From positions 310,001 through 374,000 of the forward strand of contig JAYWIR010000072.1 of NCBI GenBank assembly GCA_036172245.1: DNA of 64,000 nt, read 5' to 3'. Source of the stretch: Raillietiella orientalis. Taxonomy: Eukaryota. The notes beneath the pieces were generated by a model. It had not been told where the DNA came from, searched no databases, and saw nothing but the letters and a program-made list of their open reading frames with translations. The position numbers and the translations under genes are program-made. This document shows positions 1 to 64,000 of the stretch, piece by piece (positions within the stretch are counted from its first letter, which is position 1; each line of letters starts with the position of its first letter).

Positions 1-2240
1 ATCCTTTCTAGGATGCCGGCAAGCTGTTCCTTGATTGATGAATCCAGATGGGTGCATTCAGTCGCTGTCCTCATAAATTCGACTGCGCATTGGACGGCAC
101 CCTTATCGCGTGGTCCAAACGTTGCCTTGCTACAAGGAGCGACGATCCTGCGGATGCAGCACAGGGCTGCTAACGAGAACGAGGGCCGAACGAAGTCGGA
201 AACAAAGAGGGATCTAATTGCGTTTCTGCTGTTGCCACAGGGGATTTCGATTGCTGCGGCGAAGCGGTTGGAATGGGGCCGAAGAGCCTCACAATCCATA
301 AGGAAGTGAAGAAGGAAATGCCGTTCTCGACACCTTACACAATTAGGGTATACCGCTCCCTAGGTCCAATGGTGTCGGCGGAGGTTGCAGGGGAGTCCCC
401 AAAACAGCAGCAGTAGCGCCGAATCCTGCTATTTGAAGGAGAAGATGGAGGTGTTTATCAGAACCGGGGGCCACTTCAGTTGTTCTGGCGAAACTTTTAG
501 CAGCTCACCACAGCGCAAAAGTCCAATAGGGGTGATTATCTGGACTGCAGTATCGCCAAGTATCCCAGTTTTCCATTCCCCGATCTTTTTCTCTGTATCG
601 GAGATTTTAGCAACCACTTCCCATGTCGCCGCAGTATTGCTGTTCAGATGGTCCACGAGGTGAAACAGCATTGGTGCGAGGGGAGTTTTTCTTTTATATG
701 TTCGTTTTTGGGGGTTCTCCACGATCTCTTGCAGCGTGAGGTGGTAGTTGAGCGCAAACAGTTGTGTGCGATATTGATCGGCGCGTCGCTCGTTGCTCCT
801 CGCTCACGTGAAAGCAGTTTCCTGGAGCCAGCCATTTCCATTAAGTGGGCAACAGAAGAGCCTTTCCGCGTTCATTTTCTTTGGATCAGCCACTTTAAGC
901 AACTTTAAACCGCAGCGACCGACTTGGTGGCGACAACGGAGCGATAGGAAGGATGAGACTCCCACCTTGCTCTCCTACAGTTTCACGAGGAGACGTGCAG
1001 GATCGCATCAGCTACTACTCCAATACTTTGCCACTAGGGAGACTAACCGAAACTGGAGCTGGAGCTGCAGCCTCTCCAGCGTCAGGTGACCGAGACAGCC
1101 ATCCGCACGCGGAGCGCTCAAGTTCGCGAGCGGGACTCGGGCTCTCCCCCTACCACACGGGGCAATCCTTAGGTGGTCCTTCGTCTGCTTTATGGTCTCT
1201 GCAATAAGAGGGCCAACAAAAAGTAGGGAACGGAGAAGGGGTTCGCGAACGTGTTCCACACCGCGTCCCATTCCGTCAGGAAAAACCTGCGGCCTTGGAA
1301 CGGGCCGATTGCCGTCTCTACCTTCTCAAGGCAGCTGGACCACTCATCCGATGGGAGATGATACCCCATAGGTAAACCGAGGTACTTGAAGTACCGTACC
1401 TTGTGGATCATCAAACAAACCCAGTCCGGCTGCCCTGCCCACGCCGCACCGAGTGGCATGACAGACAACTTCGCCCTGTTCACCTTAAGCCCGGTTCCTT
1501 GACTTTGCAGGTCGAGGAACTCCTAGACCTCAAATGCCAGGATGGACATAGGAAGCAGCAGCAGTCAATCGTCCGCGTACGCTGAAATCGCCTGCGTACC
1601 GGCGCACTTGAGCGGAATGTGCGCTAGAGTTTGCCTATACCCTCTCAATAACAGCACAAACTGGTAGTGAATAACAAGCGGCTCAGCCTGTCACCCTGCT
1701 GAATCCGACGCCGCACCTGCACGCCGTGCACAGTAAGCCCGTTGAAAGCAAAATTGAATATCGCGTCGCCCCAGCTGTAGCGTAGATTGGCCAATAATGA
1801 TTCCGAAAAGCCCATGCATTCCAGAAGCTCCAGCACGTGATTCTGGTCCACGCAATGGAATGCTTTCCGCAGGTCGACTGTGCCCGCAAGAGCTCTTACC
1901 CAACCGACAATCCGGTCCGTTGCCTGCGAACTTACCTGAATTTCGGTTGCGAATCATGCTCCTTCAATGTACGAGCTCTAGACAGGTAAAGGCGTGTAAC
2001 ATGTTCGCCTCCATGCTTCGCCCGGGAACAGCATATGTCTACTCCGGGAAGGTAAAGACGTTTGCAATTCGTCGCAGGCGCTCTACCCAAACCTTTGCCA
2101 GCAAGTTGGCGTCCGCATTCACTATTGTGATGAGACGCCAGCAGTTGATGCTCCTCAGATCTCCTCCCGTAGAAAGAAGCCGCAACTTCGCCGAACGAAA
2201 CGAGGCGGGAACGTCACCTGTCTCGTTGTATCAGCAAGGT
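1..2240 (-). mobile_element. Tx1/L1-like ORF2 3' part (RT to C-terminal zinc finger), degenerate; subfamily D-like
   Basis: Minus-strand remnants: VNADANL, YAVPGRSMEANMLHA, VRRRIQQGDRLS, AYAD, NRAKLSVMP, KYLG, LTLERLQLQLQFRL; many frameshifts and stops. Confidence 0.9.
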
Positions 2241-3312
2241 GAATCGAGGTACCAGGTAAAAAGATCCACGTTCCGGCGGGCACAAAGAACACTTGCCTGA
2301 AAAGGTATGACCGCTAAACGCTGCAGGATATCGTGCAGTCCTGCGACGTGCTTCTGTGGGCTTTGATTACTCATCTTGCTCCAGTGATGCCTTTCTTGTC
2401 AGCTCTAGTGACAGCAGCGAGCATGGGAAATGAATGGTCTCCTGCAACATCATTTGTGTCCTGCCGTCAGACGGCAGGACACAAATGATTAAGGCGTAGA
2501 CATCGCGGCATCTAACGGAATCTGCGACGCCGAGTGTCCCGCTCATCGAAATTTGACGATGGGGCGAGCTATTCGGACTATCTCCGGAGGAGATGAAGTG
2601 GAACTCAGCGTCCTGGAACAGTGGATCCCTCCCCCTGAAATGGCTGGCGTTGCTTGTCGAACATTAAGGTTTACCGTGCAAAGCACGACTGTATCACTGC
2701 ACACGGGGGCTGTGGATCCCCAGTGCGACCGGTGTGGAGAGAAAGAGACATTTCCCCACCTTTTTCTTGAGTGCAATGCTCTCCGCCTTCCATGGGATCG
2801 CCTTGCGGAAGACTGGACTTGCGCGTAAGCGGCCCTGAGGACGTTTTTAGGCGCCTCTTCTCTCGTGACGCATCGTCACTGTCCGCTTGTGTAGCAGTCC
2901 TTTGCTGCATTCGAGGAATCGTGGAGGCTTCGTGCGCCACTAGAAGAAGGCGTCAGGCTAGCGGCAACGCCTTGCACTGAATTCGCCTTTCCGTGGGAAG
3001 TGTGCGCAAGTGGCACCATTTGTGAGCAGATAGGACTAGCTTGTGAGGATCCTCAACAGGATCTAGAGGACCCATTCGCGCGCAATGTGTTCCCTTCCTT
3101 ACCCTCCCTTCCCTATAAGATTAATGCCCTCCCACGTTTGAACTTTTGTTTGTTTTGTTTCTTTTATCCCTAACCCGTGCATCGGAAGGACCTTGCCTGG
3201 TGAATTCTGGCAAGCAGCAAGCTGTTTTGGTGTGGTGGACCTTTGGGTTCGGCACGCAATAGGGCAATGTCTTTTTATTTTCCAAAAATAAGTGCCCAGG
3301 CATATCCGGGTG
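2241..3312 (+). mobile_element. 5'-truncated Tx1-like element with intact 3' terminus (subfamily F)
   Basis: GAVDPQCDRCGEKETFPHLFLEC; 3' UTR resembles 56385-56640; ends AATAAG..GCCCAGGCATATCCGGGTG. Confidence 0.88.
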
Positions 3313-4206
3313 AGAACGTAGTAAACATCGACGGCCTCGTTGCCGACGTCCACTCTGAGCTGTAGCCCGCCGTTTGCGTTGACGGTCACACGCGCTGCCT
3401 CCATGCCACTGAACAATCTTCCGTAACTTTGGAAGACGTTCGGCTTGGTCCAGAGCGCTTGCACCATACCTTATTTACTGAGTCCCTCCTTCACGAGGCT
3501 TTTCGACATTTGGAGGGTAACTCCCGTGTGGTGCGTTACCACAGAGCGGTCTTCGGTAACCGAGAAGACGTTTCTACCTTCCAGCATGCCGAGGGAATTA
3601 AGCAGGCGCTGAGCCAGGCTCGTATCTCTGCAAGTTGCTCCCATCGCTGACCCGCACTCAGCACTGAAACGCCTTCCAGGTCCTCCTCTTTCACGTTCAA
3701 CCGCTTCAACTCCCTCTCGAAATTGCAGGTGGTATTCTCCAGAAACAAATTTCCTACACTTGTAAATCAACGACGGCTTGATTACTTGTTCAAGGAAGGC
3801 ACGCTGATCTGCTATAGCTGCATGAGATGGCGCTGCAGCCATGGCGCTCCAGGTCTTCGTGGTTGGAGAAGACGGATCCACGGACGCCGTTGCCCCCTTT
3901 TTCGAGGGGGCGGTTGCGCCCTTTTCAAGGAGCGTGCTTGTTTTTTTTTTCAAAGTGGGCGGTTGCCCTATCATTCGAGGTGACGGTTGCTCCTTTTCCA
4001 AGGGGGCGGTTGTCCTTTACTCCGTGGGAGCAATTGCACCCACCTTCGTAGGTTGGGGAGCGGAACAAGCCTCTCCCTCTTCAATATCCATCGCGGTGTC
4101 CTCAGGCATTCCTACCATGGCACACCGGAGATATACCACTCACAAACAAACTAAAAAAAGCTTCGCAAACTTATGCGTCAAAAGCGCAGAGAAAACACGT
4201 TCGCAC
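3313..4206 (-). mobile_element. Tx1-like 5' end and ORF1 N-half (subfamily B)
   Basis: WSAMAAAPS, NVKEEDLEG, KKGATA repeats; homologous to 32161-33110; 5' motif GTGCGAACGTGTTTT. Confidence 0.88.
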
Positions 4207-6941
4207 GCATCCCGTGCTCGAGAGCGCCGCCCGAGCGGGATGTTTCACGACTCTTGCTTCCGGAAGGCGCAGCAGCTATCCGGAGGTAGGAGAGAAAGTC
4301 CATCGACCAGCCTTTTACGAAGGGCGATATCATCTCAGCCAACGGAAAGCTCAAGAGGTGCAAGGCACCAGGGGAGGACGGCCTGCCGGCGAAGTTTTAG
4401 CATACTTTCGCGGCAGAGCTAACTCCCCTGGTACATCAACTTACCTTGCTGATACGAAAGACAGGTGACGTTCCTACTCGTTTCGATCGGCAAAGGTGCG
4501 GTTCCCCACTAATGGAGATCTAAGGAGCATGAAAAACTGGTACCATCACAATGGTGAATGCTGACGCCAAGTTGCTAGCCAACCTTTGGGCATAGCAAAT
4601 ACGAATGGTTGTAAACGCCTTCAACAGCCCGGGGCAGACATGCTCCGGGCTGATGCATCGCGTGCATCACGCAGGAGGTGTTCACGTGCGATGCATGGAG
4701 GCAAACCTGTTTCAATCTTCCACATGGTTAGAGCTCCAACAACGAAGGGGCTTATTGAGCAACCGGAATTTCAATGCGTTCGTCGGTGGAAGTCGGGATG
4801 GTCGGGTGGGGGAGATAACCCTTGCGGTCGCTGTCGACTTGCGTAAGGCATTCGACAGCGTCGACCAGAATCTCATGCTGGAGCTTCTGGAACGCTTGGG
4901 CTTCCCGGCCTCTTTGTTGGTCTACCTGCGCTCGAGATGGCGCGATGCACTCATTAACGTCTTTTTCAGCGGGCAAACCGTGAACGCCGTACCGGTGCGA
5001 CGCGGCATACAAAAGGGAGACAGCTTGGATCCCTTGCTCTTCAGCGCCTTTTTCAAATTGGTGCTGAGATCGTATAGGGCGACTCTGACGCTCCTGCCGC
5101 GCGAATGTCCCAGTACACCTGCGGTTTTGGCATACGCGGAAGACCTGCTGCTTCTGCTACCTATGTCCGCCCCGGCTTCGGAGATCGAGGAGTATTTCGA
5201 CCAGCTGACTCGTGGAACAGGACTAACGGTGAACAGGGCGAAGTCGACCGTCATGCCAATCGGAGAGACGTGCGCAGGGAAGCAGAACTGGGTCCGTTTG
5301 TGGAACCCCACGGTGAGGTACTTAAGGACTTTGGTGTGCCTTTAGGGAATTATTCCCTTGCGGAAAGGTGTTCCGGCTGCCTCCAGAAAGCTCAGGGGAC
5401 GATCGACCCGTTCCAGAACGGCAGTTTATTCCTTCAGGAACGATCCGGGCGTGAAATGCGTTTGCGGCTCCCCTGCTTCGTCCGTTGCTTTCTGTTTGCC
5501 TTCTACTCTGCGGGATCAAGGAAAAGGACGAAGGAGCTCCTAAGGATCGCTTTTCGGGGAACAAGAAGACCCTGAGTCCGTCTTTCGGATTTGTGCGTTC
5601 TTCGTCGAGATGGTGGTCTGGGCCTCCTAACGCTGCAGCGGCTGGAGCTTCAGCTCCAGTTTCGGATAGTTCCTTTGATGACAAATAAGTGGTAATCCCC
5701 CTGGTGCGTCCCTGCACGTCCCCTCGTCGAGCAGAGAAACCAAGGGAAACGCGGGAATCTCGTCCTACTTTGCACTTTGATGACCGAAATGCCACTGCAA
5801 AATCCAGCTTCAGAGGGCGGCCAAACAAGTAAAGACCAACATGAGATCGGTCTTCGTACGCTTCGCGAACAATAGTGCCTGGTTGCCGGAAACCTTTCGC
5901 ACGTGGGCAATGACTCAAGTGCAGAGCCCTCAATACGAGCAAATAGCTCTTTTCCGACCGCACGTCCACCGCACGCTCCGAGAAATCGTCCAGGATCCCC
6001 GAAGTAGAGCGTGCGCACAATGAACCTTTCTTGCTGCGGTACTGCCTACCCTACGGGATCATGTATGAAGCGACATCGCGCCACATTAAGAGGTTGCTGT
6101 TAAGATCGCCACCAGGGTAAAGAAGATCGGGGATTGAAGAACGGGCCGGCTGACCAACGCTGCGACTCAGAGGACCACCCCAAAATGACTGTTGCGCAGG
6201 GGCGAGCTAATGAATGTTTTGAAAGAACATCGCGAGAGGCTCCCGGTGCTCATGGGCTCGCACACTGTCCCAATTAAATGACAACATTCGGCACTGCTGG
6301 TGTTGCATTGGGACCTTCCCTGCATCTCCCGCGAGTCCACTGGCAGCAGGGGGGTTTCAATCCTAATTGTGTGAGGTGTAAGGAGAGGAAAAATCTCACT
6401 CACCTTTTAGTGGATTGTATTGCCCTCCGTCTCTTGCGGGAATTCTTTGCCGCGGCCCTGGGTATCTCCGGAGGCAACCCCTGAGGCGCTTTTCGCCCCT
6501 TTTTCGTCTATTTCGCTTTGCCTACAGCGGCCTGGCTTGTAGCTTAGTGCTGCCTACGCGGGATCGTCGTGGCACGGAGCAAAGCGACACGAGGATCCAG
6601 AGACGGGCATGCCACCGTGTATGCCGCCTGCTTCCTGCGGTTGAGGACGCGATGTCCCATCTAAAATCCTCCATTCAGCAACAGCTTACCGGCATCCTCC
6701 ACAGGATGATGGACCCTCCCAGCAGGCAGTGATCCCTTTCCGCTCCCTCCCTGATTTTTGTTCATTTTTTGTTTTCTTTTTGTTTCGTTCCCACTCCCCT
6801 CTGCTGCCTAGGTCGACCGCGCCGGTCGGCACTCCGGTAGCCCGGATTGCTGATACTTTCTAGGGCGTGGCTGTACTGCCGGTTCACTCAAAGTGTAGAT
6901 ATGTTTACTTGACAAAATAAACGTCCCGGCGAAGCGGGATT
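4207..6941 (+). mobile_element. Tx1-like ORF2 post-endonuclease part to 3' end, degenerate (subfamily D-like)
   Basis: ORF 4605-5345 has AVDLRKAFD, RRGIQKGDSLDP and AYAED; AATAAA at 6916-6921 followed by hairpin. Confidence 0.9.
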
Positions 6942-7092
6942 CAGTCGAGCGCCGATGCCTGCATGAACGCAGGAAGCAGAAGCAGAAACTTTTCGGCATA
7001 GGTCGACACGGCATGCGTGCCAGGACATGAGCTCGGTACGGTTGCCAAAGTCTCCTTGTATGCTCTTAGCACCAACTCAAACTAGATGCTGA
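6942..7092 (-). mobile_element. Short RT fragment
   Basis: Minus strand reads FELVLRAYKETLATVPSSCPGTHAVSTYAEKFLLLLP. Confidence 0.8.
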
Positions 7093-7978
7093 CTTTCATG
7101 ACAGCGATGTTGCGGCGAAGTGGGCGTTCAAAGCAATCATCTCCGGAAAAAAGAAGAAGCTGGGAGAGTGGAAGTCGGGCCAGTCAACAGATGCTGTGAC
7201 CCCGAACACGCCTCCCAATGGACTTCAGAGCGGGATCGCGCTGCTCTATTCTCCTAATGAACATCTAAAGTGTCCTCGGTGCTAAGAAACAAGTCCACGC
7301 TTCCGTCAAAATGACAGAAGTCGGCTCTACTGTTGAAGCATTATGGACTCCATTGCAGCGCCCGCCGACACCACTGGACCTGGGGAGCGGTCGATGCCAA
7401 CTGTGTGAGGTGTGAGGAACAAGAATCCCTCCCCCACCTCATAGTGGATTGTGTTGTTCTTCGCCCCTTTGGTTCCGCTTTGCCGTGGCCTTCGGAATCC
7501 ACTGCGGCAACCCCAGGGACTCTTTAAAAGCCTTCTTCGCTGCCGAAGCGGTCCGGCCAGCAGCCTCGATAGCCGCCTTGTGCTGCCTTTGCGGGATTAT
7601 TGCTGCATGGAGCATGGCCACCGGAAGACCATGCGATAAGGAGGTCATCCAGTGAGCGCCCCAATTCCTGAGGAGGGCATCGCGATTGCCAAATATGGAT
7701 TCGCTATTGCAGGAAGAGCTTGCCGGCATCCTGAGAAGGATGATACGGTCCCAGAAGCAACAGTGATATCTTCCCGTACCCTCCCACTTTTTTTTTTGTT
7801 TTGTTTAATTTTTTCTTTTACCCCTTTCCCCGTGCTGCCTAGGAGGACTGCACGGGTTTCCGAACCGTTGCTCCGGTAGGCTCCGCGTTTCTTCGTGCGT
7901 GGCTGGAGCATTGCTGCAGCCACTGTCATCTTCTTGTAATGTTTATTCTTAAATAAACGACTTGGGAAAATCCAGTTG
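7093..7978 (+). mobile_element. 5'-truncated element, C-terminus and 3' end (subfamily D)
   Basis: HHWTWGAVDANCVRCEEQESLPHLIVDC; AATAAA at 7952-7957 then ACTTGGGAAAATCCAGTTG. Confidence 0.87.
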
Positions 7979-7999
7979 AAAATCAAATCCTTTACGAGC

Positions 8000-9133
8000 G
8001 TTAGGACAGGCGTATTTTCTCGTTGCTCCTCGTGCCAGGAACCTTGCCTAGGTGCAAGCATTGTGTGGTTCGGTGGTCGAACAGGCCTGAGAAGAACAAC
8101 AGTGAGTGTCAGGAGGCGGCGGCAACGTCGTTATCAGTGGCGATAAAAGTGCGGGCATCCGCACCCACATTGTAGTTCCCCGCTGCAGCGCGGGTGTTAA
8201 GTGCCTTCGTAACGGCACCATTACCGGCAGGAGCGGTGGAATTTTCGGGCTATGTGGAGGAGGGGAACAACCCCTCACTGATCTACAGGGTAGGCAATCA
8301 TTAATGTTCTAAAAGCGTGCGCCAATTCTCGAGAGGGATGAATGCTCTCAATGTACAAAAGGAGGAGCTCTGCGCTTTGACCATCCGCAGTGGGGGGCAG
8401 TACGTTGAGAGATCTGAAAATACGCAGATCTGGCCCAACGTCTGATCAAATCCAACGTGGTCATGGAAACAGGCAGGCAGCATTCCGGTCCCCATTAAGA
8501 CGGTCCCCATTTAGAAGTGACCGCGCGAATGCGGATAGATTGAGTACGCGCCGCGTTGGGAGAACAAGGCACGGTCCATGCAGTGTGAACCAAGCCTAGT
8601 CCTTTCGAAAACCATACTAAACTTCAATGCGGCTTGATGGCTGCACGAGTAACCATAAGGCTCTACCCTTCCCCACAAACTGGTATTTGTTGACAAAAGC
8701 GTCGACCTCTGATACGTGGGAAAGCCCAAATTCTGTGGCTTCTGCAACACGTCGGGACACCTCAAAAGGAGATGCCCCAACGTACAGTGCCAAGTATTCG
8801 GGACAATGGGCCACACAATGGAGGTGTTGTCAAAAGCCGCTGTGCGTAGGGTTTCCGTAAGGAACCTAAAAAACGCTTACAGCTAATACAAAAAGGCTGG
8901 CCGCGAAAGCTGCCGCTAAAGCTGTGCCACCCGCGCCCATGTTTCAGCACTCACTTGAAACCGCGGCAAAGTACGCCGAAAAGGTAGAGAGAATCGGCGA
9001 GGAACCCTGGTAGCAAGGTACAAAACCGAAAAGAAAGTCGGAAAGAGAAAGCCGACTAGAAAAGAAACTCGCCCACTGAAACAAAATACAAGAGGGTAGC
9101 GAGATAAGGAAAGAATGCAGCGTCGTCGTATAT
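8000..9133 (+). mobile_element. 5' end and degenerate ORF1 (subfamily D)
   Basis: Homologous to ORF1 at 44776-46521: GGQYVE, CGFCNTSGHLKRRCP, KECSVVV. Confidence 0.85.
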
Positions 9134-10140
9134 TACTGGGTTGCGCCTGTAGGTTTATTAATAATATCGTTTGGGAACTCTGCTCCCAAGCAAGGGGAAC
9201 AGAATATGGTAAAGAGGGCTCCCGACTCCCAGGCCGGGCACACTGAGAGTTCGAAACGATAGGGAGAGGATAATAAATAAATAAATAGGGTGGAAAAATG
9301 GGGACAGGGGTATGCAGTCCAGCCGTTCTTATTCTCAGCAGAGGCGGTGAATGCCGGCAATCTCCATTCTCACTTTTGTTCCGAGGTGTGACCACCTGGC
9401 AGCCATTTTTTGGTTGCAGTCTGCAGTGTCGGGTACCGATGTTGGTACCGCTAGCACCTGCAATACGTGGCGGACCCTGACAATGGCGCAGACGCAGCAG
9501 ATGATTGCGACGACAGCTCCAAGAGAAAGACCGCTACGCGTGAAGAAGTGGCGCATCCAATCCATTGTGGTGTGTCCGGGGTGCAGGAGCGCTGAAGACA
9601 GCCGCCGCCACAGCCCATGGTAGACACCGCATTCAAATAGCAAATGCGGAGGCGTTTCCACCGCTCCGCATGTTGCACAGTTCAAAGACGCAACTCCCCA
9701 GGAAACCAGGTGCGCCCGCTGGTTGCAGCACAGACCCCAATGCACCAGCAGAAGAGCGTCTTGATTCCAACGAAGAGGGAAGACATTTGCGTCCAAGCAC
9801 GCAGAAGGGACCACAAGTTCTTCGGTGGGCACCCCGAGGAGCTCCCTCCACCGGAGAAGTCCCTTGGCACGAAACCGAGGGGGGCAGCGTCTGCCAGCTC
9901 GCAAGTCCGCCAGCCGCCCAGCAGTCACGTTTCGCCTGCGATTCCACAAGCGACCTCCCACTTCGCAGGTAAGTCACTGTCGTCTCGCATCATCAGTGCA
10001 GACAGTGATTCGGCGAGTGACGTAGCGGCTAGGCGTGTCCACTGGTCCTGGTCTTCCAGCACCTCCCTCACTGCACAGTATGAGGAAAGGTCCACGCAAC
10101 GGAGTTCCAAACGGGACACATTCTTTTGCGTTGCACAGAA
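9134..10140 (-). mobile_element. 5'-truncated element, C-terminus and 3' end (subfamily G)
   Basis: CATCGAVETPPHLLFEC; similar to 51224-52250; minus-strand AATAAA at 9154-9159. Confidence 0.87.
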
Positions 10141-10336
10141 CGATAAGGCCACCACCATCATTAGTATGATGCGTGGAATCGCCTCTTAAAGGCAGCTGCG
10201 TATGTCCTCTTGGAATGTCAACGGGCTAGGTAGCTAAAGCAAGAGGCGTAGCGTGGCAGACACACTGCGACCTTTCGACCTGATACTTCTTCAAAAGGTT
10301 CACGCTCTCAGAGTAGAAGACGTCCAGGAGATTTCT
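10141..10336 (+). mobile_element. ORF1/ORF2 junction and start of APE endonuclease
   Basis: TGATG then MRGIAS..SWNVNGL..FDLILLQ..QEIS. Confidence 0.82.
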
Positions 10337-11473
10337 CACCAGGTTACGCCGGGGAGTTCATTTAATATAACATAAACACAAACAATCATATAAAATAAAT
10401 CAGTTGGGAACCATGATCCCAACCAACGAATGAACAAGGATCAATATAAGATTGCTGGCACGCAGGTTAGAATAACAGTCTTGTTAACAATGTGTGGGGA
10501 CAAGGAATACAAGCAAACAAAAACAAAAGAAAAAGAAAATAATGAGGACGCTGGGACAAGGGTCTTTGGGATCGCTCTGGTGCGTGTCGGGATAAAAGTA
10601 ATTTACCGACATTTTAGCAGAGCGAGCGGGGAATGGGTATGGGTGGGCAACAGGTCAAAGTGGTCACCGGATTACGCCGTTCTTGAAAGTCTGATAACCA
10701 GCAATGGATGCCGGCGATGCCCTCTTTGACCTCGTAACGAAGATAAGGCCACCTAGCAGCCTTTTCCATGGATTATGCTGCAAACCGGTGAGCTTCCCTT
10801 TGCAGCGCTGGCAACCACAGGGCGTAGTGGGTGTTCACGATAACACGAATCCAACATATGGCTGTGACAATCGCGACTACCGAAAATACATTTCCGCTAA
10901 AGAAGCTTTGCAGCACATCAGTGGCAGTGCCTTCCTGCGGCAGGATGGCCTTCGCCACAGTTCACGGAGGTTACCGCAGTCCAAAAAGAGCTGCGGAAAA
11001 GACTCGATCTCTTCGCACCTCGAACAGTTTGGCAAAGCAGCTACCACGGAAACACTGCTACGCTGCAGATTACAGTGTAAAAAGAGCAGGAAATCTTGTT
11101 TCCACTTTGAGGGGGACACAAAGCTGTCCAAACAAACGGGGAGAACCACTTTCTCTCCCTGGGGTTACACTTGAATGCTCACTCCACCGAAGCAGGCCCT
11201 TGGCCCGATTACGAGGAGTTGCAGTTTCCATCAGCTGCTTTGCCGTCCAGCCGCCGAGGAGCATACTGATTCCCGCTATTATACAGGAGAACTCCCATTT
11301 CACCGGTAGGCAACTGTCATTGCTTGTCTTGAAGGACAGACAGCCCTGCGGCGAGTGGTGTGTCGGACGGACGATCCTTCTTCTTCTTGTCCTGCATGAC
11401 TTCGTCCATTGGATGACTGAGGAGAAGTCACAGGCTTCAAAGATCTTCCGGGCGCTTTCCTACCGAAGATGCT
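10337..11473 (-). mobile_element. C-terminus and 3' end (subfamily E)
   Basis: CSRCEEIESFPQLFLDC; reverse-complement homolog of about 43430-44594. Confidence 0.87.
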
Positions 11474-12720
11474 TAGGTATACGTGGTCCGGCGTTGCTAC
11501 CATAACAGGGTAGCTAGCGAACAGGTTGAACACGTGCACGGACGCGCACATCTCTTCCGCTAGCAACTTTTACCTTTTGTGGGATCTATTCTCGGAAAGC
11601 AGGTGGACGTTAAAGTCCCCCGCAATTAGATGGGCCACAGTAGGGTGAGATCGAGTGAGCCACTGGCTTTGAATGGTACCGAAGAACTCAATCCTTTCGG
11701 CCCATCGTCCAGCCCCGCTCGGCGCGTACACGTTGGCTACGACAAGGTCGATCAAGTCGGACCACTTGAGTACAAGCTGTCCCACTCGGCCTTCCGTGTC
11801 GAAACGAACGCTGCGCACCGCTCCCGCCAAAGTTCCACGCACGAGGAAAGCGACGCCGCACGTACGTGCAACGCCGCACCTATAAAGTAGCGTTCCGCCC
11901 GCGCGCCGTTCGATTTCGGCAGCCTGCTCTCCGGAGATGCTGTGAATCTCCTGCAGGAGCGTCAAGTCGAAGGCGCGCAGAGCGTCAGCCACTAGTCGCC
12001 TCTTCTCCTCGTGTTGGAGCCCGTTGACATTCCAAGACGTTACGGCAACACGACGAGAAGACGCTATTGCCTTCATCACGGCTGGGAAAGCGAGGCCGTG
12101 GTGCTCGCCTCACCCGGCGAGCGGGAACTAAGCAGCACGACGGGCTGGAGGGCGCGGTCGTTACCGGCCTCAACTGTGCTGCACCTATTCAAGTGCTCCT
12201 CCCCAGGTGCAGAACCTGAGGGTTTTGAAGTAAGCACTCGCCGTTCCGCGGAGAGTGTGTCACGCCTCAGGGCTTCAGCCCTGCGGGCGATCGCTCCCGC
12301 GCGAGTAACGCGTTGTTCAGCGGCGCTATCGGACTCCCTTTTTGCGGAGTCTGATGCTCGCACGATCGACGTGCGCTTGCATCTGTCCGATTGCACCGGA
12401 ATGGTCATCTCGTTGGCATTTTCCTGGGAAGAGGCACAAGCGGCGCGTGTTTTCGAATTTGCGCGACTGCTTTTTCCTTTGGAAGAGCACAGGGATGGAT
12501 GTTGCGCAGCTTTTTTTGAGAGATTTTTCTTTCCTCCACTCCACAACTTTCCATTCGCCTTCGCGATTTTTGGAGGCTTCCGCGACAGTAGTTGCGGAAA
12601 CCTCCGGGATTTTCGCTGCGTTCTCTGGGGGCTTTGCTTTCGCTCCGCCTTTAAAAGGCGGAAACGGATTCACCTTCTTGACAATCGGGAGATTGCTCTT
12701 CTCCTGCTGAGTCGGTGAAC
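11474..12720 (-). mobile_element. ORF1 C-terminal tail and APE endonuclease
   Basis: ORF 11570-12079 has SWNVNGL, LLQE, NVYAP and AGDFN; similar to 63250-64000. Confidence 0.9.
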
Positions 12721-24920: not shown

Positions 24921-25225
24921 TGTTCACGCCCCATCAGCGCAGAAAGCCTCAGCACCAGGGGAATGAGTTCCGCCGCGAAGCACTGGAAGAACTCCTCAGG
25001 CAGACCATCCTCACCTGGCGCCTTGCGCTTCTTGAAACCCGCTATGGCGGAAGAAACTTCTTCCGCCGTGAAGGGCAAGTGAAGAGTGGCGCTTTCCTCC
25101 TCGTCGACCGCAGGGGAATCCGCCGGCGGAAGCAGCCCCGAGAGACTGCGTTCCGTCGGCTCCCTAGCATACAACGAGAATTAGAAGCGCCTTCGGAGGC
25201 AACGCACGGCGGACGCAATTGTTGT
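24921..25225 (-). mobile_element. ORF2 linker / RT start fragment
   Basis: LYAREPTERSL..KKRKAPGEDGLPEEFFQCF; very similar to 53680-53950. Confidence 0.88.
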
Positions 25226-27802
25226 CCGCTCCGTGGATAGGGAGTTTTTCTTTCCTGGTGTTCCGTGTGTGTTTCGCGGCCGTTGACAGGCAGAAATGCC
25301 TGTGAACGCCGCAGTTTCAGGTGAGGGAGGCGGGAAGACCGCGTCTCCCAAGCGAAAGGAGGTGGGATCACGCCCCACCACTTCTTCTGAACCCGCCACT
25401 ACAGCGAGGGCCTGGAGCGCGGTGGCAGCGTCGATAACACCCGATGTCGCCGCCGAAATCCAATCCTACATCCAGGAGGGCTACAATCCGGCCCTCCTGT
25501 ACAAGGTAGGCATTTTATATTCCCCGTTAAGGGCGCGAAAGTGCGGCAATGCCATCAAAAAGATGGGCATTGCCGACCATGAAATTCTTTGCCTCTCTAT
25601 ACGGAGCGGAGGGCAGTTGGCGGAGCTCATCTGCAAGGATGCAGCTCTTACCCACAAGATGCTCTGCACGCCCGTACAATTTGAGGGCAGGAATTTACTC
25701 CCACACACGGTGGACCACTCCATTGTGGTCCACCTAACAGGGACAACAGTGCGGATGGATGAGAACGCCATCCGCGCTGAACTGGAAAAATACGCAAGCG
25801 TTTTCGCGATGTGGAGAAAGCCCAACACCTTCGGAGTGAATGGTGCATTTAGTGGGCGAGTAGGCGCACGCGCGACGCTTCGAGAAAGCGTACAGCTTCC
25901 CCACAAGCTCCAAATTGGCGACGAGTTCGTCGACATTTGGTTTGTGGGGAAACCTAAGTATTCTGGAAATTGTAAGTCGTTCAAGCATTTGAAAAAGCGG
26001 TGCCCGGACGCAGTTTACCTAAAGTGCTGCGCGAATGGCCACAAAAAGTGGTGTGCCCGATGACCGTCGCTCCAACACCGGAACTTCCGCAAAAGAAGGA
26101 AGAGAAGGCACAAATAGTGATAAACCACACAAAAGGGGATCAGCCGTCGGCTCCGACAAAAGTCGCGCAGCAGGAAAGGGACTCGGTACAGGAGCTCCCG
26201 GAAAAGACTGCCTACGAGAAAGCCTGGCATCTGGTCACCCGTAAAATAAAAATCGTCAAAAAACCGCGCCCGCACCGGAGAAAGTGGTAAAGGGCAAGGG
26301 GAAGGTCGCGCCACGCCCAACAATCAAAGCGTGCAGCGTGGCCATCAAACGCGAGCCGGGGATCGATACTCGCTCCGCTGACGGATCGATGCGATGTGAC
26401 GTCACGCCAGCTGTTCAAGCCGCCGCCGCGCGAACGCCGACGCCGCGACAAAGTCGCGAGCCCAGCGTGAGCAGCGACGACCGGGACTTCAACAAGGCGG
26501 CGGAAGAGTTGGCAGCCATGCTCCAGCAGCCTCCCAAGGCCCAGAAGAAGGCCTTGAGGCGTCCGGCTGAGGCGAAAGGACCGGAGACTTCCGAGTCCGA
26601 AGCCGAAGCCGGCAACGCTCCGGCTGTCGCTCTCCCGAAGCGCAAAGCGGGCCGCAAGGTAGGCAACCCGCGGCGCTCCGCACCTCCACCGGCGGAGGAG
26701 GAAATGCGGTCGGACCACGACGACGGGGAGGCGATGTCCGCGAGGTCTCGCGACTCCTCGCCGGAGACGTCCCTGGCCAAGCAGGATCCTCCAACCACCA
26801 CCACAACCACCGACGGACCGCCTCCTTGCGAGCAACAGCCCGTCGCAATGGATACACAACTCCCGCCTGCTGAACAGCAGGCGGAGGACGGTAAGCAAAC
26901 ACCATAAACCCACCAACGCGTGGACTCTCCTCCTGCCGGCGACTGCGCGTAATCTGTTGGAACGTCAACGGGTTGCGCGACGACGGCAAGAGGAGAGAAG
27001 TGGCCGCCAGCCTGCGGGACTTCGATCTGGCGCTTCTGCAGGAGACGCACGTTCTCCACGCAGATGAGGCCCAGGAAATCTAACAGATCGCAGGCGGGCG
27101 GCTCGTATACCAAAACGGGAGAGACCACACCCGCGGTGTGGCTTTCATGCTGAAGCCAGCCATCGTTAATGCGCTGCGCGACGTGCACTTCGACGGGGAA
27201 GGTCAAATCGAGGAGCTTGTTGCCAAGTGGTCCGACGCGATCGACCTCGTCGTGACCAACGTGTACGCGCCCGGCACGAGCCTTAGGCGCGGGGAACGCA
27301 CTGCGTTCTTCGAAGGCCTGCGGCGAGATTGGCTGGCCGAAGCAGACATGCGAAAGGCGCACCTCATTGCCGGGGACTTTAACGTCCTCCTTCTGGTAGG
27401 TGCGCCCGACATTCGCGCACAGCTGGCCAACGAGATGTGCGCTGCCATGCACGCGCGCAACTTGTTGGCCGGTGACGCCGGGACGGAGACGAGGATCGAC
27501 CACATGTTCCTCGACAACCACCTGTGTTCGCGAGTGGGAAATCGAGGGGCAGTGCCATCCGAACTTTCCGACCATCTGCGGCTCGTGCTAGAAATACACC
27601 CGCGCGGTAGAGGTCCACCCTCCACAGCGTGGCGTTTTCCAGGGGACTGGTTGCGCCTCGCAGGAGCAGCGCAACATCTTAGCTCTTTCCTGCAAGGCTT
27701 TCATCTGCAGTCGCTCGCGGACTGAAACGACTTGAAGAGCTCAGACCGCGAGTTCTGCGACCAGTTTCCCCTGAACCGTCTCCCTCCAGGTTTCGGCGTT
27801 AT
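25226..27802 (+). mobile_element. 5' end, ORF1 (frameshifted) and APE, cut at PPGFG
   Basis: ORFs 25296-26063, 26000-26290 and 26284-26907; WNVNGL, LLQE, NVYAP, GDFN, IDH, SDH. Confidence 0.9.
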
Positions 27803-29903
27803 CACCCGGGTACGCCCGGGGCGTTTATTATTAGACTCTACATGCGTGGTACAAGGCCCCACCACGGCCGTAAACACAGGACCTGTCGGGACACCGAGAC
27901 GCAGCCCGGCGTGGCACTCCGCGACAGCGAAGGGGGATGGGGATAAGACAAAAAGAAAAATAAAAAGAAACAAACAAAAAGAAGTTGGAGGGCAAGGAAG
28001 GGATCACTGGTCGCTGTATGGAGGGCCCGACCGTCGAACGAAGTCCTCGAGATCAGTCTGCATATTTCCCAGTTGGGGCCATCCGGCAGCTCTTCGCAAG
28101 AGCCGTTGGGCATACGGGATGACATATCTGGCCTGTGGACCCACTTCTTCGTTGTTGGCTCCGCTCCATGCCGCCACGATGCTTCTTACTCAGCACAATG
28201 CTGCGATGGCTGCGGCTGGCTGCAGTGCGTCCTTCACGAAGAGGAGCCGAAGAACGTCTCTGGGGGTGCTGCCCGTAGGGAGCCCGAGGGTCGCCCCGAA
28301 CCGTTCTCAAAAGGGGTCGGAGGGCAGCACAATCCACAATAAGGTGGGGAAGCGACTTCCGCTCTCCGCACCTGGCACACGCAGGATCCACAGCTCCCCT
28401 CGTCCAGTGCAAGCGGCGCGCGTTGCAGGGTAGACCCCAGTGCAACAAAAGCAACGCCGACTCTTGCCACTTAAGAAGCAGGATTCTGGATTCTTTCATC
28501 ATCCGATGCCACTTCAGCTCAACCCTGGGGATGGCGAGCAGCTCGCCCCATCTTAATAATCCTCGCGGCTGGACGTTCGGGGTAGTGGCGTCGGCCAGTT
28601 CTCCTGTTGTCCAGCCGCTGATCAACTTCTCGCGTCCCTCGATGCAGCAGGAGACTTGCCACCTTCGCGTTTGGCTGCTGTGAAGTGCTCTCTTCAGGAA
28701 GGGCAGCGCCCTAGCTTGGCAGGTCGTCTCTGTCCACATGCATCTTGCTGGACTCTCCAGGAGATTCCGCAGCGTGCAGCGGGCGAAAAGGCTGCATCTA
28801 AGACGATTCCACGTTTCGTGGCTCCTCTGGTTAACCGCTGCCCACGTTTTAATATTCTCCTCCAGTCAGGCGGGGAAGTTGGCGGGGCAGCAAACCATCC
28901 AGCTGTTCCCCTTCGCCAATGTTGCCATGCGCCCGAGCAGTATAACGCATCTTCGCATCTTCCGGCCACGGCTCAGAAGAAAAGTCGCGAGTCCATCGCA
29001 CCGGGACACACGGCTGGCCAGGAGGCGGGCCGGAGTGCACCAAGGGGTGCTCCACATCTTCGCTGCGATATCGAGGGTTCGCCACCGCAGCTGCTTCTCC
29101 ACGCGCTCCAGCGTTAGGAGGCTCAGACCGCCGTCCCGACGCGGAGCGCACAAGTCCTTCAGAGCGACACGGGGCCTCCCCTTGCCCCAAAGGGCGATAC
29201 GGAGGAGGTCCTTTGTCCGCTTTTTAATTCTCTCTGTGGGGGCGCAAACAAAAAGCGGGGGGCGGAGGAGAGGAGCCGCGAAGGCGTTTCAAACCGCGGC
29301 CCGTTCCGGCAAGTGAAACATGCCTTCCAGGAACGGGCCGATCGCCGCCTAGACTTTTTGGAGGAAGCCGGACCACGCTTCCGCAGGGGAGTAGTTTCCC
29401 AACGGCACACCAAGGTACTTGAAGCACCTCGCCGTGGGGATCCCCAGACGGACCCAGTCCTGCTGCCCTGCCCACGCCGCACCTATTGGCACAACCGACG
29501 ACTTCGCCCTGTTAACCTGCAGTCCGGTCCCGCGGCTGAGCAGATCGAAGAAGTCTCCGACCGCCTTTGCCGAAGTGGTCATTGGCAACAAGAGCAGAAG
29601 ATCGTCGGCGTACGCTGCAACGGCGGGCGTGCCGGGGGACGAGCTCGGCAATGGGGCCAGAGTCACCCTGTACCCTCTCAGCAACAACTCAATCTAGGTG
29701 CTGAAGAGCAGGGGGCTCAGGCTATCTCCCTGCCTTATGCCCCGCCGCACCGGCACGCCATACACCTTTTGACTGCTGAAAGAGACGGTAATTATCGCAT
29801 TCCTCCAGCAAAAGCGCAGGTAGGAAATCAGGGAGAATGGGAAGCCCAAGCGACCCAGGAGCTCCAAGAGGAGTTCCTGGTCTACACAGTCGAACGACTT
29901 GTG
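27803..29903 (-). mobile_element. ORF2 from RT motif (HKSFDC) to 3' end (subfamily C ORF2 type)
   Basis: RRGIRQGDSLSP, AYADD, LERVEKQLRWRTL, CARCGE..HLIVDC; terminal hairpin at 27803-27829. Confidence 0.92.
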
Positions 29904-31890
29904 AGCGGGCAGACCGTGCACGGCATGCCGGTGCGGCGTGGGATCCGGCATTGAGACAGCCTGAGCCCCTTGCTCTTCAGTACCTACTTTGAGTTGGTAC
30001 TGAGAGCGTACAGGGGAACTCTGGTGCACCTGCCGCACGACTGTGTCGGTACGCCGGCCGTTTCAGCATACGCGGACGACCTTCTGCTGCTGCTCCCTAT
30101 GTCCACCCCGGCTGCGGCGGTCGAGGAGTTCTTCGACCTGCTGCAACGTGGAACTGGACTTACGGTGAACAGGGCGAAGTCGTCCGTGATGCCAGTTGGT
30201 GCGGCGTGGGCAGGGCAGCAGGACTGGGTCCGTTTGGGAATCCCCACGGTGAGGCACTTCAAGTACCTTGGTGTGCCGTTGGGGGACTACTCCCATGCGA
30301 AAGCGTGGTCCGGCTGCCTCGAAAAAGTAGAGACGGCGATCGTCCCGTTCCGAGGCGGCAGGTTTTTTCTGCCTGAACGGGCCGCGGTTTGGAACACGTC
30401 CGCGGCTCCTCTCCTCCGCCCCCTGCTTTTTGTTTTCCCCCCCCAGAGAGAGAATCAAAAAGGGGAAAAAGGACCTTCTCCGTATCGTCCTTTGGGGCAA
30501 CGGGAGGGCCCGAGTCCGCTTAAAGGACTTGTGCGCTCCTGGTCGGGATGGTGGTCTGGGCCTCCTGACACTGGAGCGGCTGGAGCTTCAGCTCCAGTTC
30601 CGCTTGTCGGCACTCGTTCCAGAGTTGTGGTGCACCTGTTGGTGCGTCCCTGCACGTCTCCTTCTCCAGCAAGCCACCGGCAAGACGGGACTGACGTCGC
30701 TTCTTGTACTCCGTCGCCGCGTCAACCGATGCGGACTCCAGCTACGGACGGTGGCTGCTCTGTATCGGAAAAACCCAGGATTGCTCACCTGTCGCCCGTT
30801 TAGCGGTAGTGCCTGGTTGCAGGAAACCGTTCGAACGTAGGGACAGTTCGGCATGCAACGTTCCCAACAGGAACAAAGTTTCCTGTTTGGGGGTTACAGA
30901 AGTTGCACGCTCCGCGAGATCCTGGAGGATCCAAAGAACTGAGTGTGGGCAGGAAGAACCCCCCTCGCTGCTGCGCTGCCATCCCTGATGGAACATCTGG
31001 ACAGCAATGTTGCGGCGAAGTGGGTGGTTACAGTAACAATCTCCGGAAAGGAGAAGAAGATAGGAGAGTGGAAGACGGGCAAGTTAACAGACGCTGCGAC
31101 CCCGAGTACGCCTCCCAATGGACGTCTGCGCTGGGGCGCGCTGCTCGATGTTCCCATTGAACATCTTGAATGGCCCCCGGTGCTCATGAACACTTCCGCC
31201 CTTCCCTTCAAATGGCAGGAGTCGGCTCTCCTGTTGCAGCACTGAAGACTCCCCAGCAACGCCCGCCGACACCACTGGACCTGGGGAGCGGTGGACCCCA
31301 ATTGCGTCAGTTGTGGGGAACGGTAGTCCCTCCCCCACCTGCTAGTGGATTGTGTTGCCCTTCGGCCCCTTTGGTTTCGCTTTGCCGCGGCCATCGGTCT
31401 CCCCGGCGGCAACCCCAGGGACGCACTGGAAGCCCTCTTCGTTGACGACGCCCTTCGGCCAGCGGCCTCGTTAGCAGCTTTGTGCTGCCTACGCGGGATC
31501 GTCACCGCTTGGAGCAAGGCTAAGGGAGGACAACGCCACCAGGGTGCCATCCAGACAGCCTCCCAGTTTTTGAGGCGGGCGTCCCGATAGTCCCACCTGG
31601 ATCCAGGAATACAAAAGGAGCTTGCCGGCATCCTGCAAAGGATGCAACGGCCCCACCAGCAACTGTGATCCCTTCCCTTACCCTCCCTACTTTTCTTTTC
31701 TTTTTTTTTTGTTTTGTTTTTCGTTTTTCCCCCTTCCTCCTGCTGCCGCGGTGGACCGAACCGATCTGCGAACCGGTGACCCGGCAGGATCTGTGTTTCT
31801 TCGTGCGTGGCTGGAGCAATGGTCGAGCGACCGCACGTCTTTGTAAATGTTTATTTTACAATAAACGCCCCGGCGTAATCCGGGTGAAAA
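29904..31890 (+). mobile_element. 5'-truncated subfamily D element flanked by a target-site duplication
   Basis: RT to 3' end AATAAACGCCCCGGCGTAATCCGGGTG-AAAA; flanks TCGAACGACTTGTG (29890-29903) and TCGAACGCTTTGTG (31891-31904). Confidence 0.92.
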
Positions 31891-32160
31891 TCGAACGCTT
31901 TGTGGAGGTCGACTGCGAGCGCTAGGGCTCACTTCCCCGCCCAAGGGTCCCTTCCCAGTCCGGCTGGAGGCCGCAATGTGGGGTTGCCGACTTTCCCTAT
32001 CCCTTTCTTTTCTCTTCTCTGCAGGTGCACCCATGTGCTTGCGAAGAAGAGGTTGGCATCCATACTTCGCCCGGGAACAGCAAAAGTCTGCTTTGGGCTA
32101 ATTACGGATTCTGCCACCTGCCCCAGACGCGAAGCCCATAGCCCTGTGATCAACTTGGCG
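31891..32160 (-). mobile_element. RT fragment (AKL to KAFD); upstream continuation of 27803-29903
   Basis: AKLITGLWASRLG..AVPGRSM..AVDLHKAFD. Confidence 0.9.
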
Positions 32161-35133
32161 TGCGGACCTGTTTTTGTAGCGCTCCTCTGCGCCTGGTGTA
32201 AAGCGGTTGATTTCGATTGTGTTTGTGTGTGAAGCATCTGCGATGTCCAATGGCAGAAATGCCTAAGGACACCGCGATGGATATAGGAGGGGGAGAGGCT
32301 TGCTCCTCTCCCCAACCCACGGAGGTGGGGGCAACCGCCCCCACGGAGGCGACGGCAGCCGTACCCCTGAAAAAGGGGGCAACCGCCGCCTCAGAAGCGA
32401 GGGCAGAGGCCCCCTTGAAAAAGGGGGCAAAAGCCCCGCTGGAACAGGGTGCAACCGCCCCCTTGAAAAAGGGGACAACCATAACCCTGGAAAAGCGCAC
32501 AACCGCCTCCTTGAAAAAGGGGGCACCTGCACCCTCGAATGCGTCTTCGGCATCGCCGAATACCTGGAGTTCAGTGGCTGCAGCCCCATCTCCTGCAGCC
32601 CTCGCCGAGCAGAAAGCCTACTTGGAGCAGGGATACGAGCCGTTTCTGTTATACAAGGTAGGCAATCTGTTTATCGGGAACACCGCTCGCAACTTCGAAA
32701 GGGAGTTGCAGTGGTTGAATGTAAAAGAGGAAGATCTGGAAGGTCTTTCCGTGTTGAGTGGTGGTCAACGGGTGGAGGTGACTTGCAGAAATGCAAGCCT
32801 TGCTCAACACCTACTGAATACGTCAAACACACTGGAAGACCGAAAGGTTTTCCCGGTAACGGAGGATCGCTCCGTGGTGACGCACCTCACGGAAGTCACC
32901 CTCCGCATGTCGAAAGCCGACGTGCAGGAGTAACTCGGAAAATACGAAACGGTTCACGCGCTATGGCCCAAGCCCTACGTCTTCCAGAGTTACGGAAGAC
33001 TGTTTAGTGGCATGGCTGGTGCGCGTGTAACCGTCCACGAAAACGGTGGGCTACCCCACAAACAAGACGTCGGCAACGAGACCGTCGACGTCTGGTACGT
33101 GGGCAAGACCAAGTACTGTGGACACTGTGATGCCACAGGGCACCTGAAAAAGCGGTGCCCTCACATCCAGTGTTTCCACTGTGGAGAGAAGATCCACCTC
33201 CGCAAAGTGTGCCCGAAGCGCGAACCCTTGGCTCCCGCTGCCTTGAAAAAGGCCAAAGGGAAACGCGCGGGGGCCACGGAAAAGCCTGCGAAGGCACCCG
33301 TGAGACGGAACCCACAGCCGGAGCCCGAGCCCGTGCAGGAAACGCCGGTCGTGGAATCCACCGACGACGCTGAAAAGAGCGAAGGCTGGCAGAAGGCGAA
33401 GCCTAAAGCCAAGAAAATTAAGAAAACCGAAGGGTCGACAGCGGAACCCGCGACGTCTCCTTTAAATAGGAGACAACGCCGCGCGTTGATCAGCGAATGT
33501 TCGGTCGCTTTGGAGCGTGTGGAGGTACCTGACACCGCCACCGGGGGAGATATCCCCCTCGTCGACGCCGACGATAACGCGATCACGCAAGGCGAACCCT
33601 CTGTGCAAACAGAGGGGGAACCGCGTGACGCGCTCGCCGCTATCGACGAGGCCGCCTTCCAGCAGGCGGCGGAAGAGCTCGCGGCCGAACTCGCCGACCG
33701 TGAGAACGGCGCGCAAAAGGCCTTGCGAAGGCCGGCCGCGACCAGGGCACCTCCGACAGGTGACCACGACCCGGATGCCGGAAGTGCGTCCTCTTCCACG
33801 TAGGCGCCTCCGAAGAACACTGGACGGAAGTTCAAGAATCCCAAGAGGCGCATCCCGACGAAGAGCGAGGGGGAAGCCGGCAGCGTGGGAACGGAGGGAG
33901 GAATTTTCCCACCCTCCGCCACCGAGCAGCGGGCCACCCCCATGGAGGAGAGGGAGCAGGTAGGGCATTGCCTCCCCCTTCCACCGGTGGAGCCTGCGGA
34001 GAAGATGGTCATGGAAGAGGGGGAGCAGACAGCTGAGAACCGCTCCCCCCTGCCGTCCAACGCAGTCAAGGAATCGGCCCCCATGGAAGAGGGGAAGCAG
34101 GTGCGTGAAGCATGCTTCCTTCAACCGTTGCGGTCCGCCGAGAAATCGGCCCCCATGGAGGTGGGAGAACCGCTAGGCGGTGCCCCCATGCCTCCATCCG
34201 TCCCGCCCGACCAGGTGGCGGGAGCATCATTGCCACTTTTCCGGGAATAACACCTGAGCTCGCCTGTCGCCGTCGATTGCGTGTGGCATGTTAAAACGTC
34301 CACAGGCTGCGCGACGACAGCAACAGACAAGACACGGCAGCCACCCTCCGTGACTTCGACCTGGCACTCCTGCAGGAGATCCACGTGATCACCGGGGAGA
34401 ACGCCCAGGAGATCGAGAGGATCGCAGGGGGGCGGCTGGTGTGGCAATGCGGCACCCGATACACCTGCGGCGTCGCGTTTTTCATGAAGCCGGCGGTCGA
34501 CGCTGGCGTGAAGGGCGTGCGCTTCGACGAAGCCGGTCGTGTCGGCCAGCTGATTCTTAGATGGTCCGACACGATCGACCTCGTCGTAACAAACGTATAC
34601 GCCCCGAGCGGTTATAACAGGTACCGGGAACGCGCGGCGTTCCTGGAAAGCCTGAAGCACGAATGACTGGTGGAAGCGAACGTGCGCGTGGCTCACCTGA
34701 TAGCGGGAGACTTCAATCTCCGCCTGCTATCAGGTGAGCTACGCACACAGGAACGGACGGCTAACGAGTTTTGCGCTGCCATGCGCACGCGCAACTTGTT
34801 AGGGGAACTCCCGGAAATGGTCAGCAGCATCGACCACGTCTTCCTGGACGTCGACCTCTGCTCGCAGGTCGGCAAACGGGAGAAAAATGCGTCGGAACTG
34901 TCTGACCATTCCAGATTGATATTCGAGGTGAGTCCGGGCGACAAGGGACCCCCGTCCAGGGCGTGGCGGTTGCCTGGGGACTGGACGCGGCTCTCAGGTG
35001 CGAAGGAACACCTTCGCGAATTCCTGAGAGGCGTCACCCTCCGCAGTCTCAAAGATTGGAACCTCTTCAAGGCCTCGGTCCGCGAGTTCTGCGAGGAGTT
35101 CCCCCTGCACCGCCTGGCTCCCGGATTTAAGGA
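32161..35133 (+). mobile_element. 5' end, ORF1 and APE (subfamily B), cut at APGF
   Basis: ORF1 pieces 32217-32933, 33012-33803 (CGHCDATGHLKKRC) and 33885-34250; APE 34270-35130. Confidence 0.92.
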
Positions 35134-35932
35134 GGACGCACCGTCAATACAACCGACACCCCGCGATCGTCTCGATCTCCTGGACGTCTGCCGCTGTGAT
35201 CACGAGGATCTTCTGCAGCAGGGCCAGGTCGAGCTCACGCAGGGTGTCGGCCGTATCTCCCCTGTTACCGTCGTCGCGCTGCCCGTTGACGTTCCAACAG
35301 GCGACGCGAATCCGACGGCGACTGGCGAGCCCAGGTGTTACTCCTGGGAAGATGGCGATGCGGCGTCCGCCACCTGTTGGGACGGGACGCTAGGTGGAGT
35401 AGGAGGGTCAGGCGCTGCGTGCACCTAGTTTCCCTCCTCCATCGGTAACGGCGCGTCGAGCGGATCACCCTCAGGTGGGGTCGCGCCTACCTGTTGGCCC
35501 TCCTCCATGGGGGCGGGCTGTTCAGGCTCGGCGACTGCAGGGAGGACTTCGCCCCCCTGCTCACCCTCCTCCATGGGGTTGGCCGGCTCGACGGCTTCCG
35601 AGCGTGGGAGTTCCCCCTCCGGGATTCCCACGCTACCGCTAGCTTCCTGCTTCTCCACCTCGCTGGTGGAGGGGAGGCGCCTCCTGGGTTTCTGGGACTT
35701 GCGTCCCGACTTCCTGGGGGGTGCCTCCGAAAAAGAGGATGCACTTCCAGCCCCCAGGTCCGACTCACCTGTGGGGGCCTTTTTCGCGGGAGCCTCCCCC
35801 ACACCTACCTCCATCGTGGTGTCCTCAGGCATCGCTGCCATCGGACACCAACGATGTTCCACACCAAACAACACAAGAAAAAAACCGCTTTCTATCGACT
35901 CACTCGGGAGCGAAGGAAACACACGTCCACTC
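35134..35932 (-). mobile_element. Subfamily C 5' end with internally deleted ORF1 and APE start
   Basis: Near-identical to 59323-59460 joined to 60715-61375. Confidence 0.9.
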
Positions 35933-38877
35933 GCCAAGGGATTCGGCGGATGGGCTCGCAACGAACGGGCGTATTTGTACGCGCGTCGTCACGAGAGGAA
36001 CCCCAATGTCCGTCGCCTGGCCGAATACCGCGCCCGAGCCGAGCGACAAGCCTGGCAATCCGGGTCAGCCAGCATGCTGGATAACCTGGGCCGGGAACGT
36101 TCGTCCCCGTCTGCGGTACGGAATCTCGTGGGGTGTTTTTATTCCTCCCTTTACCTTAAAACACCACCCGAACAAGACGCCTCGCGGCGATTGCTCATGA
36201 GTGGTTCCGTGGCGATAGGGGAGGAGGAGAGAGAAAGCCTTGATGAGCCTTTCACGACCGGTGAAATTCTCGCCGGTATCAAAAGGCTCAAGAGGCGTAA
36301 GGCGCCAGGGGAGGACGGCTTGCCCGCGGAGTTCTTTCAGAGTTTCGCGGAAGAGCTGGCCCCCCTGGTGCTCTAGTTTACAAGGCGAATCCGAGACGAA
36401 GGCGATGTTGTTGCCTCGTTTTGGTCAGCCAGGGTAAGGGTCCTCCCGAAGGGAGGAGACCTCAGGAAACTTTGCAACTGGCGTCCGATCACGATTGTGA
36501 ACTCGGACGCCAAGTTGATTGCCGGGCTGTGGGCTTCGCGATTGGGGCAAGTGTCCAATTCCATAATTAGCCCGGAGCAGATTTACGCTGTTCCCGGGCG
36601 AAGTATGGAGGACAACCTCTTCTTCGCGAGCACATGGATGCACGCGCAGCGGAGTAATAAAGAAGGGAAAGGGAAAATTTGCAACCCTACTTTGGGGCCG
36701 CCAGTGGGACAGGGAAGGGACCCTTATGCGGGAAAGTGGGCGTTAGCGATCGCAGTCGACCTCCATAAGGCATTCGACTGTGTTGACCAGGAACTCCTCT
36801 TGAAGCTCCTGGGTCGCATGGGCTTCCCACCCTCCTTGATTACCTACCTGCGCTCTTGCTGGCGGAACGCGATAATCTCAATCACTTTCAGTGGACAAAA
36901 GGTGTTTGGCGTGCCGGTGCGGCGGGGCATAAGGCAGGGCGATAGCCTCAGCCCCCTGCTCTTGAGCACCTACTTTGAGTTGGTGCTGAGAGCGTACAGG
37001 GTGACTTTGTCCCCCTTGCCGAGCTCGTGTCCCGGCACGCCAGCCGTAGCGGCGTATGCCGACGATCTTCTGCTCCTCTTACCTATGTCCATCCCGGCGA
37101 AGGCGGTCGGAGATTTCTTCGACCTGCTTAGCCGTGGGACCGGATTACAGGTTAACAGGGCAAAGTCGTCACTGTTGCCAGTTGGAGCGACGTGGGCAGG
37201 GCAGCAGGACTAAGTCCGTCTGGGGATCCCCACGGTGAGGTGCATCAAGTACCTCGGTGTGCCGTTGGGGGACTTCTCCCCTGCGGAAGCGTGGTCCAGC
37301 TGCCTCCAAAAAGTCGAGACGGCGATCGGCCCGTTCCTGGAAGGCAAGTTTCACTTGCCGGAACGGGCCGCGGTTTGTAACGCCTTCGCGGCCCTCATCC
37401 TCTGCGCCTTGCTTTTTGTTTGCCCCGCCCCCGTGGAATCAAAAAAGCGGACGAAGGACCTCCTCCGCATAGCTCTTTGGGGCAAGGGGAGGCCCCGTGT
37501 CCCTTTGAAGGACTTGTGCGCTCCGCGTCGGGACGGCGGTCTCAGCATCCTGACGCTGGAGCGCGTGGAAATCCAGCTGCGATGGCGGACCCTCGCCATC
37601 GCAGCGAAGATGTGGAGCACCGCTTGGTGCATTCTGGCCCGCCTCCTGGCCAGACGTGTGTCCCGCTGCGAAGGACTTGCATCGTTTCTTCTGTGCCCTG
37701 GCCGGAAGATTCGAAGATGCGGTCTAATGCTCGGCCGCATGGCAACCCTGGCAAAGGAGAACGACTGGATGGTTTGTTGCCCTGCTAACTCCTCCGCTTG
37801 GCTGGAAGAGACTGCTGGCACCTGGGCCAAGCAGAACCAGAGGTGCGAAGACCGGATGAACTGCCTGCGAGTCGGCTTTTACGCCCGCCGCACTCTCCGT
37901 GAAATTCTTGAATTTCCACCGAGTTGCACGTGGGCGGAAGGCACACCCTTTGTTACGGCGATGCTCTTCCTCCAAAGGGCGCTTCACCGAAGCCGGAAGC
38001 CAAGGTGGCAAGTCTGCTGCCGTATCGCAGGCAGAGAGAAGATGATGAGCGGCTGGACCATGGGAGAGTTGACAGATGCAACGAGCCCTAGTCTCCAGCC
38101 GCGTGGATTAAGAAGATGGGGCGACCTGCTCGGCATTCGATTGGATGACCTGGAGTGGCCCCCGGTTCTACTTGGATCCAGGATTCTCCCCTTGAAGTGG
38201 CAAGAATCGGCGCTTCTGTGGCTGCATTGGGGTCTACCCTGCAACGCGCGCCGCTTCCACTGGACGCGGGGAAGAGTAAATCCTGCGTGTGCCAGGTGTG
38301 GGGAGCGGGATTCGCTCCCCCACCTCTTAGTTGAATGCCCTGCCGTTCTGATTCTTTGGGATCGTCTGAAAACGGCCCTCCGGATACCGGATGGTGGCAA
38401 TGTTGGATGTGTCTTCAGTCTTTTCTTCGTGCGGGACGCCCTCAGTCCAGCCGCAGCCCTGGCAGCACTTTGCTGCATTCGTGGTATCGTGGCGGCCTGG
38501 AATGATGCCGAAGATGAAGACTGCATAGTGAGGGACGTCATCGAGTATGCTTCTCGCTTCCTGCAGAGAGCTACCCGATGGCCCTATCTAGGAAAGCTGA
38601 GAATGGAACTAGAAGGCATCCTGCAAAGGATGGGCGCTCCCAGCAGTTTTCTGTGATCCCTTTCCGGCCCTCCAAACTTTTTTTTGTGGTTTGTTTTTCT
38701 CTTTTATTTTATTTTTGTTTTTTCCTCCATCCTTCTCCACTGCCGAGGAGAGCCTCACCGGGCTGCGTCCCGGTGTCCCGGCAGTTCCGGTATTGCGTGG
38801 CCGTCAGTGGGGCCTTGTACCACGTTCTGTATTGACCGTTGAAATGTTTTTAATAAACGTCCCGGCGTATCCGGGTG
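35933..38877 (+). mobile_element. ORF2 from AKGFG to 3' end (subfamily C ORF2 type), few stops
   Basis: ORFs 36497-37213 and 37235-38656; AATAAA at 38852-38857 then CGTCCCGGCGTATCCGGGTG. Confidence 0.93.
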
Positions 38878-41474
38878 GCATCACCAAACCCGGCAGGCAG
38901 GAGGTTCATAGGGACCTCGTCGCAAAAATTCCGGACCGATCGCTTGAAGCGGTTTCAGTCCTGAAGCGTATGCAAGCTATAACCTCGTATGAATCCGCCG
39001 AGATTCTCCGCGGCTTCCGGAAGTTTCAGCCAGTCCCCCGGGAAGCGCCACGCAGATGACGGCGGACCCCTATCGCGTGGGCGCACCTCGAGTACGATCC
39101 GGTCATGGTCCGACAGTTCCGACGGTAACTTGCCGCGCCTGCCCACGCGTGAGCATAGGTGCTGGTCAAGAAACACGTGATCTATGCTGTCTACCATTTC
39201 CGGATCTCCCGCGAACAAGTTGCGCGTGTGCATCTCTGCGCACAGCTCGTTCACGCGGTCCCGAAGTGTGTCGGACGCACCTGACAGCAGGCGTAGGTTA
39301 AAGTCACCTGCGATTAGGTGCGCTTTGCTCATTCCCGCTTCGTCCAGATATTCGCGTCTCAGGATAAGGAAGAAATCTCTTCTTGCCTTTGCCCTTAGCG
39401 CGTCGCTGCCGCTTGGGGCGTACACGTTGGTAATGACCAGATCGATGGAGTCGGACCACCTGATGGTCAACTGCCCGACGCGCCCGGCACTATGGAACCG
39501 TACGCCCTTCGCCGCAGCCTCGACAGCTGGACGAAGCAGGAACGCGACACCGCAAGATTTAACGGTGCCGCAACGCCACAGCAGCCGTCCACCCGAGATA
39601 CGCTCGATCTCCGTTGCTTAGTCTGCGGAGATCACGTAGATCTCTTGCAGCAGCACCAGGTCGAGCGATGCCAGGGTGGAGGCCACGTCTCGTCTCTTGC
39701 CGTCGTCGCTTAGTCCGTTGACGTTCCAACAAGCAATTCGCAGACGGCGGCAAGAGGCGATTCCCGGCATTAAGGCTGGGAACGTGGCGTTGCAGCAACT
39801 GTCAATGGACAGGTGGGACGGACGAGTAAGGGGACCGCGGCCATCTCAGGCACTTGAAGCACCTGGGGCACAGACTCTACCCTTTCCCTACCTCTCGAGG
39901 AGAGTCCCCGGAGTTCCCCACTTAATTCGCACGCTTTCTTCTTTCAATTAACTCTTTCTTTTCCATGGACGGGATAATTTTGCGGGTAGCCTTCTTCGTG
40001 CGATTGGCCTTCGGGCGGGAGGGCGCGATGCCGCAGGCTGTGTTTTCCGCCTCTGCGTCAGAGTTCGGAATCTCCGACTTCTTGATCGAGGTCGGACGCC
40101 CTAAGGCCTTTTTCGCGGATTTAAGGGGACGCAGCAAGGACGCAACGAGCTCCTCCACCGCTCGCTCGAAGGCGACGTCGTCGAGCATGCGTTCGACGAC
40201 GGACCCCACCGCCGGGTCGATAGACTCCGGCATTAATTTGCCGGAGGGCTAAAAGTCGGCAGCGACGAGTGCAATTTTGCCGCTCTGTTCGACCGCAGAA
40301 ATGCGCTTGATGACGACAGAGCAGCGTTTGATATTTTCGCGACGCTGCAAATTCTCGCTGCGTTTCGCGACAGTTTTTTTTTTTTCTTCCTTGAGGCTTT
40401 TCTGCCTCTTGGATTTTACTACCTGCCATCCAAATTCCTGGCCGTTCTCCTCGACCTTGTCCGAGTTTTCCAAGATCTCGGAGCTGACCTTCACCTGGGG
40501 CACGATAGTTGTTTTACGAGCGGCGGCTCTCTCGCGGGCTGCCTGAACTCGTCTTTTTCTCGCCGCGCGCTTCTTCGCATTCCGTGCGGACGCGACGCGG
40601 ACTTCATTTTGCGAAACACTGGAAGAGTGTGCCCGGGTTGCTTGCATTGCTTGCACTGCAAGTGGGGGCACCTTTTTTTCAGGTGACCTGAAGTGCTGCA
40701 ATGCCCGCAGAAATGCGGCTTACCGACATACCAGATGTCAACGGGTTCGCCGTTGACCTCCAGCTTGTTAGGTAGAAAGCAACCCTCGCGTACCGTGATG
40801 CGCGCGGAAGCCATACCGCAATTCAGGAGATCGTACTCCCAGAACGGAGTCGGCCTTTTCCACAACGCGTGGACAGTCCCAAATTTAACTAGTTCCTTTC
40901 GGACAGCCTCTTCGGCCATCCGGAAGGTGATTCCGAGGAGGTGGATCACGATAGATCTATCCTCCGTGATGGGGAGGAGCCGGCGATTCCCTAAAGGAAC
41001 AGGTGTACGGAGCAGACGCTGGTCAAGACTTGCTTCTTTGCAAATCACCTCAACGTACTGTACACCACTCCTGATGGTCATCGCGAAGAGCTCCTCCTGT
41101 GGTACTTTGAGGGAGTGCATCGCTTTCGAGAAAGCGCGTGCACTCTCGAAGGAGTAAAGTTGCCTACCTTGTAGAGTAGAGGGGGATTGTACCCCTCCTC
41201 CAAGTAGGCTTTTAACTCAGCCGCAGCTGCTCGCGTTGGCGCCGCAGCCACGGAACTCCAGCTTCTCCCTATCTAGGGAGTCGCTTCTGTGGGAGCGGTT
41301 GCCCCCACATCCATTGATTCAGGAGGCGGCATAGACGTCGACACCTCCTTAACATTGGTGGTGGTCCCAGGCATTGCCGCCTAGCCACCACCGAATCCAC
41401 TGGCACACCAAGAAAAAAAAGAAAAAAAAATAAAACCACAAACGCTCAAGAGCGAAACAAAAACCCGTCCGCTC
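38878..41474 (-). mobile_element. 5' end, ORF1 and APE, cut at PAGFG
   Basis: ORFs 40491-41120 (CGHCSTSGH, CKQCKQPGH) and 38955-39470 (NVYAP, GDFN, IDH, SDH); TAATG junction. Confidence 0.9.
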
Positions 41475-44400
41475 ACGCTCGAGGACTGGAACGATCTGAA
41501 AAGATCGGTCCGCGAGTTCTGCTGCCGGTTTCCCTTGCACCAGCATCCGCGCGGCTTCGGAGAGGGCGTAGCCAACAGCAGAGATTTTCTGCAGGCCCGC
41601 TCCTTTTCCAGGCGCGCGGACGTTGGTCGATTATCCGAGTACAAGGCCAAGGCCGAGAGCCAGGTCCGGCAGTCAGGGGCGACAGTTCTGCTCGACGACC
41701 AGGACCGGGGATGCTCGGCTCCAGCCAACGTGCGACGGATAGTCAGGCGCTATTACTCTTCTCTGTATGCAGAGGCACCGACGGAACGCAGCCTCTCCCG
41801 GCTGCTTCTGCCGATTGATGCACCTGTTGTAGACGAGGAGGAACGCGCGCGTCTTGATGAGCCCTTCACGGCAGAGGAAATTTCCTCGGCCATCTCGGGG
41901 CTCAAGAGACGAAAAGCGCCAAACGACGATGGACTCCCCGCGGAATTCTTCCAGTGCTTTGCGGCGGAGTTCATCCCACTGGTGCTATAACTCTCGTCGC
42001 TGATGCGAGACGCGGGCGATGTCCCCGCCTCGTTGCGCTTAGCGAAGGTGCGTCTCCTGCCGAAAGGCGGAGATTTGCGCCAACTGAACAATTGGCGTCC
42101 GATCAGATTAGTGAATTCGGACGTCAAGTTGTTCTGGAAACTTTGGGTGGCGCGGATGGGAAGGATCGCGGAGTCTTTGGTGAGTCCGGAGCAGACCTTC
42201 GCTGTTCCTGGGCGGTCCATAAACGCGAACCTGTTGTTCATCCGCACATGGCTGCAATAGCAGCATCGCATGGCGATGGATCGTCGTGCGGAAGCGACGC
42301 CTTTGATCTCTCACCGACGGAGGCGCGTGTCGCAATGGGAAACCCCGGGAGCCTTGGCGGTTGCAGTCGATTTGCACAAAGCTTTCGATTGCGTGAACCA
42401 AAAGCTTCTTCTTGAGCTCTTTGAACGTCTGTGCCTCCCTGCATCTTTATTGGCGTACTTGCGCTCCTGCTGGCGCCACGCGATTACATTCATTGTTTTC
42501 TGTGGCTGTCGCGTGTACGGCGTGCCAGTACGGCGAGGAATTAGGCAGGGCGATAGCTTAAGGCCGCTGCACTTTACCATCTATTTTGAATTGGTGCCGG
42601 AGGCTTACAGGCTGACGCTAGCAACCGTGCCGAGCTCCTGTCCAGGTACGCCGTCCGTGGCAGCCTATGCAGACGACCTGCTTCTTCTGTTGCCCATGTC
42701 CACCCCGGCAGCGTCACTTGAAGATTTCTTTGAGTTGATCCGTCGCGGTGCAGGCGTGAGCGTCAACAGAAGCAAATGCATGGTTGTTCCGGTGCGAGCG
42801 ACGTGGGAGGGGCATTCCGAATGAATCTACCTAAGGATCCCCACAGGCAGGTACCTGTGGTACCTTGGCGTGACGTTGGGAGACTTTTGCAATTCAGAAG
42901 AGTGGTCGGACTGCCTTCGGAAGGTAGAGCGTGCACTTCGCATGTTCTCAGGAGGCGAGTTCGTCTTGCCGGAACGGGCCAGCATCTAGAACGCCTTCGT
43001 TGGCACCCTTTTCCGCTCCCTGTATTTTGTTTGTCCACACCCCCAGGAAGTCAAATTCTGGGCGCAACGCCTTCTACGCAAAGCGTTGTGGGGCCCTGCA
43101 AGATCCCGCTTAAGACTTAAAGACTTGGCGCCACCGCGTCAGGATGTAGGCTTGGGCATCCTAGACTTGCAAAGCATCGATCTGCAGGTGCAGTTTCGAA
43201 TGCTGGGGCTCTGTGCCAAGCTGTGGTGTACGCCGTGGTGCTTACCCGCACGCCTTATACTGAGGCGCTGCACGGGAAGGGAGGGACTGCTTTCGTTGCT
43301 ACCCCACTTTCGGCACACCAGAATAGGGTTTGGCTTCCCGCTGAGGCAGCTGTCCTCACTGCTGGAAGCCCAAAGCTGGATCTCCTACCGCCCCATGAAC
43401 ATTAATGCATGGCGGCGGGAATCTTTTTCATCGTGAGCAGCTTCCGAAGGAACGCGCCCGGAAGATCTTCGACGCCTGCGACTTCTCCTCAGTCATCAAA
43501 TGGACAAAGTCATGCAGGACAAGAAGTTATCGGATCGTCTGGCCGCCACATCACTCGCTGCAGCGCTGTCTGCCCTCAGGGCAAGCAACGACGGTTGCCT
43601 ACCGGCGGAATGGGAGTTTTCCTGCAAAATAGCGGGAGTCAGTAAGCTCCTCGGCAGCTGGACGACAAAGGAGCTGGTGCAAGCCGCCACACCTCGGAAT
43701 CGGGCGAAGGGCCTGCTTCGGTGGAGCGAACATTTAAGTGTGCCCCCGGAGAGATAGTGGTTCTTCCGTTTGTTTGGACAGCTCCGTGTTCCCCCTAAAG
43801 TGGAAACAAGATCTGCTGCTCTTTTCACATTGTGCATTACACTGTAGTAGGCAGCGAAGCATCGTTTCCGGGGAAGCTGCTTTGCCAAACTGTTTAAGGT
43901 GAGAAGAGATCGAGTCTTTTCCGCACCTTCTGCTGGACTGCACTGACCTCTGGAAACTGTGGCGAAAGCTCACTTCGGCCATCATGTCACAAAGAGGCAC
44001 TGCCATTGATGTGCTGCGGCGCTTCTTCAGCAGCAATGGACTTTCGGTTGCCGCGACTGTAGCAACCATGTGTTGGGTTCGCGCCATCGTGAAGGCCCCC
44101 TACGCCCTGAAGTTGTCAGCGCAGCGAAGGTAGGCTCACCTGCTTGCACCTCAATTCATGGAAAAGGCTTCAAAGTGGTCTCATCTTCGTGACAAGGTGA
44201 AAGAGGACATCACCGGCATACATCGCCGGTTTACACACCTTTGAGAACGGCGTAATCCGGTGACCCCTGCGACCTCTCGCCCACCCATACCCCGTCCCCG
44301 TTCGCTTGTTAAAATTTCCGGTGCCTATGCTTTTATCTCCGTGTCTTGCAGAGCGATCCCAAAGACCCTTATCCCGTCCTCCTTATTCATTGTTTTTATT

Positions 44401-44594
44401 TTATTTTCGTTTCTTTGTGTTCACCAACCCTTCACACGGTTCTCAAAACTGTTACTCTGGCCTGCGTGCCAGCAATATTCTCTTCATTCTTGTTCAGTCG
44501 TCGGTTGGGAGTTTGGTTCCCAACTGGTTTATTTTGTAAAATTCCTTTTTTTTGCTTCTGTTATATGGAATAAACGCTTCGGCGTGACCGAGTG
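41475..44594 (+). mobile_element. ORF2 from LEDWNDLK to 3' end (subfamily E)
   Basis: ORFs 41535-41990, 42003-42260 and 42270-42824 (AYADD); AATAAA at 44569 then CGCTTCGGCGTGACCGAGTG. Confidence 0.92.
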
Positions 44595-46524
44595 AGAAAT
44601 CTCTTGCGCTTGTTCTGCGGAGATCACGCGGATTTCCTGCAGCAGCGCAAGGTCGTAGGACTCCAGAAGGGCGGCCATGTCTCGTGTCCTGCCGGCATCT
44701 GTCATGCCCTTCACGTTCCAAACGGCGATGCGCAGACGACAGCGAAGGAGATTCCCGGCATTACTGCTGGGAAGATTAAGGTTTGGGGGAGCCCGCCTCT
44801 TGCGAGGCGGGCGGAATGTCCATGGGGGTTACGGCCTTCTCAGGCACCTGAGGCACCTGTTCGGCCTCTACTTCTTCCATCCCCTCCGTGTCCGTGCGTG
44901 GGAGTCTCTCGGGCGACGGGTCCCGCGAGTTTCCCACGCTCATGGCACCCTTGCTCGCGGAAGCCATCTCTTCCCCTTCGACGGGAGAAACGAGCTTCCT
45001 TGGCTTTGTGGACTTACGTCCAGCCTTCTTGCGAAGTGCCGTGGAAACGAAGGCTTCGCTTCCGGCCTCCACCTCGTGGTCGGTGGTGGGGGACTCCTGA
45101 GGGGAAGCCAAACGCCTAAAGGCCTTCTTGTCTGCCTTGGAGGGTTCTGGCTGCAACGAGGCAGCCAGTTCCTCCGTGGCTCGCGCGAAGGCTACGTCAT
45201 CGATGGTGGTGTCGATGACGGACGCCGCCGCCGGCTCGCTCCCGTCGCTGTTGACAGAGTCAACAGGGAAGAGGTCGTCGGTAGCGGGGAGTTCTTTCTG
45301 GCAGCGTTGGGTAACATCGGGAATGCGTTCCACGACGACTGTGCACTCTTTAATTATCGCGATACCCTGCTCTTTCTTCTTCTGTTGGTAGGCGATTTTT
45401 TTTTCCATCCTCCTCTCCTTATTTGATTTTTTGGCCGTACCCACCTGCCACCCAGGCTCCTTGCTTGTTTTCTCGACTCGTTCGGCGTTGTTCGATGGGG
45501 TCTCGGGTGCGGCCTGGTCCTTGAGCGCGGTTGGCACAGCCTTCGCGGCAGCTTTCGCCACCAGCATTTTCTGCAGAAGCCTGGCACGTTTTATAAGGTT
45601 TCTCTTGGAAACCACCTGCACTGCTGCTTTAGGGCACACCTCCCTGGTGTGTCCCATGGTTCCGCATACTTGGCACTGCACATTGGGACACCTCTTTTTG
45701 AGGTGGCCCGACGTATTGCAGAAGCCACAGTATTTCGACTTCCCCACATCCCAGAGGTTGACGGTTTCGCCTTCGACCACCAGTTTGTGGGGAAGAGTGC
45801 AGCCCTCCTGAACAGTCATGCGCGCAGCAGGGAGGCCGTGTTGCAGCCCCGTGAAGTCCTCGAAAGGACTAACTTTCGTCCACTGCGCGTGGACCGTTCC
45901 AAATTGTTCTAGAGCGGCGCGAACCTGTTCTTTGCGCATTCGCCCGGTTACGCCTAACAGGTGTACCACCATGCTGCGGTCCGCCGCAGTGATGAGGAGC
46001 CTGCGCGTCCATATCACAACGGGGGTTTTAAGCTGTCGTTGGGCCAGGTCTGCTTGTTTGCAGATGACCTCAACGTACTGACCCCCGCTGCGGATGGTCA
46101 TAGCGCTGAGCTCCTCCTCTTTCACATCGAGAGCGCGCATGCCCTTCGAGAAGGCGCCCGAACTCTCTAAAGAATATAAATTGCCTACCATGTAGAACAA
46201 TGAGGGGTTGTACCCCTCCTCTACATAGGCCGACAATTCCGCCGCGGCTGCAGGCGATGGCGCCGACACAACGGCGCTCCACGCCCGCGCTGCAGCGGGG
46301 ACCGATTCTGTGAGGGCGGATGCCCCCACCTCCATCGCCTCTGGGGACGACGTTGCCGCCGTCCCCTGGCTCTCCATCGCCTCTGGGGGCGCCGTTGCCC
46401 CTGCCCGCTGACCATCCCGGGTGGTCGCGTCAGGCATCGCTGCCGGATCGACCACCGAACCACACGACGCTTGCCCTGGGGGAGACTTCCTGGCACAAGG
46501 AGCACAGAGAAAACACGTCAACCC
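44595..46524 (-). mobile_element. 5' end, near-intact ORF1 and APE start (subfamily D), cut at QEIS
   Basis: ORF 44776-46521; APE AVWNVKGM..LLQE..QEIS. Confidence 0.92.
44776..46521 (-). CDS. Gag-like ORF1 protein (two CCHC knuckles, disordered acidic tail); probable ATG at about 46437
   Basis: 581-codon open frame with CGFCNTSGHLKKRC and CQVCGTMGHTREVC. Confidence 0.85.
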   Translation of the reverse strand: MTCFLCAPCARKSPPGQASCGSVVDPAAMPDATTRDGQRAGATAPPEAMESQGTAATSSPEAMEVGASALTESVPAAARAWSAVVSAPSPAAAAELSAYVEEGYNPSLFYMVGNLYSLESSGAFSKGMRALDVKEEELSAMTIRSGGQYVEVICKQADLAQRQLKTPVVIWTRRLLITAADRSMVVHLLGVTGRMRKEQVRAALEQFGTVHAQWTKVSPFEDFTGLQHGLPAARMTVQEGCTLPHKLVVEGETVNLWDVGKSKYCGFCNTSGHLKKRCPNVQCQVCGTMGHTREVCPKAAVQVVSKRNLIKRARLLQKMLVAKAAAKAVPTALKDQAAPETPSNNAERVEKTSKEPGWQVGTAKKSNKERRMEKKIAYQQKKKEQGIAIIKECTVVVERIPDVTQRCQKELPATDDLFPVDSVNSDGSEPAAASVIDTTIDDVAFARATEELAASLQPEPSKADKKAFRRLASPQESPTTDHEVEAGSEAFVSTALRKKAGRKSTKPRKLVSPVEGEEMASASKGAMSVGNSRDPSPERLPRTDTEGMEEVEAEQVPQVPEKAVTPMDIPPASQEAGSPKP

Positions 46525-46549
46525 TCGAGCGCATCAGGCGTTCGATTTT

Positions 46550-48895
46550 CACCCGGATCTCGCCGGGGCGTTTATTATAAAACAAACATTAACAACGGCG
46601 TGCAGTGGCTGGACCATTGCTCCAGTCACGCACGAAGAAACACTGAGCCTGCCGGGTCACCGGTTCGCAGACCGGTACGGTCCACCACGGCAGCAGGGGG
46701 AAGAAACAAAAACAAAAAACAAAACAAAAAAGAAAAGAAAACTTGGGAGGGTAACGGAAGGGATCACAGTTCCTGGTGGGGCCGTTGAATTCTTTGCAGG
46801 ATTCCGGCAAGCTCCTTCTGTATTCCTGGATCCAGGTGGGGCCATCGGGACGCCCTCCTCAGGAACTGGGATGCTGGCTGGATGGCACCCTGGTCGCGTT
46901 GACCTTCCGTTGCCTTGCTCCAAGCGGTGACGATCCCGCGTGGGCAGCACAAAGCTGCTAACGAGGCCGCTGGCCGAAGGGCGTCGGCAACGAAGAGGGC
47001 TTCCAGTGCGTCCCTGGGGTTGCCGTAGGGGAGTCCGATGGCCGCGGCAAAGCGAAACCAAAGGCGATGAACAGAAACACAATCCACTAGCAGGTGGGGG
47101 AGGGAGTCCCGTTCCCCACACCTGACGCAATTGGGGTCCACCGGTCCCCAGGTCCAGTGGTGTCGGCGGGCGTTGCAGGGGAGTCCCCAGTGCTGCAACA
47201 GGAGAGCCGACTCCTGCCATTTGAAGAGAAGGGCGGAAGTGTTCTTGAGCACCGGGGGACACTTCGGATGTTCAATGGGAACACCGAGCAGCGCGCACCA
47301 GCGCAGAAGTCCATTGGGAGGCGTACTCGGCTACGCAGCGTCTGTTAACTGGACCGTCTTCCACTCTCCAATCTTCTTTTTCTTTCCGGAGATTGTTACT
47401 GTAACCACCCACTTCGCCGCAACATCGCTGTCCAGATCTTCCATCAGGGAGGGCAGCGCAGCAGCGAGGGGGGTTCTTCCTGCCCACGCTCTCTTCTTTG
47501 GATCTTCCAGGATCTCGTGGAGCGTGCAACTTTTGTAACCCCCAAACAGGAACCTTCGTTCCTGTTGGGAGCGTTGCATGCCGAACTGTCCCCACGTTCG
47601 AACGGTTTCCTGCAACCAGGCACTACCGTTAAACAAGCGACAGGTGAGCAATCCTGGGTTTTTCCGATACAGCGCAGCCACCTCCATAGCTGAGTCCGCA
47701 TCGGTTGACGCGGCGACGGAGTGCAAGAAACGACGTCAGTCCCGCCTTGCCGATGGCTTGCTGGAGAAGGAGACGTGCAGGGACGCACCAACAGCTTCAC
47801 CACAACTCTGGAAGGAATGCCGACAAGCGGAACTGGAGCTGAAGCTCCAGCCGCTTCAGCGTCAGGAGGCCCAAACCACCATCCCGACGAGGAGCGCACA
47901 AGTCCTTTAAGCGGACTCGGGCCCTCCCGTTGCCCCAAAGGGCGATACGGAGGAGGTCCTCTGTCCGCTTTTTAATTCTCTCTGTTGGGGGGCAAACGAA
48001 AAGCAGGGGGCGGAGGAGAGGAGCCGCGAACGTGTTCCAAACAGCGGCCCGTTTAGGCAGGAAAAACCTGCCGCCTCGGAACGGGTCGACAGCCGTCTCT
48101 ACTTTTTGGAGGCAGCCGGACCACGCTTCCGCAGGGGAGTAGTTTCCCAACGGCACACCAAGGTACTTGAAGTACCTCACCGTGGGGATCCCCAAACGGA
48201 TTCAGTCCTGCTGCCCTGCCCACGCCGCACCAACTGGCATCACGGACGACTTCGCCCTGTTCACCGTAAGTCCGGTTCCCCGATGCAGCAAGTGGAAGAA
48301 CTCCTCGACCGCCGTAGCCGGGGTGGACATAGGGAGCAGCAGCAGAAGGTCGTTCGCGTATGCTGAAACGGCCGGCGTACCGGCACAGTCGTGCGGCAGG
48401 TGCGCCAGAGTTCCCCTGTACGCTCTCAGTACCAACTCAAAGTAGGTACTGAAGAGCAAGGGGCTCAGGCTGTCTCCCTGCCGGATCCCACGCCGCACCG
48501 GCACGCCGTGCACGGTCTGCCCGCTGAAAGTAACATTGATGAGTGCGTCGCGCTAGCAGGAGCGCAGATAGGTTACTAATGAGGCCGGGAAGCCCAAGCG
48601 TTCCAGAAGCTCCAGAAGGAGATTCTGGTCGACGCAATCGAATGCTTTTCGCAGGTTGATTGCGACCGCAAGGGCTTCCTCCCCTACCCGACCATCCAAC
48701 ATCTTGCCGGCGCACGCACCGGAATTCCGGCTGCGCACCAAGCTCCTTTCATGTTGGAGCTCTAGCCAGGTGGAAGCGTGGAACAGGTTCGCCTTCATGC
48801 TTCGCCCTGGAACAGCATATGTCTGTTCCGGGCTGATGAAGATGTTGGCAATCCGTCCCAGACGCTCTGCCCAAACCTTTGCTACCAACTTGGCG
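46550..48895 (-). mobile_element. ORF2 from AKL (RT) to 3' end (subfamily D)
   Basis: INLRKAFDC, RRGIRQGDSLSP, AYAND; highly similar to 29904-31890; hairpin at 46550-46576. Confidence 0.93.
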
Positions 48896-51223
48896 TGCGG
48901 ACGTGTTTTTTCCTCGCTTTTTTGCGCCTGCTGTAAAGCGTTCTTTGTCGGTAGTGTTTGCGTGTGGAGCATCTGCGGTGTCCAATGGCAGAAATGCCTG
49001 AGGACACCGCGATGGAAGTCGGCGGGGGAGAGGATTGCTCCTCTCTCCATCCTATTGAGGTAGGGGCAACCGCCCCCACGGAGGAGAGAGCAACCGCTCC
49101 CTTGAAAAAGGGGGCAACTGCCTCTCCGGAAACGAGGGCTACTGCCTTTTTGAAAAAGGGAGCAACCGTCCTCGTGCAAAAGGCCGCAATTTCCCCCTTG
49201 AAAAAGGGGACAACCACCGCCTTGGTAAAGGCCGCAATCGCCCCCGTGAAAAAGGGGACAACCGTCGCCTTGGAAAAAAGCGCAAACGCCTTCTTGGATC
49301 CACGTGCTCCATGCACGAAGACCTGGAGCTCCGTGGCTGCAGCGCCATCTCCTGCTGCCTTAGCGGAACAACGGGCTTACCTGGAACAAGGATACAAGCC
49401 GTCCTTGATTTACAAGGTAGGAAACCTGTTTATAGGGAACACCGCTCGTAACTCTGGAAGGGAGTTTCAGCGGCTGGATGTCAAAGAGGAAGACCTAGAA
49501 GGTCTCTCCGTGATGAGTGGGGGCCAGCGGTTGGAGCTGACTTGCAAAAATGCAAGTCTGGCTCAACGCCTGCTCAACACTCCCATTACTCTGGAAGTCC
49601 GAAAGGTCTTCCCTGTAACAGAGGATTGCTCTATTGTTGCCCATCTTACGGGTGTAACTCCTCGCATGACCAAAGCTGGCGTGCAAGAAGACTTGCAAAA
49701 ACATGGAACGGTGCACGCGCTCTGGAATATGCCCAACGTCTTCCAAACATACGGAAGACTGTTTAGTGGCATGGCTGCAGCGCGTGTGACGGTCCACGAA
49801 AACGGTGGGCTACCCCACAAACTAGACGTCGGCAACGAGACCGTCGAGGTCTGGTACGTGGGCAAGCCCAAGTACTGTGGGCACTGTGATGCAACAGGGC
49901 ACCTGAAAAAACGGTGACCTCACATCCAGTGTTTCCACTGCGGGGAGAAGGGCCACCTCCGGAAAGTGTGCCCAAAGCGGGAACCTCCAGCGCCTTCTGC
50001 CTTGAAAAAAGGTAGGGGGAAACGCTTGGAGAAAGCACGAAAGTCCAATGAGCCAACAGAGCGGCAAAGCCAAAAGCTTGTGCCCGAACCCTCCCAGGAT
50101 ACGCCGGTCGAGAAAACTTCCGACGACGCTGATGAGAACGAGGGCTGGCGGACGGCGAAGCTCAAAAGTAAAAAACCCAGGAAAACCAAAGAACCGACAG
50201 CGGAACCCGCGACATCTCAATTAAATAGGAGACAACGCCGCGCTTTGCTCCGCGAATGTTCGGTCACTTTGGAGCGAGTGGAGATCCCCGAGACCTCCAC
50301 CGGGGGAGATATCACCCGCCTCGTTCACGCCGAAGCCGCGATCGAAAAAGGCGAACCCTCTGTGCAAACAGAGGGGGAGCCGAGCGACGCGCTCGCCGCA
50401 ATCGATGACGCCGCCTTCCAGCAGGCGGCGGAAGAGCTCGCGGCCGAACTCGCGGAGCGTGAGAACGGCGCGCGAAAGGCCTTGCGAAGGCCGGCCGCGA
50501 GCAAGGCACCTCGGACAGGTGACCATGAACCGGATGCCGGAAGTGCGTCCTCCTCCGCGGAGGCGCCTCCGAAGAAGACTGGACGGAAGTCCAAGAATCC
50601 CAAGAGGCGCATCCCGACAAAGAAGGAGGGGGACGCACCGGCATCCGAGGGGGAAGCCGGCAGCGTGGGAACGGAGGGAGGGATTTTCCCACCCTCCGCT
50701 ACCGAGCAACTGGAGACCCCCATGGAGGAGGAGTATAAGGTGAGTGATTGCCGCCCCCTCCCAACGGTGGAACCTGTCCAGGAAATAGCCATAGAGGAGG
50801 GGGAGCAGACAGCTGACAACCGCTCCCTACTGCCGTCCAACGCAGCCGACGAATCTGTCCCCATGGAAAAGGGGGAGCAGGTGCGTGAAACCCGCCCCCT
50901 TCAACCGTTGCGGTCCGCCGAGGAATCGGCCCCCATGGAGGAGGGAGAACCGGTGCGCGGTGATCCCGTTCCTCCATCCGTCCCGCCCGACCAGGTGGCG
51001 GGAGCCCCATTGCCACTTTCCCAGGAGTAACACCTGGGCTCGCCTGTCGCCGTCGATTACGCGTGGCCTGCTGGAACGTCAACGGGCTGCGCGACGACGG
51101 CAACAGACGGGACACGGCCGCCACCCTGCGTGACTTCGACCTGGCACTCCTGCAGGAGATCCACGTGATCACCGCGGAGAACGCCCAGGATATCGAAAGG
51201 ATCGCAGGGGGACGGTTGATTGT
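48896..51223 (+). mobile_element. 5' end, ORF1 (one stop) and APE start (subfamily B)
   Basis: ORFs 48958-49917 and 49966-51030 are in the same frame; WNVNGL..LLQE..GGRL. Confidence 0.93.
49070..49290 (+). repeat. 33-bp coding tandem repeat (xLKKGATA-like) in ORF1; also at 32340-32530 and about 3890-4040 (-)
   Basis: Repeated ccccttgaaaaagggggcaaccgcc core. Confidence 0.8.
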
Positions 51224-54200
51224 CACCCGGGTGCGCCGGGGCGTTTATTATAAACTATCCGGGAACAGGGTTCCCGGACAAAGGGGAAAACAAGAGACGA
51301 AGGGGGTTGGATCCCCGACACGCAGGTCGGTGTGCCGAAAGTCCGGAACGGGAGGGAAGGGACCACAAACAAACTACTATATAAAAAAATAAAAGAAAAA
51401 TATGGAGGGCAGGGGACAGGGGTCTTTGGTAAATCCGTTCCTTCCTTTCAAAACCGGCGATGGATGCCGGCGATCTCTCTCCTTACGCCCTGTGGCAGAT
51501 GGGCCCACTCGGCAGCCGAAGACATGTTTGCGCTGGCTAATCCGGTGGGCCGACGAAGGATGGCGGCCAGCTTCTCCAACTCTCGGTGAGCCTTGTCGAT
51601 GGCGCGGGTGCAACACACGGTTGCAACGACAGCACCCAATGACAGGCCGCCTGGCGTGAAGAAGCAACGCATCAACTCCCTCGCGGTGTCCCCCTGGTGC
51701 AGGAGAGCTGAGGCCAGCCTCCGCCAGAGTCCTAGAAGGGCACCGCAGTCCAGGAGCAGGTGCGGGAGCGTTTCCACTTCCCCGCACCGCTTACAGTTTG
51801 GGGTAACGACTCCCCCGGAAACAAGGTTCGTGCGCTGGTTGGAGTGAAAACCCCAATGCACGAGCATAATCACGTCCTGCTTCCACGAAAGGGGGAACAC
51901 AGAAGTGTTCAGACACGAGGGAGGAACCACAAGTTCTTCAGGATACACACTCAAGTGTTCGCTCCACCGAAGGAGTCCCTTCGGAACGTGGCGAGGTGTG
52001 GCGGCGTCCGCCAGCTCGCAAGTCTTCCAGCCGCCAATAGGTCGCGTTGTTCCTGCGATGGTGCAGGCGACCTCCCATCTCGCCGCTTCGCAACTGTCAT
52101 CTCTTGCCCTGAGGGCTGACAGCGCGTCTTCGAGGGGGGTGACGGCCAGGCGGGTGCACTTCTCCTGGCTGTTGCACACCTCATCCACCGTGCAGTACGG
52201 GAAGAGGTGAGCGCAACGGAGTTCCAGGAGGGAAACATCCTGGTGCTTTGCCCAGCCATGAAACGGTTCCTGCCGCCAGGCTTCAAAGTTCGTTGGGCGG
52301 CAGGAGATCCATTCCTGGGCTTCCAGGAGCCGATACAGCGGTTTCAAGGGGAAACCGAAGCTTCTCGTGGCGCGCTCCGTGTGCGGCCGCAGCGACAGAA
52401 GTCCATCGCTGCCTGTGCAGCGCCGCAGAGGCAGGCGCGCGGGAGCGCACCACGGAGTGGACCAAAGGTTGGCGCACAGGGCCAACATCCGAAGCTGCAC
52501 CTGCAGCTCGATTCTCTCGAGCGTCAGGATGCCTAAGCCAGCATCCCGACGCGGAGCCGCCAAGTCTTTGAGGCGGATCCTGGACCTCGCAGGTCCCCAC
52601 AGAGCGTTCCTCAACAGGATGTGCGCCTGGAGCTTGGCCGAGTAGGGGGGCGGGCAAACAAAAAGCAGGGGGCGCAAGAGAGGGGCAACGAAGGCGTTCC
52701 ATATCGTTGCCCGCTCCGGCAGGACGAACCTGCCATGGTGGAACGGGCTCAGGGCATTCGAAGCCTTCCGAAGGCAGTCCGACCACACTTCCACTGGGCT
52801 GATGTTCCCCAGCGGAACGCCCAGATATTGCACGGAGGAAGCGGTCGGGATCCCCAGGCGGATCCAGTCGGACTGCCCCTCATACGCCGCACCAATAGGT
52901 ACGACCACGCTCTTGCTCCGATTTACGCTCATGCCCGCTCCCCGGCGAATCAGCTCGAGGAAATCCTCGAGACTGGATGCCGGGGTGGTCATGGGTGAGA
53001 GGAGGAGCAGGTCGTCAGCATAGGCCGCCACGGACGGCGTTCCTGGACAAGAGCTCGGCAGGTTGGCCAGCGTCAGCCTGTACGCCCTCAGCACCAACTC
53101 AAAGAAGATGCTGAAGAGCAACGGGCTTAAGCTGTCGCCCTGCCTGATGCTTCGCCGCACCGGCACGCCGTACACGTGGCAGCCGCTAAAAGAGATGGAA
53201 ATGAGCGCGTGGCGCCAGCAAGCGCGCAAATACGCCACGAGGTGCACCGGGAGACCGAGGCGTTCCAGGAGCTCCAGCAGGAGATCCTGATTTACGCAAT
53301 CGAACGTCTTGCGGAGATCGACCGCGACCGCCAAGGCACCCGGCGCTTCCCCAGGCCGAATGCAGCGACGCCTATCCTCGGCAGCCGCAGACGCGCTTGC
53401 CTGGCTGTCGTGCGCCACGCAGCGTTGCAGCTCGAGCCACGTGCGCGCGAAGAACAGGTTCGCCTCCATGGACCGCCCGGGAACAGCGTAACACTGCTCC
53501 GGACTTACCACAGATCCAGCGATGCTGCCCAGGCGCGCGACCCACAGCCTGGAGAACAACTTGACGTCCGCATTCACCAAGGTGATGGGACGCCAGTTGC
53601 TTAAATGGCGCATGTCTCCGCCTTTCGGCAACAGACGCACCCTTGCTGAGCGAAACGAGGCCGGGACATTGCCCGTCTCTCGCATCAGCGCAGAAAGCCT
53701 CAGCACCAGGGGGATGAGTTCCGCCGCGAAGCACTGGAAGAACTCCGCAGGCAGACCATCCTCACCTGGCGCCTTGCGCTTCTTGAGGCCCGCTATGGCG
53801 GAAGACACTTCTTCCGCCGTGAAAGGGAAGTCAAGAGTGGCGCGTTACTCCTCGTCGACCGCCGGGGAATCCGCCGGCATAAGCAGCTCCGAGAGACTGC
53901 GTTCCGTCGGCTCCCTAGCGTACAACAAGGAGTAATAGCGCTTTAGGAGGCGGCGAACTTCGGCCGCGCCGGAGCACTCCAGTCCCTGGTGGTCAAGCAG
54001 ACAAGCTGCTCCTGACTGCCAGACCTGGCGCTCGGCCTTGGCCTTGTACTCCGCAAGGTACCCGACGTCCGGGCATCGGAAGAATTGGCGGGCCTGCAGA
54101 AACTCTCTGCTGTTGGCCACGCCTTCCCCGAAGCCACGGGGAAGCAGGCGCAAGGGGAACCGGCTGCAGAACTCGCGGACCGATCTTTTCAGATCGTCTC

Positions 54201-56384
54201 AGTCCACGAGCTTTCGAACGGCAAAGGTCCGGAGATGCTGGCGGAGGTACTCCGCAGCCACCGGATTTCTCAACCAGTCGGCCGACAACCTCCAGACGTG
54301 CGTCGGAGGGCCCTTGCCAGGCAGGAGTAGCTCAAACTCCAGCCTGTAGTGGTCGGAAAGCTCGGACGGCACGGGACCTCTGCGGCCCACCCGGCAATGC
54401 AGGTGATCGTCGAGGAACACATGGTCCGGCAAAGCACGCATTCCGGGATCGTCGGCCAGCAAATTCGAGGCGTGCACCGACGCGCACACCTCGTTCACCA
54501 GCCGTTTCTCCCGGCGACGGTGAGACTCCTCCGATTGCGCGTGGACGTTGAAGTCCCCGGCTACGAGGTCAGCCACGTCGGGGCCGGAGTTGCTGAGCCA
54601 GCGGTCGCGCAGTCTCTCGAAAAACTCCAGTTTCTCGGTGTGACGCGCGGAGCCGCTCGGCGCGTACACGTTCGTGACGACAAGGTTGATCGATTCGGAC
54701 CACTTGAGAACAAGTTGGCCCACACGACCTTCCTGGTCGAAACAAACGCTCCGCACCGCTCCCGCCACCCTACCCCGGACAAGGAATGCGACTCCGCAGG
54801 TATTCTGGGAGCCTGACCTCCAATGGGGCGTCCCGCCTGCGCGAACTTGCAGATTTGCCGCTTGCTGCTCGGAGAGTGCGTGAATCTCCTGCAGCAGGGC
54901 CAGATCGAAGTCGCGCAAGACGTTGGCAACCAATCGCCTCTTCTCGTTGTCCTGCAGCCCCTTGACGTTCCAACAGGCCACTCGGACGCGACGGGAAGAA
55001 GCGAGACCGCGCATTGCTGCTACGGACATGGAGGTGCGTTCCTCGCCCCGTCCGGCGAGGCATCAGCCGGGAGCACGGCGGATGAGGTAGCGCCAGCGCT
55101 TCCTGTCCCCGCCGCGCCGCTGGCGGCCGGCTCGGTGGAGTCGAGGACCATTGCCTCGGGCTCCGAGGAGAATCGGGAACCATTCCCGGCATCAGGCTCT
55201 TGCCTGGCAAGTTTTGGCTTGCGCGCAGCCCTGGCCTTGACCGGGGCTTGGCGAGCCTTAGCGCTGCCCTCGGACTCCACCTCGGAGTCCGAATTGCGCG
55301 CGCGGCGGCGGGCGTTTCGCCTGCCTCTTTGTTTGCTGGCAGCCCGGAGCTGGTCCAGCACTCTTAGAGGGTGCCTTCGTCGCCGATCCCCCTTTCGGGG
55401 TCACGGCTTCGGCAGCTCCCCTGTCGCCGCGGGTGTTTGCGGCGGCGCGCGCGGCGGCAGCAGAGGCTTTTCCTTGCGCTTTTCCGGGCGCGCGGGGTTG
55501 CCTCTTCACCCCGCCTACCTTTTGGATCGGGAAGTGGGAAGGATCGCGCGGTTTGCGCTCCTTCTTTCCCCCGACGAAGGTCCAGCCATCCTCGCCGCCT
55601 ACCTGTTTGCCCCGGTTGGGCGCGAGGGCTTCCAGGGTCCTTCGCATCCTTTCGAAGGCCTCGGATACGGCGATGGAGGCCAGTGTCTCCTTCGCCACGT
55701 CTGCCTTCTGCACCTCCTTACCGGGAGGTGCGGGCACAGTGGCGGGATTCTCGGGTGTCGCACGAGGCTTTTCAGCCTTTGCTGGCGTTCAGCCCGCCGT
55801 GGCCGGCTTGCCTGTCGCGGGCAAAGGGGCGCGCGACCCCTTTTTCGACGCTCCGGTGGTCTTTTCGGGCGTGCCACCGCTATTTCGCTCCGGAGCGAGA
55901 GCGGACGGAAGCGGCGGTGGTTTTGCAGCCTGCCCGATGTTATCGGCGGGCTGGGTCGCTCGGGGCTTCACTGAAGCAGCCTGGAGAAGCTTCTTGTCCT
56001 TTCGCGCGTGTTTTTTTGGAGCATTGCTCCGAGAATCGCCAGCGCAAGCGGACTTTTCACTTCTCCGATGAGAATGCTCGTTCGCGCCTGATTTCTTCCC
56101 CGACGACGGGGCGGATGGAGTCGGCGCGGAAGGCGATGTTGCGGGGGGGTTTCTCGCCCTCCTCTTTCGTTTCAGCTCGGCGCACTCGTTAATCGAGTGG
56201 CCGAGCAGCTTACAGTATAGGCAACTGCGTGTTGGCACTTCCGCGGACGGTGGCCCTCCTTCCCGCAGTTGCCGCAAGCGGGGGTTTGCCCGGCAAACCG
56301 GAGATAGACGACGACGTCACCGAGGAGGATCTGCGAAGGCATGAGCCTCCGGTCGTCCATGTTGACGCGCGCCGTCGCAATTCA
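51224..56384 (-). mobile_element. Most complete Tx1-like element (subfamily G): ORF1 C-half, whole ORF2 and 3' end
   Basis: CGNCGKEGH and CLYCKLLGH knuckles; ORF2 55029-51448; terminal hairpin at 51224-51249. Confidence 0.94.
51448..55029 (-). pseudogene. ORF2 (APE-RT-zinc finger), about 1190 codons with two in-frame stops
   Basis: ORFs 54199-55029, 53845-54153 and 51448-53808 share one frame; YADD and CKRCGEVETLPHLLLDC. Confidence 0.92.
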
Positions 56385-59322
56385 CACCCGGATGTGCCGG
56401 GGCATTTATTTCTTGGAAATAAAAATACATGAAATATCGCGTGGTGAACTCGAAGGTTCACCACTCCAAAACAGCCTGCTGGTTACCGGCTCCATGCCGG
56501 AGAGGTCCTTCCGATGCGCGGGGATGGGAAATAAAGAAAAACAAAAAGAAACAAAAAGTTCAAATGTGGGGAGGGAACAGATGTTGTAGGGGTGGGAGGG
56601 CCGGGAAGGGATCACGGTGCGCGTGGAAAGGTCCTCTAGATCCTATTCAGGATCCGCACAAGCTGAGTCCTTTCAGCGCCAAAGTGGCGCCACTTGCAGA
56701 CACTGCGCGCGAGAAGGCGAGTCCAGTGTAAGGCGTTGCCGGTTGGCTGACGCCTTCTTCTGGTGGCGTTCCAAGCCGCCACTATTTCTCTGATGCAGCA
56801 GAGGATTGCTACACTAGCGGGCGGGGACAAGGCGTCACTACAGAAGAACCTGAAAACCTCCTTTGGGCCGCATCCGCGCAAGTCCAGGATCACCGCGAGA
56901 CGATCCCACAAAGGGCGGAGGGCGCTACACTCAAGGAGAAGGTGGGGGAATGTTTCTTTTACCCCACACCGGTCACAATTGGGATCCACAGCCCCCCAAG
57001 TGGTGTGGTGCAGGCGTGTTTTAAATGGTAATACCCAGAGTACCACAAGCAACGCCACATCCTGCCATTTCAAGGGGAGGAATGCACTGTTCCAGGACGC
57101 TGGGGGCCACTTCATCTCCTCCGGAGATAGTCCGAGTAGCTCACCCCAGCGTCGAATTCCGTTCGGAGAGACACTCGGCGTCGCAGCGTCAGCTAGTTGC
57201 CAAGAAGTCCACGCCTTTATCGATTGTGTCCTGCCGCCCATAGTGCAGCACACGGTCCATTTCCCCTGCTCGCTACTGTCACTAGCATGCACAAGGAAGG
57301 GCAGCACTGGGGCGAGGGGGGTTATCAACGCCCACAGAGGCTTGTCGTGGGACTGCACGATCTCCTGCAGCGTCCAGCGGGCGTGCCTTTTCATACAAGT
57401 GTTCCTTGTGCCCGCCGGAACGTGGATCTTTTCCCAGGTGGAGACTGACTCGTGCAACCAGGCGGAGTAGTTCCCTGGGAGGCAGAAGATCCAGGCGTTC
57501 TCCCGAACCGCAACGAAGATGCGTCGCAGCATAGAGCCACAGTATGGTCTTCTGCAGACGCGCGCAGACAGAAACAACAAAAGTCCGGCGATTCCGCAGG
57601 CTCGTTGGGCCAGGAGACGTGCTGGAACGCACCAAGGCGTGTCCCACAATTCCGCCGAAAGGGCGAGAGTCCTGAATCCAAGTTGTAGTTCCATGCGCTC
57701 CAGCGTAAGTACGCCAAGTCCACCGTCCTTACGTGAAGCGCACAAGTCTTTGAGCCTCACAAGGGACCTCCCTTTGCCCCAAAGGACTGTCCTCAGGAGG
57801 CCCGCTGCTCGTTTCCGAATAAAATAAGGGGCGGGGCAAAGAAAAAGTAGGGGGCGAAGGAGGGGAGCCGCAAACGCGTTCCACACCGCGGCCCGTTCCT
57901 GCAAGTAAAACTTGCCTTCTTGGAACGGACCGATCGCCAACGCTGCCTTTTGGAGACGGTCGGACCAGGCTTCTGCTGCGCAGAAGTCCCCCAACGGTAC
58001 GCCGAGGTACTTGAAGCACCTGCCCGTGGGGATCTTCAAGCGGAACCAGTCCGACCGTCCAGCTCACGCCGAACCGACGAAGACCATGGACGACTTCGCC
58101 CTGTTCACCTCCAGGCCCGTCCCGCGGCGCAGCAACTCGAAGAAGTCCTCGAGTGCACTCGCCGGGGTGGACCCGGGAAGCAGCAGCAGAAGATCGTCTG
58201 CATAGGCGGACACGGCAGGCTTGCCGGGACACGAGCTCGGCAGGGCTGCCAGAGTTACCCTGTATGCCCTCAGCACCAACTCAAAGTAGATGCTGAAGAG
58301 CAAGGGGCTAAGGCTGTCACCCTGCCGGATGCCGCGGCGTACGGGCACGCCGTACACGTGCCGGCCGCTGAAACCAATATTGATTGACGCGTTGCGCCAG
58401 CAGGAGCGCAGGTAAGATTGAAGCACGGCAAGGAAACCCATGCGTTCCAGGAGCTCCAGAAGGAGATCCTGTTCGACGCATTCGAATGCTTTGTGCAAAT
58501 CGACCGCGACGGCAAAGGCTCCCGCCGACTCCATCCCACCCTCTGCCCGATCTTCTTGGTCAGAGGGGGGCGCGAGGCTCGCTTGACCGTCCTGTGCAAC
58601 GCGTTGTCGCGACTGCCACCATGAGCTGGCAAGGAGCAGGTTGGCCTCCATGGTTCGTACGGGAACAGCATAGGTCTGCTCGGGACTCACCACGGAAGCG
58701 GCCACCCGCCCCAAACCCTCAGCTCACAACTTGGCATACAACTTTGCGTCCGCATTCACTACTGTGATGGGACCCGAGTTGCCAATGTTGCGTAAGTCTC
58801 CTGACTTCGGCAGGAGACGTACTTTAGCTGACCGGAACGAGGCGGGAACTTCGCCGTGTTCGCGGATCAGCGCACTTAACCTAAGCACCAGGGGGGCCAG
58901 CTCTGGCGCAAAGCGATGGTAAAACTCCGCGGGCAGGCCGTCCTCCCCTGGTGCCTTCCTTCTCTTGAGCCTGTTGATGGTGGAGATCATCTCCGCCATC
59001 GTGAACGGTTCCGCCAATCTGGAACGGTCCTCCTCCTTTTGCGCGGGAGCACCAACCGGCAGCAGGCGCTGCGCGAAATTGCGCTCAGGTGTTAGTGGCG
59101 CGTACAAGGAGGAATAAAACTCCCTCACGATGCAGCTTACCTGGGCTGGGCTGGAGCGTTCTTGGCCCTGATGATCCAGCAGGCAGGCCGAGCCTGACTG
59201 CCAGGCCTGCCTCTCCGCCTCAGCCTTGAATTCAGCCAGGCGACGGACGTCGGGACGCCGGGAATAACGGCGCGCCTGGAGGTACGCCCGCTCGTTCCTG
59301 ACACCCTCGCCGAATCCCTTGG
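56385..59322 (-). mobile_element. ORF2 from AKGFG to 3' end (subfamily F)
   Basis: ORFs 58724-59401, 58064-58714 (AYADD) and 56636-58039; hairpin at 56385-56410. Confidence 0.93.
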
Positions 59323-61640
59323 CGAGTGGACGTGTGTTTCCTTCGCTCCCGAGTGAGTCGACAGGAAGCGGTTTTTTGTTGTGTTGTTTAATGTGAAACA
59401 TCGTTGGTTTCCGATGGCAGCGATGCCTGAGGACACCACGATGGAGGTAGGTGCAGGGGAGACTTGCCCACCCCCACAGCCTACAGAATCAGAGGCGTGC
59501 GCCCCGGAATCGCACTCGCCGCTCAAGGCGAGGAGCTGGAGCGCCAAGGTGGCCGCGCCGAGCGCGGAAACCATGGCCGAGATGGCGGCCTACCGGGCAG
59601 CTGAATACAAGCCCAGCTTGGTTTACCAGGTAGGCAATCTCTTTCACGGGCGAACTGCACGCGCTTTCTCGAAAGCGCTGCAGAACGCCAACGTGTTGGA
59701 AAAGGACCTTGACGGTCTATCCGTGCTCAGCGGGGGTCAGCGCGTCGAGGTTGTCTGCAAGGACATCACCTTGGCGCAAAGCTTGATTACCACTTCACTG
59801 AACGTGGACGGTTGCAAGATCCTACCAGTCACGATGGACCGCTCCGTAGTGGTATATCTGACAGGGATCGCCAGCCGCATGACGCGTTCTGCGGTTGGTG
59901 ATCAGTTAAGAAAGTATGGGGATGTTCACGCGCTATGGCGACGGCCACAATCTTCGATGGCCACGATAGCCTTTTAGGAGGGCAGGCCGCCGCGCGCGTG
60001 ACGGTGAAGGAGAGTGGGCTTCGCCACAAACTAGAGGTCAATGGCGAAGTCGTAGACCTCTGGTACGTGGGGAAACCCCGCTTTTGTGGCTACTGCAATG
60101 CAGTAGGACACTTGCGCAAGCTATGCCCGAACATTGTGTGCCACTTATGCGGAAAGAAGGGCCACGTACGCCGCGTATGCCCTAAACGCCCCACTCCGGT
60201 GCCGCCTGCTGCAAAGAAAGCACAGGCAAAACGCGGTAAACTGGTCAAAAGACCAAAAAGAGATACTGGCCGGCAGCAGCCGCTAGCCCCTTCTCCTCCC
60301 CCACAGGCGTCGGAAGAAAAACCCTCCGAAGACGCGGGAGTCCAAGACGGCTGGCAGCTGGTCAAGGCCAGGAAGGAGAAAAAGGTGCCCCCCGCGGAAC
60401 CCGCGAAAGCGGTAAAAAAGACAGCCGGCAAGGCGAAAAAACCTTGGCCGCGCTCTAAGACCATGCGGGAGTGTACGGTAGCACTGGAGCGCATAGCCGT
60501 TCCCGAGATTGCCACCCGGGGCGACGAGCCTTCCCTCGCCGTTTCCCCCGCGCTTGAGGTTCGCGACGGCGAACCCTCTGTTTACACAGAGGGTGAGCCG
60601 CGGGAAATAGCGACGGTCGAAGCCGAGGACGCCGCGTTCACTCAGGTGGCGGAGGAACTCGCGGCCACGCTGGCCGAGCGTGGGAAACCCTCGCGCAAGG
60701 CCGTGCAAAGGCCGGCACCCGCGAAAAAGGCCCCCACAGGTGAGTCGGACCTGGGGGCTGGAAGTGCATCCTCCTCCTTGGAGCCACCCCCAGGAAGTCG
60801 GGACGCAAGTCCCAGAAACCCAGGAGGCGCCTCCCCTCCACCAGCGAGGAGGAGAAGCAGGAAGGTAGCGGTGGCGTGGGAATCCCGGAGGGGGAACTCC
60901 CACGCTCGGAAGCCGTCGAGCCGGCCACCCCCATGGAGGAGGGTGAGCAGGGGGGCGAAGTCCTCCCTGCAGTCGCCGAGCCTGAAAAGCCCGCCCCCAT
61001 GGAGGAGGGTCAACAGGTAGGCGCGACCCCACCTGAGGGTGACCCGCTCGACGCGCTGTTACCCATGAAGGCGGGGGACCAGGTGCACGCAGCGCCTGAC
61101 CCTCCTCCTCCACCTAGCGTCTCGCCCCAACAGGTGGCGGACGCCGCATCGCCATCTTCCCAGGAGTAACACCTGGGCTCGCCAGCCGCCGTCGGATTCG
61201 CGCCGCCTCTTGGAACGTCAACGGGCTGCGCGACGACGGTAACAGGCGAGATACGGCCGACACCCTGCGTAAGCTCGACCTGGCCCTGCTAGAGGAGATC
61301 CACGTGATCACCGCGGCAGACGCCCAGGAGATCCAGACGTTCGCGGGGGGTCGGTTGTATTGGCGGTGCGGCCTCCTCAACACCTGCGGGGTCGCGTTCT
61401 TCGTGAAGCCGGCCATCGACGCTGCCGTGAAGAGCGTGCGCTTCGATGACGACGGTCGGGACGGTCAGCTGATTCTCAGCTGGTCCGAGTCGATCGAACT
61501 GATCGTCACGAATGTGTACGCCCCCAGCGGTAAACAGGGAGACAGCGACCGTACCAGGCTGCTGGAATCCCTGAAGCGCGACTGGCTGGCAGACACGAAC
61601 GTGCGGAAGGCTCACCTGATAGCGGGAGATTTCAATCGAG
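59323..61640 (+). mobile_element. 5' end, ORF1 and APE up to GDFN (subfamily C)
   Basis: ORFs 59381-59977 and 59935-61020 (CGYCNAVGH, CHLCGKKGH), 60876-61169; APE to AGDFN. Confidence 0.92.
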
Positions 61641-64000
61641 TGCGGACGTGTTTTTCTTCGCTCTCGTCTCCGTGCTTTCATCCGCTTCATCTTGGCGTCG
61701 TACATTTTGACGACGATGTCGACCCAACTTGAAGCTACTGAAGTTGGAGGAACAGCATCTGGATCTGCAATCGCGGAACCGACGGCCGCCTCCACCTCGT
61801 CTTTCTCGCCAATGGAGAGGGGTTTTGCTGACGTTGCTGCCACAGCAGCCGTCAAAGGGAAACCACTCGACGAGTCGGAGTTGCGGGCAGACGTAGCCCA
61901 AGGCTATAGACCTGCTCTCCGATATAAGGTGAGTGGTTTTCTTTCTGCGCGCGACGTGAATCAGTTCAACGATGAACTGACGCGTGTTGGCGTGCGGGAG
62001 GAGGACCTTCTCGCCATTATGCCCGTAAAAGACATGGGCTATTTCAAGGTGCGTTGCAAAGACGCTGCACTTGTGCAACGTTTGCTGCGCACCCCGTTGT
62101 CGATCCGTGGCCAGAAGGTCTTCCCGGCCGCCATGGACGACTCATTTGTGGTGGAGATTTTCGACATCGAGTCGGAAATCTCCGATACTGATATTCGGAA
62201 CGCGTTGGCGAAATTCGCAACGGTCCATGCGCTGTGGAGGGTGCGTAGCAACCTCAAGGACTTCCCGTCCATACACAGCGGAGTCGCTGGAATCCAGCTT
62301 TGTGCCCGGACCGCCGTCTGCCTGCAAACTACAGCTGAATGACACGGTCGTTCACACGCAGTTCATCAGGCAAAGTAAAAACGTGCGAGCAATGCGGGAA
62401 GGGGGGGCATTGTTTGGATAAATGCCCCTCTGGAAAATGCCGAATTATTACAAACTATCCGAACTCCAGTGAAAATTGCCCGGATCTTTTGCGAAGAAAG
62501 GCAGCCGCAGAGCTCGATCTTAAAAAACAAAACGCGGATAAAAAGAAAAAATCTGCGAGAAACCTGGAGATTCCACGGCAGAAATTCCGAAAAAACGCGA
62601 GGCGGAATGTCGCCCCAAAGCAGCAGGAAACCTCGCAAGCGAAGCCCGGCGCGCCCCCTCTCGCGGCAGGGAAGCCGCAAAAGAAAGGGTGCGGGGAATC
62701 CGGGGCAATGGTAAGTCCCCCTAGGCGCAATAGCTGTCCTTCATAAGCACACTCAGCTCTTTCGGAGTTTTAGTAACCGGCGGGGACGTCAATCGACAAC
62801 GGAGGTAAGGACACTTCCAGTACCGTCAGATTCATTCCTCCACCTCCTGCAGTGGCTGAGAAGCACAAATCGGGTAAGAAGGGTTATGCCGTGTCGACTT
62901 TGAAAGTCGGCAAAGAAAAATCCGCGTCGAGATCCAACACCGCGAAAGCGGAGAAAAATCTCATGCCTTCGCAGTCGGATAGCAAGCTCTCGACTGGCGC
63001 GGATGCCATGCCAACGAAGGGATTAGAAGCCCTTCCGAAGGCACGGTCCATGACGAGCGTGTCGGAGCTATCGAAACTGCTCCAGTTTAAAGACGCGGAT
63101 GGCTTCAAAGATGGCAATGGAGCACAATCTCCATTTACGGCCTGCAGTGAACAATGAAGTAGGAGCCAGCAAGGTCCCTCGTTCTGTAGCTGCAGAGCAC
63201 GCACGCTGAAAACAACCTTCGGGAAAGCAGCCGTCACCAAAAGCGATGCCCTGGTGACGGAAAACGAAAACAGGACAGCTGTCAATCCAGCAGAACCTGT
63301 CACTGCTTCGCGGAAGGCCGAAATCCGATCGAACAGGCGCCGGTCGGACTCCGAAATGGATGCCGTTCCGATCACCGAGACGAGGACAACTCGTTCGAAA
63401 GCGTGTGCGCGCCGATCAAAAGTAGGCAGCCAGGCAACGCTCGCCGCGAAGCAACGCGAAGTCTCCACGAAACCCGACGGGGTTCAGCCTGGCGTGGAGG
63501 CATTACATGCATGCAGCACGACAGAGGACGGTGGCGACCGTCCCCTCCAGCCAGTCGTGCTGCTCGCCGTCTGCTCGCCGGATAAAGCGAGAAAAAAGCC
63601 GCCACCTTCCCAGCAGTAATGCGGGGAATCGCGTCTTCTCGTCGTCTGTCCGTAACGTGTTGGAACGTGAACGGACTGCAGAACGACGAGAAGAGGCGAT
63701 TAGTAGCCAACGCTCTGCGCCCCTTCGACCTCGCGCTCCTGCAGGAGATTCACGTAATCTCCGACGAGCAGGCAGCCGAAATCGAGGAGCGCGCAGGCGG
63801 AACGCTACATTGGCGGTGCGGCGGCGTACACACGTGCGGCGTCGCGTTCCTCGTAAGAGGAAAAATGGCGGAAGCGGTGCGTAGTGTTCGTTTCGATGAC
63901 AACGGACGGATAGGCCAGCTTGTCATCAAGTGGTCCGAGTCCATCGATCTCGTCGTTACGAACGTCTACGCGCCGAGTGGCTCTCGCTACCTCGAAGAAA
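61641..64000 (+). mobile_element. 5' end, ORF1 (frameshifted) and APE start, running off the window
   Basis: GTGCGGACGTGTTTTT; ORF 61692-62342; CEQCGKGGHCLDKC; TAATG at 63617; WNVNGL, NVYAP. Confidence 0.9.

Follow-up and report, generated by a model that had tools for sequence, protein, structure and literature searches.

A 64-kb cluster of L1-superfamily LINE fragments from Raillietiella orientalis, probably built by insertion of the elements into their own copies

Here, we describe a 64,000-nucleotide stretch of the Raillietiella orientalis assembly (the window; GCA_036172245.1, contig JAYWIR010000072.1, positions 310,001 to 374,000) that is filled by ~32 fragments of APE- and RT-encoding non-LTR elements (blastn and tblastx mapping). 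A Pfam scan of the 221 window ORFs of at least 120 aa returned nine RVT_1, seven Exo_endo_phos, three zinc-knuckle and one weak zf-RVT match, with no domain beyond this LINE-type set, and no tRNA or Rfam matches lie within the 64 kb. The main family has a CCHC ORF1 followed by an APE-RT ORF2; the closest named proteins to these elements, which the initial annotation called Tx1-like, are plant-type L1, at ~25% identity, and further copies of the window elements were not found in the public collections scanned. Trees divide the 3' parts into lineages G1 to G5 and the 5' parts into clades alpha, beta, gamma and delta, the G1 3' parts and alpha 5' parts probably being of the same lineage. At least five lineages, pairwise 45-80% identical, coexist with a more distant LINE family.

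The whole window was mapped by blastn and tblastx onto two in-window references, C (48850-51222, plus strand, 5' part) and B (56385-51215, minus strand, 3' part), in a common coordinate U (U = C = B+806) on an element of ~5975 nt. In nucleotide alignments, breakpoints coincide within 0-3 nt at T1, the 'GFG' linker after the APE (codons ..P-x-G-F-G..); T2, in the early APE, 12 codons past the LQEIH motif; and T5, the RT motif NADAKL (N-A-D-A-K-L). T4 is the recurrent point at which the 5'-truncated copies A2, A8 and A10 start. The fragments are as follows.

A1, 1..2240 (-): RT-to-C-terminal fragment, U~3497 to ~5740, exiting the window start; G5 (tblastx to B, trees).
A2, 2259..3312 (+): 5'-truncated, from T4; 3' end (3312) adjoins antisense A3 ORF1; G2.
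A3, 3316..4206 (-): 5' end (4206) to ORF1 U1011; 5' end adjoins antisense A4 at U~3261.
A4, 4207..6941 (+): U~3261 to 3' end, which adjoins the antisense RT fragment A5.
A5, 6944..7111 (-): 170-nt RT fragment, U4059-4226, between two plus-strand inserts.
A6, 7100..7990 (+): 5'-truncated, U~5094 to 3' end; A7 follows head-to-tail; G5.
A7, 7991..9133 (+): 5' end to ORF1 U~1420; interrupted by the antisense 3' end of A8.
A8, 9133..10138 (-): 5'-truncated, from T4; 3' end at 9133; G4.
A9, 10140..10332 (+): 200-nt APE fragment, stopping at T2.
A10, 10333..11473 (-): 5'-truncated, from T4; 3' end antisense at T2 of A9; G3.
A11, 11474..12720 (-): ORF1-APE fragment, stopping at U2780; gamma clade.
A12, 12720..15290 (+): 5' part of a divergent LINE, zf-CCHC ORF1 and APE (~30% aa identity to the main-family APE).
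E1, 15290..19175 (-): RVT_1-bearing copy of the second, more distant LINE family; its junction with A12 is of uncertain type.
E2, 19190..23870 (-): another copy of E1's family, head-to-tail with E1 and A13.
A13, 23880..24714 (-): 3' part with exact 3' motif, head-to-tail ahead of the E2 5' end.
A14, 24932..25216 (-): 285-nt fragment, U3225-3509.
A15, 25226..27798 (+): 5' end to T1, broken there by the A16 3' end; delta clade.
A16, 27799..29903 (-): U3882 to 3' end, antisense at T1 of A15; hosts A17; G1.
A17, 29904..31890 (+): 5'-truncated insert in antisense host A16+A18 at RT motif KAFD; 92-94% identical to A25.
A18, 31891..32153 (-): remnant of the host, U~3600-3895; shares 78% identity with A21; G1-like.
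A19, 32154..35130 (+): full 5' end, attached via microhomology to A18 at T5; extends to T1 and there contacts antisense A20 at an internal point; alpha clade.
A20, 35130..35935 (-): 5' end lies at T1 of A21; has an internal deletion and a 3' truncation at U~2410; shares 92-94% identity with A29.
A21, 35936..38880 (+): T1 to 3' end, antisense at T1 of A22; G1.
A22, 38881..41474 (-): 5' end (41474) to T1; beta clade.
A23, 41477..44598 (+): U2982 to 3' end, T1 unbroken; 3' end antisense at T2 of A24; G3.
A24, 44599..46525 (-): 5' end to T2; 5' end head-to-tail after the A25 3' end; beta clade.
A25, 46538..48888 (-): T5 (U~3630) to 3' end; G5.
C, 48889..51220 (+): full 5' end attached to A25 at T5; ORF1 with one in-frame stop and the start of the APE; cut at T2' by the B 3' end; alpha clade.
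B, 51221..56385 (-): most intact copy, U807 to 3' end, which lies antisense in C; collinear across T1; APE ORF 54202-55062, RT/C-terminal ORF 51451-53844 (798 aa).
A28, 56385..59320 (-): T1 to 3' end, adjoining B's truncated start on the same strand; RVT_1 and weak zf-RVT; G2.
A29, 59321..61636 (+): full 5' end at T1 of A28; ORF1 and APE to the GDFN motif; alpha clade.
A30/A31, 61637..64000 (+): 5' end on the sense strand of A29; exits the window; gamma clade.

All 13 main-family 3' ends carry AATAAA and a hairpin, and poly(A) is absent from all 13. The terminus runs from AATAAA through a 5-7-bp hairpin to a short A-rich tail, with compensatory changes in three of the seven pairs of the predicted hairpin.

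The initial annotation described APE-type LINE copies inserted into one another, mainly antisense, and the fragment map bears this out. Its 22 opposite-strand junctions are all real and lie no more than 6 nt from nucleotide-level breakpoints (refined, for example, to 27798/9, 29903/4, 31890/1, 35129-32, 35935/6, 38880/1, 44598/9, 51220/1 and 59320/1), and a further flip at ~15290 was missing from its list. Its figure of about three same-strand junctions was too low, with at least nine found in the window (7990, 11473, ~19185, 23880, 24714-24932, 35794, 46538, 56385 and 61636/7). Strand flips make up 23 of 33 junctions (one-sided p = 0.018). Among 14 element 3' ends, nine are antisense, one is sense (56385) and four are head-to-tail; 12 recognisable 5' ends comprise seven antisense, four head-to-tail and one sense (61637), where A30/A31 on A29 forms the sole sense-orientated internal 5' junction. 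The nine antisense 3' ends adjoin the upstream part of the antisense copy and the seven 5' ends its downstream part, which is the geometry of antisense insertion proposed earlier. Internal 3' junctions are antisense in 10 of 11 cases when the uncertain junction at 15290 is counted (p = 0.006) and in 9 of 10 when it is not (binomial p = 0.011). Head-to-tail pairs at 7990, 19190, 23880 and 46538 usually join different lineages. The joins A19|A20 (35130) and A12|E1 (~15290) are tail-to-tail contacts of two truncated copies, which is not a product of plain target-primed reverse transcription (TPRT), and A17 alone is flanked on both sides by a host that is demonstrably continuous.

Breakpoints recur in conserved ORF2 motifs as the initial annotation had it, with the 'GFG' linker, the early APE, NADAKL and KAFD appearing as sites or targets. 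T1 is broken in five of the seven fragments that reach it (A15, A22 and A19 end there; A21 and A28 start there) and is passed unbroken by B and A23; its 'up' ends share 10-13 nt with its 'down' starts in the manner of a target-site duplication (TSD), implying a target duplication of that length. T2 is broken in 2 of 11 fragments, A9 and A24, which stop at the identical base and each meet the 3' end of a G3 copy. T5 is the 5' junction in both A19/A18 and C/A25, and in both 8-11 nt are common to the element 5' terminus and the antisense host. Full-length 5' ends meet the antisense host within U2982-3630, and the seven antisense 5' junctions all fall inside 650 nt (p = 7.5e-6; 7e-4 if only five are independent). 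KAFD was used once, by A17, with a clean target duplication of 14 nt (29890-29903 and 31891-31904, 12/14 identical). In simulations, at least two coincident pairs arose by chance with p = 0.001 among 10 3' junction positions and p = 0.0002 among seven 5' junction positions. The proposal that each subfamily recognises its own motif holds in part: G1 meets T1 twice and G3 meets T2 twice (2-5 events per link, in one 64-kb window), but the window copies of G2, G4 and G5 land in differing places with no constant target, two of the targets lie within ORF1, and tandems account for 4 of 14 3' ends.

Where a junction is shared, the inserts resemble each other closely (~78-94% identical) and the hosts are far apart (~52-72%), which argues for independent, site-preferential insertions and against copied composites. 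At T1 'down', divergence over codon positions 1/2/3 is 4.6/5.6/7.1% between the inserts A20 and A29 and 27/17/42% between their hosts A21 and A28; at T1 'up', inserts are 87% identical in the RT and hosts, from different clades, 64%. The corresponding values are 88% (A19/C) against 62% (A18/A25) at T5 and 78% against 52% at T2.

We conclude that this gene-free cluster probably arose by repeated TPRT of one L1-superfamily LINE group into its own resident copies. Judging from the sequence, the element endonuclease or RNP may prefer a few sense-strand sites on its relatives, with a preference that would differ at least partly by lineage (G1/alpha for T1, G3 for T2). For an insertion inside the body of a copy, the sense strand of the resident almost always serves as the primer strand, leaving the new copy antisense. 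Attachment of the 5' end via microhomology, or to a second nicked copy, may delete host sequence, which would explain why 'up' and 'down' host pieces usually come from different elements. Repeated rounds would produce the strand alternation, and renewed use of an occupied site would produce head-to-tail tandems. A gene-free safe haven, the disabling of competitors and roles for sense and antisense RNA are speculation.

A literal recursive nest, in which every subfamily's endonuclease has a conserved ORF2 motif of its own that it recognises in relatives, appears doubtful as an account of the whole window. Strands do alternate, including across the five-level bracket (-)[(+)[(-)[(+)[(-)]]]] proposed for 24.9-46.5 kb; between 25.2 and 46.5 kb the fragments run up+, down-, up+, centre, down+, up-, down+, up-, as expected from one-site recursion; A17 inside A16/A18 is a true nested insertion, and the repeated G1-T1 and G3-T2 pairings fit. 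The bracket fails, however, for two outer host pairs. As split halves of one host, A15 (25226-27798) and A23 (41477-44598) were rejected at 73% identity over an 80-nt overlap in which A23 and B are 87% identical, as were A14 (24932-25216) and A24 (44599-46525), which are 90% and 59% identical to B. These pieces come from different elements, so that extra deletions or joins must be assumed. Further in, A19 (alpha) and A22 (beta) share 66% identity in the APE, but the 3' halves assigned to them, A21 and A16, share 87% in the RT, so at most one of the two inner pairs can be right. The lineages without a constant site, the ORF1 targets and the tandem 3' ends also count against this account.

An unspecific transposon graveyard, with random sites and orientations, later inversions and deletions, and coincidences due to chance or alignment artefact, is improbable. 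The breaks at 35130, ~15290, 2240-2259 and 11473 each join two truncated copies and host halves seldom match, so rearrangements have occurred, and the orientation excess over all junctions is modest. Random placement does not, however, predict coincidence to 0-3 nt at the simulated probabilities above, the frequent breakage of T1 with TSD-like overlap, or the return of one lineage to one site.

Copying of a few ancestral insertions by segmental, tandem or inverted duplication, with later divergence, we rate as quite improbable, even though three alignments run across junctions: 26922-29903 with the reverse complement of 36764-39764 (74.6%), 32046-34438 with 48781-51218 (80.4%), and 7100-9129 with the reverse complement of 45332-47432 (71.8%). 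The two sides of such junctions have diverged unequally (6% vs 29%, 12% vs 38%, 22% vs 48%), and the hosts found at one site fall in different clades. Only ~69 in-frame stops occur across the aligned coding sequence (an estimated ~1 per 190 aligned codons) and the 25-35% differences between copies concentrate at third codon positions, which points to divergence of lineages rather than decay after duplication. Within the window, then, the recurrent junctions do not trace to one event copied by segmental duplication, the case that the initial annotation had set against its own reading; host and insert divergences are incongruent. Chimeric assembly joins or foldback reads are very unlikely to account for the pattern, for although the region is 100% repeats and a single public run contains 16% of sampled words, adjoining opposite-strand arms are of different lineages (45-80% identical) and not near-identical foldbacks, junctions coincide with element termini whose 3' and 5' motifs are intact, A17 has a TSD, and junction types repeat with different partners.

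Read as self-insertion by TPRT, the mostly antisense use of a few spots would be a new twist on the self-targeting clusters of green-algal centromeres. Zepp (Chlorella/Coccomyxa) and ZeppL (Chlamydomonas) are L1-type LINEs that target their own copies, in gene-poor clusters of tens of kb that are GC-rich relative to the genome and thought to mark centromeres (PMC3446292, PMC8226300, PMC9940879), Zepp clusters being tandem arrays of mostly 3' ends (PMC8226300). As far as these accounts describe them, the likeness lies in an L1-superfamily LINE inserting into its own copies and in a gene-poor nested cluster of tens of kb. The window differs from the Zepp arrays so described in its mostly antisense internal insertions, in the many copies that have a complete 5' end, in breakpoints that return to defined ORF2 positions, and in several lineages (45-80% identical) lying side by side. 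Zepp also carries a poly(A) tail, which the window elements do not, and no close protein similarity of the window elements to named algal elements was seen.

Among APE LINEs, members of the Tx1 and R1 groups (Tx1L in Tx1D, Keno, Dewa, Mutsu, R1 and others) are site-specific, with targets in a DNA transposon, snRNA, tRNA or rRNA genes, or microsatellites. The window elements resemble them as APE-type LINEs whose 3' junctions recur with nucleotide precision inside another repeat, in a fixed orientation to the target and with short target duplications. They differ in that the targets are coding motifs of the elements' own relatives, at several sites, and in that they show a site preference, with 5 of 7 fragments broken at T1 and 2 of 11 at T2, and not absolute specificity.

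Two insertions at a single site produce tandem TE dimers (McGurk and Barbash, 2018; PMC5932611). The four head-to-tail, 3'-to-5' pairs resemble dimers so described, as expected from re-use of preferred sites, but their partners are usually of different lineages and tandems are the minority. In L1 twin priming (5' inversion), two arms derive from one RNA, have abutting coordinates and place the 3' end at the flank. Opposite-strand LINE segments lie side by side here too, but the arms come from different lineages and have overlapping coordinates, and the 3' end is found at the internal junction.

The G+C content of the window is 52-65%, and a Pfam scan of its 221 stop-to-stop ORFs of at least 120 aa identified RVT_1 in nine ORFs, Exo_endo_phos in seven and CCHC zinc knuckles in three, on both strands, the knuckles (zf-CCHC or zf-CCHC_2) lying in three ORF1 pieces. 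A single zf-RVT copy scored 27.2 bits against a cut-off of 27.5, and no other Pfam families were found in these ORFs. No tRNA genes or Rfam families were detected in the 64-kb window, and its only tandem repeats are 24/48-nt units within ORF1 of two copies: arrays of up to nine copies, at 32327-32525 and 49063-49278, occupy the N-terminal ORF1 part of A19 and C, two copies of the alpha clade. Comparison of the window with itself (blastn) yielded 105 non-self pairs of 64-94% identity. Two copies served as references: C (48850-51222, + strand), which extends from the 5' end through ORF1 into the first part of ORF2, and B (56385-51215, - strand), the most intact copy, which runs from the ORF1 zinc knuckle through the 3' end with endonuclease (APE) and reverse transcriptase (RT) collinear. 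Their overlap, at an offset of 806, gives a common coordinate (U) for an element of ~5975 nt. Mapping by tblastx in true coding frames and by blastn resolves the window into ~32 LINE fragments that interrupt one another (handles beginning A, B, C or E), with the following features.

Reference domains and additional families in the window
54202-55062, - strand: APE of copy B (Pfam Exo_endo_phos)
51451-53844, - strand: RT of copy B (Pfam RVT_1)
15.3-23.9 kb, - strand: two head-to-tail copies of a second, more distant LINE family
12.7-15.3 kb: a third, divergent 5' part (similarity mapping)

Copy B confirms the APE-type layout of an L1-superfamily non-LTR retrotransposon: on one strand, its ORF2 has an apurinic-type endonuclease at the N terminus and RT behind it. 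Each of the 13 main-family 3' ends closes with AATAAA, then a short G+C hairpin and 2-5 A-rich bases, and none of the 13 has a poly(A) tail; the consensus hairpin is predicted to form seven pairs, three of them with changes on both sides. Twelve 5' ends have the common core ..GCG(T/A)G(C/T)GGACGTGT.., also given as ..GCGnGnGGACGTGT... The second family (15290-23870, - strand) differs from the main family in its 3' end and has the same 5' core (GGACGTGT); its stretch forms a GC-skew plateau of +0.11 to +0.14. All aligned coding sequence together contains 69 in-frame stops (28 TGA, 21 TAG and 20 TAA), a mix that indicates copies decaying under the ordinary code and rejects a reading of TGA as Trp. 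Window-wide, Trp is the aligned residue at ten of the 28 in-frame TGA codons and Arg at five, which is a signature of G-to-A or CpG transitions with no code change. One conserved Trp codon, ~70 nt upstream of the recurrent breakpoint T1, is TGA in B (54190-54200, - strand), A15 (27720-27730, + strand) and A22 (38950-38960, - strand), and TGG in A23 and A19.

All 22 opposite-strand junctions listed in the initial annotation are real, at most 6 nt from their refined positions, and an extra strand flip lies at ~15290; same-strand junctions, put there at about three, number at least nine. The annotation had also read these junctions as antisense insertions, with 5' ends abutting the downstream part of an antisense copy and 3' ends its upstream part, a geometry that the element termini bear out. 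Nine of 14 3' ends adjoin an antisense copy at its upstream part (3312, 6941, 9133, 10333, 27799, 31890, 38880, 44598 and 51221), one adjoins a sense copy (56385), and four meet the 5' end of a same-strand copy directly (7990, ~19190, 23880 and 46538). Likewise, 5' ends adjoin the downstream part of an antisense copy in seven of 12 cases (4206, 25226, 32154, 35935, 41474, 48889 and 59321) and stand in head-to-tail tandems in four. The sole sense-orientated internal 5' junction is at 61625-61648, where the 5' end of A30 (61637) adjoins the sense strand of A29 right behind the APE GDFN codons. Measured against 50:50 within the window, the antisense excess is significant, if less extreme than the 22:3 first reported: strand flips occur at 23 of 33 junctions (p = 0.018), and internal 3' junctions are antisense in ten of 11 cases with the ~15290 junction counted in (p = 0.006), or in nine of ten without this uncertain one (binomial p = 0.011). 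It was left out of the final counts as no more than a putative 3' end of E1, because similarity between fragments E1 and E2 stops at 15572.

Several breakpoints recur. T1 is the linker just behind the APE (codons ..P-x-G-F-G.., GGnTTYGGnG); B and A23 alone cross it intact, so that five of seven fragments are broken there. At T1, A15 and A22 stop where an antisense copy has its 3' end, and A19 stops where antisense A20 is joined at an internal point; A21 and A28 begin there, each next to the full 5' end of a copy in antisense. The ends of upstream parts and the starts of downstream parts overlap by 10-13 nt in the manner of a target-site duplication (TSD). The tail-to-tail join of A19 and A20 (35129-35132; U~2410 in A20, 3-nt overlap) falls exactly at T1 and would reflect internal priming of reverse transcription at a T1 nick or, alternatively, a deletion whose end coincides exactly with the old junction; a TSD of A19 and A21 around A20 is at best possible, as only 5-6 nt could match. 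T2 lies 12 codons past the APE LQEIH motif, where A9 and A24 end at the identical base and nine other fragments cross; 28 nt further on, at T2', C ends against the 3' end of B. The recurrences at T1 and T2 are nucleotide-exact and always antisense, with two to five events per site, and other copies in the window inserted elsewhere. T5 is the RT motif N-A-D-A-K-L, where A19 and C are attached to the antisense host by their 5' ends, both at the identical base. Over 8-11 nt, the first bases of the element (CTTGGCGTGCGGAC) match the host's antisense sequence there, and this suggests 5' joining mediated by microhomology. The antisense 5' junctions fall inside U2982-3630 in seven of seven cases. By simulation, p = 0.001 for the coincidences of 3' junctions, 0.0002 for those of 5' junctions, and 7.5e-6 for the 650-nt span of the seven 5' junctions (7e-4 if only five are independent).

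A17 (29904-31890, + strand) is a textbook-clean insertion into the antisense host A16+A18 at the RT motif K-A-F-D, with a 14-nt duplication identical at 12 of 14 bases. A17 and A25, which are 92-94% identical, both end in ..GGGTGAAAATCGAACGC (31882-31898; 46538-46554). The last eight bases of A17 match the antisense KAFD sequence of the host and the TSD, and the 3' tail of this lineage may thus pair with its target; microhomology between 3' tail and target as a general rule was rejected, being clear only for lineage G5 at KAFD. Eight of 13 3' flanks start with TC right behind the A-rich tail. At the other terminus, the element start CTTGGCG(T/A)G(C/T)GGAC is similar to the coding sequence of RT motif 1 read in antisense (..GCGGACGCCAAGTTG..), as seen at 32151-32161, 48885-48895, 35925-35948 and 59308-59331; an antisense RT fragment may have given rise to the start of the 5' UTR, or this start may be retained as an aid to 5' joining. 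Three 5'-truncated copies of different lineages, A2 (G2), A8 (G4) and A10 (G3), begin at 2259, 10138 and 11473 at one ORF2 position (B4131-4136, ~1.04 kb from the 3' end; p = 0.0002). Among the window's fragments, no upstream part ends there, and instead of a target site the position looks like a preferred 5' truncation point or the mark of a template that was subgenomic or processed.

Composite blocks align across junctions in the blastn self-comparison, and the two sides of each shared junction were therefore compared separately. For downstream parts at T1, divergence at codon positions 1/2/3 is 4.6/5.6/7.1% between the inserts A20 and A29 and 27/17/42% between the hosts A21 and A28; for upstream parts, the inserts are 87% identical in RT and the hosts, of separate clades, 64% in APE. 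At T2, inserts are 78% and hosts 52% identical. Identities at T5 are 88% for inserts and 62% for hosts, and the nearest relative of host A18 is A21 and that of host A25 is A1 (78% each). Copies differ from one another by 25-35%, most of all at third codon positions, which together with the total of 69 in-frame stops argues for lineage divergence under selection and not post-duplication decay. A single ancestral event copied by segmental duplication, the alternative raised initially, is very unlikely, insert and host divergences being unequal at T1, T2 and T5; by these comparisons, events sharing a junction are shown to be independent insertions and not copied composites.

Elements were assigned to lineages G1-G5 by their 3' 850 nt and to clades alpha to delta by their APE region.

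Lineages with their insertion sites, and clades
G1: A16 and A21, both at T1
G2: A2 in antisense ORF1 (U1011); A28 on the sense strand (U807)
G3: A10 and A23, both at T2
G4: A8 in antisense ORF1 (U1420); B at T2'
G5: A6, A25 and A13 in tandems; A17 at KAFD; A4 at U4226
Alpha clade: A19, C, A20 and A29
Beta clade: A22 and A24
Gamma clade: B, A11 and A31
Delta clade: A15 and A9

The proposal that each subfamily has its own motif is supported for two lineages, with two to five events each, since G1 was found twice at T1 and G3 twice at T2; the remaining lineages are without a constant site. The 5' ends of alpha copies lie at T1 (A20, A29) or T5 (A19, C), and all T1 events would belong to one lineage if alpha is the 5' half of G1.

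A literal alternating-strand nest was also proposed initially. The fragment order over 25.2-46.5 kb is that expected from recursive antisense insertion at one site, but its outer pairs fail sequence checks: the last 80 nt of A15 and the first 80 nt of A23 are 73% identical (87% between A23 and B there), and A14 is 90% and A24 59% identical to B, so that A15+A23 and A14+A24 were rejected as literal host pairs. At most one of the inner pairs (A19+A21; A22+A18/A16) is right, because A21 and A16 are 87% identical in RT and A19 and A22 66% in APE. The hosts flanking an insert are thus usually different elements, and we infer that 5' attachment was often to a distant point or a different nicked copy, or that deletions between copies followed. 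Twin priming, in which both arms derive from one RNA with abutting coordinates, was rejected, as the arms are of different lineages and their coordinates overlap; foldback artefacts were rejected alongside it on the self-comparison, fragment map and lineages.

The nearest named proteins are plant-type L1-like sequences from Closterium and Haematococcus (23-29% identity), and none of the 25 homologues listed is named Zepp. The protein database yielded a single close relative, an unnamed 619-aa protein (P0013; 61% identity) on a 2.9-kb metagenome contig. The 3' motif had no matches in the genome-contig collection, the viral-contig protein scan returned no relatives, and a metagenome-contig match to the 3' motif (L001), without similarity to the window, was attributed to chance. 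Published passages (PMC3446292, PMC8226300, PMC9940879) present Zepp and ZeppL as LINEs of the L1 type that insert where copies already exist, with a single cluster on each chromosome made of nested tandem arrays, mostly of 3' ends; one describes same-orientation tandem arrays of chiefly 5'-truncated 3' ends (PMC8226300). Copies in the window too insert into existing copies, and the whole 64 kb is a LINE cluster. Set against those passages, the window differs in that nine of 14 3' ends run antisense to the adjoining copy and 12 copies have a recognisable 5' end, and, on secondary summaries of Zepp junction structure, in that several diverged lineages coexist, coding motifs of relatives serve as targets, and poly(A) is lacking. 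Site-specific LINEs of the Tx1 and R1 groups have precise targets in other repeats; the recurrences at T1 and T2 may be comparable, and the targets here are relatives' coding motifs. From its sequence, the cluster appears to combine Zepp-type self-targeting with Tx1/R1-type precise sites. Our full-text literature search found no antisense, multi-lineage, ORF-motif-targeting LINE system, an absence that is not proof. On the basis of one 64-kb window, the cluster fits best as a variant among self-targeting LINE clusters, with the observation in the initial annotation largely right and its interpretation partly right. In several green algae, LINE clusters of the self-targeting kind have been put forward as the centromere sequence. 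To the question of how copies find each other, the window contributes targets at nucleotide level (T1, T2, and NADAKL and KAFD as RT motifs) and a strand rule.

The termini, orientations, recurrent sites, independent events, single TSD and T5 microhomology observed in the window could be accommodated as follows. A nick in the sense strand of a resident copy, at a few preferred sites, would prime TPRT; site preference would be partly lineage-specific; microhomology-guided 5' joining would delete host sequence; and re-use of a site would give head-to-tail pairs. More broadly, and with clear reservations, we entertain the possibility that diverged LINE lineages multiply mainly by mutual insertion, with lineage-specific nicking of motifs and an antisense bias of mechanistic origin. 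The sense (non-template) strand would then be nicked at a handful of conserved coding motifs, the post-APE 'GFG' for G1/alpha, early APE for G3 and RT motifs for the others, and because these sites lie in relatives' coding sequence, every insertion would inactivate a relative and create convergent sense/antisense units. The near-universal antisense orientation would then stem from a mechanism and not from chance, for instance from sense-strand exposure that depends on transcription or R-loops, or from RNP recognition of antisense-strand sequence. Such a targeting mode would be one not described for Zepp, Tx1 or R-type elements. Should the links between lineage and site hold, the window would be a case in which several related retrotransposon lineages exploit one another's coding sequence as a safe place to land, and convergent transcription units would arise there naturally and could serve as input to RNA silencing; if the links fail genome-wide, the window is an ordinary LINE cluster, heavily rearranged.

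One public DNA run (X1) contains 16% of the window's sampled words, and no RNA run is listed among the public runs with these words. X1 contigs over 24900-44899 number 257, of which 21 are at least 99% alike, the uncovered parts being uninformative. An X1 contig that extends 30 letters beyond the 44598/9 junction was not counted, being one under the bridging threshold. One X1 contig runs from 32161 on one strand to 36468 on the other (side 45, minimum likeness 90), a weak hint of a third T5-type junction.

Follow-up and report, generated by a model that had tools for sequence, protein, structure and literature searches.

Elements of one LINE lineage were found to have landed backwards at a single place in ORF2 of related LINEs, the Gly-Phe-Gly (GFG) codons that end the endonuclease part (GGNTTYGGYG in DNA), in at least three, and probably four, separate events. 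All evidence came from one 64-kb stretch of Raillietiella orientalis DNA (the window). The junctions, their coincidence, their orientation and the independence of the events were shown by the sequence: all four clean junctions lay at GGNTTYGGYG and all four were antisense, in line with the antisense GGxTTCGG target that a sequence-only reading of the same DNA had inferred. They comprised both 3' tails of one type (elements Y and I3) and both 5' heads of another (Q and g) in the window. The inserting lineage resembles a site-specific retrotransposon that targets the gene of another retrotransposon.

The window was a nest of L1-like LINEs with an apurinic-type endonuclease, a reverse transcriptase (RT) and an ORF1 with CCHC knuckles (Pfam: RVT_1, Exo_endo_phos and zf-RVT). 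The top PDB match of the RT was human LINE-1 ORF2p (5.3e-30; R2, ~1e-15) and that of the endonuclease was human L1 EN (1.2e-6), with neither R1Bm nor TRAS1 matched by the endonuclease at E≤0.01. The elements are members of the L1 superfamily, in which ORF2 carries an N-terminal apurinic-type endonuclease followed by RT; in element N, ORF2 passed from one to the other without a break (55008 down to 51454). The nearest Atlas cluster (score of 0.97) was auto-named "Transposon TX1 uncharacterized 149 kDa protein family", and kinship with the Tx1 clade, for which this name is the evidence, is a lead only. Few relatives were found: the RT query gave 13 matches in the protein database (top, 61% identical), the C-terminal 480 residues gave none among its longer proteins, and the motif of the 3' tail, AATAAAYGYCCCGG-N3-5-AYCCGGGTG, had 0 matches in a metagenome scan. 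GFG did not align in six distant ORF2 relatives, and was therefore rejected as a universally conserved motif.

At the two 3' junctions (27802/27803 and 38877/38878), a cut host adjoined an antisense element precisely at the 3' end of the latter. Host H1 (26922..27802, + strand; endonuclease residues 1-293 by tblastn, in an element starting near 25210) read ...FPLNRLPPGFG (codons 27783-27797; target word GGTTTCGGCG at 27789-27798), followed by five ambiguous bases (GTTAT) and then by the insert tail, the reverse complement of ...AATAAACGCCCCGGGCGTACCCGGGTG, terminating at 27803. Host H3 (38878..41483, - strand; 5' terminus, ORF1 and endonuclease) read ...LLPAGFG (codons 38883-38897; target word GGGTTTGGTG at 38882-38891), followed by GATGC and the same kind of tail, terminating at 38877. 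The origin of the five bases was uncertain in H1 (27798-27802) and also in H3 (38878-38882; GCATC on the + strand). The 5' terminus of H3 adjoined element J at ~41483/41484, where GCTCGAG was common to both.

The insert in H1 was the 3' part of Y (27803..29903, - strand; RT residue ~278 to the natural 3' end), of which the tail ...CCCGGGTG ended at 27803. Y was interrupted at 29903/29904 by Z (29904-31886, + strand) and continued beyond it (31887..32161, - strand; RT residues ~194-282) to its NSDAK codons, the 14-bp coordinate overlap on either side of Z being a target duplication. The insert in H3 was I3 (35939..38877, + strand): RT residues 1-907 in one frame with two in-frame stops, followed by 3' UTR and tail (end, 38877). 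Y and I3 had been assigned to one ORF2/3' UTR type, and indeed they were mutual nearest relatives in every region: 86% in the RT core, 67% in the C-terminal coding part and 76% in the 3' UTR, vs at most 73, 59 and 65%, respectively, to five other elements.

At the two 5' junctions (35938/35939 and 59317/59318), the element terminus CTTGGCGAGTGGACGTGT... adjoined GGATTCGGCG of an oppositely running host, which resumed beside this exact 5' end. The host at the former was I3, resuming at 35939-35948, so that I3 was both host (for g) and insert (in H3); the host at the latter was P (56385..59317, - strand; RT residues 1-900, 3' end at 56385), resuming at 59308-59317. Both inserts were young and antisense. 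g (35131..35938, - strand) had an exact 5' terminus and no 3' end, and contained the 5' UTR (1-142), an internal deletion and a stretch from the ORF1 C-terminus to endonuclease residue ~66-69. Q (59318..61636, + strand) had an exact 5' terminus, ORF1 with CCHC knuckles and endonuclease residues 1-154, and was cut at 61636/61637 by the 5' end of another element. g was 92-94% identical to Q (92-93% over the first 142-147 bp; 93.7% over 668 bp), whereas the hosts were 69-72% alike, in agreement with the claim of near-identical inserts in clearly different hosts. Resumption had been placed at AKGFG (35933 and 59322); GFG was right, but "AK" was the reverse complement of the first bases of the insert, CTTGGC. 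The same terminus also begins two other elements that adjoin different host sequence (32155 and 48890), which puts the resumption of the hosts at GFG, six bases inward of the earlier position.

A fifth host break was located at ~35126-35133, at APGF, 4-6 bases short of the hotspot, where the antisense element was met in its interior (endonuclease residue ~66-69) and not at a terminus. The broken host was E5 (32154..35130, + strand; 5' terminus CTTGGCGTGCGGAC, ORF1, and endonuclease to APGF, with GGATTT at 35123-35128), which broke off 4-6 bases before the place of both 3' junctions. All five junctions of the sequence-only reading were thus found at or within a few bases of its positions, and their independence held. 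The five junctions most likely record four events, the breaks at 35126-35133 and 35938/9 both belonging to a single insertion. Its attribution of the insertions to a "subfamily C" was correct in site and orientation, but at least two sub-lineages were involved: E5/M and g/Q were 78-84% alike, from one pair to the other, at the 5' end of the endonuclease region, and M and E5, which are related elements, had their heads at another, microhomology-linked site. The 5' type may be linked to the 3' type through the best parse only, described below.

This clustering was hardly accidental: 4 of ~21 mapped termini shared a single 15-bp bin, in a single orientation, of a 5.7-kb element (1.3e-5, corrected over 760 bins; 1.2e-3 for a conservative 3/17 events). 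GGNTTYGGYG occurred as eight words in the window, of which the four occupied were all GFG codons and the four copies elsewhere were unoccupied. Two uninterrupted hosts carried GGCTTCGG(A/G)G; uninterrupted sites encoding PRGFGEG were found in J (GGCTTCGGAG, 41553..41562, + strand) and in N (GGCTTCGGGG, 54126..54135, - strand), where ORF2 was unbroken through the site. The 10-base word alone is therefore insufficient as a target: from the unoccupied words and the intact near-identical hosts, the recognised target is probably longer, or occupancy is incomplete.

We consider it likely that one LINE clade (X, composed of E5 and I3; Y; g; and Q; M is closely related) uses target-primed reverse transcription to insert at a fixed ORF2 place of its relatives, its own kind included. 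As deduced from the junctions, the endonuclease would nick the sense strand of the host 0-5 bases beyond the 3' side of 5'-GGNTTYGGYG, and the freed 3' OH would prime reverse transcription of the element RNA, starting at the RNA 3' end (...AATAAA-N-CCCGG-N5-CCGGGTG); we propose that priming by the host sense strand makes the insert always antisense to the host. The other strand would be cut just 5' of the first Gly codon to give a target duplication, the putative size of which, 10-15 bp, comes from a comparison of 3' junction ends with 5' junction starts. In cases where the cDNA end instead met a short match further downstream in the host, a host segment would be lost; an example of such a match may be the 8-base ACGCCAAG of the NSDAK codons (32154-32161), which was common to the end of Y and the 5' terminus of E5.

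In the best parse, YH (H3 together with Y) would have cut H1, X would have cut YH, g would have cut X and, separately, Q would have cut P: four events, three of which would be nested successive generations at the same site. That X is one element split by g was suggested by E5 and I3 being adjacent, in register and both on the + strand, by E5 ending inside the expected left duplication, GGAT(TT), by I3 beginning at its start, GGATTCGGCG, and by g being the youngest piece. No insertion had two clean, full target duplications; only g in X had both sides, with the left copy reduced to 4-6 bases and the 3' end of the insert missing. The flanks of X (H3 at xGFG and Y at NSDAK) and those of YH (H1 at xGFG and J at endonuclease residue 264) did not match as simple insertions, and the parse needs a target deletion for each. 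H1 and J as one host of YH were rejected (72.6% of 84 bases, vs 88.6% for J-N). Another parse ("W"), with H1 and I3 as one host and Y and g as one full-length insert, was also rejected: its putative duplications matched at ~10/14 bases, the 5' flank (24932-25216; 90% identical to N) was outside the lineage of H3, E5 would need a 4-kb deletion ending inside the hotspot by chance, and g, the youngest piece, would be part of an old, twice-invaded element.

Eleven tails carried a common 5-bp terminal hairpin and GTG, and their flanks nonetheless sorted by subfamily: xGFG for Y and I3; AAAATC(G/A)AA (KAFDF antisense) for L, Z and c7993; AGAAATCTC (QEIS antisense) for J and c10325; and IAGGRLIV for N. 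Tandem copies sandwiching a duplication were found at 46530-46549 and 7979-7998. Fixed sites that differ under the same 3' tail suggest that the protein, rather than the RNA tail, chooses the site, with the endonuclease, and not RNA pairing, as the probable determinant. The best surviving alternative, which we nevertheless regard as improbable, is that nucleic-acid pairing or DNA structure sets the site, for example through sense LINE RNA pairing with the antisense strand of resident copies and thereby leaving the sense strand of the host open to nicking of low specificity at T-rich ends. Such pairing would fit the antisense orientation of nearly all mapped 3' junctions whatever the subfamily (9/11 hairpin tails by reading, with one that looks sense and one unassigned), the location of every hotspot in a coding block conserved among relatives, the T-rich ends of the nicked strand (GATTTT, GATTTCT, GATTGT and GTTAT) and the microhomology of 7-8 bases between insert end and host at 5' joints. 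It is opposed by the different, exact sites of subfamilies with almost the same RNA tail, by base-exact positions in hosts only 65-70% alike, and by the absence of visible complementarity of the GFG target to the 3' end of the RNA.

The head-to-head joints at 35938/9 and 59317/8 resemble 5' inversions by twin priming, in which an inverted 5' segment extending to the 5' end of the RNA is followed by a 3' segment from a fixed internal point, here a fragile point of the element, with no pre-existing host. We give this explanation very little credence. An L1 5' inversion joins parts of one RNA within one duplicated target, but the 5' halves were 93% and the 3' halves 69% alike, and P and I3 were as distant as different subfamilies (60% over the RT-to-3' part); the outer flanks were not one target, E5 (+) and H3 (-) facing each other. 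Furthermore, the same 10 bases were cut by natural 3' tails in two hosts, which inversion cannot make.

Slightly less credible still is the copying, as DNA, of an ancestral composite of host and antisense insert, by which the junctions would be paralogues of one or two events. The 3' composites were indeed collinear for 3 kb spanning the junction (26922-29903 vs 39764-36764, 74.6%), and identity beside it was similar on both sides (host, 65%; first kilobase of the insert, ~68%), with no step: the insert C-terminus and 3' UTR gave ~60-75% per 150-bp window. By identity alone, they would be compatible with an old duplication, which is ruled out by the codon-position test. Differences at codon positions 1/2/3 were 28/22/53% between H1 and H3 (p=2.8e-10) and 35/27/49% between I3 and P (p=4.8e-14), and a codon-position bias was also found for H1-E5 (p=3.6e-6) and for Y-I3 (p=8.9e-5 and 3.6e-6). 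The third-position excess, impossible for a dead duplicate, indicated that the hosts diverged while still functional and, with Y-I3 included, that the elements diverged as live lineages before being broken. In addition, the RT core of the inserts was 82-92% alike vs 65% for the hosts, and at the 5' junctions identity fell from 93.2% (Q-g, n=147) to 69.4% (hosts, n=1708) exactly at the boundary (z=-10.1). The three cut hosts were equidistant (65-67%). The hosts are thus not one duplicated locus, which agrees with the independence proposed in the sequence-only reading, and the even, neutral divergence expected of a duplicated composite was contradicted by the sequence comparisons.

Assembly error in this wall-to-wall repetitive region is the least credible explanation, since each junction coincided with an exact natural terminus and a putative target-duplication boundary and joined antisense partners of different subfamilies, whereas repeat-collapse joins are expected inside shared, same-orientation sequence. 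One public run (13% of words) gave, for 26800-39900 at 90% likeness, 202 short contigs, mostly 90-95% alike, of which none among those listed bridged 27802/3, 35131-35938 or 38877/8 or carried a GFG joint; this run supports no conclusion on presence, absence or assembly.

Beyond insertion by one clade at GFG, a broader view, to which we give somewhat less than even chances, is that the nest records a radiation of L1/Tx1-like LINEs, in which the endonuclease of every lineage has come to read its own conserved codon block in the genes of its relatives and of itself (in the window, GFG following the endonuclease domain, KAFDF in RT, and QEIS and IAGGRL in the endonuclease). The nest would be a self-renewing, recursive landing pad, each new insertion bringing a fresh, intact set of all targets (e.g., H1 > YH > X > g). 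LINEs would then be site-specific parasites of one another, not of host genes. The known targets of site-specific LINEs are rDNA, telomeres, snRNA genes, microsatellites, DNA transposons and LTR elements, and a clade fixed on a codon block of sibling LINEs would be a new kind. If true, this would account for the self-building of dense LINE-only nests and for the near-universal antisense pattern without host traps, and would provide a natural series of close endonucleases with different short targets for studying DNA reading by L1-type enzymes. For annotation, it warns that "truncated" copies in such nests may often be halves of one element split at predictable points.

Among the listings of a full-text literature search, there was no paper on LINEs with a fixed target inside the coding sequence of other LINEs. 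Ordinary L1 integration shows 5' junction microhomology, target-site deletions and twin priming, and mammalian L1 has only a loose TTTT/AA preference. The elements described here shared the microhomology of 7-8 bases at the 5' end, the (inferred) host deletions and the T-rich end of the nicked strand, but differed from mammalian L1 in that the 3' junctions coincided to the base in hosts 65% alike.

AATAAA, which precedes the tail here, is not known to be the usual green-algal signal. Zepp of Coccomyxa and Chlorella and ZeppL of Chlamydomonas form nested, often centromeric, clusters of L1-type LINEs, and resemble the present case in being GC-rich elements nesting in their own kind; the portions available of these accounts describe clustering and nesting, with no fixed insertion site or orientation (PMC3446292, PMC8226300). 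The case of one lineage, one sequence and one orientation (here within a 64-kb window) is shared with R1 and R2, which insert in a multicopy gene of the host rather than in another retrotransposon; the present endonuclease also differed in matching L1 EN and not R1Bm or TRAS1 at the above threshold. In LINEs of the R1/R2 type, target reading is attributed to the endonuclease domain, and the duplication is short and fixed (14 bp for R1). R1 and R2 of rDNA are, in the accessible part of the source, among the classic site-specific LINEs (PMC1919474).

The Tx1 group is known, from the accessible part of its description, to target other transposons: Tx1L inserts in the piggyBac-type Tx1D; Tx1-Mar in Mariner-N4_AMi (at position ~240 in the opposite direction and at ~830 in the same direction); Tx1-8_Crp and Tx1-4_AMi in LTR retrotransposons; and Tx1-9_AMi in Harbinger elements (PMC4494074). 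The similarities to the elements of the window were membership of the L1 superfamily with an endonuclease of the apurinic type, constant positions and orientation within a multicopy transposon, a duplication (about 16 bp there and probably 10-15 bp here), tandem copies sandwiching a duplication, and related families with different sites (PMC4494074). The differences lay in the target, which here was neither a DNA transposon nor an LTR element, snRNA gene or microsatellite, but coding sequence belonging to sibling LINEs and to the inserting lineage itself, several subfamilies each having a different conserved codon block.

Decayed non-LTR retrotransposons, nested in one another, filled the whole 64 kb of the window, and Pfam searches of its stop-to-stop frames detected RVT_1, Exo_endo_phos, zf-RVT, and CCHC knuckles. 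The top solved relatives of the reverse transcriptase (RT) and endonuclease were human LINE-1 ORF2p (5.3e-30; R2 at ~1e-15) and human L1 EN (1.2e-6), respectively. In the protein database, the RT had 13 relatives: an unnamed top one (61% identical) and others at 22-28%. The closest Atlas cluster, automatically named 'Transposon TX1...', was taken only as a pointer to kinship. Element pieces were mapped by self-BLAST, BLAST against three reference stretches, and tblastn searches that used window-derived protein sequences of ORF1, the endonuclease, and RT as queries.

Five junctions were found at, or a few bases from, the Gly-Phe-Gly codons that follow the endonuclease domain of ORF2 (the GFG site; GGNTTYGGYG), confirming, with small corrections, the observation made from sequence. 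This motif was not alignable in six distant ORF2 relatives, and is restricted to this LINE family. Two are 3' junctions: host H1 (plus strand) is cut at 27802/27803 after ...FCDQFPLNRLPPGFG and GTTAT, followed by the reverse-complemented tail of insert Y ending at 27803, and host H3 (minus strand) is cut at 38877/38878 after ...FCDEVPMNLLPAGFG and GATGC, followed by a like tail, that of I3, ending at 38877. At the two 5' junctions (35938/35939, insert g in host I3; 59317/59318, insert Q in host P), the terminus CTTGGCGAGTGGACGTGT... adjoins the opposite-strand host's GGATTCGGCG. The fifth differs in kind: the plus-strand host E5 reads ...GCTCCCGGAT(TT) up to a break at ~35126-35133, and its partner there is not a terminus but an interior position of antisense g (endonuclease residue ~66-69), with 2-4 bases common to both. 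The hosts had been read as resuming at AKGFG; however, since the terminus CTTGGCGTGCGGAC... also starts E5 and another element (M) beside other host sequence, and the hosts at the two 5' junctions share 18 identical bases to GGCG and then only 11/18 (manual count), CTTGGC (Ala-Lys in reverse complement) was assigned to the insert, and the hosts restart at Gly-Phe-Gly.

Because the 3' end of an insert marks the primed nick, the strand that is nicked would be the sense strand of the host. The nick would lie 0-5 bases 3' of GGNTTYGGYG, and a 5' boundary immediately before the first Gly codon would then give a target duplication of 10-15 bp, as estimated from the junction positions. The ends of the nicked strand were T-rich (GATTTT, GATTTCT, GATTGT, and GTTAT); those of L1 are likewise T-rich.

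This clustering was unlikely to arise by chance. Among ~21 element termini mapped in the window (15-bp bins, one orientation, a 5.7-kb element), the probability of four in one bin was 1.8e-8 (1.3e-5 corrected for 760 bins), and that of a conservative three of 17 was 1.2e-3. GGNTTYGGYG occurs eight times in the window (3.5 expected); every occupied copy (4/8) corresponds to GFG codons, and the four unoccupied copies are all outside them. The uninterrupted hosts J and N have GGCTTCGGAG and GGCTTCGGGG, so that occupied sites end in GGYG and intact sites in GGRG, a contrast of only four versus two sites. Either the real target is longer than the 10-base word, or the target is merely unsaturated. 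N itself is almost complete (51224-56384, from the junction 51223/51224), with ORF2 uninterrupted through the GFG site.

The two 3' ends had been assigned to one type, and this held in every region compared: Y and I3 were mutually nearest (RT core, 86%; C-terminal coding region, 67%; 3' UTR, 76%), at no more than 73, 59, and 65%, respectively, with elements L, Z, P, N, and J. In the 5'-terminal stretch of the endonuclease region, E5 and M were 90% and g and Q 92% identical, with 78-84% between pairs; H1 and H3 were at 69-77% with these four, and none of five other copies exceeded 68%. The 'subfamily C' of the sequence-only reading was therefore a small clade with at least two sub-lineages (E5/M and g/Q).

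If the hosts were one duplicated locus, the junctions would be copies of each other. At the 5' junctions, identity between g and Q was 93.2% as far as the boundary (n=147), with 93.7% across another 668 bp, while their hosts I3 and P were only 69.4% identical (n=1708), the step falling at the junction; near-identical 5' ends thus do sit in different hosts, as claimed. For this window, the data also speak against an origin of these head-to-head joints as 5' inversions. At the 3' junctions (hosts H1 and H3, 65.4%, n=881; inserts Y and I3, 77.6%, n=2093), identity between Y and I3 in 150-bp windows was 60-75% in the first kilobase and climbed to 82-92% in the RT core; since there is no step near the junction, identity alone is not decisive there. 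On the other hand, an antisense insert kills its host, and copies made afterwards should diverge evenly over codon positions. Differences at positions 1/2/3 were 28/22/53% for H1-H3 (p=2.8e-10), 28/25/47% for H1-E5 (p=3.6e-6), and 35/27/49% for I3-P (p=4.8e-14). The bias was also present for Y-I3 (p=8.9e-5 and 3.6e-6), and was absent from the 12 differences between Q and g in ORF1 (4/3/5, p=0.78). The third-position excess indicates that hosts and inserts diverged while working and were interrupted separately afterwards; it contradicts a duplicated locus and settles the question for independent events. The three cut hosts were mutually equidistant (65-67%). Within this window, the proposal of independent insertions at the GFG site was therefore supported.

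In the simplest reading, E5 (32154..35130) and I3 (35939..38877) belong to a single 5.9-kb element, X, which g (35131..35938) divided at the element's own GFG site. The two halves are neighbors in register on one strand; the left duplication expected from such a split contains the end of E5, and its first base is where I3 starts; and g is the youngest piece. The missing 3' end of g may reflect a nick that was chewed back before priming took place internally, or a later deletion. On the same simplest reading, the tail of X lies at the GFG site of H3 (38878..41483) and that of Y (27803..29903 and 31887..32161) at the GFG site of H1 (26922..27802); a single H3-Y element (YH) would imply the loss of ~0.55 kb of host. 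The 5' terminus of X joins Y at NSDAK codons (32154-32161), where ACGCCAAG, 8 bases, is common to the host and the reverse-complemented insert terminus; M joins L at the same 8 bases (48889-48896), and the two represent a recurrent joint by microhomology rather than a further nick site. The simplest order is H1, YH, X, and g, each receiving the next, with Q separately in P (56385..59317): four events, with three successive generations at the same site. The 5' terminus of YH adjoins J at endonuclease residue 264, with GCTCGAG common to both. J was considered as the other half of H1, but matched at only 72.6% of 84 bases (J-N, 88.6%); this nesting consequently requires that more sequence was lost or that a rearrangement followed. 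Even should it be wrong, no fewer than three events stand.

In a public run (X1), a 357-base contig links 32161 (Y) to 36468 (I3-like RT, other strand), skipping E5, and the sample apparently contains a Y-like copy that lacks E5. The 5' termini at 25210 (the H1 element) and 4208 (an M-type copy) adjoin antisense hosts near RT residues 59-76.

Y and I3 tails were at the GFG site; those of other subfamilies were found at different positions. The tails of L, Z, and c7993 (46549/46550, 31886/31887, and 7978/7979) lead directly into AAAATC(G/A)AA..., which by manual reading encodes the RT motif (K)AFDF on the opposite strand and is the second hot spot of the sequence-only reading. At 46530-46549 and 7979-7998, ~20 host bases remain before the same-orientation 5' end of a K-type element, an arrangement suggestive of tandem insertions on either side of a duplication. 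The tails of J and c10325 (44594/44595 and 10336/10337), 78.6% alike over 1.2 kb, lie at AGAAATCTC (QEIS, endonuclease), and their antisense hosts break at the same bases, after ...CAGGAGATTTCT; this is a further subfamily-specific site. M harbors the N tail (51223/51224) in antisense, following IAGGRLIV and 27 bases away from the J-type site. The tails of P, c3316, and x23880 are elsewhere or without an assigned site; at 23880 and 56385, hairpin tails were also present, with flanks not assignable to a LINE motif, and weak tblastx evidence suggests that P is flanked at 56384 by the ORF1 of N in the same orientation. Two more 3' regions, near 6946 and 9130, had no resolved site. A rare sense junction was found at 61636/61637, where Q is cut at endonuclease residue ~154, ...GGAGATTTCAAT (GDFN), next to the same-orientation 5' end of another element.

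The tails lack an A-run and have the form ...AATAAA-(C/T)G-CCCGG-N5-6-CCGGGTG. For 11 tails representing several subfamilies, a terminal hairpin of 5 bp (CCCGG-N5-6-CCGGG, then (G/T)TG) is predicted ~20 bases past AATAAA, with compensatory double changes at two pairs. Since near-identical tails were found at different exact sites in each subfamily of the window, and the 3' end of the RNA showed no visible complementarity to the GFG target, we infer that the site is set by a protein, of which the endonuclease is the likeliest.

Zepp and ZeppL are L1-type LINEs nested in their own kind (PMC3446292, PMC8226300), for which the available text of these papers gives no insertion site, and a full-text literature search yielded no publication describing LINEs whose fixed target lies in the coding sequence of other LINEs. 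The nearest working analogue of the GFG-site LINEs is the Tx1 group, whose members, according to the available text of PMC4494074, insert with a constant position and orientation into DNA transposons, LTR elements, snRNA genes, and microsatellites, with a duplication of ~16 bp and tandem copies that sandwich a duplication. Within the scope of one 64-kb window, the results support adding the GFG-site lineage to the target-specific LINEs.

Follow-up and report, generated by a model that had tools for sequence, protein, structure and literature searches.

Element D, a dead copy of an APE-type LINE, is likely to have entered motif A of the reverse transcriptase (RT) of an older LINE copy, h, in antisense orientation by target-primed reverse transcription (TPRT), and to belong to a lineage that prefers this sequence. 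Both copies lie in a LINE nest within the 64-kb stretch of DNA that was analysed here (the window). The positions of D, h and the related features are given in Table 1.

Table 1. Coordinates of element D, host copy h, related elements and KAFD sites or remnants in the window.
Feature	Position	Strand	Remarks
Element D, 5'-truncated LINE copy	29904..31890	+	mid-RT (reference residue 866) through C-terminal Cys motif, 3' UTR
5' copy of target-site duplication (TCGAACGACTTGTG)	29890..29903	+	minus strand reads HKSFD of host h
3' copy of target-site duplication (TCGAACGCTTTGTG)	31891..31904	+	minus strand reads HKAFD of host h
Host h downstream of KAFD (RT residue 824 to end, 3' UTR)	27800..29903	-	
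Host h upstream of KAFD (RT residues about 745-828)	31891..32162	-	
Empty site, 14-mer present once, in uninterrupted paralog j	36764..36777	-	host halves mapped onto j
D-sib, sibling of D	46546..48894	-	92.3% identical over 1987 nt
15-nt KAFD-antisense remnant (TCGAACGCCTGATGC)	46531..46545	-	between D-sib tail and first base of full-length E
Element E, with a 5' UTR and an ORF1 (open, 585 codons, two Cys-His knuckles)	44776..46530	-	head-to-tail behind D-sib
Element d, D-lineage relative, 5' truncated, tail AAAA	7100..7978	+	76% identical
14-nt KAFD-like remnant (TCAAATCCTTTACG), then full-length element E2	7979..7992	+	
Element c	4221..6944	+	68% identical to D

D lies antisense within the minus-strand RT of h and is flanked by a direct duplication of 14 bp, the two copies of which are identical at 12 of 14 positions and differ at two adjacent bases. 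The host minus strand at the flanks reads ...AVDLHKAFD and HKSFDCVDQELL.... The split RT was recovered by tblastn as reference residues 721-828 (32273..31890) and 824-1369 (29903..28266), and because these ranges overlap across D, HKAFD is read twice in h. Once D and either duplicate are taken out, h is in frame (...LALAVDLHK(A/S)FDCVDQELLLELLGRLGF...). At a spacing of 2001 bp, 29890 is the sole position among 61,986 in the window with at least 12/14 matches, and the background for such matches at other spacings in the window is 8.8e-6. Paralog j, which shares 78-81% identity with h, represents the empty site: the halves of h map on j to 36504-36777 and 36764-38763, with an overlap of 14 nt. 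The own 3' end of h, at 27800, is antisense in the endonuclease/RT linker of a plus-strand element, and its upstream part stops at 'DAKL', where the full-length plus-strand element A begins, a boundary that is uncertain by about 3 nt.

The 3' terminus of D consists of AATAAA, a hairpin (31867-31886) and AAAA (31887-31890), the last bases being ...CCGGGTGAAAA. D-sib has the same tail (GTGAAAA) and reaches further 5', to RT 'DAKL'. Since this 92% identical sibling continues upstream exactly where D starts, D is 5' truncated. The original prediction that D splits a minus-strand RT at HKAFD, between flanks identical at 12/14 positions and followed by AAAA, was confirmed in the sequence. Its claim of a true target-primed insertion also holds: the duplication, the 5' truncation, the short A tail and the empty-site paralog together mark D, at the level of sequence, as the product of true target priming. 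Rearrangement at the DNA level (by inversion, gene conversion or ectopic recombination between LINE copies) or a misassembly in place of retrotransposition is barely credible. Such repeats are difficult to assemble, and at least one junction in the nest, 35141|35142, is not explicable by simple insertion, but D has a complete 3' end with its tail, is cleanly truncated relative to D-sib and is surrounded by a direct duplication of host sequence, and it shares only about 81% identity with the host RT compared with 92% with D-sib.

The endonuclease, RT and insertion signature present in these elements indicate that they are APE-type non-LTR retrotransposons (LINEs) of the L1-like group. An Exo_endo_phos domain was identified in copy m (54202-55062; E=2e-16, 60.9 bits, cut-off 24.5), and RVT_1 was identified in m (E=1.6e-21) and j (E=1.1e-20). 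In the remaining part of D, RVT_1 scores 26.6 bits, below the cut-off of 29.6. RT motif A (xDxxKAFD) and YADD are readable in elements of the window, as is a CxxC...HxxxxC pattern in the C-terminus, where zf-RVT is below its cut-off (E=0.0098, 17 bits, cut-off 27.5). The nearest named relatives in HMMER are unannotated proteins of turtle, pseudoscorpion, Closterium and tick, with 29-39% identity, and in the ESM-Atlas the closest cluster is labelled automatically as 'Transposon TX1 ... protein' (score 0.97). No Zepp protein was present among the 13 matches of one search or the ten clusters named in another.

Relatives of D elsewhere in the window mark the KAFD site as well, and so its lineage probably aims at that sequence. 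After each of the three D-lineage 3' ends in the window (D, D-sib and d) comes a 14-mer of KAFD-antisense sequence, always in the same register; its mismatches to a KAFD variant present in the window number 0, 2 and 3, respectively. The closeness of the D-sib and d remnants is found in 12 and 42 of the 127,974 window 14-mers (9e-5 and 3e-4). The other 3' flanks quoted in the original prediction, AAAATCGAACGCCTG (minus strand, from 46549), AAAATCAAATCCTTT (from 7975) and AGTCGAGCGCCG (from 6943), are present. The flanks at 46545 and 7979 are not RT bodies: each is a remnant of 14-15 nt that precedes a full-length element, so that the layout is that of a tandem array. The remnant TCAAATCCTTTACG matches the KAFD site of copy c itself at 11/14. 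The 3' end of c had been placed at a different RT position of similar sequence, and this was borne out: c is followed at 6945 by TCGAGCGC, about 15 codons beyond YADD in a piece of RT (6947-7092) that runs antisense. In sequencing run X1, one contig joins an E-like 5' end via ACGC to 36767 of an RT sense strand, which puts this 5' end 15 nt into a KAFD site, the length of the remnant before E; the support, from another sequencing run than that of the window, is this single contig of depth about 6 among the joints listed.

The independence of these events differs between loci. D and D-sib lie in unrelated contexts and yet have the first 8 flank bases and the register in common, making them firmly independent. 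The identities of d to D-sib (75.5%) and of E2 to E (76%) are equal, so the loci at 46545 and 7979 could stem from one duplicated block, and segmental duplication of d|E2 and D-sib|E could account for them; by sequence, d and D-sib may thus not be independent. The upstream flank of d is RT at about residue 885 and not KAFD, and the d locus therefore requires an extra deletion.

With up to 3 mismatches, TCGAACGCTTTGTG has 17 matches in the window against 6.6 expected, and 8 of the 17 are accounted for by the remnant before E, both copies of the duplication and five KAFD sites that are intact. The motif had been called one that the host cannot easily mutate, and yet synonymous changes and some replacements already distinguish the seven KAFD sites of the window. 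A recognition sequence of about TCGARCGC had been proposed for D. The register of the 3' flanks (3/3) agrees with this proposal, but the 8-mer alone is insufficient as a target, since 17 of the 20 TCGARYGC sites in the window are empty and 7 of the 8 RT copies spanning KAFD are uninterrupted at the motif. That the D lineage aims at the KAFD sequence is probable from few events: D itself is the only D-lineage copy with both flanks in an RT body. The 'host' that had been said to preserve the motif is another LINE and not the organism.

A different account is that targeting is regional, with the LINEs attracted through chromatin to a LINE island already in place, as has been proposed for the centromeric Zepp clusters, that D is on KAFD by chance and that the flanks at 46545 and 7979 are one old tandem junction that was copied. 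The whole window is LINE-rich, most KAFD sites are empty, the equal identities are those that a copied block would give, and Zepp clusters are described as nests targeting existing copies (PMC8226300, PMC3446292). This account is unlikely, for the flank bases and register common to D and D-sib would arise by chance with a probability of about 1e-4, the X1 contig provides a further KAFD junction, and 9 of the 10 3' flanks readable within a LINE body are antisense (two-sided binomial 0.02). Moreover, related inserts occupy three other common sites, and the hosts at these sites have diverged further than the inserts: 78% identity between inserts and 59% between host flanks for f and k, 79% and 67% for h and j, and 78% and 68% for A and A2. 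These pairs are thus independent hits and not copied blocks, and segmental duplication was ruled out for all three, the inserts being 10-19 points more alike than the flanks.

Under the preferred reading of target-primed insertion with sequence preference, D would have entered the motif-A coding sequence (VDLHKAFD) of h. Judged by the junctions, the first nick would lie within the Asp codon (...AAAGCGTTCGA^C...) of the host, on its sense strand, and the freed 3'-OH would prime copying of the D RNA from its ...CCGGGTGAAAA end. A second nick on the other strand, 14 nt away, would then result in the 14-bp duplication. The D lineage, and probably also the full-length E-type elements, would prefer about TCGAAYGC plus context, and repeated hits on one site would produce tandem copies separated by a 14-15-nt duplicate. 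The E-type elements may be the 5' half of the D lineage. No D-lineage endonuclease was found within the 64-kb window, and the truncated D has none itself, so recognition of the sequence by the lineage's own endonuclease is an inference.

In another scheme, the choice of sequence would lie with RNA and not with the endonuclease: the RNA of a master copy that occupies a KAFD site would extend into the target flank, and annealing of this tag at other KAFD sites would determine the junction. The 16 nt GCCAAGGGATTCGGCG are found at the 5' junctions of two full-length elements (about 35932 and 59324) even though the sequences of the hosts, j and n, diverge immediately beyond these 16 nt, as if a tag had travelled with the RNA, and transcripts of melanogaster-type R1 are described as carrying flanking 28S sequence that leads to precise junctions (PMC2718515). 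Such guidance by homology is quite improbable here: the 5'-truncated D lacks a 5' tag and yet has a normal duplication, no 3' read-through copy occurs among the 13 3' ends, and a nick at the site would still be needed.

Insertions of this kind are already known from site-specific APE LINEs and from Zepp-like self-nesting clusters. Human L1 combines TPRT and 5' truncation with duplications of about 14 bp and an ORF1 followed by an endonuclease-RT ORF2, and it has a loose TTTT/AA nick consensus and a long poly(A) end. The elements described here resemble it in TPRT, truncation, duplication length and ORF layout; unlike L1, they return to exact sites, and their 3' ends consist of a conserved hairpin with 3-5 nt after it. 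For Tx1L, the target is a DNA transposon. The Tx1 clade (Tx1L, Keno and others) is characterized as APE-type and sequence-specific for multicopy sequences including transposons (PMC4640811). D would have sequence-specific insertion into a transposon in common with that clade, the Tx1 name in the Atlas being automatic.

R1 elements of insects are described as specific for 28S rDNA, where the position of the first-strand nick is fixed and the opposite strand is cut 14 bp from it; in Drosophila R1 the outcome is a duplication of 14 bp and arrays of tandem copies with that duplicate between them (PMC2718515). According to the same source, these arrays arise when a new copy enters the duplicate that borders a resident copy on its 5' side, and some R1 lineages carry upstream target sequence in their RNA (PMC2718515). 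D and its relatives are like R1 in being APE-type, in the 14-bp duplication and in the tandem layout with 14-15 nt between copies, a likeness in behaviour. In contrast to the rRNA gene target of R1, their target is the RT motif A coding sequence of another LINE, in antisense. No report of a LINE targeting an RT motif was found within the limited literature collection searched.

Zepp of Coccomyxa/Chlorella and ZeppL of Chlamydomonas are presented as L1-type LINEs forming LINE-only islands by nested self-insertion, in which many copies lack their 5' part and 3' ends stand in tandem arrays (PMC3446292, PMC8226300). As in these descriptions, the nest found here is a cluster of its own kind, with 9 of 13 3' junctions antisense inside another LINE copy. 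It differs from Zepp in its tails of only 3-5 nt and in its make-up of several diverged subfamilies that each use a site of their own.

At least five insertion sites recur in the nest, each specific to a subfamily, and KAFD is one of them. This is possibly the work of a guild of diverged LINE subfamilies in mutual parasitism, a tentative reading in which each endonuclease would be tuned to a different short conserved stretch of LINE coding sequence. The sites would be the KAFD motif, RT 'DAKL', the endonuclease/RT linker and two positions in the endonuclease N-terminus, almost always hit in antisense. By hitting LINE coding sequence in antisense, the elements would parasitise each other and themselves and not host genes, and would accumulate into an island made of LINEs alone. 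In this picture the KAFD lineage would act as a hyperparasite, its target held by selection on the catalytic motif of its victim. If the preference holds genome-wide, the safe harbour of a retrotransposon would be a sequence that other retrotransposons must conserve, and a concrete mechanism, with exact nick sites for each subfamily, would be at hand for the building of LINE-only islands, among them the centromeric clusters of Zepp type in green algae. APE endonucleases with new defined specificities would also be of interest for engineering site-directed insertion. If the preference fails, D is simply one well-preserved nested LINE insertion.

Two reconstructions of the nest were dropped. An X1 joint (35127->35991) suggested that A (32160-35141) and j (35933-38880) are parts of a single full-length element, split by an insert of 863 bp. 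This was ruled out, as the repeat of about 21 nt on the two sides is only about 50% identical and the outer junctions are at different sites. A full nested-order (Russian-doll) reconstruction was also discarded; several halves fit, and g and k do not.

All 13 3' ends in the window stop within a few bases of the hairpin that is conserved before the tail. Single folds recovered this hairpin in seven of them (b, c, d, f, g, m and n), the folded stretch having ended before or inside it in the other six. For twelve 3' ends, RNAalifold yielded no more than 4 weak pairs, from an alignment that missed the terminal hairpin. A metagenome scan for the 3' motif AATAAAYGYCCCGG..CCGGGTG returned 10 loci, none with LINE 3'-UTR context upstream, and a single unrelated sequence, in near-identical copies, makes up 7 of the 10. 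The G+C content given for Zepp in Coccomyxa subellipsoidea C-169 is 61%, higher than the 53% of the genome (PMC3446292, PMC8226300). The G+C content of the window is 53-55% at 1-24 kb and 56-64% at 24-64 kb.

Non-LTR retrotransposons form a eukaryote-style nest in the window. A six-frame map, for which a long ORF2 (34295-38656, with its stops read through) and the ORF1 of the full-length element E served as queries, contained about 14 ORF2 3' parts, eight RT copies spanning motif A and nine ORF1 copies. Pfam matches were obtained to Exo_endo_phos (E=2e-16), RVT_1 (E=1.6e-21) and, weakly and below the cut-off, zf-RVT; ORF1 carries two Cys-His knuckles. The closest database protein is a metagenome protein (61% identity), followed by unannotated proteins from animals and a charophyte alga (29-39% identity). 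The nearest Atlas cluster bears an automatically assigned Tx1 name.

The LINE copy D, which lies inside the minus-strand host LINE h, runs from a mid-RT start through the C-terminal domain to the 3' UTR and terminal AATAAACGCCCCGGCGTAATCCGGGTGAAAA, and is flanked by TCGAACGACTTGTG on one side and TCGAACGCTTTGTG on the other. Residues 721-828 of h map to 32273..31890 and residues 824-1369 to 29903..28266 (minus strand), so that HKAFD, the conserved motif A stretch (KAFD), is read twice. With D and one duplicate (whichever of the two) taken out, h reads continuously as ...AVDLHK(A/S)FDCVDQELL.... The target site is present once in j, a paralog 78-81% identical to h, on which the halves of h align at 36504-36777 and 36764-38763 and have exactly 14 nt in common. 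Among 61,986 positions in the window, 29890 alone gives at least 12/14 matches at the spacing of D. D shares 92.3% identity with its sibling D-sib, which runs on upstream of the start of D, indicating that D is 5' truncated. A local inverted duplication as the origin of D is excluded, because D is only ~81% identical to the host RT. The 14-bp duplication, the empty site in j and the 5' truncation confirm the original prediction that D is a true target-primed insertion, and its description of the coordinates, tail, flanks and split RT was correct in every detail. The two adjacent mismatches between the duplicates fit either the age implied by the 8% divergence of D and D-sib or untidy 5' joining. 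The insertion is in itself ordinary.

At all three D-lineage 3' ends, those of D, D-sib and the relative d (3' end 7978; 76% identical to D), the 14-mer that comes next resembles antisense KAFD in identical register, with 0, 2 and 3 mismatches, respectively, to the KAFD variants of the window. Such 14-mers are rare in the window (12 of 127,974 within two mismatches, 42 within three). At D-sib and d, these 14-15 nt are the whole remainder of the target, and, in an alignment of nine 5' ends, a full-length element (E and E2, respectively) begins with its first base directly after the remnant. Among the D-lineage copies, D alone has an RT body on both sides. Since d and D-sib (75.5% identity) are as diverged as E2 and E (76%), both tandem junctions could come from one copied block. 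Upstream, d adjoins RT around residue 885 rather than KAFD. In X1, another public run, one contig connects an E-like 5' end (46530), via ACGC, with position 36767 on the sense strand of an RT. This single contig (depth ~6, shorter side 61 letters) gives an independent hint: in it, the 5' end of an E-like element lies 15 nt inside a KAFD site that is otherwise intact. A different RT position is occupied by copy c (68% identical to D), whose flank starts TCGAGCGC. Recognition of TCGARCGC by D had also been proposed; the register does recur at each D-lineage 3' end, but the 8-mer is insufficient, as 17 of the 20 TCGARYGC sites in the window are empty. KAFD is empty in 7/8 RT copies spanning it. 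No D-lineage endonuclease was found in the window.

At the 3' junction of D, the priming strand would be the host sense strand, ending ...AAAGCGTTCGA-3' after a cut within the Asp codon, and the 5' junction would set the second cut at a distance of 14 nt. For D, E, E2 and the X1 contig, the distance between the TCGA start and the 5' junction is 14-17 nt; the upper value holds only with the AGC of E2 counted as spacer. The target sequence may be read by the endonuclease, by analogy with the R1 and Tx1 clades, where this is established (PMC4640811).

KAFD is not the sole recurrent site in the nest, and further sites raise the odds of KAFD being chosen. Copies f and k (78% identical) end at one site in hosts 59% alike. 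Copies h and j (79% identical) both end at GGYTTCGGSG/ (slashes mark junctions) in the antisense endonuclease/RT linker, in hosts 67% alike. Besides these two 3' ends, the 5' ends of three full-length elements adjoin this linker site, and every one of them is antisense to its host. The 5' junctions of two full-length elements there share an identical 16 nt, with the hosts divergent right beyond; this would fit a variant in which target-derived tags in the RNA assist insertion, as in melanogaster-type R1 (PMC2718515). The full-length A and A2 (78% identical) have their start at the same point, ...CAACTTGGC/, in antisense RT 'DAKL'. Their hosts, h and D-sib (68% alike there), both stop at the junction CAACTTGGC/GTGCGGAC (32150-32167; 48885-48902), adjoining the first base of A and A2. 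In all three pairs the inserts are closer than the hosts, which argues for independent hits rather than copied blocks. Copy g (3' end 23880) forms a fourth tandem junction, with a 17-nt spacer (23860-23876) before the downstream 5' UTR. The spacer matches homologous antisense positions in D (30602-30618) and D-sib (47812-47828) with 3 mismatches each (3 hits vs 0.09 expected), and apparently represents a further tandem array, again at a site inside a LINE.

AATAAA, a short GC hairpin and a tail of 3-5 nt are common to all 13 3' ends inside the window (a 14th extends past the start of the window). The hairpin lies in the last 30 nt, directly before the tail (e.g. 31867-31886). The arm sequences vary from one subfamily to another (CCCGG/CCGGG, TCCCG/CGGGA, ACTTGG/CCAGTT), suggesting that the RT reads the hairpin as a structure. 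Folded singly, 7/13 ends gave the hairpin; the folded stretches of the other six ended too early. Nine 3' ends (b, c, e, f, h, D, j, k, m) are antisense inside another LINE, three (d, D-sib, g) are in tandem with an antisense-derived spacer, and that of n adjoins the sense strand of the truncated ORF1 of m. Among 3' ends readable inside a body, 9/10 are antisense (two-sided binomial, 0.02).

The closest behaviour is that of R1, an APE-type element that makes a 14-bp duplication and builds tandem arrays on it. In Drosophila R1 arrays, copies are separated by a 14-bp duplicate, which is explained by new copies inserting into the duplicate that borders the 5' end of a copy already in place; the D-sib/E and d/E2 layout, a 14-15-nt remnant and then a full-length 5' end, is exactly that of these arrays (PMC2718515). 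In the literature searched, of limited coverage, neither an RT motif as the target of a LINE nor subfamily-specific sites inside LINE bodies are described. The proposed targeting of a fellow element's conserved motif, with sites partitioned among subfamilies, would merit a genome-wide test.

Positions of the insertion, the recurrent sites and the separate LINE family
Feature	Position	Strand	Sequence	Location
D	29904-31890	+		
D-sib	46546-48894	-		
14-mer after D			TCGAACGCTTTGTG	
14-mer after D-sib			TCGAACGCCTGATG	
14-mer after d			TCAAATCCTTTACG	
f/k junctions	10331/10332 and 44599/44600		GA/TCTCYTG	antisense endonuclease N-terminus
Linker-site junctions	27799/27800, 38880/38881, ~35932/35933, ~59323/59324, ~25290			
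CCHC ORF1, separate LINE family	13721-14560	+		
Endonuclease-like stretch, separate LINE family	14742-15152	+		
RVT_1, separate LINE family	20737-21495	-		

The junction of m (51212/51213, /TCAACCG) marks a further site in the antisense endonuclease N-terminus, and an X1 contig joint (38877 + ATAA to 35149) likewise ends there. At 35141/35142, the endonuclease of A, 11 nt beyond the linker site, is joined straight to a fragment of an antisense endonuclease whose start is the m site. The join contains no 3' end, and no simple insertion accounts for it. A separate LINE family occupies 12700-21500, where the RT query of the main family gave no match. The G+C content is 53-55% over 1-24000 and 56-64% over 24001-64000, and this step at ~24 kb coincides with the start of the dense nest.
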